DNA from: Malacoraja senta
Taxonomy: Eukaryota
NCBI GenBank assembly: GCA_038087875.1
Contig: JAXLNO010004592.1
Span: 186,001 to 250,000, forward strand
Reading direction: 5' to 3'
Length of the DNA: 64,000 bases
The notes under the pieces are model-generated. The model saw only the letters and a program-made list of their open reading frames with translations. It did not search any database and was not told where the DNA came from. Below, one piece after another: positions 1 through 64,000 of the stretch (position 1 is the stretch's first letter; each line of letters starts with the position of its first letter). The translations under genes and the position numbers were made by a program.

Positions 1-1645
1 AGCTTTGATTACTTAATACTGTGGTAGAAACTTGACTTTTTTTTTAAATTAAAAATAAATAGTGGTATCCAGGTGGGTTAAACTGCAATACTAATTCATT
101 TACTCTGCCAATTCTTTCAACCTTTAATGCACTAGTACAGTTTGTAATAGCTTCTGAAGACATTTTTCTCTAGATTTTCTGCACAGAAGTTAAATGTACA
201 ATGCACTAAGGCAGTCCGAGCCAATAGTAGGGAGGCTAAAATTATTATCACAGTCATATTATTCCTACACCTATTTGTGATTTCTCTACATATTTGCATC
301 TCAAATTCCTGCTGATAATTGTGAAGATGGGGGAACTAGTATATCCCTTTCAGAGAGATGAGATCCCTTTCATTACCCCTTTTATTATTTTTACACAGGT
401 TACTTCACTGGACTTCTTCCCTAATCCCTTCCTGGTTAACTTCTCTAAGTACTTTTGCGATGTTCTCCCTGATCAACAGTGCAAACACCTCTCCTCTTTT
501 TCCTCCACTCTGTCACGCTAGAGGCATTGATATCCCAGAACAATGAGTTGCGAATCTTGCCTATCTGTCTATCATGTTTCTGTTATAACTAAAATATTGC
601 AATCATATGCCATTCCATGCTCTGTTAATCTGTTTTACCTGTGATACTTTTTATATTAAAGCAAATACAGTTAGGGAAATCAGACCTTGCTTCCCTGTCT
701 TGCTCCTGATTGGCCTGCTCAATGGATACGCTTGCTTTAACCTCTACATTTGCTTCAAATTTCTCATCTGCCACACTACTACTTTGGGTTGTTTTTCCCC
801 TCTCTGTCAGACTAGTTTAAACCCCTCCAAGTAGCATTTACTGCGGATGCAGTAGATGAGGTTAGAGGAAGTGCAGGTGAACCTCTATCTCGACCCGAAG
901 CGTCACCTATGCATGTTCTCCAGAGATGCTGCCAACCTGCTGAGATATTACAGCACTTTGTGTCCTTTTAAATATGGTGAAACGTACTGGTAACATAATT
1001 TTGAAAGTTAGATTCTGTACTGGAGGAGCAAGTGTCATCAATTAATTACTGTAATTCTCTGGCAAAACCAACTAATTCCTAAATGCAAAATTGATTTAGC
1101 ACTTTGTTGTGAAAATAAAGAGTTGATATACTGAATTGCACAATTAGTAGACAGACTGGAATTTAGATAGTTGGACTTCAAAACATTTCAAACACAAAGT
1201 AATATGCCATCACCCATTAGAAATTGTTAGCAAGCAAATGGTGTGGCAAGCATATTTTAGCTGCAATACAAATCTTCGTATGAAGCAATCTGAAGAAGGG
1301 CCACAACCCGAAATGTCGCATTGTTCATCAGAAATGCTGCTGACCCATTGAGTGTAGCACTTTGTGTCATTTTTGGTAAACCAGCATCGGCAGTTCCTTA
1401 TGTCTCCATACTAACACTCCCACATCACAAGTGAAATACTGTACATTAATTTGCGCATATACTAAATCCTTCAAAGCAAAATACCCTTCCATTTATTCGC
1501 TCAACGTGCTTAAATTTATTAAAACAAACCTGGAATGCCATGACAACATAAGCATTGATATCATTTATCCAACTGTGGTTTTGGCTTGTTGTGAATTGGT
1601 CATGTTGAAGGCAGAGTTCAAAATATGTACATTGCTTAGCAGTCA

Positions 1646-1939
1646 GCAAAGTGGCGCAGTAGTAGAGTTGCTACCTTACAGTACCAGACCCAAGTTCGAT
1701 CCTGACTATGGGTGTTGACTGTACGGAGTTTGTACGTTGTTCCTGTGACCAGGTGGGTTTTCTCCGAGTACTCCGATTTCCCCCCACATTCCAAAGACCT
1801 ACAGATTTGTAGGTTAATTGGACATGTAAATTGCCCCTAGTGTGTAGAATAGAGTTAGTATACGGGGTGATCGCTGGTCGCCATGGATTCAGTGGGCCGA
1901 AGGACCTGTTTCCACGCTGTACGTCTAAACTAAACTAAA
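1646..1939 (+). mobile_element. tRNA-derived SINE with CR1-like tail
   Basis: A-box tggcgcagtag, B-box gttcgatcc, tail gggccgaaggacctgtttcc...(ctaaa)n. Paralogous copies occur elsewhere in the window. Confidence 0.8.
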
Positions 1940-3015
1940 AGTATGGCCTGTTGCTAATATTGCCAAATTGTTGAATTGCCAAATATACTGAATTGTCTGA
2001 AGTAAGACATTAACTCACAATCTTAGTCATAGAGCACAGAAGCATGACTTTTGGCCAAAATTCCCCATGCTGTCCAAGATGCCCCCATCTACAATAGTTC
2101 CACCTGTCCATGTTTGGCCCAAATGCCTCTGAATCTTACCTAACCACATACTATACCTGTCCAAATGTCTTTTGAAGTTGTTATTGTACCTGCCCCAACT
2201 ACTCCCTCAGGCAGCTTGTTCCATACACCCACCATCCTCTGTTGTCCCTCAGGTTCCTATTAAATCTTTCTCCTCTCACCTTAACCCTATGTGCTATGGT
2301 TATTGATTACCATACTCTGGGTAAAATACTTTGTGCATTCACCCTATCTATTCCCCTCATGATTTTACAGTCTTATGAAATAAAAACAACAAATGAAAGG
2401 GTTCTTGGCAGAGTGAATGTAGATGGATTTCCCTTGAACGGGATTATTGTTTGAAAACACAGCAGTTACAGATTTAGGACAAGAAGTGTTTTTTTTCTCT
2501 CTTTACTTTGGAACATTTCCTCAAAGGGGGGTTATTTTAAAGCAGAGATAAATTGATTCTTTATAGGCAATGGGTGAAATATTACTGGGGTGTAGGTGGA
2601 AATACAGAACTGAGGCTAAAATGAAATTGGCCATAATCATGTTGATTGGTAGAGCAGATTGGGGAGGGCGAGTGGTATACTGTTATTACAAAAAGGAGGA
2701 CAATTGGCTGCTCAAGCCTCCTCTGTCACAGTAAAATTATGGCAAAATCAATCTTGGTTTCAACACTGCTTCCCTACTCTCACGTACACCTCGATCTCTT
2801 ATTTATGTGTGATGATAATGACATCAAGATCTTTCAACTGACAACAGACTTAAAATGAGCAGTTTTTTAGCTTGTAATTCTAAACCAATTGGAGTCTGGT
2901 TCACCTATTGGCTTTTTCACTAATGCATCAATATGAAAATTGCTATTGATTTTTAATCCTTTTTTTAAAATGTATTATTACTTTTGTATTTCAAACTTTA
3001 TTTCATCTCTTTCAG

Positions 3016-3235
3016 CATTGACAAGATAACCAAGGTAGCTTCTCCCGTGCTGGTAATTCATGGTACTGAGGATGAAGTGATTGATTTTTCCCATGGTCTT
3101 ACAATGTACGAGCAATGCCCAAGAGCAGTGGAACCCCTCTGGGTCGAGGGAGCCGGCCACAATGACATTGAGCTTTATGCGCAGTACCTTGAAAGATTGA
3201 AACAGTTCATTAGTCATGAACTGCCTGTTTCTTGA
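3016..3235 (+). CDS. ABHD17C: Final coding exon of alpha/beta hydrolase domain-containing protein 17C (depalmitoylase)
   Basis: Acceptor tctctttcag at 3006-3015. Encodes [27 protein letters not shown]...[28 protein letters not shown] with the catalytic Asp and His motifs. The C-terminus [19 protein letters not shown] matches ABHD17C rather than ABHD17A/B. Confidence 0.93.
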
Positions 3236-4745
3236 AGACTCTGTGGATGTTTCCAAGGCAAATGTGAATAGATGAACTGCTTTAATTTGCACATGGTCAA
3301 ACTGGACTACTGTAGCTTCTGAGGACACAAGAAGCTATCACTTTTCAGGCTGATTCATTTGAGAAACAGCACAAAATCTGTCATTTTTATACCAGGAAAA
3401 ATCCATATGATTTATGTATCTTGCACATGAAATAATGTTCACCTACTGTAATTTTAAATATTTTATGATTGTTATTAACGTTTAGTATTTCCTGAATTAC
3501 AAATTATTGTTTAACTGTCTGGGGATGTAAGCTGTTCAGCATCCTGGCAACAATTTTCCTGAATTTTTTGGAGTAGAAATCTCTCTTTGGTCACTTAATA
3601 AATGTATGAGAATGGTCATTGGTGTACTCCACACATTCAATTCCTTTTATATTGGATGATTGAAGCTTGAGATGAGTACAACCAGCTGCCAATACTGAGT
3701 TTAGTCATAATGACCAAAGATTACTCTCAACCCTTTATTTTTTTTGCAACTAGTTTATAAACTGGAAATTTCTTGTACAATGTAACATGACAGAGTATGC
3801 GATTGTGAATAAGTAGCTAAAACAGCCTTTCATTGAAAGATGATTAAACCAATGTGATTAATTAATCTGAATGTTTATTACCTTCTAGATATTTATAGTA
3901 TTGTCCCTAAGTATTGTATTTGTAAAACTCAATGAAATTGAAAGGAAACTCCATTTCATCACTAACGTTCTTTAAAGTGGTCACGATGTTCCAACATTTA
4001 TGGAAGTGCTTTCCATATTAAAATTGTTAAACAATACCTCATATTTCCCTAATGGTGCAAAACATGGTACATGGCTGCATACCTTTTCACATGTGTAAAG
4101 TTACGAACTAATTGACAGTTCTTGTGTATTGTATTTCAGGAGAGGAGTTCCAAAAATAAGTGTTGTGTCTTCATCTTAAATAGTATTGCTTCTTCTGTGA
4201 TATCTTTCAAGGTTATAGGAACTTTTCAGTTTCAGGTGTTGAATTGATGTGATAACTGTCTAATAGCTTTATCCTGTGAGATGTTTTCATTTGTATTTAT
4301 ACCCTGAATTAATTACACATTCAACTTTAAAAAATGTACAGCCATTTAGTTTCAAAAAATTACATATCAATTATCAATATGGGAACAGATGGAAAGACCA
4401 GAAATTTGAGGTTGATTTTGACCTTGGGATTGTATTGAAATATCCAGAAATAATGCAAGACAATGCTAAACAAACTGATCAAAGCCTTAAATGTAATAAG
4501 GACCTCTGTATATTTGATTTCAATACCAATTGTTGTAAGTTATACATAAGCAACAAATTGTCACAATGGAATGAAAGATGCATGAAATGTAGAAAAAAAT
4601 TGAAAGTCAACATTGTGTAAAGTAGGAAACAACAATAAACCAATTTCAGCCTTTTTGGTGTAATCAGTTTAAAAAATGATTCAAAATATGGATTAAACGT
4701 AGGAAATATTGTGCATAATAAACCTATTGACGACATCTATTTTTT
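3236..4745 (+). other. ABHD17C: ABHD17C 3' UTR with candidate poly(A) signals (AATAAA at 3597, 4634, 4717)
   Basis: AT-rich, repeat-free stretch after the stop codon with three AATAAA hexamers; a CR1 fragment begins at about 4790. Confidence 0.55.
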
Positions 4746-4789
4746 CCAATTATTTTGTCCTATTAGGTTTATAGTAGAAAACTTAAAAA

Positions 4790-5915
4790 GGAGATTGGCA
4801 GGCAGGATCAAAGAGAATCCCCAAATCTTTTACAAGTATATTAGAAGCAAGAGGATAGCTAGAAAAAGAATAGGTTGCTTCAAGGACGAAAATGTTTATT
4901 TGTAAATGGATAAAACAGAGTGGAAATGGGATTTGAATGGGATCCTAAATATGTACTTCTCATTGATATTCACCAGGGAGAAACATATGGAGGATAGAGA
5001 GTTAGGGGAGCCATGCATTGATATTCTGGAACAGGAAAGAGAAACCGTTCGAGATAGTACCACACACTAAAGTGCATAAATCCTTAAGCCTGAAGGGATC
5101 TATCCAGGGACTCTTAAGAGTTTTGCATCTTCATTTGCCACAGGTGAGGTAAAAGAAGACTGGATTGGAAAGGTTTAAACAATATTGCCTGGAATGGAAG
5201 GCTTTAGTTGTAAGGAACGACTGGGTAGACTGGGTTTATTCTCATGAGAACACAGGAAGCTGAAGGATGGTTCTATAGAGGTTTATAAAATGACTAGATT
5301 ATGTGCAGACCCATTGGGTCTGCTCCCCCAACGGTGTGCGTTGGCGAGCTGATGTAGCTGTTTTTTAAATGAGGCCCTCCCCCTGACGTCACTGGAAGGT
5401 GGTGGAATATTCTGTTTCACTGTACCATTGGGGGGGGGCGGGGGGTGTGACTAACCCGGGGAGGGTTAGTCACTGGAAGCTGGTGTTTTAAAAGGTTGTT
5501 TTGGCTTTTTGTGGAAACTTTAATCATGAATAACCATGGAGGGGGCGAGGGGGCAGGGGGTGTGAATAACCTGGAGAGGGAGATGCTGGAGGATAGGGTA
5601 GATAGAGTCCTTTTCCCAGGATGCTGAGAGGGGAGGAATTTGCTGAGAAGCATAGCTGAGAGGGGAGGAATTTAAAGGAAAATTGAATAGCAAGCTTTTT
5701 CCATACATAAGGTCTGATTATACAGAATGAGCTGGCGTAGGGGGGAATACAATAAGAATGTTTACAAATCATTTGGACAAAGTACCTGGATAGGACAATA
5801 GTAGTGGGACACAGGCCTTAAGCAGACAAATTGGATTAGCATTTATAGGCATAGTTGTGGCATGGATGCGATGGGATGGGCCATTGGTCCTGTTTCTGAG
5901 CTATACAACTGTACG
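4790..5915 (+). mobile_element. Fragmented CR1 LINE (interrupted by 5294-5593)
   Basis: IKENPQIFYKYIRSKR ORF2 motif and a CR1-type 3' tail. Confidence 0.75.
5294..5593 (-). mobile_element. Possible non-autonomous Helitron fragment inserted in a CR1 copy
   Basis: On the - strand, the hairpin GCAGACCCA-A-TGGGTCTGC lies 7 nt before a terminal CTAG followed by T. It interrupts CR1 sequence. Confidence 0.45.
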
Positions 5916-6510
5916 ACTCGACCCTACCATTCATTATGTACACCCTCACCTACCCAAAGTTTATCACCTGGCACTTATCTAGAGTAAATTTCATCTGTCA
6001 TGATTTTGCCATTTTACCAGCTAAGCAATATAATTCTACAATGTAGGACTCCAACCTCCCCCCCCCCCCTCACTATCAACAGCACTACTGAGTGTTGTGT
6101 CATCTGGAAACATCTTGCATATCTAAGATATTAATGTATATAATGATCACCACATTCTAGCCTTATTACAAAATACCTCCATCATCACCTTCTCCCTCCT
6201 AATCACCAAGCTAATTTTGGATGCCTTGGGCTCTAACCTTCTGGACTAGTCTTTTTTACTGTAGTCATGTGGACCACATCAACAGCATTGGCCTCAATAC
6301 ATTTTGTCACTTTGGAAAATTCAGTCAAGTTGGTCAGGCTGAGTCCCCCCACAACAACCATGCTGATTGTTAATAATCCTTGCTTTTTGAAGTAGACATT
6401 AATCTTGTCCCACAGAATTTTTCCCAATAACATTCTTGCTCTTGACATTGGACACTCAGTCCTATAATTATGTGGTTTATCACTGCTACCCATCTTGAAT
6501 AAAGCTGTTA

Positions 6511-6636
6511 AAGAAGGAACTGCAGATGCTGGAAAATCGAAGGTACACAAAAATGCTGGAGAAACTCAGCGGGTGCAGCAGCATCTATGGAGCGAAGGAA
6601 ATAGGTAACGTTTTGGGCCGAAACCCTTCCTCAGAC
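6511..6636 (-). mobile_element. Penelope-type 3' end fragment (same family at ~843-968, 1288-1400, 26246-26428, 38224-38382, 41708-41910, 42135-42263, 50920-51107, 55636-55795, 57108-57228, 63003-63085)
   Basis: Recurrent aaggaactgcagatgctgg...aactcagcggg..cagcatct motif, identical to the termini of the 20338-21733 element. Several copies have TSDs, for example tactcttgggtg at 57096 and 57229. Confidence 0.7.
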
Positions 6637-7206
6637 CACGTTTGCTGTCCTCCAGTCATCTAGTGTTTCCCCTTAGTTCAGCAAAGATTTAACAATCTTT
6701 GTCAGGGCCCCAGCAATCTCCTCCCTTGCCTTCCATAACAGCCTTGAATACTTCTTATGAATCCCTGAGGATTTATACCATCTCAACATTTCATATCTCT
6801 ATTAATGTTAACATGTTCTAGAATTTCACTCGGCCCTTCTCTCCCTGGGTTCACCAACCAGATAAGATGCAGCTAGAATACAAATCAACATCCTGAATTT
6901 GAATTATTATTATGTCTATTAGTTATAAGCATACATATGGCAACACTGGTCGGGATTAAGATGTTCAGGTAATTCTTTCATTAGCCAAGGCTTTACTGCT
7001 GTAAATGATTGAATAATTTAAAACACCAAATTTGTTTTGTAATTATCCCCTGCTCATTACATTTTAATGCATTAATAACTCTATCTGAGCTCTGCTATAA
7101 TTTGTGTCACATCTTATGTTTGCAGTACATGTTAATAATATCGAACGAACAGTATCTGTACCGCCTCCAAGTCGCTAGCTGGTTCTGGTGTCAATACTGA
7201 AACGTC

Positions 7207-7214
7207 ATGGTAAG
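7207..7214 (+). CDS. Candidate alternative first coding exon end (ATG GTA AG|gtgagt) of the upstream TM gene
   Basis: gtcATGG Kozak context, consensus donor AG|GTGAGT, phase 2, in frame with the acceptors at 8773 and 10757. Confidence 0.4.
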
Positions 7215-7779
7215 GTGAGTCCCATATTCCCCCCAAAAATCACTCGTTATCTGTTTTATTTGCGTGTGTGTGTGTGGCCAGTGTACCAGCAGGTCACATT
7301 GTCATACATTACAACTCAAAATACTTAGTTTTCTACTTGGAATTATAATTGTTCCAAATAATGAATGCAATAGCCAGAAAGGCATTAAAGCTTGACCAAA
7401 TGATCAATCACGTGGCGGCAGGTATCACAAATACCTCAAGAAAAACTGTCAACTCAAAATAATTGGTGAAAGGTCTTTGACCTGAAACATTAACTGTTTT
7501 ACTCTTTCCACGGGTACAGTTCGACCTCTGTTGAGTGCTTCAGCCTTTTCTGTTTCGATTTCAGACTTCCAGCAGCTGCAGTTTTGTATTAATTTCCAAC
7601 TAATTCACTTACTAGAAAATGGTTACACTTTTTAATGGGGGTTTTTAAACAGTGATTTGTTTAACAATAATGTCCTTTAATACAATTTTACTATAGTGAA
7701 TGGAGCCAACCTCTTTCTCGATATTATTGATTTTGTTTATAATCTAGTGACTACAAATATCCGAACTGTAATTCCTGGG

Positions 7780-8155
7780 TCTTTGTCCCTCGGTACAGGA
7801 TTTTACCGGCATTAAAGGCTGTGGAAACGAGGCTGCGCATCGCAGTCTGAACTACTAGAAGCCGGCGCCTGCAGCTCGGCTCCCTGCACATCGACACCGA
7901 GTTACCAGCTCGGCTTTGGAGGCGGGTACACCGCATGTGGCCGTGCTTATTTCTCGCTTCAGGTTGGGGATGCGCTTGAGATCCCAGTGCTTGGCTCGCT
8001 GTCCCGAACGTTTCGCCGCCAGGTGATGTCACATGCCACGTGGATTTTGTTTTGACTCCAGCTGCAATCAACACTACAACAAAAGCGGAGGAAAGAAAGG
8101 AATCAGTTTGACCGGGCGAAAAGCCGAGATTGGTACTAGGGACCATGCCGCGGTA
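7780..8155 (+). promoter_or_regulatory. CpG-rich island / candidate promoter and first exon (accATG CCG CG|gtaaaa at 8145-8152)
   Basis: Local CpG enrichment against an AT-rich background. ATG in accATG context followed by a phase-2 GT donor that is compatible with the downstream exons. Confidence 0.45.
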
Positions 8156-8772
8156 AAATACAAATATTTCGTCTACTATTTCTGAGCATCAATTCCAAAG
8201 TTTCATATTGTGCGTGTGTTGTGTTCCCCCATACATTGAAACCCCAAATCATTTAAAATGGAAAGACACACTGGATTGACGATAATCTAACTTTAAATAT
8301 ATTTGCTTAGAGAAAAAAACGAATGAAATAATCAACTTTTAACCTTGCTTTTATTTCCATGTATTTAAATAATGTAATTAGAACTGCACGTTGTTCTTTT
8401 ACTTAAACGATGAGAAATCCTTCCAACTTTAGTTGAAGTGACCTTTTTCTGCCGTCCTCTCACTTCTGTTGACTGACAGTCCAACAACTCCCACCCTCGA
8501 TCGGCAGTCTCCAGTACTGTGCAACATTACTGGAAACAGTATAATTCTGCCAGGCAGGTCCTAGTGCGTGGTGATTTACACAAATAATAAATAGACGTTT
8601 GTTTCTATTGAAGAGTAAACTTAATGTCAATGATGTTTCTCTGGCCCTAATTTGCAAAGTTCAGACACGGCTAGCCAGCTTGAAGTTCGCTGCTTGGCAT
8701 GTTATAAAATTACTTTAACGGAGTATTTGGCAGGAGAATGAGAAGACGACTGAGAGAATAGTTTATCTTCAG

Positions 8773-8838
8773 TTTTTGGATGAAAAACACAAACCATACC
8801 ATTAAGAGTAACTGCCGTAGGGAATTTATTGGACCAAG
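8773..8838 (+). CDS. Candidate 66-nt symmetric (phase 2-2) exon, FWMKNTNHTIKSNCRREFIGP
   Basis: Acceptor ttatcttcag, perfect donor AAG|GTAAGT, length a multiple of 3, no stop in the frame that joins exon 10757. Confidence 0.45.
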
Positions 8839-9249
8839 GTAAGTGAGATTTGTAGGTGTTGGAAATTGGTGGGTTGACATCTGATAATTAACTATGTACA
8901 GTGCGGTGGAAAAAAACGAATGTGGTACTTTTGAAGAGCAGAGAGCTTTTCAGATGTAAATGATATTTTGCAACTGCGAAATCTGGAGTTATAATCAGAT
9001 ATAAAAAATATCTATTCATTTTTAACCAAAATTTTTTAACTAATTGGCTCAATTAGTGAGGTTTGGAAAGAGATTCAAAGATTCAATTTTAAATGAATTA
9101 GTGTTTGAAAGGAATTCTTTTTTGTGCTGTTAAGTTGTTTCATTTCACTAATTGTGGCTTTTATTCCATGGAATATTGCGAAAAGTCACATATTTAGATC
9201 TTTGATTTAAGAAAATAAACTGACCTTAATTAAAAAGAGCAGCCTCCAT

Positions 9250-9645
9250 AGAGTCATAGAGTAATACAGTGTGGAAACAGGCCCTTTGGCCCATCTCGCT
9301 CACACCAGCCAACAATGTCCCAGCTACCCTAATCCCACTTACCTGCGCTTGATCCATACCGCTCCAAACCTGTCCTATCCATGTACCCTGTCCAACTGTT
9401 TCTTAAATGATGGGACAGTCCCAGCCTCAACTACCTCCTCTGGCAGCTTGTTCCATACACCCACCACCCTCTGTGTGAAAAAGTTACCCCTCGGATTCCT
9501 ATTAAATCTTTTCCCCATCACCTTGAACCTATGTTCTCTGGTCCTCGATTCCCCTACTCTGGGTAAAAGACTCTGTGCATATACCCAATCTATTCCTCTC
9601 ATGATTTTGTATACCTCTATAAGATCTCCCCTCATCCTCCTAACA
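9250..9645 (-). mobile_element. CR1 LINE 3' end
   Basis: RRMRGDLIEVYKIMRG...FFTQRVVGVWNKLP, the CR1 ORF2 C-terminus. Confidence 0.88.
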
Positions 9646-10021
9646 TCCTCATAACAATCAAATGTGCTTACTTGTGTGAAGACGTTGATGACCGTGGAGT
9701 TCAAGGAACACAAATTTCCTGGGCGTTCATAGTTTTAGTCACATCATTGCTGTGAATTTAGTTTGTCACGTTGCGACCAACAAGTAACAGCGAATGGAGT
9801 TCCAGAGGTCAGAAATACATATATTTATTCAGGAAGTAATTTGGAAGAAAACATACAAATCTTTCAACCTAGCCCTTTTTCTTGCTACCCACTTCTAATT
9901 TGATAGTTACTCACAATTTCTATGGACGCTAGGTTAAATGTAAATGTTTATCTAATGACTGGGTTATGCAGCATTTCGGGTGGTATCTGTGGAGACAGAA
10001 ATTTCAGGCCAAAGGACAAGA

Positions 10022-10325
10022 ACAATGGTGCAGCTGGAAGCGCTGCTGCCTCGCATCACCAGGGACCCGGGTTCAATCCTGACCTTGGGTACTGTCTGTG
10101 TGGAGTTTGCATGTTCTCCCTGTGACTGTTTCCTCCAGGAGCTCCCATTTCATCTTGCATCCCAAAGGCGTGTGGGTATGTAGGTTAATTGGCCTCTGTA
10201 AATTCCCCTGGTGTGCAGAGTGGATGGGAAAGTGGGATAACATAGAACTAGTGTGAACGAGTAATCAGTGGTCGGCATGGACACGGCCGAAGGGCCTGTT
10301 TCCATGCTATAACTCTAAACCAAAT
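10022..10325 (+). mobile_element. tRNA-derived SINE
   Basis: Same architecture as 1646-1939 (tggtgcagctgg, ggttcaatcc, gaagggcctgtttccatgct). Confidence 0.78.
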
Positions 10326-10756
10326 ATTGAACACAAACAACTTCAATTTTAAGCAAATACAAGATGTAGAAAATGAACAGGTAGAGTGATGATAATTTAA
10401 GATGGTCATTTAAGAAGACGTACGTAAACAAAAGGTTTAGATTCAAGAAATTAAAATAATCTGGTGGCAAGGAAGAGGCTTATGAAGCTTTAAATGTGAT
10501 AGTGGAAAGGCTGATATATTCCATGTACAGATGTTATCCAAAGGCAGTAATTACATCTCCTATGTCCTTTCATCCGCCAATACCATCTCCACACCCAGGG
10601 CTCTCCCGCAATCATCCTTAAGACAAGGTTACAGTGATCATCAAGGACACAAGGAACTATAGATGTTGGTTTACAATGATAATTTGATGATTACTGATTG
10701 GTTTCACTGTGGTGGATTGTATGATGTTAATTTTGACTTTTTACTGTCATTTTCAG

Positions 10757-11109
10757 ATTCAAAATGCAAACAGATGAAACCCCCAAGTTCCAATCTTCCC
10801 TCAAAGACAATTGTGACAACTGCACAGTTAAGAGGTTTTCGCAAAGTACAATACCTCAGTCCCTTCATTTATGGCCTCATCAAAAGCAGTTGCTGTTTCA
10901 AAATGTCTCGCCTGCATTGGAAGCTGCTCCCAGGCTTCTCATGCCTGAGGATCATACACTAAAGAAAAGGAGGAGAGTGTTTTCTAGCCCAGAGGTAGCA
11001 AGAGAATTTGCACTTCACCTGCTGTATTTTGCAGTTTTTGCTGTAGGTGTACTGGGTTTACTTCACTGGCATGGCATGATACAGCTATTCCAAGGAAAAA
11101 GTTGCAAAG
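10757..11109 (+). CDS. Exon encoding the cytoplasmic tail and transmembrane helix of a type II membrane protein (putative N-terminus of the CEMIP2-like gene)
   Basis: Acceptor cattttcag|, ATG at 10764, donor AAG|GTAAGC (phase 1). Encodes KKRRR (10962-10976) followed by hydrophobic FALHLLYFAVFAVGVLGLL (11007-11063). Confidence 0.7.
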
Positions 11110-14100
11110 GTAAGCTAGACAGCATTAAAACTACTAAAATAGAAGGGAATATAGATACGGTATGGAAAGATGGTGAACATAAGTAGTGAGAGGTGCCATG
11201 AAACCAAAAGGAAAGAATAAAAGTAAATAGTACAATAGACTCAGATCTGTGAGAAATTTCAAACTTGACAGAAGATAAAAAGGATAACAGGTTCATTACA
11301 CACAGATGGATGGGAAATTACAAAGAAAATAGAGCAGCAGCAGAACATGACAGTAGAAAATGACAGTAAATTTGGCATCCCAGGAAACTAATAAAACAAA
11401 ATCAAAGACTGGAATCAACTAAGTTCAAGTGAGATAGCAGATGGTACAGGAAAAATAATGGCACTTAATGACTTACAAATCCACAGTTCTTGGGGGGAAA
11501 AAAGCTGTAGTATTCCATATTGTCTTGGTTCAGGAATTAGCTCTTATGATTGGAAAACAACAAACATTTACTTAAAGAAAAATCTGATTGTTTTAACATA
11601 ATGGATTGTGCAGGATCTGTTAAAATATGTAATAATGCATAACATTGAGGGATCTGGTTCAGGGTAGGTCCAGCTGGACTGATTGGATTTTCTTTTGGGA
11701 AGGGGGGAATTAATGTAGAAGATTGTATTGTTTATGGATACAGTTTATACACTTGAAGGCTTTCAATAAGGTTCAATATGATAAACTTTGGAATAATAAA
11801 AACCCACAGACTGAGGTGAAGCTATTGACCTCAGTGGAAATTTAGTTAGAAAGTAAAAGGCAGAAATTATTAATAATTGATATGTACAAGTATTTTGAAA
11901 AAACCTTTGGTGTCCCTTAAGTTTCTGTGCTGGTGAAATAAATGTGTATCAATGAATTAGATTATGCAACAGAGACCATGTAGGGACAATCTTTTGTATT
12001 GCTGCACAATGTTTAATGATGTTCCTTTGAACAATTTGAAATGTTTTAATGCATTACGATATAATACAAATACAAGTTGCTGCTGTTATGAATATTTCTT
12101 GTAAATCTGTCCTGCACAATTTCCCAGGATATTGCCACTGCTCCAAGTTATATTATAAAGTCAAATTATATAAACTAGCCTTGTATTTCCTGTACAGTCA
12201 AAGATTAATGGGTGATTTGAACCAGATTTGAAGGATTTGGAAAGGAATTGTTAAGGAGGACAAAGCAAATCCTTTTCTGCTAGTCGGGAGTTCAAGGATG
12301 AAGGAATATTAGTTTTAACTAGAAGGCAGGCCGCTTGGGAAGTAGTTCTTCATATTGCAAGTAATAGAAGGGTGGAGTATTTGCCCACAAAACATTATCT
12401 CTATTAATAATTTTAAATCTGAGGTTTCTAATTCCAGCTCAGGATATTGACTGATATAAAATCAAGACAAGTAGATGGAGTTAGGGCACCGATCCTACAT
12501 AATCTCATAAAACGTTGCAGAATGTCTTATCCCATTTTTAAAAATATATATATTTAAATAGTCTATTCCACGTTTTTAGGAGGAAATTCCATCTCAGTGG
12601 GCTCCAGAAAAAAACATGCATTATCCATCTATAAAATTAAATTGTTTTCTTCCTGCTATTATATGTAAGACTGCACTATTGATTTAATTTCCATCTACTA
12701 CAGGTGGCAACCTGGCACCAGTTGTCTTAACCTGAAGAGAACTCTAAACTGGAAAATCACTGACCTCTAGAAAGCCAGAAGCACCTGAATGCCTTCAAGC
12801 TGTGGGAATTATTAGGTGCTCTTATTGTGTCTTCCAGATGTTGATAGAGACATGCAAACCCAACTTGTAAAAGCAGTTTGTTTTGTTGCTTTGTATTGGG
12901 CACAGGCCAAAGGGCGTACTACAACAGCTGGGAGCACATTGTGTGCTCAGTGTAAAGTTTTAGTCGCTGTCTCCGTTGGAGAGTCACCCACCCTAATTAA
13001 TAGCAACGCATGAAAAGGCAACATTTCAGCAAATAAACTGCTGCATCATTATTTATCTTCAAGCTATTTGCATGGGGTTAGTTAGTTAGTATACTGATTA
13101 GCAGGTTGCTTATGCAGCTGCCTATATGCAAAACAGCTGAAACGAAAATCGAAAACTAATATTCCAAATGTGATAACAAAACCCTTGATTATAACGCAGA
13201 GTACACCAACTTCCTGTTGCCTCTTCAACATGATTTCAAATTCCAGTGGAAACAAAAACAAGAATGAATATTAGTAGCAACATAAAATCGGCCTACATTG
13301 TACAAAGCAAGAGAGGTGTTTTTTAATTGAGGCAGGTGGTAGATATGTAGGAAGTGAATTTGAGCTAAGAACATTGAAGAATTATATAACATGGCAGGGT
13401 ATTGCATGGATGTTCCACTGGAGATCTTGACAGAAGAGATGGAAAGTAGACTTGCCATTATATCCTCAGGGAATTAAGGAGGTCCATGCTTGAAGTTCGT
13501 GTGCTCAAGAGTTTGTGTGTGGTGTTGGAAGAAGCTCCTTGGTTTCACGCCCTGTAAGTGCTCCTTCTGGTACATTTTCTTACCACGAGCACCATCTGCC
13601 TCAGATGCCACTCAGTGCATACGTCCGATCACTCAGCTCCCAACAACCTACATTAATCAGGACTTGAATGTTGGATTGCATCTTCATGCTTAGAGGATAG
13701 CAGAAAAATAAAAATGACATATGATGGGACATTAAGCAACCATCGCTTAAGTCAGGCCAAGAGGAAAGAGAAAAACTTAAGGGAGAGGTTCAACACCGTT
13801 CTGTTGCAAAGAGCAACAGGTTCTGTTGCAAAGAGCTCATCTGAAGCAATCTAAGGAAGATGCACAATGAATGCATAGTTAGCAAGCATGCTCGAGATCT
13901 CCAAAATGGAGTGTACAACTAGCTATATTGCAGAGTCTAACCTCTGTTGATTTAGACTTTATTGCAACACAGATAGCAGCCATAAAGGAATAAAGAATAG
14001 CACCAATAGGAATAACAAAGTCATACAGAAGGGAGGCCATATCATTCCTCCAAGCCTGTCCAGCATTCACTTAGATCAAGTATTAGTTGCACAAACCAAC

Positions 14101-16979
14101 TTTTGCCACCTCAGCCTTTAGGCCCTCATATCTTAAAATATAGGCCTGTGCATTCTAATTCTAAAGCTGTAAAGACAAACCCACTAATTGATATTTCTTT
14201 CCTGTCCGTGTTATTTTTATGATCTAATAAAATGAGATCACTATAGTTCTCATAGTTCTTTCACCATAGTTCTTTAGATATGTAAGACGCCACTAGAACA
14301 CTTTCCTCCTGAGGATAGTGGATTGGCCCTTATCCTATTTGTGTTCTTGATACTTACTAACTTTTCACCATTTTTGAGGTACTCTATTCTACTTAGGTAC
14401 AAAAACATGCGCCTTGTCAAGATTGCAATCCATTTGTTGCCATTTTTCTCGTTTCCTTAATCTATTAATATCAATTTAATTCATTGCTTCTACCTAAACC
14501 GCCCTTAATGGCGTGTATTGTGGTGGCGTAGGTATTTTCCGATGCAACATACATTTTGTGACATCTGAAAATTTATGGAGATGTGGCTTTCCACTCCTTC
14601 ATCCATGTATCAACAGATTTTGGGAGTAGTTGTGGTTCCAACGTAGATCCCTGTTGGATCTACTTACATTCTGCCATTTGGATCCCATGTCCTGATGACA
14701 GTATGCCATCCTCGTTGTAATAAATGTTGATGTAACATTTTCATGATTTTTTTTTAATTTTTTATATGTTTTCAAGGAATCCTGCTTTGCTTCTGACTTT
14801 TCCTAATGTTATAAAAAATATTGATGTTCTTCTTTTTTCAAGCTTTTACTGTTCCGTGGCCATTTATTGTTCTTGCAATCTATCCTAGTTGACAGGTTCT
14901 GGGTGTTGGTTCTTGTATTGAAAGATACATTTTCTTTTAATGTCATGTTTAGCTCTTAGTCATAGACTACAAATTAGTTGCCAACTGAAACTCTTTCCTC
15001 CTGAGGAAACTACACTGGCACTTATCCCATTAAATTCCTTTATGAATACTTCATACTGGTCTTTGTCTTTTTTTCCCATTACAACTTATTGCAAACCGTC
15101 AATGTGTCAGTATTGAAGTGGGCTTGTCTAAGTCTAGAATACTTCATGGCTGTTTTTTCCATTTTTATTTTAATTACTATATTGATCTTGAATATACAAC
15201 TACTTTTAAATAAATATCCATGCACTTTCAGGCTGTTAATGAAATCTGATATATAGCTCATTACTAATATATCCAGCTATGTTGTCAGCTGTAGGAATGT
15301 TTTTGTTGCTGACCACTATCATGATAATTCTTGAGAAATTTACTTCCTTCCTGATAGGGTTTAACTGCATCTGTATGGAAGTTGAAATCCTACTGCTAAT
15401 GAATTACTCCACCCTTGTTACACATTTATCTAATCTTAGAATTTGAGTTTTACGTCTTCAAATGCTACCAAAACAATACACAGTTCCCATCAGCATTTAA
15501 AATTATTTTCTATTTCATAATTCTACTTGTAAGGCTTCCAACTTACCACGGTAACTAGCTTTCCAATTAATTAGTAATTTTATCATTGACCTCACAATCT
15601 CCTCTTCTGGGAATTAGATTTTATTTTGTGCGTCCACCTCTCAAAATCCTGCACCATTTTTCTTTCAGGCATTCTAAAAAGGAAACCCGCAAATACTTGC
15701 ATGTTCTCAATGTCTCAACTCACACTGAACTGCACATAGGACTGTCATTGCCAAATGACTCAAAATGAGCCTCATCTCCATTGACAAGCATGCATGCATA
15801 ATTGTCGGTACATTTTTGTGTAATGCTCAGAAAACACTCATTCAAGGCCAATTGAAGTTCTTGTATTCAAATCTCATTTAAATATATGTTAATAAATAAT
15901 TTATGTTTAATGGTTATTAATTTTCACTTCACAGTTGCAGCCTCACAGTCCATTTCTCAAACTTGCTCTGCAAGTTAGATCTTTACCCTTGCTCCAAATC
16001 ATAGACTATGTATATTGACAAGTACACTTTGTGAAACATTTTCTCAATGCACTGACCTGCCTCTCTCTCCAAGTCTACCACCATCAACATCCTAGGGGGT
16101 CACCATTGATTAGAAAATCTGCTGGGCCAGGCACCCAAGTACTGTGGCTACAAGAAAAGGCCAAATGCTGGGTTGATTTTGGCACCCTAATGCTTTCCAC
16201 CATCTTATTCTTTCCACCATAAACAAAGCGCGTCTGAAGCATAATAAAATGCTCTCCAATTGCCCGGATGAGTGATGTTCTAGCGATACTTGAGATGCTG
16301 TCCAGGACAAAGCAGGTCACTTGACTGGTGCTTATCAACCAACCTAACTATTTATTCTCTCCACCACTTCCAAACATTTTTGTAGTGTTGTGGCCCTCGA
16401 ATGCATTGCAGGTGCGTGCCTGGATTATTTCAACAGAGCCTTCCAAACCTATGAACTCTACCATCAAGAAGGACAAAGCCAATAGCCATGTCACACACAA
16501 TTCACTCAGTATTACTCTTGCCTGTCTCGTGCTGCTGTAAGAATGAAAAGTAGTGCAGCTTCAAATTTCTACAAATGCTTTGTAACATTGTCTACCTAAG
16601 ATAATCCTAATAATTAAGATGAATTCTGGGGCGACTGCCTCTTGGTGTTTAAACACAAACTACATCTTAACTTGTTCCTGTATCCAATGATTTCCTCAAT
16701 GTAATTTTTTTAAATTCTGATTTTGGGGACTGGGCACTGTTGGCAAAGCCATCATTTATTGTCCTTCCTTGATTGCTCATTGAGGTGGTGATGAACCACC
16801 ATCAACTTAGTGGTTTGCTGGGCTGTTTCAAGTGGCATTTAAGAGTCAACCACAAGCAGTGATTGAAGTCATATATTGCCCAGATCAGCTAATCCTGGCA
16901 CATTTCATCTCCTGAAGGACGTTTATGAAACTATAGGTTGTTATGACGTCAATAATTCTTATCAATGTTGAGGGGGGTT

Positions 16980-17680
16980 ATTGGAGGGGATTTGGAGAGA
17001 CAGGATCTATCTGCATTTGGAAAAGCAAGGACAAATTAGGGATAGTCAACATGGCTTTGCACATGGGAACTTGTGTCTCATGAATTTGATTGAGGTTTTG
17101 AGGGAGGTTACCAAGAAAATTGACAAGGGTGGAGCTGTAGACGTTGACTACATGGACATTAGCAGGGTTTTTTACAATGCCCTGTATGGTAGGCCAGACT
17201 GGAAGGTGAGAACTCATGGGATCCAGGAATGAGTCGGTACATTGCATACAAAATTAGCTTGGGGGAAGGAGTCGGATGGTGACAGTGGTGGATTGTTTTT
17301 CAGATTGAAAAGGCTTGTGACCAATGGTGTGCCACAGGAACGGTGCTGCATCCCCTGTTTTGTCATATACATTAACAATATAAATGCCTTGATGGTAACT
17401 TTGCGAATGGCACCAAGATTGGTGGTGCGATGGACACTGAGAAAATTGTCTAAGATTATAACGGATCTAGATCAACTGGGAAAGTGTGTAAAGGAATGGC
17501 AGATGGAAATTAACTCAAATTAGTGTGAATTAATGCATTTTGGTAAGTAAAGCAAAACGGGAGTAAAAAACAGGGCCTTGGGGAGAGTCGTAAAACAGAG
17601 AGACCTAGATGCACAGATACATAGTTGCCTGAAAGTGAGAACAAGATAGATAAGGTGGTGAAAAGGGCAATAATGCCTTT
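16980..17680 (+). mobile_element. CR1 LINE reverse transcriptase remnant
   Basis: SQHGF..G..CL.NLIE, VDV.YMD and GVPQ motifs, with frameshifts. Confidence 0.85.
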
Positions 17681-18774
17681 ATCTGTTTAATGGTTTACAT
17701 GGAAGCAAAATTCTTAAATTCTCATATTTCTTTGTTACAAAAAAGGGGAAAATGTGATTCAAAAGTGAAACAAAAGGCTTCCATTTTATAGCATCTTCAC
17801 CACCTGGGATGTCCTAAATGACGTATCTAACAAGATACTTTTTGAAGGTCTGTCATAATCTTGATGAAGGAACGCAATGGCCTCTGTAACTCTACACCAG
17901 CACGATGGACACCTGATCTCCTTAAGGCAACCAAGGATGGTCAAATATATTATCTTGTCAAAAATGTAAAATGCTAATAACAAATTAAGTTCTCTTGTCT
18001 GAACACTTCATAATGGGCAAAAGCAGTGGTGAGGGTGGGTGTACCCAATCCCACTCCTTCAGGGACTGGCTTGTGGTGGATAACAAATCTTCCTTAAATC
18101 TCTCTAAAGTTCCCAACTTTTACTTCAGGTAATGTATAAGTCTGCCAAGGGTAAACGTTTCTTACTAATCTAATCTATGCTCCTCAGCTTTGTTTCTCAA
18201 TCAGATCTCTTCTCAGTCTTCTTCATACTGAGGCAAACATTCCCAGCCTTTCCAGTCTCTCCTGTTAGCTGAAACACTCCACCTCAGCCACATACTGGCA
18301 AAAATCCTTTTTCACCCTCGCTAGTGTAATCGCAACCTTTCCATAGTTGTGCCAGCCAAAACTGCATAAAGTATTCCAGCTGGGGTCCAACTAATGTACT
18401 GTCAATCTGATAAAATTATTAATCCAGGACCCCAACTACTTTCTCGAGTGAACATGAAATGTTCTATAGTATCATTTTGAAAGTGAAATAAAAAAATTCC
18501 TCAGTGTCCATGTCAATATTCATGTCTCGGTAAATTCGTAAATCAGATTATGTGCAAATTATGGTGGTGCTTATATACATCAAAACAAAATACTGAGCTG
18601 TGACTTTGTGTTTTGGGACATCTTGATACTGACAAAGGTGTGATCATAAATTCTGTCTTCATTGCATTTTAGAATATATAATAATAATAAACAGACGAGT
18701 ATAAGTATTCATTAAGAGTTACAACCCATGTAATTTTTTTTTTTTAATCTGAATATTTAATTTCTGTTCTTCAG

Positions 18775-19260
18775 ATGGTGATCAACAAATTCAAAGCACT
18801 CATTGGAAGTTGTCATACTTCACAACCAACTCATCTGACATATACCCACTGCACAAACGATTTGTACGGAGCACAATACCAAAGAAAGACAAACAGGAGA
18901 AAAGTTTGCTGACTATCTACCAGAGAATGACAGAAGTAAAAGAAATACTACTGCAATGCGAATCTCTTGTTAAAGTGACCAATTATGTTCTGAGAGAAGC
19001 TTTGGGGAAAACTTTGGAGTTCTACCCACTTCCAACCTGTGATCAGAGGCTGAATAATCAGATTACCAAAGTTGATCCACTCATTCTTGTTAGGGTTAAG
19101 ATAAAACCACAGTTACTTTACCAAGTCTTACACTTCCTGAAAGAGCTAGACTGGCTGGTGGATGCTCATCTAGCAAAAGCGTTCTACACTGTGAAAAAGC
19201 TAATGGTTTTTAAGCAAGAAATGATATTGGGAAAGACAAGTAAAACCAATAATGAACATG
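18775..19260 (+). CDS. 486-nt symmetric (phase 1-1) exon: luminal stalk with NSS sequon, furin-type KRFVR/S site and predicted helical domain
   Basis: Strong acceptor tttctgttcttcag|, donor ATG|GTATGT, 162 codons with no stop, phase matches exon 10757-11109. Confidence 0.72.
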
Positions 19261-20337
19261 GTATGTATTTGTTTATATCTTCTCCTTCCATTTAGATTTG
19301 TTGAGATTCTAAATTTAAAAAACATATGTGGAATTTTTGGATAAATATGAATCCAAGGAGGAACATTACATATTTATTGTGTGGAAAACTTCCGATATGT
19401 AGGAAGCCATCTGTCAATGATGGTAGACCCTAATTATGAAATTCACCATTGCCATCACCACACACGTGCAACCTTTGGTTATCTGAGGGAAAGGATGTTT
19501 GAAGATCAGACCCTTTTACAAAACTCATAGTTTCCCAGGCATTTACCAGCATTAATCCTGCTCTTCCTTATGTTTCTGAGTCTTTGATTACCTACAACAG
19601 TCACATAAAAACACTAAAAGGACACCATCAACACTGTCTCTGCAAACTCCTCCAGATTCACCAGAAAGGTAAGTGAGTCAATGTTAGCACCCTCTCCCAT
19701 GTCAACATTCCCAGTGTTGATGCCCTTGTTACTCAGTTTGCTCCAATTGAGCAGATCCTGTCATTTGCACGCCCAGCATCAGCCTTTTGCAATGGACACC
19801 CTTTTCCGAGTACTGTCACAGAGAGAGATTACCATCTTGATTGGGGAGAAAGATTCCACGATGTTCTCAAAACCTGGAAAAGATAAAATTATCGCATTGA
19901 CTTCAGGGAATCACTGGCCCATGCTCTTCTCCAAGTAGAGTAAATGCTTTCATTTGGAACTGAGAATCTAGAGTCAATTGTTCAGAACCACATAGAGCCC
20001 AATGTCAAAACCAGAAGAAATACATTACTTCAGAAATTCTCCTCCTGCCCAATCCAAAGACACCAAGTATTGCACCATATCTGTTTGAGTATGTTTCATA
20101 CTGTCCTCAGCAATTTGACCTTCAGAACCTGCAGAATTGGAGTAGCAACAAGTCATCCTTGCCATGAGAGATAAGGGATATATCATTATAAGGCTGATCC
20201 CAAAGAGAAACAAATATGAAGCAAAATACTATAATGACAGCTACACAATGTAATTCGATAAATTAATCATTAAGAACGCAGAAATATAATGAACTATCCT
20301 CTCTAGTTTTGTGGACACTTAACCACCTGTAGATTGT

Positions 20338-21733
20338 GTAGGAAAGAACTGCAGATGCTGGTTTAAATCGAAGGTAGACACAGAATGCTAGAGTAACTCA
20401 GCGGGTCAGGCAGCATCTCTGGAGAGAAGGAATGGGTGATGTTTTGGGTCGAGACCCTTCTTCAGACTGATGTCAGGGGAGTGGGCGGGACAGAGATAGA
20501 ATGTAGTCGGAGACAGGACTGGTGGGAGAACTAGGAAGGGGGAGGGGATGGAGACAGATGGAACGCAAGGGCATTTGAAGTTAAATAAGTCAATGTTCAT
20601 ACCGCTGGGGTGTAAGCTACCCAAGCAAAATATGAGGTGCTGTTCCTCCAATTTGTGCTGGGCCTCACTCTGACAATGGAGGAGACCCAGAGCAGAAAGG
20701 TCAGATTGGGAATGGGAGGGGGAGTTAAAGTACTGAGCAACAGGGAGATCAGGTAGGTTGAGGCGGACCGAGCGGCGGTGTTCAGCGAAACGATCGCCGA
20801 GCCTGCGCTTGGTCTCACCAATATACTGATGTTGATACCTGGAACAGCGGATGCAGTAGATGAGGTTGGAAGAGGTGCAGATGAACCTCTGCCTCACCTG
20901 AGCAGACTGTCGGCGCCCTTGGATGGAGTCGAGGGTGGAGGCAAAGGGACAGGTGTTGCATCTCCTGCAGTTGCAGGGGAAAGTACCTGGGGAGGGGGTG
21001 GGAAGGGACGAGTTGACCAGGGAGTTGCGGAGGGAACGGTCTCTGCGGAAAGCGGAAAGGGGTGGAGATGGGAAGATGTGGCCAGTAGTGGGACCATGTT
21101 GGAGGTGGCGAAAGTGTTGGAGGACATCTCCAATGATCTAGTATGGAAAACCCTAAAGAATGAGGAAATCTCTGATGATCTAGTATGGGAAACATCGGAG
21201 ATGTCCTAATTCTTTAGGAAACGCAGGTTCCCCACCCATTATAGATGAGGCTCTCACTAGGGCCTCCTCGATATCCCACAGCTCCGCTCTTGCTCCCCCC
21301 GCCCACATTCGCAACAAGGACAGAGCGCCCCTTGTCCTCACCTTCCACCCCATCAGCCGTCGCATACAGCACATAATCCTCCAACACTTTCACCATCTCC
21401 AACGGGATCCCACTATTGGCCACATCTTCCCATCTCCATTGTCAGAGGTCCAGTGCATATTGGAGGAACATCACCTCATATTTCGCTTGGGTCGCTTACA
21501 CCCCAGCGGTATGAACATTGACTTCTAACTTCAAATATCCCTTGCTTTGCCTCCCTCTCCATCCTCTCCCCATCCCATTTCTCCCACCAGTCTTACTGTC
21601 TCCGACTACATTCTATCTCTGTCCAGCCCACTGACCTGACAGTCTGAAGAAGGGTCTCAACCCGAAACATCACCCATTCCTTCTCTCCAGAGATGCTGCC
21701 TGACCCGCTGAGTAACTCCAGCATTTTGTGTCT
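20338..21733. mobile_element. Penelope-like retroelement insertion with inverted arms (GIY-YIG endonuclease remnant on - strand, 20406-20897)
   Basis: FICTSSNLIYCIRC...YIGETKRRLGDRFAEH is the GIY-YIG motif of Penelope-like elements. The right arm (about 21200-21733) is the same family on +. Flanked by the 16-bp direct repeat accacctgtagattgt (20322-20337, 21734-21749). Confidence 0.85.
21644..21671 (+). ncRNA. Minimal hammerhead-ribozyme-like core in Penelope arm
   Basis: CTGAAGA-A-GGGTctcaACCC-GAAA-CATC, on the same strand as the element ORF. Confidence 0.5.
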
Positions 21734-23656
21734 ACCACCTGTAGATTGTCAGGTTTGTGAGGATAGTTCATTACATTTCCACGCTCTAAAGGATTAATTT
21801 ATCAAATTACATTGCATTTATGGTTTGTACAAAAACTGAAGTCTCAGACATACTGACAGATATTTGCTGACATTTTGTCCACTGGATACTTCAGTGCGAA
21901 GATGTCACTAGTCACAAGCATTTCAGTTCAGGAATATGCCTTAACAGCCTGTCTCAGAATGGACTGGCATGAAAACTATCTCCATTTATTTCAATGCAGT
22001 GGATCTGCTCCAAAATGTCACGGTAACTCTGAAGTTACTGTATAATTCTTTTGAATTCTTTGAATATATTTATAACATTGCATTTATTTTATTTTTAAGT
22101 AAAATATTTGTTTTATTTTTTAAACATACACAGCTGGGGATGGATAGCTTACCCAAAGGATATGTTTTTCCAGCAGTATGTAGCTGGGACCTATTCTGGC
22201 CCCACCACATAACAAGATATATATTGAAGAATTCCCATGTAGCAGAAGGCCTCATCCATTACTTGAAAGATTTTGTGCCACAATTCCTACTTTTGTAAAC
22301 CATGCAAAGATAATGTGGTTTGCTGCAGATGACAAATTTGTTGCTTTTGAGTACTTTTAATTATGAAATAGGAATATGATCCCAGAGGTGGCTTTTCCAA
22401 TTATCCAATACTTTGAATTCCGCTGAGGATTGAGAATGACTTGCTTCCACTCTTCTGTGTGTTCTGAGATGATGATGAGACTAATGATGAGAATCACAGA
22501 CTCCAATACAGGAGGGCGGTGGTGCTTGATGCGAATGTAAGTAGTTTGGGATGTGGTTCACTGCTTATGCCATTTACACTGGGCTTCTGTGCACTTCCAA
22601 AGGAACATGAATATCTCAAGGCCTCCCTGATTCCCAGGAGCCAGTGGTGATGTTACAGTTTTCAAAGAGGCTTTGAGAACTCCCTAATGTTTTCCTCTGT
22701 CCACTTGATTATATTTTGCTGTGACAATACTCAGAATAGACTGTCAGGCACGTGAGTGATGTGCTCATTGGAGCCAAGCTAGTGTAATTAGAAATAAAAA
22801 CAAGATGTTGAAGATGCTCAGCGGGCCAGGCAGCATATGTGGAGAGAAGAAGAGTTAATGTTTCAGGTGAATCACTTTCCTTCAGAACTGGAATATGTGT
22901 TTTAAATTGCAGAGAAGAGGAGGGCCAGAGAGAATAAAAGGAATGTTTGTGAACGACTGGAGACCAAGGTTGACCAACATCTGCAACATCAAAAAGAGGA
23001 TAGTACAGGCTTACAAATCATAGCTAATCTTTCTGTAAGAGATGTAAGTGGAAATAAATAATAAATGGGGACAGAGAAGAGAGGGACAAAACACTGCTGA
23101 AATTTTGAAATGTAGAACCTATCAGTTGCTGCAAAATCTTAAATAATAGAAATTCATGATTACTCAGAAGATCAGTTACCAACTACGGAGAGAAGAAAAC
23201 AAACTTAATGTTAACGCTTCAGGATCTTCTATCAGAACTGGCAGGTTCTAACGCATAGAAAAGTGGCTGGTTACATTAAGTTGCATTCAATATGGGGTCC
23301 CAATGTTTGCAACATGTTAGATGAAAGATAAGGTGCTATTCCTCAAGCTTGTAATGGGCTTTGTTGGAACAAAATAGGGAGGCAAAAACACATGGGTCAA
23401 AATGGAAGAGGGATGAAAAATTAATGTTACAGGCAACTGGAAGCACACAACACTCTTGCCGATGGAACAGAGGTGCTGTCATAACTGTATTTAGTTTCTC
23501 CGCATCATGAGGACAGGACTTAGTACACCAAATTGGCAGGAGAGCAAATAATACTTTACCTGGAAGGGGTCCCAGGATGATGGAATGGGAGGTGATGCAA
23601 GGAAAGGTGATGTATCTGTTACTGTCATGTGGAAATGGTTGGTTACAATAGAATCA

Positions 23657-24050
23657 CCACAGCACAGTGGTTGGCACTGTTGCCTCAGTTTGATCCTGAG
23701 CTCAGGTGATGTCTGTAGAGTTTTCACCTTCTTCCCATGACCATGCGATTTTATGCCAGGTTGTTGGGTGTTCCCCTACATCCCAAAGACATGCTGGTTG
23801 GTAAGCTGGAGATTTGTCTGTGTGGAGTTTGCACATTCTCCCTGTGACCACGTGGGTATCCTCCAGGTGCTTCGGTTTCCATCCACATCACAAAGGTAGA
23901 TTCATTGGCCACTGTAAATTTTGCTTAACGTGTCAGTGAATGTTAGAATCTGGAGGGGAGTTAATGTGAATATGAGGGAAATAAAGTGGGTGCTTGATGG
24001 TCAGTAAGGTCTCAATAGGCTGAACACCCATTTCCATGCTTTATATGTCC
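23657..24050 (+). mobile_element. Degenerate tRNA-derived SINE(s)
   Basis: Diverged head plus a duplicated tgtggagtttgcacattctccctgtgacc core. Confidence 0.6.
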
Positions 24051-25490
24051 TACTCATTACAATGTTTTGCACTCACTGCCCCAGTATTGTTTCTTTCTTT
24101 TTCTCTTTGTCTTCATTTATCGCCATCTATCTGTTGTGGACCTTTATTGTAGGATGCAGCTTGATAGAGGAGCTTTGTTCAAAATATGTTTGGTGTTAGG
24201 TCCATTCTCTCATATGTTTCAGTGAATAGGTCATCAACAACTTGGAGTGTGTCCTCAGAACATGCGCATACACTAGTGCTGACTGCACACAACAGCTCAA
24301 CAGCTCAAATAAATTCAAGGAAAACAAGTCAAGTTTGCACAACCAGTTTTCAATGCTGGTATCATTTTAGTGAATCTGCACTGTAAACTCTGCAAACCCA
24401 ATATATCTCACTAGCCAAGATCAAGTGCAGTATTCTACTATCAAAATGCTTAGGTTTTGTCACATTGTACCATTGTCTCATTGTCCCAGTCATGTCAAGG
24501 TGAATCCATCAAGGCAGTTCTACTGAGGCAATGTGTAATTCATGTATATCAGGAATCATATCAGTCTTAGGTGAGTCAAACACACAGAAAATGCCTCAGA
24601 GTAATTTAGTCAAAAAGATTTGGAAAAATCTTTTTGACCTCCGAAGGTAGTTTAATAAAACTCCATGAGGCATATGTATTGAATTTCAACATCTACAAAT
24701 CCACATACCTCTCAAACTGGAAATGTTCTTGATTCTTATGGGTTTACCTTTAAAGGGCTAAAGTGCCTGACATCTTAAGTGAAGGGCTTAACTTAAGGTC
24801 AGAGGAAAGGTCCAGAACTGAAAAGTCATCTATCTATTCCTACACGTGCTGCCTAACCCGCTGAGTCCTCCAGCATTTATTTTTTCCTTAAGTGAATCTT
24901 TGTTTAACATATATTTTAGTAGTGCATTCAAAGGATCAATATTAAAATCTAAATAAATCTTAACCTTTTTATTTCAAAGTTACCTCCTTACAATTAATAC
25001 CAAATGATCTTTCAGTCAGAAAAAAAATCGGTGCTCTTTATCATTTAAAAAATATCAAGTGGAACTCCTCATTCTACCCTTTTCCGTTGAAAAAAAATGA
25101 TTTCCGGAGTCTGATAGCTTAAGACTTTGATCATTTCTTGACCTTCTCCAAGGCCTCAATTTCTGTCGTCCATCAAAGTGAGTAAAATTGAGATACATTT
25201 CTAACATCTGCTGTGAGGATCTGAACAGCAAACTTCTGTCTTCAAGGTTTATTCCTCATATCATGGCTTACACACAGCGACATTCATTGCATGGTCATAG
25301 CACCTCTGGGTTCATCATTGGCTAATCATACTGTCTGATAGAATGTCACCTGAAATTCTTAAAGTTAAATGTTTTAATTGTACGCATCCCATTCACTAAA
25401 TCCATTTGTGTATGCTATTTTTCTAGATGATTTGTCAGAATGTCCCATGCTTTTCCATGTTATGTCTATCCATTTGCTTTGTTTTTATAG

Positions 25491-25538
25491 TCTTAAAATG
25501 GCTGAAAAGGAACAGGACCCACAGAAAGTCCTTTAAAG
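25491..25538 (+). CDS. 48-nt symmetric (phase 1-1) basic exon VLKWLKRNRTHRKSFK; read-through of its donor gives a terminal exon ending at stop 25591
   Basis: Acceptor tttgtttttatag|, donor AAG|GTAGAG, open in the phase-1 frame. AATAAA at 25745 and 25774. Confidence 0.5.
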
Positions 25539-26427
25539 GTAGAGTTCGGCCAAGACCCTTACTTGGACCAGACTGTGTTATATGTTGTTAGTGCATGGCA
25601 ACTCCAGTGTATAACGATCATTTCACTTGCTCAAACATCTTGGGTACAATCCAATTCTTCCCATTTGTTTCGTGCTCCATTCTGTTGCACTGACAGGACT
25701 TGGCACTGAGTAGGTCAATGAGTTTCGTGATACTATTTATCCCGAATAAATAGATTTTGTTGGACAAATCCTGAATAAATTATACACTAATCTCAAAGTA
25801 TTGCCATTCTTGACAGAAAAATTGTTTTGAGTTGTGTTGGACATGATGTTTGATATATGAATAATATAGATAGGACACGAGATGAAATTCATTCAGACTG
25901 GCACCAAGCCATAGGGTTCCTTTATTAATGAGAAAAAGGAGGACTTTTTTAAAATAATAAAATCATCAAAAAGCACAAACAATAAATTATATTTAGTAGG
26001 TGGCCATTCATAGAGAATGACACACATAAATTTACTTTAAAAAGAGGAAATTCCACCCTATCATAAGATAAGCTTGGGTGTACTGATGATGTTTAAAAGG
26101 TGATCGAAAGTTAGTAACATAAAATCACTTGAGGTAGAATACCTGTCATTTTAATGTGTGTTACATGGGCTGTTAAAAAAAGATGTCATGTTGAATCACT
26201 CTGTTAAAATCAAAAGAAAGATAGCCAACTGATTATTTAGTTTATGCAAAACACAAGGTGCTCGAGGAACTGAGTAGGTGAGGCAGCATCTGGGGAGGGA
26301 ATGGATTGGCAGTGTTTTAGATCAAGACCCTTCAGCCAAGACCCGAAACATCACGTCTATTCCCTCCCCAGATGCTGCCTGACCCTCAGAGGTCCTCCAG
26401 CATTTTGTGTTTAGCTCAAGATTCCAT

Positions 26428-26460
<33 letters not shown>
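26428..26460. repeat. (TAAG)n microsatellite
   Basis: Eight tandem TAAG units. Confidence 0.9.
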
Positions 26461-26834
26461 TGACATTATCGACAGTTTCTTCAGTCTCCTAGTTATCCAA
26501 TCTATTATTTATTTATTTCAATTAATTATATATATTGCCCCAGCAGGAGAGATAAATCATATATTACTGTCATTTTAAACACACCCACTTTAAAAAAGTG
26601 GTGTGCTTTCAGCAACTTTCTCTCTACAGTGCTGCTTGTGCTGCCACCTAATGAACAGTCAGAGTACCTTTTCTGAAATAAATGACATCTGGTAGCTTGG
26701 CCGTTGAGATTATATTTTGCTCCACTTTCACCAGGCTTACATAAAAGCTGCCCTGAGCATAACTGTTTCTCACTTAGTATTTAGTTTATCGTCCTTGGTA
26801 AATAGAAAATTTGATGTTTCAGAAACATAAAACG

Positions 26835-27185
26835 CGTATAAGACCATGAGAGGAATAGATAAGGTAGATGACAGTGTCTTTTACCCAGGGTGGGAGAATC
26901 AAGACCAGAGAACATAGGATTAAAGTGAGGGGGAAAACAATTTAAAAGGAACTTAAAGGGCAACTTTTTAACACAAAATGTAGTGGATATATGGAACGAG
27001 CTTCCAAAGGAGATAGTTGAGGCAGGTACTATCATAACGTTTAGAAGATATTTGGACAGGTATATCGATAGGATAGGTATAGAAGGATATGGGTCAAATG
27101 CAGGCAGGTGGGACTACCATAGATGGGGCATCTTGGTTGGCATGGGCAAGATAGACTAAAGGGCCTGTTTCTGTGCTCCATTACT
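26835..27185 (+). mobile_element. CR1 LINE 3' end
   Basis: Homologous to the reverse complement of 9250-9645. Confidence 0.8.
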
Positions 27186-30100
27186 TAGACTGTGCATTCA
27201 TGTCTTACTTAAAACATTTCAATATATAATTTAAACCGTTAATAAATTGGCAATATTAGCAATACCGGCCATACTGCTAAGAAATTTAAATTATTTTAAA
27301 CACTGCCCTCGACATGTCCAATTCAGTGTTGGTCGGCATGGGGAAGTTAGGCTGAAGGACCTGTTTCCATGCCGTATGACTCCATGACTCTATGACTTGA
27401 TAAAAAAAAAAGAAATCATTTGTCCTCTATGTTTTCAAAATAAAAAATATTTGTTATATTTCATGAGGTCATTATACCTGCTAAAATAAGTATAGTTATT
27501 GAAAGGCAGTGGATATATCAGTGTAAAACTCACTGTTTGCAACCAAGCTGTAAAGGCTGACTGCTATTTCCAGCCCAATGGAACCAGAGTTAGATGGCAA
27601 TTGGGATTCCACTTATTAAGTGAAAATTGTATATTCTCGTAATTTATGAATCCATTAATAGCCACTTTTAACTTCGTAATGTTTACAATGATGATGAATG
27701 AACAGTTCTTTGTTTTGGTCGTGTCTTCAAACTATATTCAAAATAGATAGTTAGTCATTGCGTTATAAAAGAGAATCAGTTCTTAATGTTAGGAGATTCC
27801 CTCACCAGAACAAGACATAACTATGTAGTGATAAACTTATTTTGCACGTGTCCTACTGTAAACATATCAATTTCACTGGAAAGTCTATTGATATTAGCAA
27901 TGAATGATCTGTGGCATCTACTTACTTTTGCTCAGTCAGAATGTTGAATTCATGTCTCACTCCTGAGACCTGAGCAAATGATTAAGAGTGATGCTTCTAC
28001 ACATGACTAAGAAAGTACTACACAGCCGAAGATGCCACTTTTAAATGAGATGTTTAACTGGGGCTATCTGTATATCCATTGACACCAAACTGTGTCACTC
28101 CTTTTCTGTGAATTCTCCTTGTACATTGTTTAATTTTACTTCAAAACCAACATCACTCAAATTTCTTGTTTTACTGTTTGTGCAAGGTTGTAGTATGCAG
28201 ATCAACATAAAATGGCTGTGAAGCTATTGGGCATTCTGAATGGATGAAAGCCACATATTAAATGCAAATTTTTTTTTGCTATTGTTTATGTGAGGAGTTT
28301 GAATTAATCTCTGAGAGCAGTTTTAATTAGTCTGAATTTTTAACCTTTTACACTTTTTAAGTATTTACTAATCAATATTGATTAGATAATGTAGCAATGA
28401 AAAATAGTAATCTAAAATGGGACATACAAGCTGATTGAAAATAATACTATGTTTTAATTTGTAAACATTTCCCATAACATCACATTGCTTTCTGTGAATA
28501 TGTTGTGCTCAAAATATTTTCTGCCTATTCAAAAAATAGAAGATTGTGCCCCCTGGTTTCCAGAGTTACTCATTTGTTGTCATGGACAAGATGGTATCTA
28601 TTTAAAGTTACTAGCAATCTCATACATTTCAAATTTAGCCAAAGAGATTAAACAATGTTCTTCACAATCATTTTAAACCTTTACTTCTGTCTAATATTCC
28701 CACAGCTAGTGTTTCTATTTAATATTTATCATCTCCTGTGGAGCATATTTATTATCTACTTTAATTTCAGTGAAAACAAGAACAAGGAATAATGCTGTTG
28801 TTTTCAATTTCAGTTTTTTTCCCCTAGCATTTGCATTTTTTTAATTTTCTACAAATATCAGGTGGTTTAAGACACATTGAAGAATTTTCATATACACGCT
28901 AAGGATATCTGTGAAGGCATAACGTTCAGTAATTACTGCTCAGCCTGCCTGACTGTGCCAGGATTGTGAGGAATAGCTGTCAGATTTAAAGTGTTTCTGG
29001 TAAACCACAAACTTGCTCAAAATGACTACCAAGCAGGCAGAAGGCAGCTTGCAGTTAGAAATGAGGATACTACACTGGAAAAGTAATAGAATGAAAGAAC
29101 AGACTTGCATTTATAAAGCACCTTTCCCATCAGTGCTAATTGAAACACTGCTTAGCTAATAAACAGTACGTGCCACTCAGTAGTTTAGTGGTGTAATGGT
29201 TACGTTACTGGACTAATCTATTTAAGCAATTTGAAAATGCTGTATGGAATTTGGTACTAAAAAGCTGGTTTTCTGTGAAAGTGACCACAAAACCACTGTC
29301 ATAAAATCATAATTGGCTTACTAATGACTTAACCTGGTATATGAATGCAGCCCTGACTAATGCAAGCCACGGGTTGTATCAATAACAATGAACTAAAAAT
29401 GTTGGCACATTCTGAAAATGAATTTAAAAAAAATACAGGTAAGAACTAATTTATACTCAAAATGATCAATATTTCACCTTTATTCATAAAGCTAATGTTT
29501 CTATTGAACATAATAGAATATGTGGGCACATTTGTTATCTGGTTCTATAATTAGTGAAATTAAGATCACAGAGTAATCACTGGGGGAAAGAATGGCTGTT
29601 GGTTTGATTGAGAATCACAATGTGACATTAATACAACAGTGACAGCTGGAAAATCTTCATTTATAGCAACATTTCAGCATGTTAGATGTAATAAATGTAA
29701 AAAATGATTCAGCATTTTTATCCACATCATATAATAATTATAGGGCTGTTTGTGAGCCGTGTTAAAGCCATCCGGTATTCCCGATAGAAATTCTCCACAC
29801 TTCTTCCCAATTTCAGTCCTCCTCATAGAATCCCAACTTTGCACTACTCAGCTCAAGAGTCCTGTTCAACATCACATCCCAAATCTTCTGCTGTAAAAAT
29901 CATCAGCCATGCCTTTTGACACCTGCAATTCAGTTTTGCTGGCCTGAGTACCACAGAATAGAAACTCAATCCTCATCAATCAAGTTTCGCTCACCCAGCA
30001 GCTGTTCCCACCAGCTCGCTCCTTGTTTCCTTTTCTATTTCAATCAAAATCCTCATTCATGACCAACTTCCCTTTTGAGATAAATAAAGTTCTATCGTAT

Positions 30101-30429
30101 CGTATGGCCTTGTTCTGCCCAACTCGTTTACATTCTAGCAGACACATGCATTCATTCACTGGTTATGGGTATTGCGGCCGAGACAAATGTTTAAGGCCAG
30201 TTGGCAGGAAGTCAGGGGACCTCCTCTTGCACCTTCTATCAGGCCGAGCTGTAACAACTGTTTGTAGATCCCTTGACGAGGTGAGAAAGTGGATGTGGTG
30301 CCTGGCCCACTTCCTTGGTCTACTGGTATGTTTCAACCTTCTGTAACTTTGATGAATTGGTATGTGCTTAGGTTGGAGCACAATGCTGAGATATTAGTTT
30401 GACTGGAATATCCATTAATTGCAACATGA

Positions 30430-30745
30430 GGGCAGTAGAGTGAGATAGCAGGAAGTGCAACTGCCCTCACAGTTACAGCAACCTGGGATTGACCCTGACC
30501 TCTGCTGCTGTCTGCGTGGAATTTACATATACCTCTTCTGTTTCTAGTTTCTCCCACATCCCAGAAACTTTCTGGTTCGTAGGTTAATTGGCCCCTGTAG
30601 ATTGCCCCTGGAGTAGGTTGGTGGTAAGATATTGAGGTGATGACTCAATGAACATCTGGAAAGATTGCAGTGAAATAAATAGGGTCTTTGGGTTATTTCG
30701 TAACATGGCATAGACTTGATAGATGAATGTCCTCCTGTGTCATAA
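30430..30745 (+). mobile_element. Degenerate tRNA-derived SINE
   Basis: Contains the gtaggttaattggcccctgtagattgcccc core shared with the other SINE copies. Confidence 0.6.
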
Positions 30746-31749
30746 AGAAGGTTAGTGTATTTCTTTTTAGCGGTGATTTGAAATGAGTATGGATTGTGAT
30801 GATTTTCTTTTTGCTGGTCTGGGGCAACACAGAAGCATCGTTTCAGACCTGCATGAGTGCAAATGTACAGCACTTCTTCATCACGGCTGGTTCATTTTTC
30901 AAATAGCCCTGGTATCTCTTCCCTATCACTAGAGACCTTCTGGGATAACTTCACCCTTCCTCTCCATCTCCGACTATGCCATCGTTTACCATTTGGAATC
31001 TGAATTTTTACTACTCTCGTAAAGTTCCCTGAAATGTTTTTTTTTCTAATTTAAGTATTGTTTAGAATGTTATTGGAAAATAGGTGTCCGTTAATTGGAG
31101 AGTATTTAGATTTTAGTTTTGACTTTCAATTGGTTAATATAGATTTTGTGTGAATCGGAATGTTGTCTACAAATTCATATGCCTATATGGATCACGATAA
31201 TTCATATTGATGATATAATGCATTAGCTCTGCAATTGAGAATTAGTTAAGGATAATAAAAGGTAAATGAAAGCAATTGGAGATGTTCAAGTAAGCTGCAA
31301 GTAGAAGAAACAGCAATGAAACTTGTGATTGCTAACATTCTGTTAGAGATTTAGGAACATTGGTATAATGTGTGTTGAGTTACAGATTTATACATTGCCA
31401 AATTAAAACACGTCCTTAGTTCCAATATAAACTCTCATCAGAAGTAGACTACAATGAAGGGAAATGTGTTGTGTTAGAAACCACCCATTCTATGATGTTT
31501 ATTCTTTGTAACCCTTGTACTCCCTGGTGAGATTTGTAAATTATTTCTTGTTTCCTTTAAAATGCTCAAGGAATAAAATGTAATCCACAATGTGTAAAGG
31601 GACCCATAAATGGAATAATGACAAATTCTAGGGCTATAGGTCAACATTCCTTCACTGAACAGTGGGTGAAACAGCAGCTGATGTGCACCATGTGCCCAGA
31701 GGTGAAATCTGTTCAATCTGTGCCAATGCATTGAGTGCCAATGAGATTC

Positions 31750-32310
31750 TCTGAGAGTGAAGAAGAGACAAAAGAAAAGGGAAGGACAAGAAAAAGAGAG
31801 TTGAGGAAGGTTTACTAGGGAAAGAAGAAGTGAGACCTCATGAACCTCATGAGGGGAGGTGACGAAAGAAAGGGATGGGAAGCAGAGAGAGGGCAAGGCA
31901 GGGTGAGGTGAGATTGAGGGATGTAGAAATGAAAGGGAAAAGTGAAACCAGTAGGATGTGACCACTGAAGGGAAAGGAAGAAGGGGAATGAGGAAGTGAT
32001 GTGGGCTGAATAACAAAGGGGGGAGGAAAGGTAGCTAATTGGACAGGGAGTTTGATGGAGGAGTGTGAAGGACTGAGTAGGTAAGAAACGGTGTGGAGGG
32101 CAGGAAGAATTAGGACAAGAAAAGGACAAAGAGTTTGAAAAAAGAGCAATGGAAAGAGTGGGAGTGAAGGATTGGGGGAAGAAAGGAGAGCTGCTAGTAA
32201 GGAGGAGTGAAGAATAGAGAATGCTCAGATTATAGGAAGAAGAGGAAGGGAGAGAAGTGAGAATAGCTGAGAGAATAATAGAGGGAGGGAGGGTGAGGGC
32301 AAAGCATGAA
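31750..32310. repeat. Polypurine (GA-rich) low-complexity tract
   Basis: Directly visible purine skew. Confidence 0.8.
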
Positions 32311-32334
32311 CATAGGTAGATCATTCATCTTAGA

Positions 32335-33600
32335 GTTATAGAGTCATACAGTCTGGAAACAGACCTTTCAGCTGAACTTGCCCATGGCGACCAACATACC
32401 CCGTTTAATCTAGCCCCACCTGCCTGCTTTTGGCCCTATCCCTCTAAACCCATCTTCTCGAACTTGCTTGCATTCAATAAGATCTTGGCTGATCTTTTAC
32501 TTCAGCACCACTTTTGGAATATAAAACAGTACAGCACAAGAACAGGCCCCTAGGTCCACAATGTCTGTACTGAACATGATGCCAAGACCAACTCTTAGCA
32601 GCCTGCACGTAATCCATATCCCTCCATTACCTGCATATCCATGTGCCTATCCAAAAGTCTCTTAAATGCCACTATCGTATCTGCCTCAACCACCACTCCA
32701 GGAATTCACCACCGTCTTTGTAAAAAGACTTGCGCCACACATCTTCTTTAAACTTTGCCCCTCTCACCTTAAAGCTATGCCCACTAGTATTTGATTTTTC
32801 CATCCTGGGAAAAAGATTCTTATTATCTATCCTATCTGTGCCTCTCATATGTCCCCATGCAACCTCTGGCATTACCCCCTAATCCAAGGCATCATTTTGG
32901 TAAACCACCTCTCAAGAGTCAAGTCAAGAGAGTTTTATTGTCATGTGTCCCAGATAGGACAATGAAATTCTTGCTTGCTGCAGCACAACAGAATATGTAA
33001 ACATAATACAGAACAGGAGATAAAAGTTCAGTGTGTCTATATACCATACCATATATATATACAATAAATAAACAGATAAAGTGCAATAGTAATAATAGAC
33101 TTATTGTTCAGAGCTTGTTTGATGTTGTGTTCAATAGCCTGATGGCTGTGGGGAAGAAGGTGTTCCTGAACCTGGATGTTCCAGATATTCACTCTTTCCA
33201 AAGCCTCCACATCCTTCCTGATCAGAACTGGATGCAATACTCCAAATGCAGCCTAATCAACGTCCTATAAAGCTGTATTATGCCTTCCTGGCTCTTGTAC
33301 TCAATGCCCTGAGCTATGAAAACAAGCATACCATATGCCTGCTTTACCACTCTATCTACTTGTGTTGCCACTTGCAGGGAGTTGTTGACTTGGACCCCAT
33401 TATCCCTCTGTACTTCAATGCCATTAATTGTATATTTCCACACATCACATTTACTCTAATTGAATTCCATCCACCACAATCCTCTGTCTTCCATCAGTAA
33501 GCCATTTCTGAACCCATATGACCAAGTCATTGTTAATCACATCCACCTTAATCTTCTGGGTCAGCCTACCATGGGGGACTTTATTCATATGCTGTACTAA
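32335..33600 (-). mobile_element. Cluster of CR1 fragments with a nested Rex/Babar-type LINE 3' end (~32914-33185)
   Basis: CR1 motifs (LEYCIQF, KVPHGRL). The - strand at ~33130-33180 encodes TSRFRNTFFPTAIRLLN, typical of Rex1/Babar-like ORF ends. Confidence 0.72.
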
Positions 33601-34861
33601 CCCATACCCCTTGACTCTCTCGTCCAAATTGGCACAGATTAGGTGGGCCAGAGGACATTTTTCCATTCTTTCTGACTCCAAGAATCCAAGCCTCCACACA
33701 CCTGGCCCCAGCACCAACCCCTGTGGCACTCCGTTAGGTTCAGTCTCCAAACCTAGCCCAATAACTAATCTCCAATCAGCAGTATATTACCAGAGTATCA
33801 CATTCTCCAATAAAATCTTATGAACATTTGAATACTGCACAACCACGGGTTTATACTTATGCAATTTTGTTAACTACAATCTCAAATCTGATTTCCCTTT
33901 CATAAATTGAGGTTGACTGCTGAATCTTATAATTACTTTCAATGTGCCCTTCTATCGCTTCCATAATAATAGATTCCTACATTTGCTCTGCAACCAATGT
34001 CAGGCTAGCTGGTCTTAAACTGGAAGTTGACAATCAATACATCCAATATCTCCACTGCCAGGTTTTACCAAACCTTGAAATGTAAGTCGTGAGTCCCGGG
34101 ATTTATCGACTTTACGTTCCATTAATACTTCCATACATTTTTAGTGTTTTACTGCCTTAAATGGAAATGTGTTTGTTGTAATCTATGTATTCATTCTCTA
34201 AATATCATATTGGTTGTCTACTGTCAGGCATTTTTAAAGTAGATTTTCAACTTATCAGAACCACAAGTGCCTCATGCATTCATATTTGGTTTTGTTTAGT
34301 TTTAAGATCTGGGTTGCAATAGAATTAATTCACTTGCAAACTTTTTTAGGTAATATAATCATTCTTCTTTTTACCCACGTTATTAGTTAGCACATTGAAT
34401 TTAAAATAGCCTGTTCTCTAATTGGTTCCACAACATAGAAATCTAAAAATCCCATCTTATATGGATACTGTGAATACATCCTCCACCCTACTGCTGCTAA
34501 TTTGGTTTTCATGGTATATGCGTAGGTTGAAGTCCACCATGGTTATTGCATTACAATTGCAACATGGAGTGAGGATGAGGGAGACGGTGACAGTGTGACA
34601 TTGAATACGAAGATTGGGGAGGGAAAAGGATCAATGATCTGAGGTTAATGAGATGCAACAAATGGGTTAACTGGAATTAAATGGTGAGAGGTTGTGGTAA
34701 GATAAGAATGAATGAGGTAGAATGAGATGGAACAGCATTTGGCACAACATTTAATGCTGGTGCCTCAATGCTGCAGGGACTTGAGATATATGCTGACCTC
34801 GGGTGATTTCTACAGGAAGTTTGCACATTCTCCCTGTGACCACACGTTTCAGACTAGTGTT

Positions 34862-35043
34862 AAAGAAGGAACTGCAGATGCTGGAAAATCGAAGGTACAC
34901 AAAAATGCTGGAGAAACTCAGCGGGTGCAGCAGCATCTATGGAGCGAAGGAAATGGGTAACGTTTCGGGCCGAAACGTTACCTATTTCCTTCGCTCCATA
35001 GATGCTGCTGCACCCGCTGAGTTTCTCCAGCATTTTTGTGTAC
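34862..35043. mobile_element. Palindromic Penelope-derived mini element with 15-bp target-site duplication
   Basis: Near-perfect inverted arms of about 74 bp (34895-35043). TSD tttcagactagtgtt at 34847-34861 and 35044-35058. Confidence 0.8.
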
Positions 35044-35099
35044 TTTCAGACTAGTGTTGTGTGCTGAAATGTTAATTGTCTTTTGTAAATTATTCTTAT

Positions 35100-35925
35100 T
35101 GGAGGCAAGTAGCGAGGGGAGAGATAATGAGAAGGAGATGGGGTGAGGAGGGAAGGGCTAAAGAGGAGTGTGGGTGTGGTGCAGGTGAGGAGGAGTGAGA
35201 GGGGGCATGAGGTGAGGGTGTAATGGTGATGAAAAGGAGCGGTGCGATAAGGATGTGGAGTGGATGGGTGCGAGAGCTGTGGGGGTAAAGTGATGAGGAG
35301 GGGTGTGGTGGAGGTGAGCGGTGTGCAGGAGGTGAGGGGTGTGGAGGGAGGGTGAGAAGTGTGCCGGAGGAGAGGGGAGTGGGGGAGGTGAGGGCTGTGG
35401 TGCAGATGAGGGGTGTGAGGAGGAGGAGGTGATGGGTGTGGAGAGGAGGTGAGGTGCAGGGGTGAGGGGTGTGGATGGGGAGATGAGGAGTGGTGAGGGG
35501 TGTGGAGAGGAGGTGAGGTGCAGGGGTGTGGATGGGGAGTGTGGAGGAGGTGTGATGGGTGTGATGGATGTGAGGGGTGTGGAGAGGGAGTGAGGGGTAT
35601 GGAGAGGAGGTGAGGTGCAGAGGTGAGGGGTGTGGATGGGGAGATGAGGAGTGGTGAGGGGTGTGGAGAGGAGGTGAGGTGCAGGGGTGTGGATGGGGAG
35701 TGTGGAGGAGGTGTGATGGGTGTGATGGATGTGGGGTGTGGAGAGGGAGTGAGGGGTATGGAGAGGAGGTGAGGGGTGTGGATGGGGAGATGAGGAGGTG
35801 AGGGTGTGGAGAGGGAGTGAAGGGTATGGAGAGGAGGTGAGGGGTGTGGATGGGGAGATGAGGAGGTGAGGGTGTGGAGAGGGAGTGAAGGGTATGGAGA
35901 GGGGCGTGAAGGATGTGGTGGTGTT
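35100..35925. repeat. G-rich low-complexity tandem repeat (gaggggtgtggagaggaggt-like units with higher-order duplications)
   Basis: Directly visible; almost no C on the + strand. Confidence 0.9.
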
Positions 35926-35984
35926 GAGCTGGGATGGGGCGGCCGGTTGGGTTCCCCCTCGGCGGGCGCTCGCTGTCACAGAGG

Positions 35985-36075
35985 GCGGACCGAGCCAATG
36001 AGCACCGGGAGGCGGGGCGGCAGCGCGGTGTCGCCGGGCGAGGTGAGCGGCCAGCGAGCTGGGTATAAATAGAGC
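35985..36075 (+). promoter_or_regulatory. Pol II core promoter: GC boxes, CCAAT box (~35995), TATA box (TATAAATA 36064-36071) in a CpG island
   Basis: gggcgg, gagccaatga, ggcggggc and gggtataaatag appear in canonical order and spacing, followed by a GC-rich leader that ends at a CAG|GTGCGC donor (36268). Confidence 0.75.
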
Positions 36076-36094
36076 TGTGACTGCCGGCTGCGGG

Positions 36095-36268
36095 CAGTCG
36101 GCGGCGAGCGGCGGCGGCGCTGGGACAGACTGACTGACTGACACTCACCAGCCCACCGGCAGACAGCGATCACAGCTTCTCAATCCGCGGCAGACAGACA
36201 GACAGACAGACGGACATCAGCGGCCGGAGCCTGGGAAACGCACTCTGGCTGCTCCCAACTTGCTACAG
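36095..36268 (+). other. Probable non-coding first exon of the internally initiated CEMIP2-like transcript
   Basis: Begins about 25-30 nt after the TATA box, has no ATG, contains (CTGA)n and (CAGA)n microsatellites, and ends at ctacag|gtgcgc. Confidence 0.5.
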
Positions 36269-36596
36269 GTGCGCACTACCCGGGTGGGTGTTGCGGTGAG
36301 CGGGTGGTGGGGACCAGGTTGGCAGAGGGTGTTCTGCGTGGCGGGAGTGTGTGGGGGCAGTCCTGGTACAGGGAGCTGTGCTGACTGTAGTACGTGCCAA
36401 ACAGTTTCTGATTTCTAGGCTTCTAGTTTGTATTTTGTGCTGCCTTCTCCATTGTGATTCTCCATCAACCACCCGCCTGGCCCCTCTACTATAATAAGTA
36501 TGGATTATCTATCAATAATCCATGGCAAACCTGCCCCTCTTCCGAGAGACGTTGACAGCCTGAAACTAGGATTAAACACAAAGCATCAGCGGCTGG

Positions 36597-36642
36597 ATGA
36601 GCCGGAGCCCATTTGTGCACTGCACACTGGTTTATACAACAG
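36597..36642 (+). CDS. Candidate start exon segment for the short isoform: MSRSPFVHCTLVYTT
   Basis: The only nearby ATG that reaches the CAG|GTGTGT donor in phase 1, matching acceptor 36731 across an 88-nt intron. Confidence 0.35.
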
Positions 36643-36730
36643 GTGTGTAACTTTCTTGTTATCAACATTTGAACACTATATATTAAGAATTTGCAACCAC
36701 ATGTGATAGTGAATGAGAATTCTCTCTTAG

Positions 36731-36871
36731 TGGATTGCCCAGATAAGGCCCCATATTTATTACCCTGGAACCCTGGACATCATGAAAATAAGAAGGTTAA
36801 GATTGGACGGAGAATGTTCCTAAAACTGGAGTCTTCTGCCTCGCTACATTCCATTATTATAGAGAACGGGG
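36731..36871 (+). CDS. CEMIP2/TMEM2-like hyaluronidase family protein, exon (start of G8 domain)
   Basis: tctctcttag| VDCPDKAPYLLPWNPGH...SSASLHSIIIENG |gtaagt; matches the CPD..WNPG start of the G8 domain in the CEMIP family. Confidence 0.92.
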
Positions 36872-37146
36872 GTAAGTTTAATTTGATAAATGTCTTTCAT
36901 ACTTGTAAACAATTCCCATATCTAACTGTTTTTCTTCTTTGGGGCTCTGTTTTATGCATAGGTTTTCACATTCCTTCCTGACAGAATAGATGCTACCTTT
37001 ATTTACAGTTGGATAGTACGGGTGATGCTAAATGCATCTGAGTTTGGGATTATTTTTGTGATGGGATTTCTGTTCAAGGGTAGAGCGGGGTGGTAAAATC
37101 ACCCCTGGTGACCATCGGTGACCTTACTATTGACATTATTTTGCAG

Positions 37147-37705
37147 GTAAACTCGTGTTCAACGATGCGCCGAAATCCCCTATCGCTCTGAAAGCCCGCT
37201 ATATTCTGATCAGGAACGGGGGCGAGTTGCACATCGGAGCGGAAAAATGCCCCTATATTTCCAGCGCCACTATTACTCTCTACGGAAAGTCGACAGATGC
37301 ATTAAACGTGGAGCATTTTGGTCAGAAGTTCATTGGCGTGGACAAAGGTGGTGTTTTGGAATTGCACGGAAGGAAAACCTTGTCTTGGACATTTTTAGCC
37401 CAAACTCTCTACCCCGGTGGCTTGCAGTCTGGGGCTTACCGCTTTGACAGGTACTGGGGCAGCAGGGGTATCAACATCAGGGTGATAGATGCCGGCACGG
37501 CCAAGGTGCTCGCAGCCCACCGTTTCGACACTCACCTCTGGGCGGATGAGAGCAGGCGGCTGCAGGAGTTCTTACGCCGCCAACCCAGAGGGCGAATAGT
37601 GGCCATCGCTGTCGGAGACTCGGCCGCCAGGAGACTGACGCTGTCTGCCAGGAATGACCTGAGCGAACTGCTGGGGAGCAAAGAGGCGATGTATCTGGGC
37701 TACAG
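37147..37705 (+). CDS. CEMIP2-like exon (G8 domain and first GG domain)
   Basis: ttgcag| GKLVF...YILIRNGGELHIGAEKC...RFDTH...ESRRLQEFLR...IVAIAVGDSAA...LGY |gtgagc. Confidence 0.95.
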
Positions 37706-38534
37706 GTGAGCCAGCTCGGATCGTGCATGGCCGCACCGCCGCGCTCCCACTGCGTTTTGAGGAATGTGTTTACATTTTAAATCCAGTTTACTTTCAACAG
37801 ACAGTAAGACGCGTCCCTGTCGTTTACTGCTTTAATTCAATTCGCGTGCTAGATTAAATCTAATCCGGTAAACGAGGCTTTCCGTTTGCTCATTTGGGGC
37901 GGCAGTTTTTACCCACGTTAATTACCCTCTTACCACTGTTTGCCTGCGTTTATAACTGTGTGACAACAAGATGGAGGAAACCAGAGGCCGGGGCATTCCC
38001 TATTCCTCACATGCAGTCGGAAACGTTGCTTGACGTGGAAGGTATCGATTATCTTGTCAACTGGGGTGAGATTTTCAACTCGCAGGTCCTTTAGCAGATT
38101 TGGATCAATGCCAAGGGTACACATTCGCTGAAGTACATTTTAATGATTGCAATTGGAACCACCATGGACAGCTCCCCGGGTCCTTTCTCGGGCGACTGGT
38201 CAGATTGGTTGCAAAGTGAGAGTAAAACGCAAAGTGCTGGAGCTACTCAGCGGGTCAGATAACATTTGTGGAGGGAATGGACAGGAGATGTTTCCTATGG
38301 GGACCCTTCCTCGGTTTCCTCCTCCCTCCACCAGCACAATAAGTTTTGCTCAAGATTCCAGCATATGCGGTTACCTGTGTCTCTAAAAAAAAAGACCATA
38401 CTTGAAACCCATAATGTGTATGTTTATATAGTTCAAATTATGTATTCATTTGTTTCATTCAAGCATATTTGCCATTGTAAATCAATCACAGTGGCAGACA
38501 ATTTCATTATGATCTTTGCCAATCTTGACTTTAG

Positions 38535-38698
38535 GCAACCATGGGCTGCGATTGGAGTTCTTGGTGAATTGTTTGCTATGGAAGACAAACAACTGTATCA
38601 GCCTAATGGGTCAACTGGTATGGCTATAGTAAGAAGAGACTTTCAGACATATGATGGGATTCATTTCACAGTCACTGCTTTCAGTGAGTGGGTGAGAG
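38535..38698 (+). CDS. CEMIP2-like exon (end of GG domain)
   Basis: tttag| RQPWAAIGV...DGIHFTVTAFSEWVR |gtaagt; phases 2 in and 1 out are consistent. Confidence 0.92.
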
Positions 38699-40819
38699 GT
38701 AAGTCTAATCAGCAGTTTTGTGTTTTTGAGGTTTACATTAGGTCTTTTTTAGGGTCACTACTATAGTCTGCTAAGAACCATAGACGCATGTAAGCGGAAG
38801 GCCATACGATTATAAGACATGGAAGCAGAATTAGGCCATTTGCCCTGTCGAGTTTGCTGAGCCATTCGATCATAACTGATCTATGTTTCCCTCTCAACCC
38901 CCATCTCCTGCCTTCTCCCCATCACCATTGACACCCTTACTAATCAAAAATCTATCAATTTCCACTTTAAAAAAATATCTATTGTACAGGTATACCTGAT
39001 TCTCAATTCTGCCTTTTCTCCCTTCACTGATTAAGTAAAAACATATTTTCTTTGTAGAAGAACACAAGCATTTATGTAAACAATTGAGAAACGTAATTGA
39101 AGATATTCAAAGCCAGGAATAATTGGAATTTATAAAAATAACGAAGGTTGAGGAAAAATATCAAAAAGGGGGTGGCTTGCTGGGTGTGGTGGATGGGCTG
39201 ATGGCATCATGCTGTATTTCTTTGATTATAACTATAAGAGTAGAGAGGTTAAAGTTTGGTTATGTAGAGTATTGGCGAGACTACATCTGGGTACTATGTG
39301 CCATATATGTCTCACTTATTTAAGGAAGGATCTATGTTGGAAACAATTCCAAGAAGGTTTACTTGAAGGATTCCCAGCATTGGTGGGTTGTCTTGTGAGG
39401 AAAGTTGGACAAACTAGGCTTGAATCTGCTGGAGAGTAGTAGACTGGGAGGTGACACCACTGGTGCATAAGATGACGGAGCGAATATGGTGAAGATGTTT
39501 CTGCAGTTGTTATCATTGGGATTTTTGGCAATGTCCTCCACGGTGTAGACAATGCGGGGGGGGGGGGGGGGGGGGGATGGTTTGCTGTATCTGTCTTGTT
39601 TTCTGACATTAATTTCCCAGCCACATTCTCCAAAGGTACTGTGATGACCTAAACCACATCTTTTAAAAATATAATCTCCATAGAAAGTTAGTTTTAACAT
39701 TGTGCGTTTCCCAATAACTCATTTTTGTTCCCTATCTTATGAGAACTTACACCACTGATTACTGAAAAATTCCAAGTGTAAGAATAGATTGAAAACCAGT
39801 TGTTGCACAGAAAACAGATGTAATAAATGATACTTTTTTTCTTGGTTGAATGGATATAACTTTTCAATTATCCCAGGGATATGCTCTTGGTCCTACGTTA
39901 GTCACTATTTATGTTAATGACCTAGAGGCGGGGGTCGGATTTAAGGTATCAAAGTTTGCCATTAAGACAAAAATAGATCGAAGGGCATCTTGTGATTTGC
40001 CTACTTTGGAATTTAGAAGAATGAGGACTGATCCTTATTAAACATAAGATTGGAAGGAGGCGTGATATAGAAACACAGAAAATAGGTGCAGGAGTAGGCT
40101 CTTCAGCCCATCGAGCCAGCACCGCCATTCAAATTGATCATGGCTGATCATCCAAAAGCAGTACCCTGTTCCTACTTACCCCCCCATATCCCTTGATTCC
40201 TTTAGCCCTAAGAGCTAAATCTAACTCTCTTGAAAACATCCAGTGAATTGGTCTCCACGGCCTTCTGTGACAGAGTGACAGGGTAGATGTCAGTGTGATC
40301 ACTTGTTGGAGAATAGCTTCAAAATAAAGAGTGAGTCATTTAGAACAGATTTGCATTTAAATTTCTTCTCTGTGAGAGTGATAAATCTCTGAGATTCACT
40401 GACCCAGAGAGTTTTAGCAGCTAGCTCATGACAAGTAGTTCACTTGAAGAGGTAAAGTTTTGGAGAATTTGAGGGCTCTGGCTATCTGGCACAGAGGAGT
40501 TGAGATTTGGTTTTTGGATCGAACATTCTGCATGACATTTCTGAAGCAGTTGTCTACAACTCAATAGTTTTTTTCTATTATAAACTAAAAATTCAACACT
40601 GAACAGCACACATGTGGTTATAGTGAAATATATCATATGCAGGCTGCTATTGATAACTGGGCTTAAATTCACATGGATAGTGTTATTCAAACATGTTGGT
40701 TGACAGTGTTATTGAACTAGATAAGCTTGGGGAGATAAGAATGAGAACTGACTTGTCACAAGTGAATCGGACAGTCATATAGTGCAGGAAAGGAAAGGAA
40801 ACAAAAAAAGATCATTGTC

Positions 40820-41111
40820 CAGGGTGGCACAGTGGTTACAGCACCATGGACCCAGGTTTAATCCTGACTATGGGTTGCTGTCTGTACAGATATTGTACAT
40901 TCTTTCTATGACCGTATGTGTTTTCTCCAGGTGCCTCCCATACTCTAATGTCGTACAGGTTTGTAGGTTAACTGGCTTTTGGAAATTGTCCTTAGTGTGC
41001 AGGATAATCTTAGTGTGTACAGGATGATCGCTGGTAGGCGCAGACTCGGTGGGCTGAAGGGCCTGTTTCAACGCTGTATCTCTAAAGTCTAAAGCAAAGT
41101 CTAAAGTCTAA
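40820..41111 (+). mobile_element. tRNA-derived SINE
   Basis: Head ggtggcacagtgg, tail gggctgaagggcctgtttc...(ctaaagt)n. Confidence 0.78.
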
Positions 41112-41238
41112 TCATATTGCTGTACCATTCTCCATCTTTAAAGGAAAGCAATTGCATAACGTATTTTTTCTTTCTAATATTTATTTTCTTAATGTATGCC
41201 TTTTGTGCTTTTATAACATTGTGTTATTTATTCCACAG

Positions 41239-41424
41239 GTGTCCCTCACTGTGGCTTTCGTGTGGATGTGTCAAATGGTGTTATTCTTAATTTAATGGAT
41301 GATGCCTCAAGCTGGTTGCCTGGTGATCAAATAGTCATTGCAAGTACTGATTATTCTATGCATCAGGCAGAAGAATTTGATCTCCTTCCCTGTCCTGGGT
41401 GTAATATTTATCAGATTAAAATTG
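41239..41424 (+). CDS. CEMIP2-like exon
   Basis: ttccacag| GVPHCGFRVDV...SWLPGDQIVIASTDYSMHQAEEFDLLPC...QIKI |gtaaga. Confidence 0.93.
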
Positions 41425-42379
41425 GTAAGAACTACGAATCTACAATAATTTTGAGTTTATCTCTTTTTAAAACTTTATCTCAAGGATTCTATGGATCAAC
41501 ACTTCGGATTTCTTTTACTCTGTGGATTTAAATTGTGCAATGCTATTCAAGGTTTATCTGGGGACATTTCTGATATGCAATCTGTTTCCTGTCTTTTTTA
41601 CTGTAACAATAAATGTAGACTGTATGTTCAGAATTTAAAGTGTAGAAAGCATACTTTATTGATGTTCAATTTTGCTCAACCAATTTGAATTCCCAACACT
41701 GAGGGATTAGACACAAAATGCTAGAGTAACACAGGAGGTCAGGCAGCATCTCTGGAGAAAATGAATAGGTAACGTTTTGGGTCGCAACCTTTCATCGGAC
41801 CTGAAATGTTACCTATTCTTTTTCTCCAGAGGAGCTGCTTGACCCATTGAGATACTCCAGCATTTTGTGTCTATCTGCGGTATAAACCAGCATCTGCAGT
41901 TCCTTCCTACTTATTCTGAGTGATTAGATATCCTTTCATTTTGCTTCCATGCTGAGCCTTTACCTGGCTAGATTAGAGTTAGTGATCTCAACAAACGGGA
42001 ACATTTGAATTGCCTGCACAGATTAACACACAAAAATATATTTTTCCATTGGTAATGAGTATATCAACACTGAACAAGAGAAGAGTGTTCTCTGATAAAC
42101 CTAGCATGTTGCACAACTTATAGTTTATTGTTTCAGAAGGAACTGCAGATGCTGGAAAATCGAAGGTAGACAAAAATGCTGGAGAAACTCAGCGGGTGAG
42201 GCAGCATCTATGGAGCGAAGGAAATAGGCAACGTTTTGGGCCGAAACCCTTCTTCAGACTGATTATAGTGTCTTGTGATAGTTATCATATGATCAGTTTC
42301 CTGTGGTAGGTGGATAAATCATCCCTGAGCTTTCTTATTAATGAGATTGACTCCAATGTGTTACCTGGTGCACAAGGTT

Positions 42380-42770
42380 GCAGAGAGGTTTACCTTGTCA
42401 GAAGTGTTTGTATCCTTTCCATGTCCACTCTATCTAAGCCTTTCAATATTCAGGAGGTTTCAACGTGATTTCCCCCCTCCCCCGTCCTTCTAAACTCCAG
42501 CAAATACAGGCCCAGTACCTTCAAATGCTCCTCATACATTAATCCAATCGTCCCCGGGATCATTCTTGTAAACCTCCTCTGGACCCTCTCCAACGCAAAC
42601 ACATCCTTCCTCAGATGTGGGGCCAAACAGCTCATAATATTCCAAATGTGGCTTCACACCACCTTATAAAGCCTCAGCAATACATCCTTGCTTTTATATT
42701 CTGGTCCCCTCAAAATGAATGCATTGCATTAGCTTTCCTTACCGCTGACTCAACCTGCAAATTACTCAGA
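42380..42770 (-). mobile_element. CR1 LINE fragment
   Basis: LERVQRRFTRMIPG...LEFRR motif. Confidence 0.8.
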
Positions 42771-44315
42771 GTCTCAGAATAAGGAGATGCATATTTAAAA
42801 CAGAGGTGAGCCTCTTGCCACAGAGAACTGAGAGCAGAGTCCTTCGGGTGTATTTACTGTAATGTTAGAATTTGTTGATGAAGAGAAGGCAGCATAGATT
42901 TAGGAAATCTTGGATCAGTCCTGAACCTTTTCAATGACAAAGCGGACTTTGGAGGGTGGGGAAGGCGGAGGGGGGAGCTGAATAGTCTACTACTATAGTT
43001 GCTGATGGTCAAGCATGAAAGTTAAAATACCAACCCTCCTCCCCCTAAAAAAACCCATCCTGTATTTCCTAAATGCTTGTTAAATATCTGCATGTTATTT
43101 CTACCATTTCCCAGCTGCCCCCTGGGATCTCAGACTTCCCCTCTGGAGTCTTAAATCTGTCTACGCTTATTAACTCTAGCTGTGAAGTCACCACCTACTG
43201 CTTGCTACTTGTTACAGCCTCTTACATTAACTTCATTTCATTCCTTGATCACCAAGATTATATTCCTACCTGCTATTTTTCTTTTGCTTCTGTGGATCAC
43301 GTACTTTTAGTTCCTGCTCTCATTCTTGCAAATTTGCCTCCATTATGATTTGACCTCCAAATTTAAATTTCAGCCAGCAATTTGTTAATTTCATCCACTT
43401 TGCTTCTTATTCTATGCTTTTTTAAAAATAATGCTTATTTGGATTGCACACTTTTAGTGTTTTATCATTAATTGTTTTCATTCTTAGCATACTTTCTAGT
43501 CTACGTTTATTTTTAACCTGCAGTGCCTAGAAGCACCACCTCTAATTCTCAGCTAACTTCCCTGAGGATTTGGATCAATTTTTATTACTAACACTACATG
43601 GGTCATTAAAATGTCATGAGTATGTGCAAAAGATCAATAGCAATTTATACATTCTAGTTGATATTTAACTCGAGGGAACTGCAGCACAAGGCAAAGGAAG
43701 TTGTGCTGCAGTTTTCCAAAGCCTTGATTTGACTGCAGCTGACTACCCCTCTCTTGGTAAAAACAAAGTGCAGTTCAAATTTGCATGATGTGTTAAATAT
43801 AGATAAATGTTTGCTCAGACTTGGATTGCATTCCCTGAAACTGAAGGATAAGGAGTGATTAAATTAAAATGTTAAGATGTTGGGCACCAAGGATAGAAAG
43901 AGGAGATATCTGTGATGATTGGGAAATCTAAGTTTAATACATATAATCTAAAAATTAGACCCAAGCATTTCAAATTTGACCACTTCTGCATTTAAATTAT
44001 GGTAGAAATCTTTTAACTTTATCCATAAGGATTATTGCTTGATCAGTTGTTAAATTAAAATCTGAAATGGATAGATTTTTGTTTCTAAAAGTAATGGAGA
44101 GAAAATAGACTGAATAACTTGAACTTTTTCCAATATTCCTAAAGTTATTGACTGTAGTAAAGTTGATTGGCATCAAATCAACACTTGTTGAGTTGTTCTC
44201 TGTACTCTTTACAATCTGCTGTAATCATTGGGGCTTTTCAAATAAATGTCTTAAGTTGCTGGTGATATGCCATTTCAATGAGTGGGTAGTTTTGAAAAAT
44301 AATCTTTCATCATAG

Positions 44316-44485
44316 GCAAGCCACGTTATCTCCATATGGGTGAAATTGTAGATGGAATAGACATGAGGGCTGAAGTTGGACTTCTAAGTAGAAACATCCT
44401 CATAAAAGGAGAAATGGAGGACTCCTGTTACGGACAAAACTTCTGCCACTTCTTTAGCTACGATACATTTGGTGGACAGATAAAG
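44316..44485 (+). CDS. CEMIP2-like exon
   Basis: catag| GKPRYLHMGEIVDGIDMRAEVGLLSRN...YDTFGGQIK |gtaagc. Confidence 0.94.
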
Positions 44486-45204
44486 GTAAGCATTGTTATT
44501 GAAGGTCTTTCAGCATTGTTTAGATAATATTAATTAGAGGTAAAGCAAATCATGTATATTTGGTCTCTGGCCAAAATACACACTGTTTATTGTGCCTTGT
44601 GGATTTTTCAAAATTGATTTAGGGTGAGAGGGAGGAAATTTCAGTAGGATGAAAAAGGTGTTTTTTTTCCCACAGAGGGATTGAATGAGCTGCCAAAAGT
44701 GGTAGAGACAGAAAAAAAATCACAATGTTTAAAGAAGCCATTGGGTGGGCACTTCGATAGAAGGAGTAGAGCCTAATGCAGGCAAATGGGATTAGTATAG
44801 ATTGTGTCACACTTGGTATGGATGAGTTGGGCTGAGGTGTCCTTTTCTGTGTTGTACTGTTCTATGGCACTAAATGGCAGGAAAATGGTGCAGTGAACCT
44901 ACTGTCAACTTTCTGCTTTTCCTAGATTGGCAATGGCTTCCCAACCAATGCCCTGCCCCCCCCCCCCCTTCAAAGCCATACAGAGTGGTTTAAAGCTCTG
45001 TCTTCTGTTCTACTTCTATCTAGAGTAAGTGTCTTAGGAATTTGAGGAAATTTCTGTCATGCCAGAATATTTCAACTTTTGTAGACTGTATTTTTCTTGA
45101 ACATACCAATCTCTCCATGACTCGAGTGTATTTTCAAAGATTTGGTTCTCAAATCTATCTCAAGTACATAGGGAAGAACTAATTTCATTACCTTGGCTTG
45201 GCAG

Positions 45205-45414
45205 ATCCTAAGAAACTTTGCCTCGGTTCACTTGTCTGGCGTAGAATTGACGAACATGGGCCAGCAGATACTTGGGAGTTACCCAGTACACTTACACCTG
45301 GCTGGAGATGTGGATCGGAAAGGCGGCTACAATCCGCCAACTTATGTGGACAACCTATCCATACATCACTGTTTCTCGCGATGTGTGGCTATACATAGAA
45401 CAAATGGTTTGCTG
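45205..45414 (+). CDS. CEMIP2-like exon (beta-helix/PbH1 region)
   Basis: ttggcag| ILRNFASVHLSGVELTNMGQQ...HLAGDVD...SIHHCFSRCVAIHRTNGLL |gtacgt. Confidence 0.94.
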
Positions 45415-45774
45415 GTACGTGTATCATTCCACCCGACTCTCTAATTTTAACCAAACTAATTCATCAGCACATTCTACATGTTTTCTCATATGTGTAACCA
45501 GCAAATGCTAATGGCAGATTCGGTGAGTATGATATGCACAGTTACTCCTTCAGACCCTATTTGGTGCATTGTGATATATGAAAGCAAAATGTTCTACTCT
45601 TTTTGTTAAAACTTTCCCTCCATCCACCTCCATCCCAAAACATTGTGAACATTGCACTATTTTCCACAGTTTATTTAAATAGGGAATATTCTTAAATTTC
45701 CAATTCTAACCAATCAAAACTGAATTTTTGAGCTAATTTTTCTGAATTATCCTGTAGCAGATGTTTTAACAACA

Positions 45775-46295
45775 ATTTGAGGAAGGACATTCTTGCTGTG
45801 GAGGGAGTGCAGCGTAGGTTCATGAGGTTAATTCCCGGGATGGCGGGACTGTCATGATGAAAGAATGGAGCGACTGGGCTTGTATTCACGGGAATTTAGA
45901 AGGATGAGAGGATATCTTATAGAAGCATATCAAATTATTAAGGGATTGGACACGCTAGATGCAGGAAACTTGTTCCCGATGTTGGGGGAGTTCAGAACCA
46001 GGGGCCACAGTTTAAGAATAAGGGGTAGGCTATTTAGAACTGAGATGAGGAAAAACTTTTTCACCCAGAGAGTTGTGAATTTGTGGAATTCTCTGCCTCA
46101 GAAGGCAGTGGAGGCCAATTCACTGGATGCATTCAAACGAGTTAGATAGAGCTCTTAGGGCTAGCGGAATCAAGGGATATGGGGAGAAGGCAGGAACGGG
46201 GTACTGATTGTGGATGATCAGCCATGATCACATTGAATGGCAGTGCTGGCTCGAAGGGCCGAATGGCCAACTCCTGCACCTATTTTCTATGTATC
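45775..46295 (+). mobile_element. CR1 LINE 3' end
   Basis: EFRRMRGYLIEAY...FFTQRVVNLWNSLP plus the 3' tail. Confidence 0.88.
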
Positions 46296-47069
46296 TAAAC
46301 AACAAACCTGGTCTCATCTAATTAGATATTCTATTCATTCCTCCCTCCCTCCCTCCAGCTTCTTAACTTAAAATGAACCATTTTAACTCTTTCCCAGTTC
46401 TGAACAAGGATCTCAGACCTAAATTATTCACTCTTTATGCAGATTCTGAGAATGCTATTTTTTTTTATTTGTAGTTTTTAACAGTAGACGGAGTAAATCA
46501 GAATTTCAACTATTTCATTCATTTCAATGGTGAAGAAAATTTGGGTTTACATTTGTGATCACTGTATTTGTGCTGCAGATTAAATCAACATTTATACCTC
46601 CATATGTTCTCAAACTGCTGTGCTTGAAGCCATACTGTACCTTGGTACTGGTGACAATAAACTAAACTAAATACTGGGAGTGTACCCAGAGCTCTGGATA
46701 AATGATCATTTGAGGCTTGTTACATCTTGTGCAAACTGCCTTGTTAAGCTTGAATGGGTTACAGAGGGCGTTTTCCTAAAAATGTAGAGAATTACATGTT
46801 GACAAGGAGACTGATCATTTGAGAACTATGTTGATTTACATTCATTGCTCCATTCTAAACAAACATAGTGCATGCCTTTGCCCAATACGCCATGACTTTC
46901 AACTGGCTAGCTTACACTGATATCAAATGTACATACAAATTGGAAGAAGTAAGCTATTTGGCTCCCCTCAGCTTGCTGTGCCATTTAATAAAATTGTAGC
47001 CAATGCATCCTTAATTTTATTTATTTTATGTTTATTTCCCTAATTCAATCTAATCTTTTAATTCTATAG

Positions 47070-47275
47070 GTCAAAGATACAATAGGGTATGACACGCTTG
47101 GACATTGTTTCTTCCTGGAGGATGGTGTGGAGCAGAGAAACATACTGTATCACAACCTGGGTCTCCTTACCAAGCCAGGCACCATCCTCCCTTCTGACCG
47201 CAATGAAATTATGTGCATTTCAATCCGTAATCAAGTTTGTGGAAATTATATTCCCATACCAAGTAATGACTGCAT
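47070..47275 (+). CDS. CEMIP2-like exon (PbH1 repeats)
   Basis: ctatag| VKDTIGYDTLGHCFFLEDGVEQRNILYHNLGLLTKPGTILPSDRN...NDC |gtaagt (translated manually; frame not in the ORF track). Confidence 0.94.
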
Positions 47276-47579
47276 GTAAGTTAAACTTGGAATTTCTCCC
47301 ATTGTTTGAGTCACTATATTGGCACATTTTCTGGTCATTTCTGATTAGAAAAAGATTCAATGTAAAATGAGGGGATATCAGTCTATCATGGAAAGTGAAA
47401 TACAAGCACTTCAAGTATGAAGATTTTGACCATCATTCATATAATTACTGACTCAATGGCACAACCTCAGATCAGATGAGATGAGCCCATGTTTACATGT
47501 GAACCGACTGCAAAATATCCATGCATGCATATCTCAATATAAAAATCCCAAGGTTGCTGCAGGCAGTTCACCACCGATA

Positions 47580-48700
47580 ACACTATATAGAACAATATAA
47601 CACAGGAACAGGCCCTTTAGCCCATGCAGACCACGTTGCCAATCTAAACTAATCCCACGTTCCTGCATATCGTTCCATATCCCTCTGTACGCCAACCAGT
47701 TCATGTATCTGTCCAAATGGTTCTTAAACATTGCTGTGGTATCTTCTATCATCTCCTCTTGCTATTCATTCCAGGCACCTACCCTCTTCCTCACGTTTCC
47801 TTTTAAACTTTCACCTTTCACCCATGCCCTCTAGTATTCAACATCTTTACCTTGTGCAACCTCTCCTTATAACTAATACACTCCAATCCAGCCAACATCC
47901 TGGTGAACCTCTTCTGTACCCTCTCCTAAGCCTTCTTGTCCTTCCTATAGTGTGGTGGTCGGAACTGCACAAAATATTCCAACATTTAGTGTAAAAAATG
48001 TTATATAGCTGTAACATGACTTGTCAACTTTTATACTCAATGCCCCAATTGATGAAAGCAAATCTTCTTTGCCATCCTCTCCACTTGTGTTGCCACTTTC
48101 AGGAGCTATGAACCTGCTACTCAAGATCCCTCTGTTCATTATTGCCCCTTAGGGGCATTCACTGTACGCTTCCCTCTTGCATTTGACTTTACTATTGTGA
48201 TGTCCTCCCAAATCAATATGCAATCCCCCCGACCTCTTATAGATCCCTCTCTAAAACATCTATGCCCTGGAATGTTAAGCTGCCACTGCAGCTCTTCTTT
48301 TAGCCAAGTTTCTGTAATGGCTGCAAAATTGTATTTCCATGTATTAATTCAAGCTCGAAGCACATCTGCCTTGCCCATTATGAACGATCTTGACCTGAAA
48401 CATTGACTATCCATGTCCTTCCATGGATATTACTTGAGCCGTTGAGTTCCTCCACCTGCTCTCCATTTTCTTATTTACCTAATAACTCCCCGCATTAAAA
48501 CAAATATACTTCATACCATCTTTCATATCATGTTCATGATCTTGGACATCCCTGTTTTTCCTGACAGATTTGCTTGACTTAATCTCCACCCTCTCCTCAA
48601 TCATTCCACCTGTTGATCTACTGCTCAGAGCCCAGATTAAACCCCACTCCCCACCAAGCAGCACTAGCAACCCTCCCTGAAAACATTGATTTCCTTTGGT
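47580..48700 (-). mobile_element. Degraded CR1 LINE fragments
   Basis: Reverse-strand CR1 3' tail and ORF2 remnants. Confidence 0.65.
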
Positions 48701-51402
48701 GGGAACTTAGTAATGTGCAATTTAGGATGTTTTTGTTAATTCAGTCGATCTTTCTGAGAATTTCTCATAAAATATCTAATTGGCCTATTAATTTATATTT
48801 TAAAATGCTTAAAAGTATTTTTCAGTTAAGCTTCTAACAATATGTTTTGAACCTGTTTGAGATTTCTGGCTAAGTCTTATGTTCCACTGAATGCATCTTG
48901 AAAAGCTGAAGGCCCCTTTTGAAGTGTAGGGGCTCTTCACCAAGAATATTTCCAGTAGTATTTGCAGGTTCCCATTGAGGATTTACTGAGTTTAGAATAT
49001 TTACTTAGCTTGAAAGCAAGCTGACAGCTCCAGCTGCTGACTACAAAATGTGTCCCATTGTAGCTAGAAATTTATAAATGAAGAAGCTGTTTAATTTTTA
49101 ATGATGACGTGCATCTTCCTCCAATGTGTAAGGATCTGATTGTAATTTGAAAAAAAAAAACTTTGGGCAAATGTAATTGCCTGATGCTGTCTTATTCTTC
49201 TCTTTCCTAGGATGGTGTGAGTTTCATGAGCAGAGATAATTATAATGTTTTGCATAACCTATGTACCCAAAATTGAGAAACATAAGTCTGCAGATACTGG
49301 AAATCTGAAAGAAATGCTGAAAGTACCCAGCAGATCAGGCAGTATCTATGGAGAGAGGAAAATATGTTTCGGAGCAAATCATTCCCATAAGCTAAAATCC
49401 AACAAGCTTTGTCTACACAAGGAACATCAACCTGTGTAGGTTGATCAAACATAAACTTTGTTTTTCTCTCTCCATAGATGCTTTCTTACCATTTGAATAT
49501 TTCTAATATTTTTTTGTTGCTAGGCCAATTGCATTTCATGCAATTTTTGTAATTTGAATCGGTTGCTCTATTTTCTGGGTGTGAGAATAGAAAGAATTTC
49601 AGACCTATTTATATTCTGGGATCCCCGATTAAATGTATTTATACAGGAAATATATTTGCTATATTTATGGAATGGCTTATTTGTGATGTGGCACGGCGGT
49701 AGAGTTGCAATGTCAGAAACCCAGGTTTGATCCTGACTACAGGTGTTGTCTGTACAGAGTATGTACATTCTCCCTGTGACAACGTGGGTTTCCTCCCATA
49801 TTCCAAAGACGTCCAGGCGACAACCACTAGTTTGTCATTATAAAAAATAAAAATAAACTATTTTATTCATCATTGTTATATTCATGGTGGATGTCATTCT
49901 ACCATGCCTGGTCAGGTCGACTGTGACTCTAGAATCAAGCAATCTGATGATCCTTTGAAATGGTCCAGCAAAGATCATGGTCATATCAAGGGAGCAGAAA
50001 GAATGTCGGGGAAGTGGGTGGATATCTAGAATCAGTGCATTAGTGTGTGTGCGGAGAGTGGGGAGAGTTGGATAGAATAATAAGGTTGCAATCGGTTTGG
50101 AAGATTAAGGTTGAATTGTTATGATGTGAGGGGGATGTTGGTGCCATCGATATTGCAGGGTTTGGCGATAGGGGGGGTCTGAAGGACACCTGGAACAAGG
50201 GTTAAGTTTCTAACACGGGGAATCTACCTGCAGCTGGTTTTCAGCACTGGATCCTTCGGGCTAAATCCCTTAAGTATTATTGAAGCAGGTCTCATATTGT
50301 TCTGCTCTTGCATGAGTGGTTTTTACTGTCTGCAGGCTACACAGTGCAAATGAATTGATTGAGTTGGGGTGCAGATCTAGTTTGGAAACTTCATGTGCTC
50401 AGACACACAGAAGAGTCTGAAGCCAAAGTTATTTTGAAATGAATGTAAGAAGCTGTTGCTTTTCCAGTTCAGAATTCTATTTGGTATTGCACATACATTG
50501 TGTTGCACAGTAGAATTGTTGGATGTCATATTTTAATTTATTCTTCCAAAGTCTCCAAGACTACATATACAGTAACAAGACTAATTCTGTAGACTATGCA
50601 ATGCGTTGAGGGAAAATCCAGAATGTGTTCCAACAGCCCAGTCTTGGCCACATGTTTCATTTGCAAGTGTTTTGTGGGGTTACCATGGATTATTGAAAAT
50701 TCATACTAAATGGAACAAGATAAAGAGCAGTTGTCTGTCCATCCGTTCAATAATGTAGATTATAAATATTACGATTACATGCAATTATTAATCACATTTC
50801 CACACTAATTTTCCCTGTCACCCACATCCCCATCAAATGCTCCTTCATCCCATCACATCTCCCCATCTCTCACCCCCTCCCCACCTCCATCACCCCGCCC
50901 AACATGCTTGGGCTACTAAAAAAAGACACAAAGTACTGGTGTAACTGAGCAGGTCAGGCAGCATCTCTGAAGGACATGGAGTACTGATGTTTTGGGTCGG
51001 GACCCTTCTTCAGACTTATACATGTCAGCGAGAGATGCTGCCTGACCCACTGAGTTACTCCGGCATTTGTATTTTTTTTGTAAGCCACCATCTATTGTTC
51101 CTTGTGTTCCCAGACTTAGCACACTAGCCATACTGTGGGTTAGAAAGGAAATGACATTCATTTAAACACATTGCAACTTTCTGAGATATTTTAAGTGCTT
51201 CAGAAACATGTCGAATAAACTGACTAATCTAATTAACCATTGGACTGTTGAGAATTTGGATCTCGCTCAAACCTGAGTAGCATACGCTTGAGTTCCAAGT
51301 ATAAAATTCTTTTAATAAATTTACTGTTGTCACTCTCGTTTTAAGAGGGAATTTGGCTTTATTGGATGCTGTGTATCACTAAAGTGGAATGTTAATTTGC
51401 AG

Positions 51403-51472
51403 GGCTGTCACAACATTTTGGATATCCAATCCTAACAACCACCTCATCAACAATGCAGCAGCTGGTGCCCAG
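51403..51472 (+). CDS. CEMIP2-like exon
   Basis: tttgcag| (M)AVTTFWISNPNNHLINNAAAGAQ |gtaagg. Confidence 0.93.
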
Positions 51473-54400
51473 GTAAGGCAATACTTGGTTGACTTGGAAA
51501 ACCAGTTTATACAGACAGCAGCCTGGGATTTCGATTTCCCTCCTGGGATAAATAAAGTTCTATCGTATCGTAGATATTCTTTTTCAGAGTCATTCTTGTA
51601 ACGTTCCCCCAGCACCCCTACCAGCAACATGTCCCTAACATTACTGATACTATTTAGTCTGGAAATCATGACCTGGGAATCATGTTTTTTTTAATCTGAC
51701 GGGCTGCTGTCTGTATATATTTGTTTTGTAAATCTGCCCAGTTGTTATACAGGCTCCATTTATACATGAAGTGAATTAGATTTGTTGTCCTTTATTTTGG
51801 CTTGATATTTTAGTTAAAGTCGTGCAGTAAACAGGATCACAGAGAGTGATGTTCATATGATCATTATGAACTTCTGATCATAATGTTCTCAACATGGGCA
51901 TGGACACTTGTTAAAGCACCAGAATAGTAATCCAGAGATTAGCGATATCTATCAGAAGGGAAAACCCACCAGTAAGAAAATTAAAATTTCTTAATAAATT
52001 TGAATCTGAAAAAAGAAACAACAAATATTCTTCATAATGATGTTCTTGAAAACTACTGGATTGTTATAAAAAAAAAAAACCCATCTGGTTCACCAATGCC
52101 CTTGAGGGGAAAGCTATCATTCAGATGTGATTTGCAGGTGACTCCAGGCACACCCCATATGGTTAACTCTTAATTGCCAATGAAGTGGCCCAGTAAATCA
52201 TTCGGTTCCATTACAGTCAAACTTTAAATGTATGTTCTTGTACACATAATGATACAGAAGGAGAACCGTCGCTTCCTTGCCAAGCCCCTGGGAGCAATTA
52301 GTCCCTTCCCTCTCATTTCCCAGTAGCCCTTCAAATTATTCTCTCTCAAACATTCCTATCAACTTTTTCTTCGCTTCTAATTGCCAGTAAGTTACTGTAG
52401 CCAATTAACCTACCAGTATTTCATTAGAACCTGGGAGGAAACTGGGTCACTCAGTTGAAACTGGTGGTCATGGGGAGAGTGTGCCATCTCCACACAAACA
52501 GCATCCTAGGCCAGAATGGAACCAAGGTTCCCAAAGCTGTGAGATAACAGCACTGACTGCTGTGAAATGGTGTCTGTGGTAGAAAATTGGATGGGACAGC
52601 CTGGCATTGACTCGAGTATCGCAATGTCTAAGAAACATGTAGACAGGTTTTTCATGGATAAGACAGGTGGGCCAAATTCAGGCAGGTGGGACTACTGTAG
52701 ATGGGAAATGTTGGCAGGTGTGGGTAAGTTGGGCAAAAGGGCCTGTCTCCATGCTGTAAGACACTATGACTATTAAATCTGGATACAGCAAATGGCTCCC
52801 AAAAACATCAGACAAACACCTCCTCACAAAGATTTGCAGAGTGCATTGCCACTGACCATTCATTCAAAAACCCGACATAATCATACTTGCAGATTCATTC
52901 CTGGCAATGTACTAGATCTCCAACGCAATCCATGAGCATTATTATTAAACCAATCTTATTCAATGAGTAGAACAGTCTCACCAAAGACAAGAATTGATGC
53001 CACACCTCATAAATACACATGGCATCAGGACAGCCATGGACAAGGAAACCTCTTCCTGATTAGAACTTATCACCTTCACAATACCGTGGTGGTTAGTTTT
53101 GGTGTGAAGACAGGGCTTTGCACAAGGATTGTGCATTAATCGTTTCTACTAATAGGAGCATTGGCAGATCCATCTACTGCTGGTAAATGGTGAGGCATGG
53201 TCTAGGACGTATACGCAGTTATTTCAGTTTTGCCCTTCAGAACATGGCCTGGTCATTATAGTGATGCTACCTAATCACTTGGCTATGGATAATGAAATCC
53301 CTGCCCCCCAGAATACATTTGGTGCTCTTGCTATTATCAACGTTTCTCCCACCTCTGTCTAGTACACTTATAACATCAGCGTCTACCCGACAATATGAAA
53401 ACTGCCTTGCTGTGCTCTGTTTACAAAATGTAGGACAATCCCAACTGGCCAATCTATCTGTTCTCAATCATCTGGAAAGTGATGGGAGCTGTCATGGACA
53501 ATAGTATTATGCAACACTTAAATGCTGGTGCCAAGTTTGGATCTTGCCAAGGCAGCTTGACTTCAGGCCTAACCAAATATTGACCATCTATATTTGATCT
53601 TCTAGCCAAGCAAAACATCATTCATCCAGCCTGGAGCCCTGTTAGACACTTGCCAGCTTCATGGGACTTATACTTTCAAACTTGAGTCTATCCAATCCCT
53701 TCTAATTTAACAGGACTCAGTTTGGTGAACCTTTGTGTTGTTTTATTTTCTATGTCACATATATATTTTCCTGGGTAAGGTGACCAAAGGTGTACTGCTC
53801 CAAGCATGGTGTTTTTATTTAATTGATTGCAAAATACAGCATGGAAACACGCCCTTTGGTCTACTGAGTCCACTCTGACCATCAATCACCCGTTCACCCT
53901 GGCCTCAGCAAGAATCTGTATTCATGCCATTTTATTAATTTTGGATGAGGTTGCCCAGTGGAGAGCTCTTCTATTCTTCAAATTCATCCACGTGGTTACA
54001 TGGTAGGGCTTCCATTTAATGTCTTGCCCAAAAGGCAGCTTCCCCTCATTTCTGTAATTCGGTATCAACCTGAGATTTTGCTGCTCAAAACACTCAGTCT
54101 TTGTTTCCAAGATGCAAGAACTATATCGCTGAGCTATGACTTATTTAAAATGAGGATTAACTTATCCCAAACAATCGTTTTGTAGCTGGCTTACCAATTT
54201 ATGAAAATTCCCAGTCACTGTTACTTAATTCTTACCATGTAAATAGTGTGTTGATGTCAAATACCACCATCGCCAGGAGTGAATTAATGATATAGTTATC
54301 ACAGATCTAATTGGTCTGAAACCTGCAAAATATACCAGTACCCAAAAAGATTCCAAGCAGTAGTTTACAGACTTTAATATATTAATTATTTTATTCAACT

Positions 54401-54769
54401 TGTGGTCATGAAACAGGGCAAGTTTTGAAATGGGATTTGTGGCATGGCATCTGAAAAATTACCCTGAAAGTTGTTAAGGTGGTGAAAACTTATGGTGATA
54501 TCTTTTGTGGAGTGGTTGTCTGGGGGATAGGGGAATGTTTGCACATAATTGAAGTAAAACAAAAAGTGCTGGAAACACTCATCTGGTCAGGCGGCATCCA
54601 TGTAGAGAGAAGCAGATTTAATGTTTCAGCTCGGCAACCTTTCATTAGAACTGGGGGGAAAAAGCAACCTACAGGGTCTAGTGAGACAATGGGAGAGATG
54701 GATAGGACAAAGGTGAAGCCAGAGTTGTGTAGTGATATGCTGTTAACAAAGTTGCCCCATTGTTGGCCT

Positions 54770-55390
54770 TCATAACAAGAGAATTTCGGTATAGGAGTAA
54801 AGAGGTTCTTCTGCAGTTGTATAGGGCTCTGGTGAGACCACATCTGGAGTATTGTGTACAGTTTTGGTCTCCTAACTTGTGATTGAGGCAGTGCAGCGTA
54901 GGTTCACGAGATTGATCCTTGGGATGGCGGGACTGTCATATGAGGAAAGATTGAAAAGACTAGGCTTGTATTCACTGGAGTTTAGAAGGATGAGGGGGCA
55001 TCTTATAGAAACATATAAACTTATAAAAGGATTGGACAAGCTAGATGCAGGAAAAAATTTCCCAATGATGGGCGAGTCCTGAACCAGGGGCCACAGTCTT
55101 AGAATAAAGGGGAGGTCATTTAAGACTGAGGTGAGAAAAAACGTTTTCACCCAGAGAGTTGTGAATTTATAGAATTCCCGGCCACAGAGGGCAGTGGAGG
55201 CCAAGTCACTGGATGGATTTAAGAGAGAGTTAGATAGAGCTCTAGGGGCTAGTGGAGTCAAGGGATATGGGGAGAAGGCAGGCACGGGTTATTGATAGGG
55301 GACGATCAGCCATGATCACAATGAATGGCGGTGCTGGCTCGAAGGGCTGAATGGCCTCCTCCTGCACCTATTTTCTATGTTTCTATGATA
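54770..55390 (+). mobile_element. CR1 LINE 3' end
   Basis: EAVQRRFTRLILGMAGLSYEERLKRLGLYSLEFRRMRG and a 3' tail nearly identical to 45775-46295. Confidence 0.9.
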
Positions 55391-56458
55391 GACTAATGCT
55401 GGCAGTCAGCAAGAAAGGAAATGGAGAAAGAGACAGGTAAAAGCTATAAACTGGAGGCCAGAGCAGTTGCAGAGAACTTAAACCCAATGGAAAATATTGG
55501 AAATTGGGTAACGCCTCTGGAGAGTGAAAAACTTGGTTAATATTGCAGATGATTTAGCCAATTCTCATACAGGGAAAGCTTGAAATTGTAAAATTTTATC
55601 TGGGGTCCCAAAGTCTGCAAAATGTTTAGGTGGAAGATAGACACAAAAAGCTCAAGAAGACTCAGTCTGAAGAAGTGATCGACCCAAAACGTCACCCATT
55701 CCTTCTCTCCAGAGATGCTGCCTGTCCCGCTGAGTTACTCCAGCTTTTTGTGTCTATTTTCGGTTTAAACCAGCACCTTCAGTTTCTTCTTACACAAATG
55801 TTTAGGTGGGACTGGTGTTGTTCTGCTGGCCCTTTTGAATACATCTACACAAGTGTAACTTGTTGGTGATGAAACTTTGATCTCAAATGGTCATTTTTAC
55901 CTCTCCATAGATACTGCCTGACTTGCTGAGCATATCTGGTATTTTTTTTAATTTAAGAATTACAATGGTTTAGCTCACCACAACATTCTCAAGAGAAATT
56001 ATGGAACAACAATAAATGGAATTGCAAATAATACCTTGATTCCATAGAAATACATGTTTATGAATGTGTCTATTCAGTGTGTGGCAAGTAGGCAGTTACT
56101 TTGTATGAAAGATTACTGCTGCAAAATACTTTGCATAAGTCCGGGAACAGTCCTTGCATGTTTAATAGATGCAAGGGCATTTTATTCTGCATCTATTTCA
56201 GATGTTCAGCATTTGCTGATTTTTCAATTTTAATTTCTGCATACATTTGGTCCAACCTACAAAAAGCAATAATTAACCTCAAGCCCTATTTTAAGCTGGT
56301 TCTCCTCTGGGTTGTATGAATTCATTTAAATGTATAGGTTAGTTTAGTGTTTGAATATTTCTACTGAAGCACAATTATGCTTAGAGAGTGTTTTGTTTAA
56401 AAAATATATGTTGTTTTTCCTGGTTTTAACGTTTCTTGTTTAATCTCTTCCTTTCCAG

Positions 56459-56587
56459 GATGTGGGGATATGGTATATTTTCCACCGTAACCCTACTGGA
56501 GAATCTGTGGGTCAATTTCCAGATGGCCAGTCAGAGTTTACCCCCTTGGGAATATTTTACAACAACAGGGTACATTCTAACTTCAAG
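56459..56587 (+). CDS. CEMIP2-like exon
   Basis: ctttccag| DVGIWYIFHRNPTGESVG...TPLGIFYNNRVHSNFK |gtgtgt. Confidence 0.93.
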
Positions 56588-56756
56588 GTGTGTATACTCT
56601 GCTACAATAAGAGCATGTAACAATGATTTATTTTGCACATATTTTTTATTTCAAAATAAGATTTCCAATTATTGTTGTGAACTATTAAAAAATATAGCCT
56701 GTAGGCACACTAGTGTGTTCTATGCCTAGGTTTAGATTTCAACCCAATTTTTTTAG

Positions 56757-56970
56757 ATTAGTTTGGAAATGCAACATGGAAACAGGCCCCTTCAGTCCAC
56801 TGAGTCCACTCCAGCTATCGATCACCTGTACACTACGTCATCCCACTTTTGCATCTTACACACTAGGGGCAATTTACAGAAGGCAATACACCTACAAACC
56901 TGCATGCCTTTGGAAAGTGGGAGGAAACCGGAGCACCTGGAGAAACCCCACGCAATCACCGGGAAAACAT
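56757..56970 (-). mobile_element. tRNA-derived SINE, reverse orientation (another at ~52255-52562)
   Basis: Reverse complement of the SINE core (ggaaaccggagcacctggagaaacccc). Confidence 0.7.
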
Positions 56971-58711
56971 ACTAACTGGATATCTTGCTGAGAGATGAGT
57001 CACGAACATTAATGTCAAGGGTAATGTCAGATCTCAAAAGTTCCGTGCAGTGGACGCTCCCTACATTATTGTCCATTCCTCACTTACAGTTGGTATACTC
57101 TTGGGTGAAGAAGGGTCTCGACCTGAAACGTCACCCATTCCTTCTCTCCAGAGATGCTGCCTGTCCTGCTGAGTTACTCCAGTATTTTATGTCTACCTTC
57201 GATTAAACTAGTATCTGCAGTTCTTTCCTACTCTTGGGTGTTTAGACCATTGATTGTCTTATTAACAGTGTGTGTTATCGGTGTTGGATAGCCTATGCTC
57301 TTCCTCCTGTTTTTTGGGTCAAGTGTTTTGTGTTCTGAGCCACCTTATATTTAAAGAGTTGCTTTTTAAAATCACAGTGGTGTTTCTAATCCCAAAACAC
57401 CGTACAGTCGAGGTTGGTTAACTCTTGGATCCTCAATTGATTCTTACAAGCCTGCCCTGGTACGTCTTGGTAGAAAAGCCCAAAGTCTTTCAAAAGGTGC
57501 TAATTAAAGCTCTTGTTGTTTGTGGGGTCATCAGATTGTACGTAAGGTGCTGTCTGAATAGTCATCTTTTGTGCCGTACTTGGAAATTCCCAAGTTATTT
57601 GTTTCTTGTGGCTGTATTGCTTTGTGCCTGGTGGTTTTAGGTAATGCTGAATCCAACTGACATCGCCTTTGTGGTTTCCAGTTTGGAGAGTGATGTAATC
57701 AAACTGCTGCCTATGACAAGATCATGGGGAATTCCTTAAAGCCTTGTGATTGTCTCTGACAAAATAGGTTGTTGATTTTGACAAGTCTGCGCTTCAAGCA
57801 ATTTGTCAGGAGGATTCTGTTGGATTGATCTTTCCCTACTCCCTCCTTGTAAATTCTGTCTTGCTACCAGATTGTCTCCAGCATTGAGGTTATCCAGGAA
57901 GATTGCTTTGTCTCATATTTTCTAACAGCCAGGGCGTTTTCATGATTTCTTGAGCAGAAGTCCTCTTTGGGTTTGCCCGTAGTTCCCAATGTGGGGGGGA
58001 CATCCGTGCTGATGACCCTAGAGTATTAGTTCCATGATTGAGCTAGTGGGAGAGGCACGCGGCATTCACATACTCTACAGGGGTAATCTTTGAGATACCA
58101 ACCTGACACATTTTCCACTAGCATTGGTAGCATTCCATTAACTTCCCTAATTACTTGCTTTCTAGCCCATTGAGAATCATGCATAAACACGCCGATCTCG
58201 GCATTTCAGAACGCGACTGTCTCTCACTATTCAGATAAAATTCTCCTCCTTTATTTTTCTTGCCAAAATGGTCAGTTTCCCATTTTCCCACATTATAATC
58301 CACTTGGTAGAACACCAAATCCATCTCTAACCTTTCTCTGTCTGCTTCACGACATCTCTGTGCCATCATCAAATTGAGCTGTTTTAGCTTTTGGTATCGT
58401 GATCCAAGTCATTTACTGTGTTTGCATAGTAAACAAGAATTATGGCACCAACACCAATTGCGTTGGCACCTTGCTCATTGCATCTTGCCAATCAGAAAAA
58501 GCCTAGTGTGCCTAGTGTTTTCTGCTAGTCAACTCACTTTTGCTGTATATTATCTTTTTGAAATACCCAATCCTCCAGAAAAGAAGAGGGAGTTTCTGTA
58601 GTTGTTAATTCTACTCAGTGTTACTAATGTGTGTTTTATTATAGTGCCAGGCTGGAATGTTGGGATTATTATCTCCAGTGATTTATTGATTTCTGGTCTC
58701 CTTTCCCGCAG

Positions 58712-58797
58712 GCTGGACTTTTCATTGACAGTGGAGTGAAGACAACCAAATGCAATGACAATGATCCCAGGGAAATTCTTGCACTGGACTTTGCAAG
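58712..58797 (+). CDS. CEMIP2-like exon
   Basis: ttcccgcag| AGLFIDSGVKTTKCNDNDPREILALDFA |gtatag. Confidence 0.92.
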
Positions 58798-59674
58798 GTA
58801 TAGCGGAATTAAATATTTCAGAAGATTGATTTACTTCTGTGTAAAGGTCTTTCCATAATAAACACTGGGGCTAGTTTATTGAACTAGTAATGCTTGCTAG
58901 CATGATATCACCCTGGGAAATTTGATATAAACTCTATGCAAATGAATCCAACTTATAAGCATTAATTTTTCCAATGCTTGAAGCATTTTTAAATTGAACG
59001 AAACAGATTCCATGTAAGCATTATTTCAGGAGAAATTATGCAAGTTGTGTTCACTGGTGAGTTTTGATGCTTATTTGCAGCCTCTTCCTTGTGGGAACTA
59101 AATAGCTGATTACTTCCCCTGCAAGATCTGGCTATTTGTTAGGAAATGATTTCATTCAGCCAATATTTTTTCGTGCTTGTTTTGATAACATACAGCTTCC
59201 TTACTCTGTCAAAGCAGGGTCAAATGCTGGAGATTGGTGTTTGTTTTTGGCATTGGGTATTATTGTTTGATACCACCAGTTGCTAGTAAGAGGGAGGTAA
59301 GAGTGTGGAATTAAGGGAGAAGGTCAGCGTTGGGGAATCTCTCAGTGGGTTGACGCTTTAAAAAAATAGGAAGGGGGAAAGGAGAACTCAATAGCTGGGA
59401 CGTTGTCAACTGGGAGTCAGTAATGAAGATTGGACCAAGAAGCCATTAGATATATTGAGGTGCATGGGGCAGAATTAACTGTTGGGTATTTTGAAGATTG
59501 GGATTGGAAAGAGTGTAGAGACAGAATGATAAAGAGTTGTTTCTCACTACTGGCATTGACAACATAGTAATGAAGCTGGGTTAGGTCAGTTGTCAAGGGA
59601 ATGAGATAAGCGAGGTTCTTGACTGATGACCCAATAGAGAGCTTGATAAAATTATCACTTGGTGTAATGGAGAC

Positions 59675-59900
59675 TTGCAGCACAAAAACAGGCCCATCAA
59701 CCTAACTCGTTCATGCCAATCGGGATGCCCCATCTAAGCAAGTCCAATTTACCCTTGTTTGGTTTATAGCCCTCTAAATCCTTCCTATCCATGTACCTAT
59801 CCAAATGTCTTTTAAATGTTATTGTACCTAGTTCAACTACTTTCTCTGGTAGCTTGTTCCATGTACTAGCCACCCTGTTTGAAAAGGTCATTCCTCGGGG
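59675..59900 (-). mobile_element. CR1 LINE 3' end (similar copy at ~2030-2370)
   Basis: WNKLPEKVVE.GTITFKRHLDRYM motif. Confidence 0.8.
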
Positions 59901-60199
59901 ATGATACCAAGTAAACAAAAAATATTCTGCTTTAAAATTCACAGTTTCTTCAGAATATCTTGCAACAATACGAGTAAAACTGCATTGTTCTAGCGATAAG
60001 TGCCAACATACAGTGGAGTACAGATAGATATATCTGCTGCTGTGAAGCTTAAATAATAAATAATGAATATTGTGGGTTCACATGTAATCAATAATGTGTA
60101 TAAAATATTGAATCATTCTCTTACCATTCTGGCATATATTGCCAGCAACAGCCATTGGATCTTCTAATAACATGCTCCATGTGCAGCAAGAAGAGTCTA

Positions 60200-60750
60200 A
60201 AGGGCCTGTCCCACGGGCATGCGACTCCATGCGGCAAGCGCGACCTAACCGGAAGCGGGGGCCGCGCGGAGGTCGCAGGGCCGGTCCCACTTCGATCGCC
60301 GGAGCCGTATGGAGTTGTGCGGAGCTGGTCCACACATGGCGCGGGGCTCCGAAAAACTGACACTGTTCAAAAATTCCTCGCGGCAACGGCCTGCCGCCCC
60401 GCAGCCGCATCGAGGCCGTGCGCGCCGCATCGACGGCCGTGCGCACCGCCTCGAAGCCGTATGCAGCCGCCTTAAGGCCGTGCGCACCGCCTCGACGTCG
60501 TACGCAGCCGCATCGAGGCCGTATGCACCGCCTCAACGGCCGTGCGCACCACCCCGACACCGTACGCACCGTCTTGACGTCACTCGACCTCCGCGGGGCC
60601 CCCGCTTCCGGTTTGGTAGCGCTTGCCGCATGCAGCCGCATGCTGGTGGGACAGGCCCTGTCCGGGGATCACTCGACCTCCGTGCGGCCCCCCGCTTCCG
60701 GTTAGGTCGCGCTTGCCGCATGGAGTCGCATGCCCGTGGGACAGGCCCTT
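60200..60750. mobile_element. GC-rich non-autonomous DNA transposon (MITE) with ~75-bp terminal inverted repeats
   Basis: aagggcctgtcccacgggcatgcgactccatgcggcaagcgcgacctaaccggaagcggggg at the left end and its reverse complement at the right end. Flanked by TA. Internal ~20-bp tandem units. Confidence 0.85.
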
Positions 60751-61125
60751 TATTTACCATTCAACTGTTGTTTTTATTATTTATAATCTCCAATTTTCTT
60801 GATGTTTACACTTTGCTGCAAACATATTTGGCATAATATGCAATGATTGCTTCATTTTATTTTGGCTGAAATCATGTAACAAGAAAAGATTTGTCATTTA
60901 ATGATTTATTTATATGGCTTTAAATATCTTATGCTCAACTGATAATGAAGGATTAATAATTAATTAGTGTTTAAAACTGTTGTATTTAGCCTTCTGTTCC
61001 CGCTGAATCTTGGTTTCTGATGTCTATTCATTCCTTGGGCCTCAGTGTCTGCCTTCTGTTTTCAATAGTTTATGTCTCAAGAACCGTGACAGATCTGTAA
61101 CTTCTGCTCTGTATCTTTGACATAG

Positions 61126-61257
61126 GTTTCGCCCTCATCAAAATGCTGACCCAAGGCAGCCACGTGTTCCTGCTGTTATTGATGGTCTTATAGCTTTTAA
61201 AAACAATGAGCAAGGAGCTTGGGCTAGAGGGGGAGACATTATATTCCGCAACTCTGG
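61126..61257 (+). CDS. CEMIP2-like exon
   Basis: catag| RFRPHQNADPRQPRVPAVIDGLIAFKNNEQGAWARGGDIIFRNS |gtaagt. Confidence 0.93.
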
Positions 61258-61551
61258 GTAAGTTCTGTTATATGCTGGAACATGTCTTTGCAACAGAAAA
61301 TATCTTTGATATATATAGAAGCATTGAATGAATTACTAGAGATGGTGTATCTCAGTCACTGAGCTAGAGGTTCCACTGCTGATGCTGCATGCACGGTACT
61401 GAAGATATAATGCAGAGGTAATTACTACGGCTATACAAAACAATTAGCTGATCACATATGTTTCACAAAGGATTTGATATTATGTTGCTTGCTGTATAAT
61501 GTAAGATGCATGAAATTCTGGAATGTGACCCCATTCTCTTTGCTTCTGTAG

Positions 61552-61587
61552 GTTCTCCGATAATGGGATAGGTCTGACTCTAGCAAG
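61552..61587 (+). CDS. CEMIP2-like 36-nt microexon; gene continues beyond the window
   Basis: ttctgtag| (G)FSDNGIGLTLA(S) |gtaatc, matching the family motif F.DNGIGLT.AS. Confidence 0.9.
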
Positions 61588-62131
61588 GTAATCTTGATTT
61601 TCTAATTTTTTGGTGACGAGCTTATCTGATCAAATCATTTTGGGTTAAAAACCAATATGTGCAGGAACAATGCTTATCAATTTCCAATCCCAACAGATTC
61701 AAAAATCATGGTACTGATAAAGGTCATAGACCTGGAATGTTAATGGTTCTGTTGCCACACATGCTGCCCAGCATTTCCAGTATTTTCAAGTTTCAGGTAG
61801 TCTTTGTTTGCAGTTGGTTTAGTGACAAGATTCCTGAGGATCATTCAATCCATTATAACATCTTTTCTGAAATGAAAAATTCTCGCAAATATATGGCCTT
61901 GCTCAGGATGATACAAAGTGTTATAGTTATTCCGATGAAAAAGTTATTGTAAATGTGATCAATAATTTCCAATACAATAGTGGCAAGTGTACAGTGTAAG
62001 ATGTTTAATATTCTAAATGAATTCTGTTTTATACAATTGTTAAACTATGCAAATCTGGCAAGATTTTTTTTTTTTTACATTTGTTGTAAAGGAAAATTAG
62101 GTAGAAAAATAATTATCCTAATCCCAACAAT

Positions 62132-62359
62132 GTTTAAGAAGGAACTGCAGATGCAGGAAAATCAAAGGTAGACAAAAATGCTGGTGAAACTCAGCGGTGA
62201 GGCAACATCTATGGAGCGAAGGAAATAGGCGACGTTTCGGGTCGAGACCCTTCTTGAGACTGATCAGTCTGAAGAAGGGTCTCGACCCGAAATGTCACCT
62301 ATTTCCTTCGCTCCTTAGATGCTGCCTCACCTGCTGAGTTTCTCCAGCATTTTTGTCTA
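62132..62359. mobile_element. Palindromic Penelope-derived mini element with 15-bp TSD and two opposed hammerhead-like cores
   Basis: TSD cctaatcccaacaat at 62117-62131 and 62360-62374; inverted arms centred near 62263. Confidence 0.8.
62269..62296 (+). ncRNA. Minimal hammerhead-ribozyme-like core (CUGAAGA-a-GGGUcucgACCC-GAAA-U-GUC)
   Basis: CUGANGA, stem II, GAAA and NUH in correct order inside a Penelope 3' end. Helix I pairing is weak. Confidence 0.55.
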
Positions 62360-64000
62360 CCTAATCCCAACAATAAGCAGTTATGCCATGAAGTGCAATA
62401 AAATATAGAACAATTGAAAACATAACTAAATCTCTCAACGTGTAACTGGGTTTGACTTTGCCAATTTGGTTTGGCCTGCTTATTGGCCAAGGTCAACACC
62501 GTATAAGATCCCATAATGTTGTTGCCACTTCGCTCAGATCCTGCAATTGCTCTGCTTTTGTGCTCTGGTAGTTCCTCCAATTGCTTTTCTGCAACATATG
62601 TAATCTTCAAAGCATCCTTTGCTTAGAGAGACACGGTATCTATAAGCATAAACAAATAACTCATGAGAGAATGTATTTAAGTGTGTTAGGAGAGTACTGT
62701 TGACCAAAACGCTGGGACAATGTACATGGTGACATCCAACTCTGCTTTAGTCTCATCTAATACATCATTGACAATGCAGCAACCTCAACCTTGTGATGTT
62801 CATGGAATCAGAGTGGGCTGTTTATGTCCTCATGTTAAACCTATCAGTTCACATGTTTATCCTTGATTTTCTACCTCTGTGTTGCTATTCTGCACTAGCC
62901 CCACATCCCATGGTTTATTTTAATATCTAAAGAGCTATTGATCTCTGCCTTGAACATACTTAGTGACTGGGAGACACAAGTTTGGAAGTTTGAGTTTTAA
63001 AAAAACCAGTGCTGGATGAACTCAGTGGGTCAGGCAGCATCAGAGGGAAGTGGACAGATGAAATTTCAGGTAGGGACCATTCATGATGGAATGGGGGGAG
63101 AAAATGGCATTGAAGGGGATGTGATGGAGTGCAGCAAGCGGCAGAAAAATGTTTGCTTTTGATTTGTTTTTTGTTGGCATTAAATTGGAAATGGAGAATA
63201 AATTGGAGAACTGATATAATTCAAGCTAATTCTATTAATTTGAAAGTGGCATTTGGTGAATTCAAGAAAGCTATTGACTCTGATGAATCTGAAAAACAAG
63301 TGGTTAAAAAGACGCCAATCCCAATGAATACCTGGCTAAATTATTATAATTTTGGCGAGGGTCTCTGCAGAACGTAGGAACTGATTTTTCATGGTGACAA
63401 GATTTTCATGGGTACAGAACATGAACAATCAAAGTTATTATTTTCCTACTTTGCAACTTGAGATACTTCATTTCCCAGGAAGCACAACAGTGTTTATGAT
63501 GCAAGGGCTTGAGAGAACAGGCCGTTTGGTGGTAGTGTGTAAAGTGCTACTTTTGTGAATTGCAAATGATGGAAGGAACAAGAATCCTAATTTGTTTAAT
63601 TAGCTGCCGTTGAGTGGAATTAGTAAATTATTCTAACATCGAAGGATCAATGCAGAAAGTCTCTATCAACCCATAATTTCCTACTTTTCACACTAAAATG
63701 GGAAGATTCCATATTGGAAGCATATTTATCATGTAACTCTGTGATTGTTGTTTGCTTATTGTTGACTTAAGGATTGAAAATAGTTGCCAATTGATTGATG
63801 TCTCTTCCTATATAAGTTAGTTAGCATTATGGACCAGTTGATAAGATAGTCAGCCGACATATAATGGGAGGATATTGTGGACTTAACCATCTTTTACAAG
63901 AGTGGTTTAGAACCTCCCCACTTCTAGTGAGTACTCTGCTAGATGTTAACAGAATTTGCACTTTAGTATCAGTCTGCAATCCCTGCCATTGTGTCAAAAG

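Follow-up and report, generated by a model that had tools for sequence, protein, structure and literature searches.

A CEMIP2-like gene beside ABHD17C in a skate, with a type II signal-anchor and a long stalk ahead of its G8 ectodomain

We conclude that two exons and an optional microexon lying upstream of a G8 coding region in the skate Malacoraja senta (Table 1) are the canonical 5′ coding exons of a CEMIP2-like gene, and we hold this identity and architecture together with high confidence. Transcripts and gene models connect the transmembrane (TM) exon and the 486-nt exon to the G8 exon, and the predicted protein therefore consists of a membrane anchor, a stalk of 177 or 193 residues and a G8 ectodomain. 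CEMIP2-like is, judged by its sequence, a little-studied candidate third relative of CEMIP and TMEM2, the proteins of hyaluronan degradation. Public annotation already contains both the gene model and its architecture; what is new is our reading of the stalk and of the basic motif within it. The upstream exons had been called orphans in an earlier note on this DNA, and are instead annotated 5′ exons in the RefSeq models of sister skates. That note also knew of no description of such a state between TMEM2 and CEMIP; our literature search likewise found no paper on a CEMIP2-like paralogue or its stalk, but the architecture itself stands in RefSeq.

Table 1. Features of the CEMIP2-like locus in the window, the whole 64,000-nucleotide stretch of DNA that was analysed
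Feature	Position	Strand	Details
ABHD17C last coding exon, upstream neighbour	2969..3232	+	ORF; 91% identical to the last ABHD17 exon of duck (L001)
Alternative 5′ exon, coding part	8780..8838	+	MKNTNHTIKSNCRREFIGP; donor GT at 8839; Amblyraja isoform X2, tblastn 100%
Tail and signal-anchor exon	10757..11109 (353 nt)	+	AG before, GT after; ATG 10764; ends in phase 1
Stalk exon	18775..19260 (486 nt, 162 codons)	+	Phase 1-1; AG/GT flanks; one open frame only
Alternatively spliced microexon	25491..25538 (48 nt)	+	Phase 1-1; AG/GT; one open frame; encodes (V)LKWLKRNRTHRKSFK, 16 aa, basic
Internal CCAAT/TATA promoter and exon ending at 36642	35985..36642	+	ATG 36597; MSRSPFVHCTLVYTT followed by VDCPD; without anchor or signal peptide
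First G8 exon	36731..36871	+	Phase-1 acceptor; reads V-D-C-P-D; VDCPDKAPYLLPWNPG...
Rest of G8 and first GG/ILEI lectin-like domain	37147..37705	+	Pfam; 8c6i alignment
Further CEMIP2-like exons, beta-helix and others	38535..61585	+	tblastn of P0128; to about residue 1006 of 1583

The four exons from the anchor to the start of G8 have the AG and GT boundaries, open frames and compatible phase 1 that had been ascribed to them, and the first G8 exon accepts in phase 1 at 36731 as claimed, with the CPD...WNPG start at 36736. That the upstream exons splice onto G8 is borne out by one RNA contig and by the RefSeq models of ten cartilaginous fishes. The RNA contigs are assemblies, not single molecules, and come from related skates (organisms A-C) at 95-99% identity; for the window's own species DNA runs only were found. 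Contig X6 (3314 nt), from one of these skates, carries the TM, 486-nt and G8 exons in succession: positions 199-553 of the record correspond to 10755-11109 and positions 1039-1179 to 36730-36870, and the loose end matches the 486-nt exon over its first 30 nt, which leaves exactly 486 nt for the stretch separating the TM and G8 exons. Its depth is uniform, at 12.8, over the upstream and downstream parts. Contig X5 (1084 nt) spans 10755-11109 exactly and runs on into the 486-nt exon, and the Logan contig L008 gives the same junction letter by letter (...GTTGCAAAG joined to ATGGTGATC). Further downstream, the joints from 36871 to 37147 and from 37705 to 38535 are found in four runs. None of the mapped RNA contigs joins the TM exon directly to G8.

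The same exon chain recurs in annotated orthologues. Amblyraja radiata XP_032906156.1 matches the window exon for exon in tblastn, and models of ten cartilaginous fishes have this chain. RefSeq models such as those of Amblyraja, Leucoraja erinacea (XP_055517167.1-XP_055517173.1) and Ambystoma (XP_069480267.1) have it together with the microexon, the alternative 5′ exons and the isoform from the internal promoter. RefSeq names the vertebrate orthologue "cell surface hyaluronidase-like" or "CEMIP2-like", some models being "(inactive) CEMIP2-like"; these are automatic predictions that give the stalk no domain, motif or function. In tblastn against the window the upstream exons proved conserved, the protein of the 486-nt exon being 92.6% and that of the microexon 100% identical to Amblyraja. 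Homologue searches extend the gene from chimaera to birds, and the best 120 matches, all of them CEMIP2-like, include no mammal. CEMIP2-like occurs across non-mammalian jawed vertebrates.

Of the features of the CEMIP/TMEM2 family, G8, the first GG/ILEI domain and the parallel beta-helix are present within the window. G8 (PF10162) scores 85.7 bits on 37149-37703 against a cut-off of 22.9, ILEI (PF15711) scores 65.7 bits on the same exon, and CEMIP_beta-hel (PF24606) scores 94.9 and 77.9 bits on exons 45202-45420 and 47070-47276; the gene extends past the window, which stops ahead of the C-terminal CEMIP_X and second lectin-like domains, and the Amblyraja orthologue scores 220 bits for CEMIP_X. 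In the alignment to human TMEM2 (8c6i) the equivalents of R265, D273 and D286 are all kept (SRGINIRVID...RFDTH). Mutation of these residues lowers TMEM2 activity (PMC10206443), and intrinsic hyaluronidase activity within the family is disputed, even for TMEM2 (PMC10206443 vs PMC10474455).

The skate CEMIP2-like protein P0128 aligns to human TMEM2 over its residues 312-1578, beginning exactly at CP(D/H), with 1629 bits, as against 1195 for catshark CEMIP (P0202), although bit scores are a weak proxy for phylogeny. Within the same shark species, CEMIP2-like and CEMIP are only 44-51% identical, and shark CEMIP (1353 aa) has its signal peptide directly before CPD. The skate gene is not CEMIP proper, as no signal-peptide exon lies near 36.7 kb and sharks and duck have a separate CEMIP. 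In the window it lies directly downstream of ABHD17C, where the C label follows what we take to be the C-terminus of human ABHD17C (...HELPNS). In duck the order is ABHD17, CEMIP2-like and a 1360-aa G8 protein, on one strand throughout, which places CEMIP2-like immediately ahead of a distinct gene for secreted CEMIP; in catshark the two are apparently adjacent as well, to judge by a fused 2814-aa gene model. The locus is also unlike that of CEMIP2: the neighbours here are ABHD17C and CEMIP, whereas human CEMIP2 presumably adjoins ABHD17B.

The anchor exon encodes KKRRR at residues 67-71 (10962-10976) followed by a hydrophobic run, FALHLLYFAVFAVGVLGLLHW, at residues 82-102 (11007-11069). The basic cluster and the helix had both been noticed before, the helix at a length of 19 residues, which we correct to 21. 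As a signal-anchor it is an uncharged run of 21-25 residues after an 81-aa tail in this skate, with six K/R before it and two after; among the orthologues compared, the 15 residues before the run hold 4-6 K/R and those after it 1-3. The long tail, put at about 80-100 residues for the protein in general, the single hydrophobic segment and the positive charges on its N-terminal side point to type II anchoring as in TMEM2, a topology predicted by sequence rules. A search of 26-36.73 kb for a signal-peptide or TM exon closer to G8, scanning for phase-1 exons of the ATG...GT kind, gave poor candidates only, none of them both hydrophobic and followed by a plausible donor, in agreement with the earlier reading of this region; MSRSPFVHCTLVYTT, encoded just upstream of G8, has no signal peptide.

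CEMIP2-like thus resembles CEMIP2/TMEM2 in its cytoplasmic tail, the basic cluster before a single type II anchor and an ectodomain of G8, lectin-like and beta-helix parts. In TMEM2, CPD follows the anchor by roughly 10-20 residues, and a soluble construct starts at residue 106 (PMC10206443). Unlike TMEM2, the skate protein has 177-193 residues inserted between anchor and G8, with a two-cysteine helical domain and basic motifs. The stalk of about 180 aa foreseen in the earlier note accordingly measures 193 residues from W102 to C296 with the microexon and 177 without it. The secreted CEMIP (KIAA1199, HYBID) shares the ectodomain family and is the immediate same-strand tandem neighbour in duck; it differs in having a cleavable signal peptide directly before CPD, in one exon, and no tail, anchor or stalk.

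The stalk begins with a linker of about 40 residues that is modelled as disordered and is glycosylatable, with an N-x-S site (18828-18836) and KRFVR/S (18855-18872), and continues as a helical domain of about 100 residues with two cysteines (codons at 18957 and 19038) that are invariant (C61 and C88) in an alignment of 40 sequences. AlphaFold2 models residues 1-39 as disordered (pLDDT <50) and the core as helical, with pLDDT 70-92. Conservation of the stalk exon is far beyond chance: among related skates its DNA is 97.9-98.1% identical as against 92.4-93.4% in the flanks, and the core is recognisable out to birds. Codon differences among close skates are nonetheless more often non-synonymous (7) than synonymous (2-3), and so the constraint on the stalk sequence is modest, with the caveat that these numbers are small. 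The helical domain is without detectable relative in Pfam, PDB and AlphaFold DB: there is no Pfam match, Foldseek against PDB returns nothing at E <0.001, and the best cluster match in AlphaFold DB has TM 0.38 and E 0.38. A protein-atlas score of <=0.77 is in the chance range. A phmmer search of 1.84 billion representatives matched the stalk at the CEMIP2-like locus only, and a profile search of proteins of 89-282 aa returned nothing but LOC models and Logan ORFs of the same locus, all of them unnamed.

We propose that CEMIP2-like would stand at the cell surface like TMEM2, with the stalk holding the ectodomain away from the membrane. The basic motif in the linker is predicted to be exposed on the luminal side, and it is conserved: [KR]R..R lies 32-33 residues before the first cysteine in 11 of 11 cartilaginous fishes, a count inflated by the relatedness of the species. 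Seven of the nine anurans scanned have KRS.R or RR.TR (a tenth has no detectable core), and the sturgeon stalk has RREARR; Xenopus, salamanders, gar and several birds show the motif weakly or not at all. Of the R-x-x-R motifs reported earlier, KRFVR/S and RTHR/K are indeed present, and KRxxR is conserved within the disordered segment, but each fits no more than the minimal R-x-x-R. Neither conforms to R-x-[KR]-R, the canonical furin consensus, which is missed in cartilaginous fishes because P2 is V or A; some orthologues have it (KRSRR in Bombina, RERR in Rhea).

Furin-type convertases release the type II proteins ectodysplasin A and BAFF and the transmembrane collagens XIII, XXIII and XXV. 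CEMIP2-like is built like these, anchored at its N-terminus and with a basic motif in a flexible juxtamembrane linker that leads to the functional ectodomain at the C-terminus. It differs in that their sites are canonical R-x-[KR]-R with demonstrated cleavage, whereas the skate R-x-x-R is known from sequence alone. Release of the enzyme by cleavage is plausible, and we tentatively regard the conserved motif as a candidate proprotein convertase site in the Golgi or at the cell surface that would free the stalk and ectodomain, a reading that falls somewhat short of probable. The alternative is that anchor and stalk are permanent, giving a tethered TMEM2-like enzyme or receptor in which the two-cysteine helical domain would be a spacer, an oligomerisation or a regulatory module and the motif, no protease site, could be a contact for glycosaminoglycan or a partner, or a sorting signal. 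To this we give nearly an even chance. At the cell surface TMEM2 itself works as a type II protein (PMC10206443, PMC12423501), the basic motifs fit the minimal pattern only, and a stalk domain kept from chimaera to birds suggests more than a disposable linker. Permanent anchoring does not readily account for the exact position of the motif in all 11 cartilaginous fishes within an otherwise variable, disordered stretch. Birds, moreover, appear by their sequences to have a cleavable signal peptide in place of the anchor, and a soluble stalk and ectodomain thus looks tolerated or favoured.

The microexon carries RTHR/K at 25514-25528 and is present in RefSeq isoforms of Amblyraja, Leucoraja, Rhinoraja, Hypanus, Pristis, Heptranchias and Pristiophorus; Leucoraja X3, Amblyraja X3 and the X6 RNA contig skip it. 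Run X1 is a candidate for its inclusion by length arithmetic only (561 = 30 + 483 + 48). In isoforms that include it, the microexon might supply one more R-x-x-R site where the stalk meets G8, which as a cleavage site we find doubtful.

Alternative promoters and 3′ ends, instead of proteolysis, could be the main source of soluble and tethered forms, although we think this rather unlikely. The candidates are the promoter at about 36.0 kb, an intronic start just ahead of the microexon in an ORF at 25427-25538, and read-through at donors 19260 or 25538 that would leave anchor and stalk only. In the first of these, ATG 36597 is the only in-frame proximal start before the G8 exon, and two RNA contigs end at donor 36642, running 24-31 nt past it (X5, 36239-36640 plus 31 nt; X1, 36354-36642 plus 24 nt). 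RefSeq isoforms of this sort exist in Amblyraja (isoform X6, P0173, beginning MMSRSPFVHRTLVYTTVDCPH) and Hypanus (isoform X2, P0192, MNMMICPNASCFSMLCLSICFVFT followed by VLKWLK), and the Hypanus-type ORF is also in the window. Premature ends are suggested by L008, which reads 442 nt into the intron from the 486-nt exon, by AATAAA signals near 25.75 kb, and by turtles and birds in which anchor and stalk form stand-alone "uncharacterized LOC" models. However, the product starting at 36597 lacks a signal peptide and would therefore not be secreted; in the 25427 ORF basic residues follow the hydrophobic run, which under the positive-inside rule would leave the enzyme on the cytosolic side; and the read-through contigs may be pre-mRNA, because intronic contigs also occur at 11110-11249. 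As to a short isoform ending near 25.8 kb, only 5-12% of the words sampled from 25400-25800 occur in the RNA runs, which are from other species; a share of this size would fit the microexon alone.

Alternative promoters also figure in the annotation. The alternative 5′ exon at 8780..8838, whose 5′ end is farther upstream, is supported as well by the loose end before 10755 in contigs X6 and X5, which reads ...AGTAACTGCCGTAGGGAATTTATTGGACCA. Another alternative 5′ exon, at 7844-8099, used in L008 and Leucoraja X1, was rejected for the window, which has GA instead of GT after it and an ATG (8033) out of frame.

That the upstream exons are a separate small membrane protein gene, joined to G8 by rare read-through or an assembly chimera, would fit the promoter directly upstream of the G8 exon and the separate LOC genes into which NCBI splits anchor and stalk in some birds and turtles, but is very improbable given that all exon phases match, that the G8 exon brings no secretion signal with it, that anchor and stalk are joined to G8 in contig X6 and in RefSeq models from more than 30 species, and that duck has the same three-exon layout.

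We further hypothesize, as a joint reading that we consider unlikely as a whole, that CEMIP2-like is the ancestral-type anchored tandem partner and that a duplication from the G8 exon onwards gave rise to the secreted CEMIP. The internal promoter upstream of G8 in this skate would then show the intermediate type that permitted this origin. The same reading has the protein switching between tethered and soluble states by convertase cleavage at KRxxR, by the second site in the microexon and by promoter choice, and makes the two-cysteine helical stalk a new regulatory, prodomain-like module.

Reviews of hyaluronan turnover name two G8-type proteins only, CEMIP and CEMIP2/TMEM2 (PMC11275217, PMC12423501). 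Non-mammalian jawed vertebrates have a further one at the ABHD17C-CEMIP locus, with a TMEM2-like anchor and a conserved stalk without known relatives. It could show the route from a tethered to a secreted enzyme, and it is a natural system for asking if activity depends on membrane tethering, on the length of the stalk or on proteolytic release, a question relevant to the dispute over the intrinsic activity of TMEM2. In hyaluronan studies in chicken, Xenopus, axolotl and fish, CEMIP2-like could compensate for the loss of cemip or cemip2.

Translating the four exon intervals (see table) bore out the exon bounds, splice sites, phases and open frames that the earlier note had read from raw sequence, and the frame stays open throughout once all four are spliced together. 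The TM exon encodes an 81-aa tail, with KKRRR at aa 67-71, followed by the hydrophobic run FALHLLYFAVFAVGVLGLLHW (aa 82-102), and exons of the window match Pfam G8, ILEI and CEMIP_beta-hel. In keeping with the note's statement that no TM or convincing signal-peptide exon lies near 36.7 kb, the interval 26-36.73 kb contained no credible hydrophobic phase-1 exon when scanned. The description of the upstream exons as orphans did not survive: the deduced structure is the canonical one, already annotated in RefSeq models of CEMIP2-like. Amblyraja radiata isoform X2 (XP_032906156.1) aligns to the window exon for exon, the 5' exon at 8780 and the microexon each being 100% identical to it, and RefSeq isoforms that skip the microexon exist in skates (Leucoraja X3, Amblyraja X3). 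An alternative 5' exon of the skate Logan contig L008 and of Leucoraja/Amblyraja isoform X1 (MPRGFCFGSSCNQRQQKRRKER) corresponds to 7844-8099, where the window has an out-of-frame ATG (8033) and GA instead of GT after the exon; this exon may be disabled in Malacoraja senta, or the assembly may differ.

Features of the CEMIP2-like locus in the window (a slash marks a putative cut or an exon junction)
Feature	Coordinates	Strand	Details
ABHD17 gene, last exon	2969-3232	+ (CEMIP2-like's strand)	ORF
TM exon	10757-11109	+	AG before, GT after; ATG at 10764; ends in phase 1
Stalk exon	18775-19260	+	486 nt; phase 1-1; single open frame
KRFVR/S motif	18855-18872	+	in stalk exon
Intronic ORF into microexon	25427-25538	+	MICQNVPCFSMLCLSICFVFI then VLKWLKRNRTHRKSFK; MICQNVPCFSMLCLSICFVFI/VLKWLK…
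Microexon	25491-25538	+	48 nt; phase 1-1; single open frame
RTHR/K motif	25514-25528	+	in microexon
Internal promoter and exon	35985-36642	+	promoter about 35.99-36.07 kb; CCAAT about 35995, TATAAATA about 36064
G8 exon	36731-36871	+	phase-1 acceptor; starts V-D-C-P-D

The public runs found for Malacoraja senta itself are all DNA (word share 0.89-1.00), and the RNA runs compared come from close relatives that are 95-99% identical. When the stretch 33000-38900 was compared, the splice joints 36871 to 37147 and 37705 to 38535 were present in four RNA runs. A 3314-nt contig from run X6 carries 1038 nt 5' of 36730 that match nowhere in that stretch; its positions 199-553 cover 10755-11109, and past 11109 it continues with the first 30 nt of the stalk exon. 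As the contig covers both the TM and G8 exons, exactly 486 nt must lie between them, giving the chain 5' exon 8780-8838 (…SNCRREFIGP), TM exon, 486-nt exon and G8 exon, with the microexon skipped. The junction between the TM and 486-nt exons also occurs in run X5, and L008 spells it letter by letter (…GTTGCAAAG/ATGGTGATC). Related-skate RNA thus does join the upstream exons to 36731, a link whose absence the earlier note took as the mark of a wrong model: this one contig spans the TM, 486-nt and G8 exons.

Downstream contigs of runs X2 and X5 start exactly at 36729/30 and other RNA contigs stop at 36640-36642 plus 24-31 nt, a pattern characteristic of several alternative exons that share a single acceptor. 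The internal-promoter exon stops at 36642 (donor CAG/GT, phase 1), an end point of related-skate RNA contigs and a donor used in Amblyraja RefSeq isoform X6, the internal-promoter form (MMSRSPFVHRTLVYTT/VDCPH); from ATG 36597 the window would yield MSRSPFVHCTLVYTT/VDCPD, without a signal peptide. Directly upstream of the promoter is a G-rich minisatellite (35100-35900, units such as GGTGAGGGGTGTGGAGAGGAGGTGAGGTGCAGG), GC skew is 0.53 across 34-36 kb, and a near-perfect palindromic interspersed repeat at 34773-35060 (…GCTGGAGAAACTCAGCGGGTGCAGCAGCATCTATGGAGCGAAGGAAATGGGTAACGTTTCGGGCCGAAACGTTACC…) reaches a summed word depth of about 20,000-270,000 in RNA contig sets. The introns also hold transposon remnants (20409-21137 on the - strand, and 16972-17520), one of them an ORF that carries a GIY-YIG-like motif (…YIGETKRRLGDRFAEH…), which we take to be typical of Penelope-like elements, and others fragments resembling reverse transcriptase. 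Copies of a short repeat family (…FFTQRVV..WN.LP.E.VEAGT…) occur at about 9.4, 27.0, 46.0 and 59.9 kb.

The intronic ORF from 25427 has an in-frame TAG immediately 5' of its ATG and matches the N-terminus of Hypanus sabinus isoform X2, and the way its charges are distributed speaks against secretion of the product. Conservation of 25427-25538 may reflect splicing control of the microexon rather than coding, because a TGC lies about 15 nt upstream of the microexon's 3' splice site. Short anchor-plus-stalk products, possibly conserved, may also be made, since L008 continues past the stalk exon into the intron (…NNEH, then intron) and turtle and bird RefSeq models (P0002, P0008, P0009, P0147, P0148, P0154) split anchor and stalk off into their own "uncharacterized protein LOC…" genes (258-283 aa), which read through the stalk-exon donor (e.g. 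…KQSG/MYLRRMH…) and end after the stalk; alternatively, the read-through and these models may simply represent pre-mRNA.

A phmmer search of 1.84 billion representatives with the stalk-exon peptide gave nine matches only. Two are full-length CEMIP2-like proteins, from a bird (Podargus) and the axolotl, with the stalk segment just N-terminal of G8; the remaining matches are either short "uncharacterized LOC" models or unnamed ORFs. Searching with the full-length protein yielded more than 120 clusters named "cell surface hyaluronidase-like / CEMIP2-like", from birds, crocodilians, turtles, squamates, amphibians, coelacanth, gar, sturgeon, bichir, bowfin, eel and ten cartilaginous fishes, with no mammals among the best 120 matches. 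In the duck Anas acuta (OZ009975.1, L001 1-73204), ABHD17C, CEMIP2-like and CEMIP lie within 73 kb, in that order, in tandem on one strand; the ABHD17 last exon (ending …HELPNS, which we take to identify ABHD17C) is 91% identical to the window's. Duck CEMIP2-like repeats the skate layout of anchor exon, stalk exon (504 nt) and G8 exon, and CEMIP, a 1360-aa G8/beta-helix protein, has signal peptide and CPD in a single exon at about 72907-73203. Sharks have separate 1353-aa CEMIP proteins (MMMMHLLYNIGWLLALNLPALFAA/CPDQ…), and a 2814-aa catshark model that fuses CEMIP2-like with CEMIP implies that they are neighbours there. On these comparisons CEMIP2-like is a different gene from CEMIP and stands closer to TMEM2, because the genes are separate, shark CEMIP and CEMIP2-like from one species share just 44-51% identity, and against human TMEM2 (structure 8c6i) skate CEMIP2-like scores 1629 bits and shark CEMIP 1195 bits. 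Judging from the "-like" naming and from the position of human CEMIP2 next to ABHD17B, it is probably also separate from CEMIP2 proper.

In a 40-sequence alignment from chimaera to birds, the stalk has two invariant cysteines (C61 and C88 in exon numbering) and a conserved core, KP.LL..VL.FL…QQ.KAF..LKK. AlphaFold2, run from this alignment, predicts 39 disordered N-terminal residues and then a helical domain (helices 44-53, 61-76, 101-105, 111-123 and 129-156; core pLDDT 70-92, mean pLDDT 69, pTM 0.61). No relative of the stalk was found in Pfam, PDB, AlphaFold DB or the protein atlas, and alignment to 8c6i begins only at the CP(D/H) motif. Between close skates, DNA identity is 97.9-98.1% in the exon and 92.4-93.4% in its flanks; judged by codons, constraint on the protein is modest, because the differences are mostly non-synonymous (7, against 2-3 synonymous). 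In the literature searched, neither the CEMIP2-like paralogue nor its stalk domain nor the conserved basic motif is described.

Equivalents of TMEM2 R265, D273 and D286 are kept in the alignment to human TMEM2. Mutation of these residues lowers TMEM2 activity (PMC10206443), and published work disagrees on whether TMEM2 is itself catalytic (PMC10206443; PMC10474455; PMC12423501), so that "HA-degrading enzyme" would apply to CEMIP2-like by homology only.

The disordered linker carries an N-x-S/T site in most cartilaginous fishes. Counts of basic motifs here are inflated by the relatedness of the species compared: Y-P-L-[YH]-[KR]-R-x-[AV]-R-[SN] lies 32-33 residues ahead of the first cysteine in each of the 11 cartilaginous fishes compared, and seven of nine scanned anurans have KRS[TMR]R[EQN] or RR.TR about as far from it, a tenth having no detectable core. 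The sturgeon linker has RREARR, the ratite linker RERR/S, and many other sauropsids (G/E)RR[RS]L, presumably more like an S1P-type than a furin site; no clear basic motif was found in Xenopus, salamanders or gar. Both Malacoraja senta sites meet minimal R-x-x-R only. The peptide encoded by the alternatively spliced microexon is nearly unchanged between skates, sixgill-type sharks and saw sharks. Because it is conserved and exposed, the [KR]-R-x-x-R motif is a plausible candidate processing site. Ectodomain shedding, as the earlier note proposed, is a reasonable and testable hypothesis, which we hold only tentatively.

In cartilaginous fishes the N-terminal region is 80-100 aa long, and 4-6 K/R just ahead of a 17-25-aa uncharged run indicate a type II anchor. 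The region is 25-31 aa in birds, where a hydrophobic run of 13-17 aa is followed by RPGAQA/TS, and in gar and sturgeon the run is followed by WQGSQA; by sequence rules, both look like signal-peptidase sites. If the signal peptide is real, the mature bird protein would be a secreted stalk plus ectodomain, and if the bird form is secreted, it would become more credible that cartilaginous fishes, too, make a soluble form by one route or another.

Follow-up and report, generated by a model that had tools for sequence, protein, structure and literature searches.

A skate CEMIP2-like gene downstream of ABHD17C, a probable third ancient member of the jawed-vertebrate CEMIP/TMEM2 family

The DNA analysed here, a window of 64,000 nucleotides from the skate Malacoraja senta (contig JAXLNO010004592.1), very probably carries the 3' end of ABHD17C and a skate CEMIP2-like gene, i.e., the third of the ancient jawed-vertebrate genes in the CEMIP/TMEM2 family, with its function assigned by homology. 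The original prediction of a third TMEM2-type paralogue on the ABHD17C paralogon is borne out by a separate gnathostome-wide clade (support 100/100) and by the position of its orthologue between ABHD17C and CEMIP in duck, Hypanus and Leucoraja. The novelty that it implied was overstated, since more than 100 species, skates included, already have the gene in RefSeq and UniProt under the name "cell surface hyaluronidase(-like)/CEMIP2-like". No paper describing the paralogue was found in the literature, where it occurs only as rows of expression tables, e.g., from chicken shell gland (PMC6347800) and Xenopus placodal explants (PMC5035141).

The plus strand is predicted to contain a multi-exon CEMIP/TMEM2-family gene with 16 coding exons (Table 1), which were modelled from a splice-site search and tblastn matches to the Amblyraja orthologue (P0252). 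All 16 modelled exons have canonical AG/GT splice sites and the frame is open over 1011 codons before the gene runs off the window, which holds its front two thirds; the orthologues are 1583-1590 aa in length, and approximately 580 further codons lie outside. Exon 5 begins exactly where the family gene had been placed (36731), exon 16 ends at the coordinate given for GLTLA (61587), and SEWVR at the end of exon 7 (38698) joins GVPHCGFRVDV at the start of exon 8 (41239) across intron 38699-41238, as had been proposed. The gene itself starts before 36731: tblastn and the splice model place four coding exons before it, the first at 8780.

Table 1. Features of the ABHD17C 3' end and of the predicted CEMIP2-like gene (positions within the window)
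Feature	Position	Strand	Evidence
ABHD17C last coding exon, C-terminal 83 codons + stop	2984..3235	+	ORF; weak alpha/beta-hydrolase Pfam matches
CEMIP2-like exon 1, start codon, MKNTNH...	8780..8838	+	100% match to P0252 residues 1-20; GT donor
Exon 2, cytoplasmic tail + single predicted membrane anchor	10757..11109	+	tblastn, splice model, hydrophobicity maximum at residue 104
Predicted transmembrane segment, residues ~102-124, KKRRR before it, type II	11001..11069	+	Kyte-Doolittle, sequence
Exon 3, helical juxtamembrane domain, two near-invariant cysteines	18775..19260	+	alignment, AlphaFold2
Exon 4, basic linker LKWLKRNRTHRKSFK	25491..25538	+	100% match to P0252 residues 295-310; AG/GT
Exon 5, G8 domain start (PWNPGH)	36731..36871	+	tblastn; AG/GT
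Exon 6, remainder of G8 + first GG/ILEI lectin-like domain; R469, D477, D490	37147..37705	+	Pfam, 8C6I match
Exon 7, end = SEWVR	38535..38698	+	splice model
Intron 7, site of Mucin2_WxxW exons in CEMIP, none here	38699..41238	+	tblastn
Exon 8, begins GVPHCGFRVDV	41239..41424	+	tblastn, splice model
Exon 9, GKPRYLH, beta-helix start	44316..44485	+	tblastn, splice model
Exon 10, CEMIP beta-helix	45205..45414	+	Pfam CEMIP_beta-hel 7.5e-26
Exon 11, CEMIP beta-helix	47070..47275	+	Pfam CEMIP_beta-hel 2e-21
Exon 12	51403..51472	+	tblastn, splice model
Exon 13, CEMIP beta-helix	56459..56587	+	Pfam CEMIP_beta-hel 1.2e-9
Exon 14	58712..58797	+	tblastn, splice model
Exon 15	61126..61257	+	tblastn, splice model
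Exon 16, 36-nt micro-exon, FSDNGIGLTLA	61552..61587	+	splice model

From its sequence, the CEMIP2-like protein is predicted to be a type II membrane protein with a cytoplasmic tail of approximately 100 aa and one anchor: the transmembrane segment is the sole strongly hydrophobic 19-residue window (Kyte-Doolittle mean 2.3), and a positively charged cluster lies on its N-terminal side, as read for the type II orientation. Among the window exons, Pfam detected G8 (3e-24), ILEI in exon 6 (5.6e-18) and CEMIP_beta-hel (exons 10, 11 and 13), with no domain in exons 7 and 8, and the human TMEM2 structure 8C6I matches the exon 6 region (E 4.4e-57). The Pfam order in the Leucoraja CEMIP2-like orthologue is G8, ILEI, beta-helix, CEMIP_X, ILEI, without WxxW; domain X and the second GG domain are encoded outside the window. 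The CEMIP-specific insertion, which had been reported as lacking, is the Mucin2_WxxW domain (residues 326-409 in Leucoraja CEMIP by Pfam), the region of which is found there on extra exons (locus L002 28785-28976 and 30293-30439). It is indeed absent: Pfam gives no such domain on the window exons, and tblastn with Leucoraja CEMIP residues 280-445 (the WxxW region) produced no match in intron 38699-41238 and nothing in the whole window except exon 7 itself. The exon 3 domain (approximately 190 aa, lying between the anchor and G8) is conserved from sharks to birds in the alignment and is helical in the AlphaFold2 model (pLDDT ~90 across residues 101-140). It gave no Pfam family, no Foldseek match and no counterpart in CEMIP2 or CEMIP, and is probably a stalk or a partner or oligomerisation module.

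By its residues, the ABHD17 exon is of the C type, with 91% identity to the duck copy located before CEMIP2-like/CEMIP versus 84% to the stickleback copy before CEMIP2; where these two differ, it agrees with duck at 6/6 positions. CEMIP2-like begins approximately 5.5 kb downstream of the ABHD17C 3' end on the same strand. The gene order is ABHD17 (311 aa), CEMIP2-like (1497 aa), CEMIP (1360 aa) in duck, ABHD17, CEMIP2-like, CEMIP in the stingray Hypanus, and CEMIP2-like (1590 aa), CEMIP, MESD in Leucoraja; a true CEMIP downstream, which had been proposed as a check, was seen in all three of these species. In stickleback, an ABHD17B-type gene lies directly upstream of CEMIP2 and the next 10 kb contains no further gene. 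A separate CEMIP2 in the same genome, also proposed as a check, is carried by sharks on another chromosome (in Heterodontus, CEMIP2 on a 212-Mb and CEMIP2-like on a 46-Mb chromosome). For M. senta, the C-terminal third of the gene, CEMIP and CEMIP2 are expected from Leucoraja, Hypanus and the sharks.

Maximum-likelihood trees (a 65-sequence quick tree and a 45-sequence careful tree) contained three jawed-vertebrate clades, CEMIP2-like, CEMIP2 and CEMIP, each following the species tree. In both trees CEMIP2-like is sister to CEMIP2 (UFBoot/SH-aLRT 100/100), and CEMIP clusters with cyclostome (lamprey and hagfish) proteins (100/100), although the invertebrates that root the tree have long branches (0.73 for amphioxus, 1.23 for Lingula) and the CEMIP stem is long too (approximately 0.5), so that long-branch attraction could inflate this support. 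Because CEMIP groups with lamprey and hagfish, the split of the TMEM2-type/CEMIP-type tandem is older than that between CEMIP2 and CEMIP2-like, and this grouping, together with the WxxW domain of the lamprey proteins, dates CEMIP before the jawed/jawless split. The window protein is 97.6% identical to Leucoraja erinacea XP_055517168 (P0528) and 96.8% to Amblyraja P0252, with a terminal branch of 0.007; its ectodomain shares 62-63% identity with CEMIP2 from shark, gar and echidna, 56.5% with amphioxus and 53-54% with CEMIP. Comparison of intron positions, another proposed check, agreed with the trees: the 559-nt G8/GG exon of CEMIP2-like is also single in goose CEMIP2 (L003 16260-16823), whereas in skate CEMIP the G8/GG region is split over three blocks.

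That the gene could be the sister or parent of CEMIP, as the original prediction suggested, stands only loosely in its second half, in that a TMEM2-type ancestor at the locus gave rise to CEMIP; a clade of CEMIP2-like and CEMIP was rejected by the AU test (delta lnL 56.9, p 4e-12). It is accordingly improbable that the two are true sisters, produced by tandem duplication after the genome duplications, with CEMIP diverging fast, gaining the WxxW domain and losing the anchor, and its basal position being a long-branch artefact. The two genes are immediate same-strand tandem neighbours, the CEMIP stem is long, and most columns in which CEMIP2-like equals CEMIP2 are ancestral and not shared novelties (21/35 also have the amphioxus state), but the cyclostome grouping, the lamprey WxxW and the fused G8/GG exon all speak against such an origin, as do the strict shared-derived columns polarised by amphioxus, few as they are (4 for CEMIP2-like with CEMIP2 and 1 for CEMIP2-like with CEMIP; e.g., GDSAA in CEMIP2-like and CEMIP2 vs NDE(G/A)S in CEMIP, cyclostomes and amphioxus). 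The reading as a plain skate CEMIP2 orthologue, the sole TMEM2-type copy next to ABHD17B, would suit the TMEM2-type architecture without WxxW and the fact that no skate or ray CEMIP2 was among the 120 matches listed; it is already contradicted and scarcely credible. The protein nests among the CEMIP2-like proteins (100/100), outside the clade formed by CEMIP2 of sharks, bony fishes and tetrapods; in sharks the two genes occupy different chromosomes; in skate and ray the orthologue is followed directly by CEMIP and MESD; the ABHD17 exon shows the C-type state at all six diagnostic positions; and CEMIP2 has no 190-aa juxtamembrane domain. A decaying, non-functional copy (a pseudogene in the making) is very improbable: the window shows no more than two thirds of the gene, but the 1011 codons in it are free of stops over 16 exons with canonical splice sites, the terminal branch is short, identity to other skates is 97-98%, and the functional residues are kept.

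Every motif quoted in the original prediction is present, and the type assignments hold against the clade consensus sequences, i.e., IAVGDSAA, KDTIGYDTLGHCFFLEDGVEQRN and NNRVHSNFKAGLFID match CEMIP2, and TLYPGG, WGSRG, Y670 in GKPRYLH and GLTLA match CEMIP. Same-strand tandem homologues can serve as substrate for gene conversion, and the CEMIP-type motifs are real; conversion between CEMIP2-like and its neighbour CEMIP as their source is nevertheless most unlikely, as CEMIP2-like agrees with CEMIP and not with CEMIP2 at only 8/291 clade-consensus columns, which lie singly and scattered (residues 466, 551, 670, 793, 825, 907, 971 and 1010), 5/8 have the amphioxus state, all are fixed in CEMIP2-like proteins from sharks to birds, and 50-residue sliding windows along the protein revealed no CEMIP-like tract. 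These residues appear to be dispersed ancestral states and not conversion tracts.

Residues R469, D477 and D490 of the window protein align to R265, D273 and D286 in the GG domain of TMEM2, mutation of which abolishes activity (PMC10206443); all of these activity-critical residues are thus retained. Because hyaluronidase activity is disputed even for human TMEM2 (PMC10206443), we infer only that CEMIP2-like may bind and depolymerise hyaluronan at the cell surface, as reported for TMEM2. The CEMIP2-like branch persists in lineages from sharks to birds but is missing in mammals: all matches scoring above true CEMIP2 were listed and none was mammalian, and both CEMIP and CEMIP2 were found in echidna, which fits the absence from human that had been claimed. 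The trees and synteny suggest that, in an early vertebrate, an ABHD17 gene would have been closely followed by a tandem of a TMEM2-type and a CEMIP-type copy, in that order; block duplication would have produced ABHD17C/CEMIP2-like/CEMIP/MESD and ABHD17B/CEMIP2, with the CEMIP-type copy then lost from the ABHD17B block, and CEMIP2-like may later have been lost in mammals and apparently in most teleosts.

Among known systems, CEMIP2/TMEM2 (PDB 8C6I) shares with CEMIP2-like the predicted type II topology, the order of G8/beta-helix, GG/ILEI, CEMIP beta-helix, domain X and GG without WxxW, the exon structure, with G8/GG on one large exon, the location directly downstream of an ABHD17 paralogue, and the equivalents of R265, D273 and D286. 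CEMIP2-like differs from it in forming a clade of its own that is older than the split between sharks and bony vertebrates, in lying on the ABHD17C/CEMIP/MESD block instead of the ABHD17B block, in the extra helical domain of approximately 190 aa (~1590 aa vs ~1381), in ancestral residues that are changed in CEMIP2 (e.g., W466, Y670 and L1010), and in its absence from mammals. CEMIP (KIAA1199/HYBID), the adjoining same-strand tandem gene, belongs to the same family with the same domain set and has some ancestral motifs in common with CEMIP2-like (TL[YH]PGG, WG.RG, GLTLA), but its product is secreted, having a signal peptide instead of an anchor; Mucin2_WxxW follows the first GG domain on additional exons, introns split the G8/GG region, and in the trees CEMIP and the cyclostome proteins make up a clade apart. 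The entries named "cell surface hyaluronidase-like", "CEMIP2-like" and "transmembrane protein 2-like" in RefSeq/UniProt (e.g., Leucoraja XP_055517168, Amblyraja XP_032906156 and chicken LOC415478) are automatic annotations of orthologues of the window gene, with 95-98% identity among skates and the same architecture and gene order; the window gene is no different in kind and adds one more species.

The sequence in the window has a vertebrate-like composition (approximately 39% G+C), no runs of N, and long introns containing LINE-like ORF debris. The largest ORF in the region singled out by the original prediction (37155-37706) had TMEM2-type proteins as its best phmmer matches, and it matched the human TMEM2 ectodomain structure 8C6I with an E value of 4.4e-57. 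When full-length relatives were searched against the window by tblastn, a chain of plus-strand exons was detected from 36.7 kb onward, and also at about 8.8, 10.8, 18.8, and 25.5 kb. Based on the closest protein, Amblyraja radiata P0252, and a splice-site search, the gene, here called CEMIP2-like ("cell surface hyaluronidase-like" in databases; TMEM2 is CEMIP2), was modelled with 16 coding exons. All exons have AG/GT splice sites and the 1011 codons contain no stop, so a pseudogene was rejected. The predicted exon start at 36731, intron at 38699-41238, and exon end at 61587 were reproduced exactly. Since CEMIP2-like orthologues are 1583-1590 aa long, about 580 codons should lie beyond the window. 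Compared with other skate proteins, identity of the window protein reaches 97.6% for Leucoraja erinacea isoform X2, 96.8% for Amblyraja, and 95.2% for Rhinoraja; since it is the same as none of them, the window derives from a different skate.

Features located in the window (CEMIP2-like exons were placed by homology to P0252 and a splice-site search)
Feature	Position	Strand	Content
ABHD17 exon	2984-3235		83 aa
CEMIP2-like exon 1	8780-8838	+	
Retroelement ORF fragment	9375-9713	-	
CEMIP2-like exon 2	10757-11109	+	membrane anchor
CEMIP2-like exon 3	18775-19260	+	juxtamembrane domain
CEMIP2-like exon 4	25491-25538	+	juxtamembrane domain
Minisatellite, intron 4	35298-35918		G-rich, period ~20
Match to alternative first coding exon	36597-36641	+	93% match
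CEMIP2-like exon 5	36731-36871	+	
CEMIP2-like exon 6	37147-37705	+	G8 + ILEI
CEMIP2-like exon 7	38535-38698	+	
CEMIP2-like exon 8	41239-41424	+	
Retroelement ORF fragment	42450-42635	-	
CEMIP2-like exon 9	44316-44485	+	
CEMIP2-like exon 10	45205-45414	+	CEMIP_beta-hel
Retroelement ORF fragment	45865-46149	+	
CEMIP2-like exon 11	47070-47275	+	CEMIP_beta-hel
CEMIP2-like exon 12	51403-51472	+	
Retroelement ORF fragment	54879-55082	+	
CEMIP2-like exon 13	56459-56587	+	CEMIP_beta-hel
CEMIP2-like exon 14	58712-58797	+	
Minisatellites, intron 14	60400-60749		GC-rich, periods 21/41/62 and 90
CEMIP2-like exon 15	61126-61257	+	
CEMIP2-like exon 16	61552-61587	+	

The alternative first coding exon (MMSRSPFVHRTLVYTT) belongs to Amblyraja isoform X6 (P0518, 1289 aa), which lacks both the anchor and the juxtamembrane domain and shows no clear signal peptide. 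The minisatellite in intron 4 (unit GAGGGGTGTGGAGGGAGGT) shifts the GC skew over 34-36 kb to +0.53 and creates false proline/histidine-rich ORFs of 330-350 aa on the minus strand. Those in intron 14 account for long ORFs of up to 187 aa that overlap on the two strands, none of them a gene. The intronic retroelement fragments share a common motif (LERVQRRFTRMIPG / LGLYSLEFRRMRGDLIE).

In Pfam searches, exon 6 matched G8 (3e-24) and ILEI, i.e., the GG domain (5.6e-18), exons 10, 11, and 13 matched the CEMIP-type right-handed beta-helix (7.5e-26, 2e-21, and 1.2e-9, respectively), and no domain was detected in exons 7 and 8; G8 followed by GG and the beta-helix places the protein in the CEMIP/TMEM2 family. 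In the Leucoraja orthologue the Pfam order is G8, ILEI, beta-helix, CEMIP_X (1192-1370), and a second ILEI, the last two of which would fall past the window end and are known here from that orthologue. Skate (Leucoraja) CEMIP, P0366, has an additional Mucin2_WxxW domain at residues 326-409, encoded on extra exons (28785-28976 and 30293-30439 of the Leucoraja CEMIP locus L002). The original prediction held that the window gene lacks a CEMIP-specific insertion; this insertion is the WxxW domain, because skate CEMIP carries it while CEMIP2-like and, in the Pfam search, shark CEMIP2 are without it. The claim was borne out, in that CEMIP residues 280-445 found no match in intron 7 or elsewhere in the window apart from exon 7 itself. 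Among the jawless vertebrates, the lamprey proteins P0279 and P0288 match Mucin2_WxxW in Pfam, and the hagfish "CEMIP" (P0022) does not, despite an insert of similar length.

The sole strongly hydrophobic stretch lies in exon 2 (residues ~102-124) and is preceded by KKRRR, which indicates a type II anchor as in TMEM2. CEMIP has a signal peptide at this end, and with the exon 2 anchor and no WxxW domain the window protein does not qualify as a CEMIP orthologue. The analysis shows that the gene is intact and that it encodes a type II membrane protein bearing the TMEM2 ectodomain. The anchor and G8 are separated by approximately 190 residues in the window protein (about 200 aa in the CEMIP2-like clade), a stretch absent from CEMIP2 and CEMIP. 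The tblastn match at 18.8-19.2 kb was suspected to be a fragment of a transposon that had been merged into the gene models; this was rejected, since exon 3 is conserved and genuine. In an alignment from sharks to birds (A1), the juxtamembrane domain is retained with two near-invariant cysteines (C61 and C88) and a KP..LL..VL motif. AlphaFold2 predicted helices for the exon 3 domain (mean pLDDT 67, ~90 over residues 101-140). The juxtamembrane domain matched no Pfam family, and Foldseek searches against PDB and Swiss-Prot models gave chance-level matches only (best E 1.3 and 0.27; TM <0.31). We speculate that this private helical domain may serve as a stalk or an interaction module.

A database search was seeded with a bird relative, with every match scoring above CEMIP2 shown. 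Proteins named CEMIP2-like, TMEM2-like, or cell surface hyaluronidase-like were found at 67-96% identity, followed by true CEMIP2 at ~65%. They occur in birds, crocodilians, turtles, squamates, frogs, salamanders, coelacanth, and lungfish, and in sharks, rays, chimaera, sturgeon, gar, bowfin, bichir, and eels. Elopomorphs were the only teleosts in this search, and no mammal was found among the matches scoring above true CEMIP2. The other groups were gathered by searches from hagfish CEMIP and sturgeon CEMIP2, and echidna is present in both. Maximum-likelihood trees were built from 65 proteins (1272 columns, LG+C20+F+G4) and, as a careful tree, from 45 proteins (1257 columns). In both trees CEMIP2-like, including the window protein, forms a clade of its own with 100/100 support (UFBoot/SH-aLRT), CEMIP2 forms a separate 100/100 clade, and the two are sisters (100/100), which supports the predicted third CEMIP-family paralogue of TMEM2 type; the CEMIP stem and the branches of the outgroups are long in these trees. 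Jawed-vertebrate CEMIP is supported at 100/99, and its union with the lamprey and hagfish proteins at 100/100 in both trees. All clades track the species tree, with cartilaginous fishes splitting off first, and the window protein is nearest to that of Amblyraja (98% over 720 columns).

Gene order was compared among loci. In duck, ABHD17 (311 aa), CEMIP2-like (1497 aa), and CEMIP (1360 aa, with WxxW) lie on one strand, and the order is the same in Hypanus. In Leucoraja, CEMIP2-like (1590 aa) and CEMIP (1364 aa) are followed by MESD on the opposite strand; this agrees with human 15q25.1, where ABHD17C, CEMIP, and MESD lie in a row. Locus tags or record data also place CEMIP2-like and CEMIP together in Aldrovandia, Pogona, Discoglossus, axolotl, Hyperolius, Elgaria, and Mixophyes. 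In the window, the ABHD17 exon is located 5.5 kb upstream of CEMIP2-like on the same strand; a downstream CEMIP, which would lie outside the window, is seen in Leucoraja, Hypanus, and duck. In stickleback (locus L004, 1-4571 and 10001-26383), CEMIP2 is immediately preceded on its own strand by an ABHD17B-type gene (295 aa), and no further gene was found in the 10 kb after CEMIP2. This arrangement mirrors ABHD17C/CEMIP2-like, and therefore the gene pair was duplicated and not single genes alone. Goose CEMIP2 has no neighbours within 10 kb; in Heterodontus, CEMIP2 is on a 212-Mb chromosome, followed by a RabGAP gene, and CEMIP2-like on a 46-Mb chromosome. The ABHD17 subtype was decided by comparison with two ABHD17 exons, one from the duck gene that accompanies CEMIP2-like and one from the stickleback gene that accompanies CEMIP2. 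The window exon shows 91% identity with the duck copy, against 84% with that of stickleback, and since it sides with duck at 6/6 positions where the two differ (contrasting string CQRPVEP..DVELYGQ..FVAHEL), the upstream neighbour is ABHD17C, as originally proposed. NCBIfam and ESM Atlas searches with this exon gave nothing useful.

The window gene is not a plain CEMIP2 orthologue, being placed outside the CEMIP2 clade (100/100) and next to a C-type ABHD17 exon. Its exon structure is close to that of CEMIP2: the 559-nt G8/GG exon is also single in goose CEMIP2 (L003, 16260-16823), where the next exons match in size, and in skate CEMIP the G8/GG region is spread over three blocks. The suggestion that CEMIP2-like is a sister of CEMIP, arising by later duplication, did not survive: an AU test rejected the union of the two (delta lnL 56.9, p 4e-12), although the clade tested was taken from the original prediction and framed after the first tree was seen, and the long branches of the outgroups and the CEMIP stem apply here too.

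The mixture of TMEM2-type and CEMIP-type residues raised the possibility of a gene-conversion mosaic. Consensus of at least 80% in each of the three clades was reached at 291 columns, of which 243 are identical in all; CEMIP2-like agrees with CEMIP2 and not CEMIP in 35, and with CEMIP and not CEMIP2 in 8, while CEMIP2 and CEMIP agree against CEMIP2-like in 3 and all differ in 2. The eight CEMIP-like positions (residues 466, 551, 670, 793, 825, 907, 971, and 1010) are single and dispersed, they are fixed throughout the CEMIP2-like clade, and five of them have the amphioxus state. Gene conversion was rejected on these grounds, and the residues are ancestral states that were retained here and changed in CEMIP2. 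GDSAA is common to CEMIP2-like and CEMIP2, while CEMIP, cyclostomes, and amphioxus have NDE(G/A)S, and it is a shared novelty of the former two. With private changes at 3 clade-consensus positions, compared to 8 in CEMIP2 and 35 in CEMIP, CEMIP2-like has diverged least among the three at such positions.

We propose that a tandem pair of TMEM2-type and CEMIP-type genes downstream of ABHD17 predated the jawed/jawless split, that a block duplication gave rise to the ABHD17C and ABHD17B regions, and that the CEMIP-type copy was then lost from the latter. CEMIP2-like would itself have been lost in mammals and apparently in most teleosts. On this proposal the history of the family is clear (tandem pair before block duplication, differential loss after), and CEMIP2-like serves as a clear-cut case of an ohnologue that mammals have lost.

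The existence of the gene was already known: automatic annotation covers more than 100 species, and RefSeq and UniProt list it with names ending in "-like". A 2024 review names CEMIP and CEMIP2 only (PMC11275217), our literature search found no paper describing a third paralogue, and papers that mention "TMEM2L" mean CEMIP itself. Putative orthologues appear in expression tables only, i.e., chicken LOC415478 as a row in a shell gland table (PMC6347800) and Xenopus LOC100491930 in another table (PMC5035141). The novelty lies in placing the gene explicitly by phylogeny and synteny, and in the N-terminal domain that is private to it. The main reading of the original prediction was right, and the discovery is a modest one, a paralogue known to databases on which the literature is silent. 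Hyaluronan biology has been framed on two G8-domain proteins, CEMIP and TMEM2/CEMIP2, and an ancient, well-conserved anchored paralogue in chicken, Xenopus, gar, and sharks may buffer or confound the effects of knock-outs and knock-downs in model species other than mammals.

Judged from its sequence, CEMIP2-like probably takes part at the cell surface in binding and depolymerising hyaluronan. Three residues needed for TMEM2 activity, R265, D273, and D286 (PMC10206443), are all conserved in the window protein as R469, D477, and D490. Catalysis by CEMIP2-like is not to be assumed, because soluble human TMEM2 showed no activity, and TMEM2 as an enzyme in its own right is disputed (PMC10206443). 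It is conceivable, though we consider it rather unlikely, that CEMIP2-like forms a third branch of hyaluronan turnover in vertebrates, not redundant with the other two, and that its disulfide-bonded helical domain could confer partner binding or clustering absent from CEMIP2 and CEMIP. If so, its loss would mean that the extracellular degradation of hyaluronan was truly rewired in mammals, and birds, frogs, and sharks would provide a natural system for testing an anchored member of the CEMIP/TMEM2 family as a true hyaluronidase.
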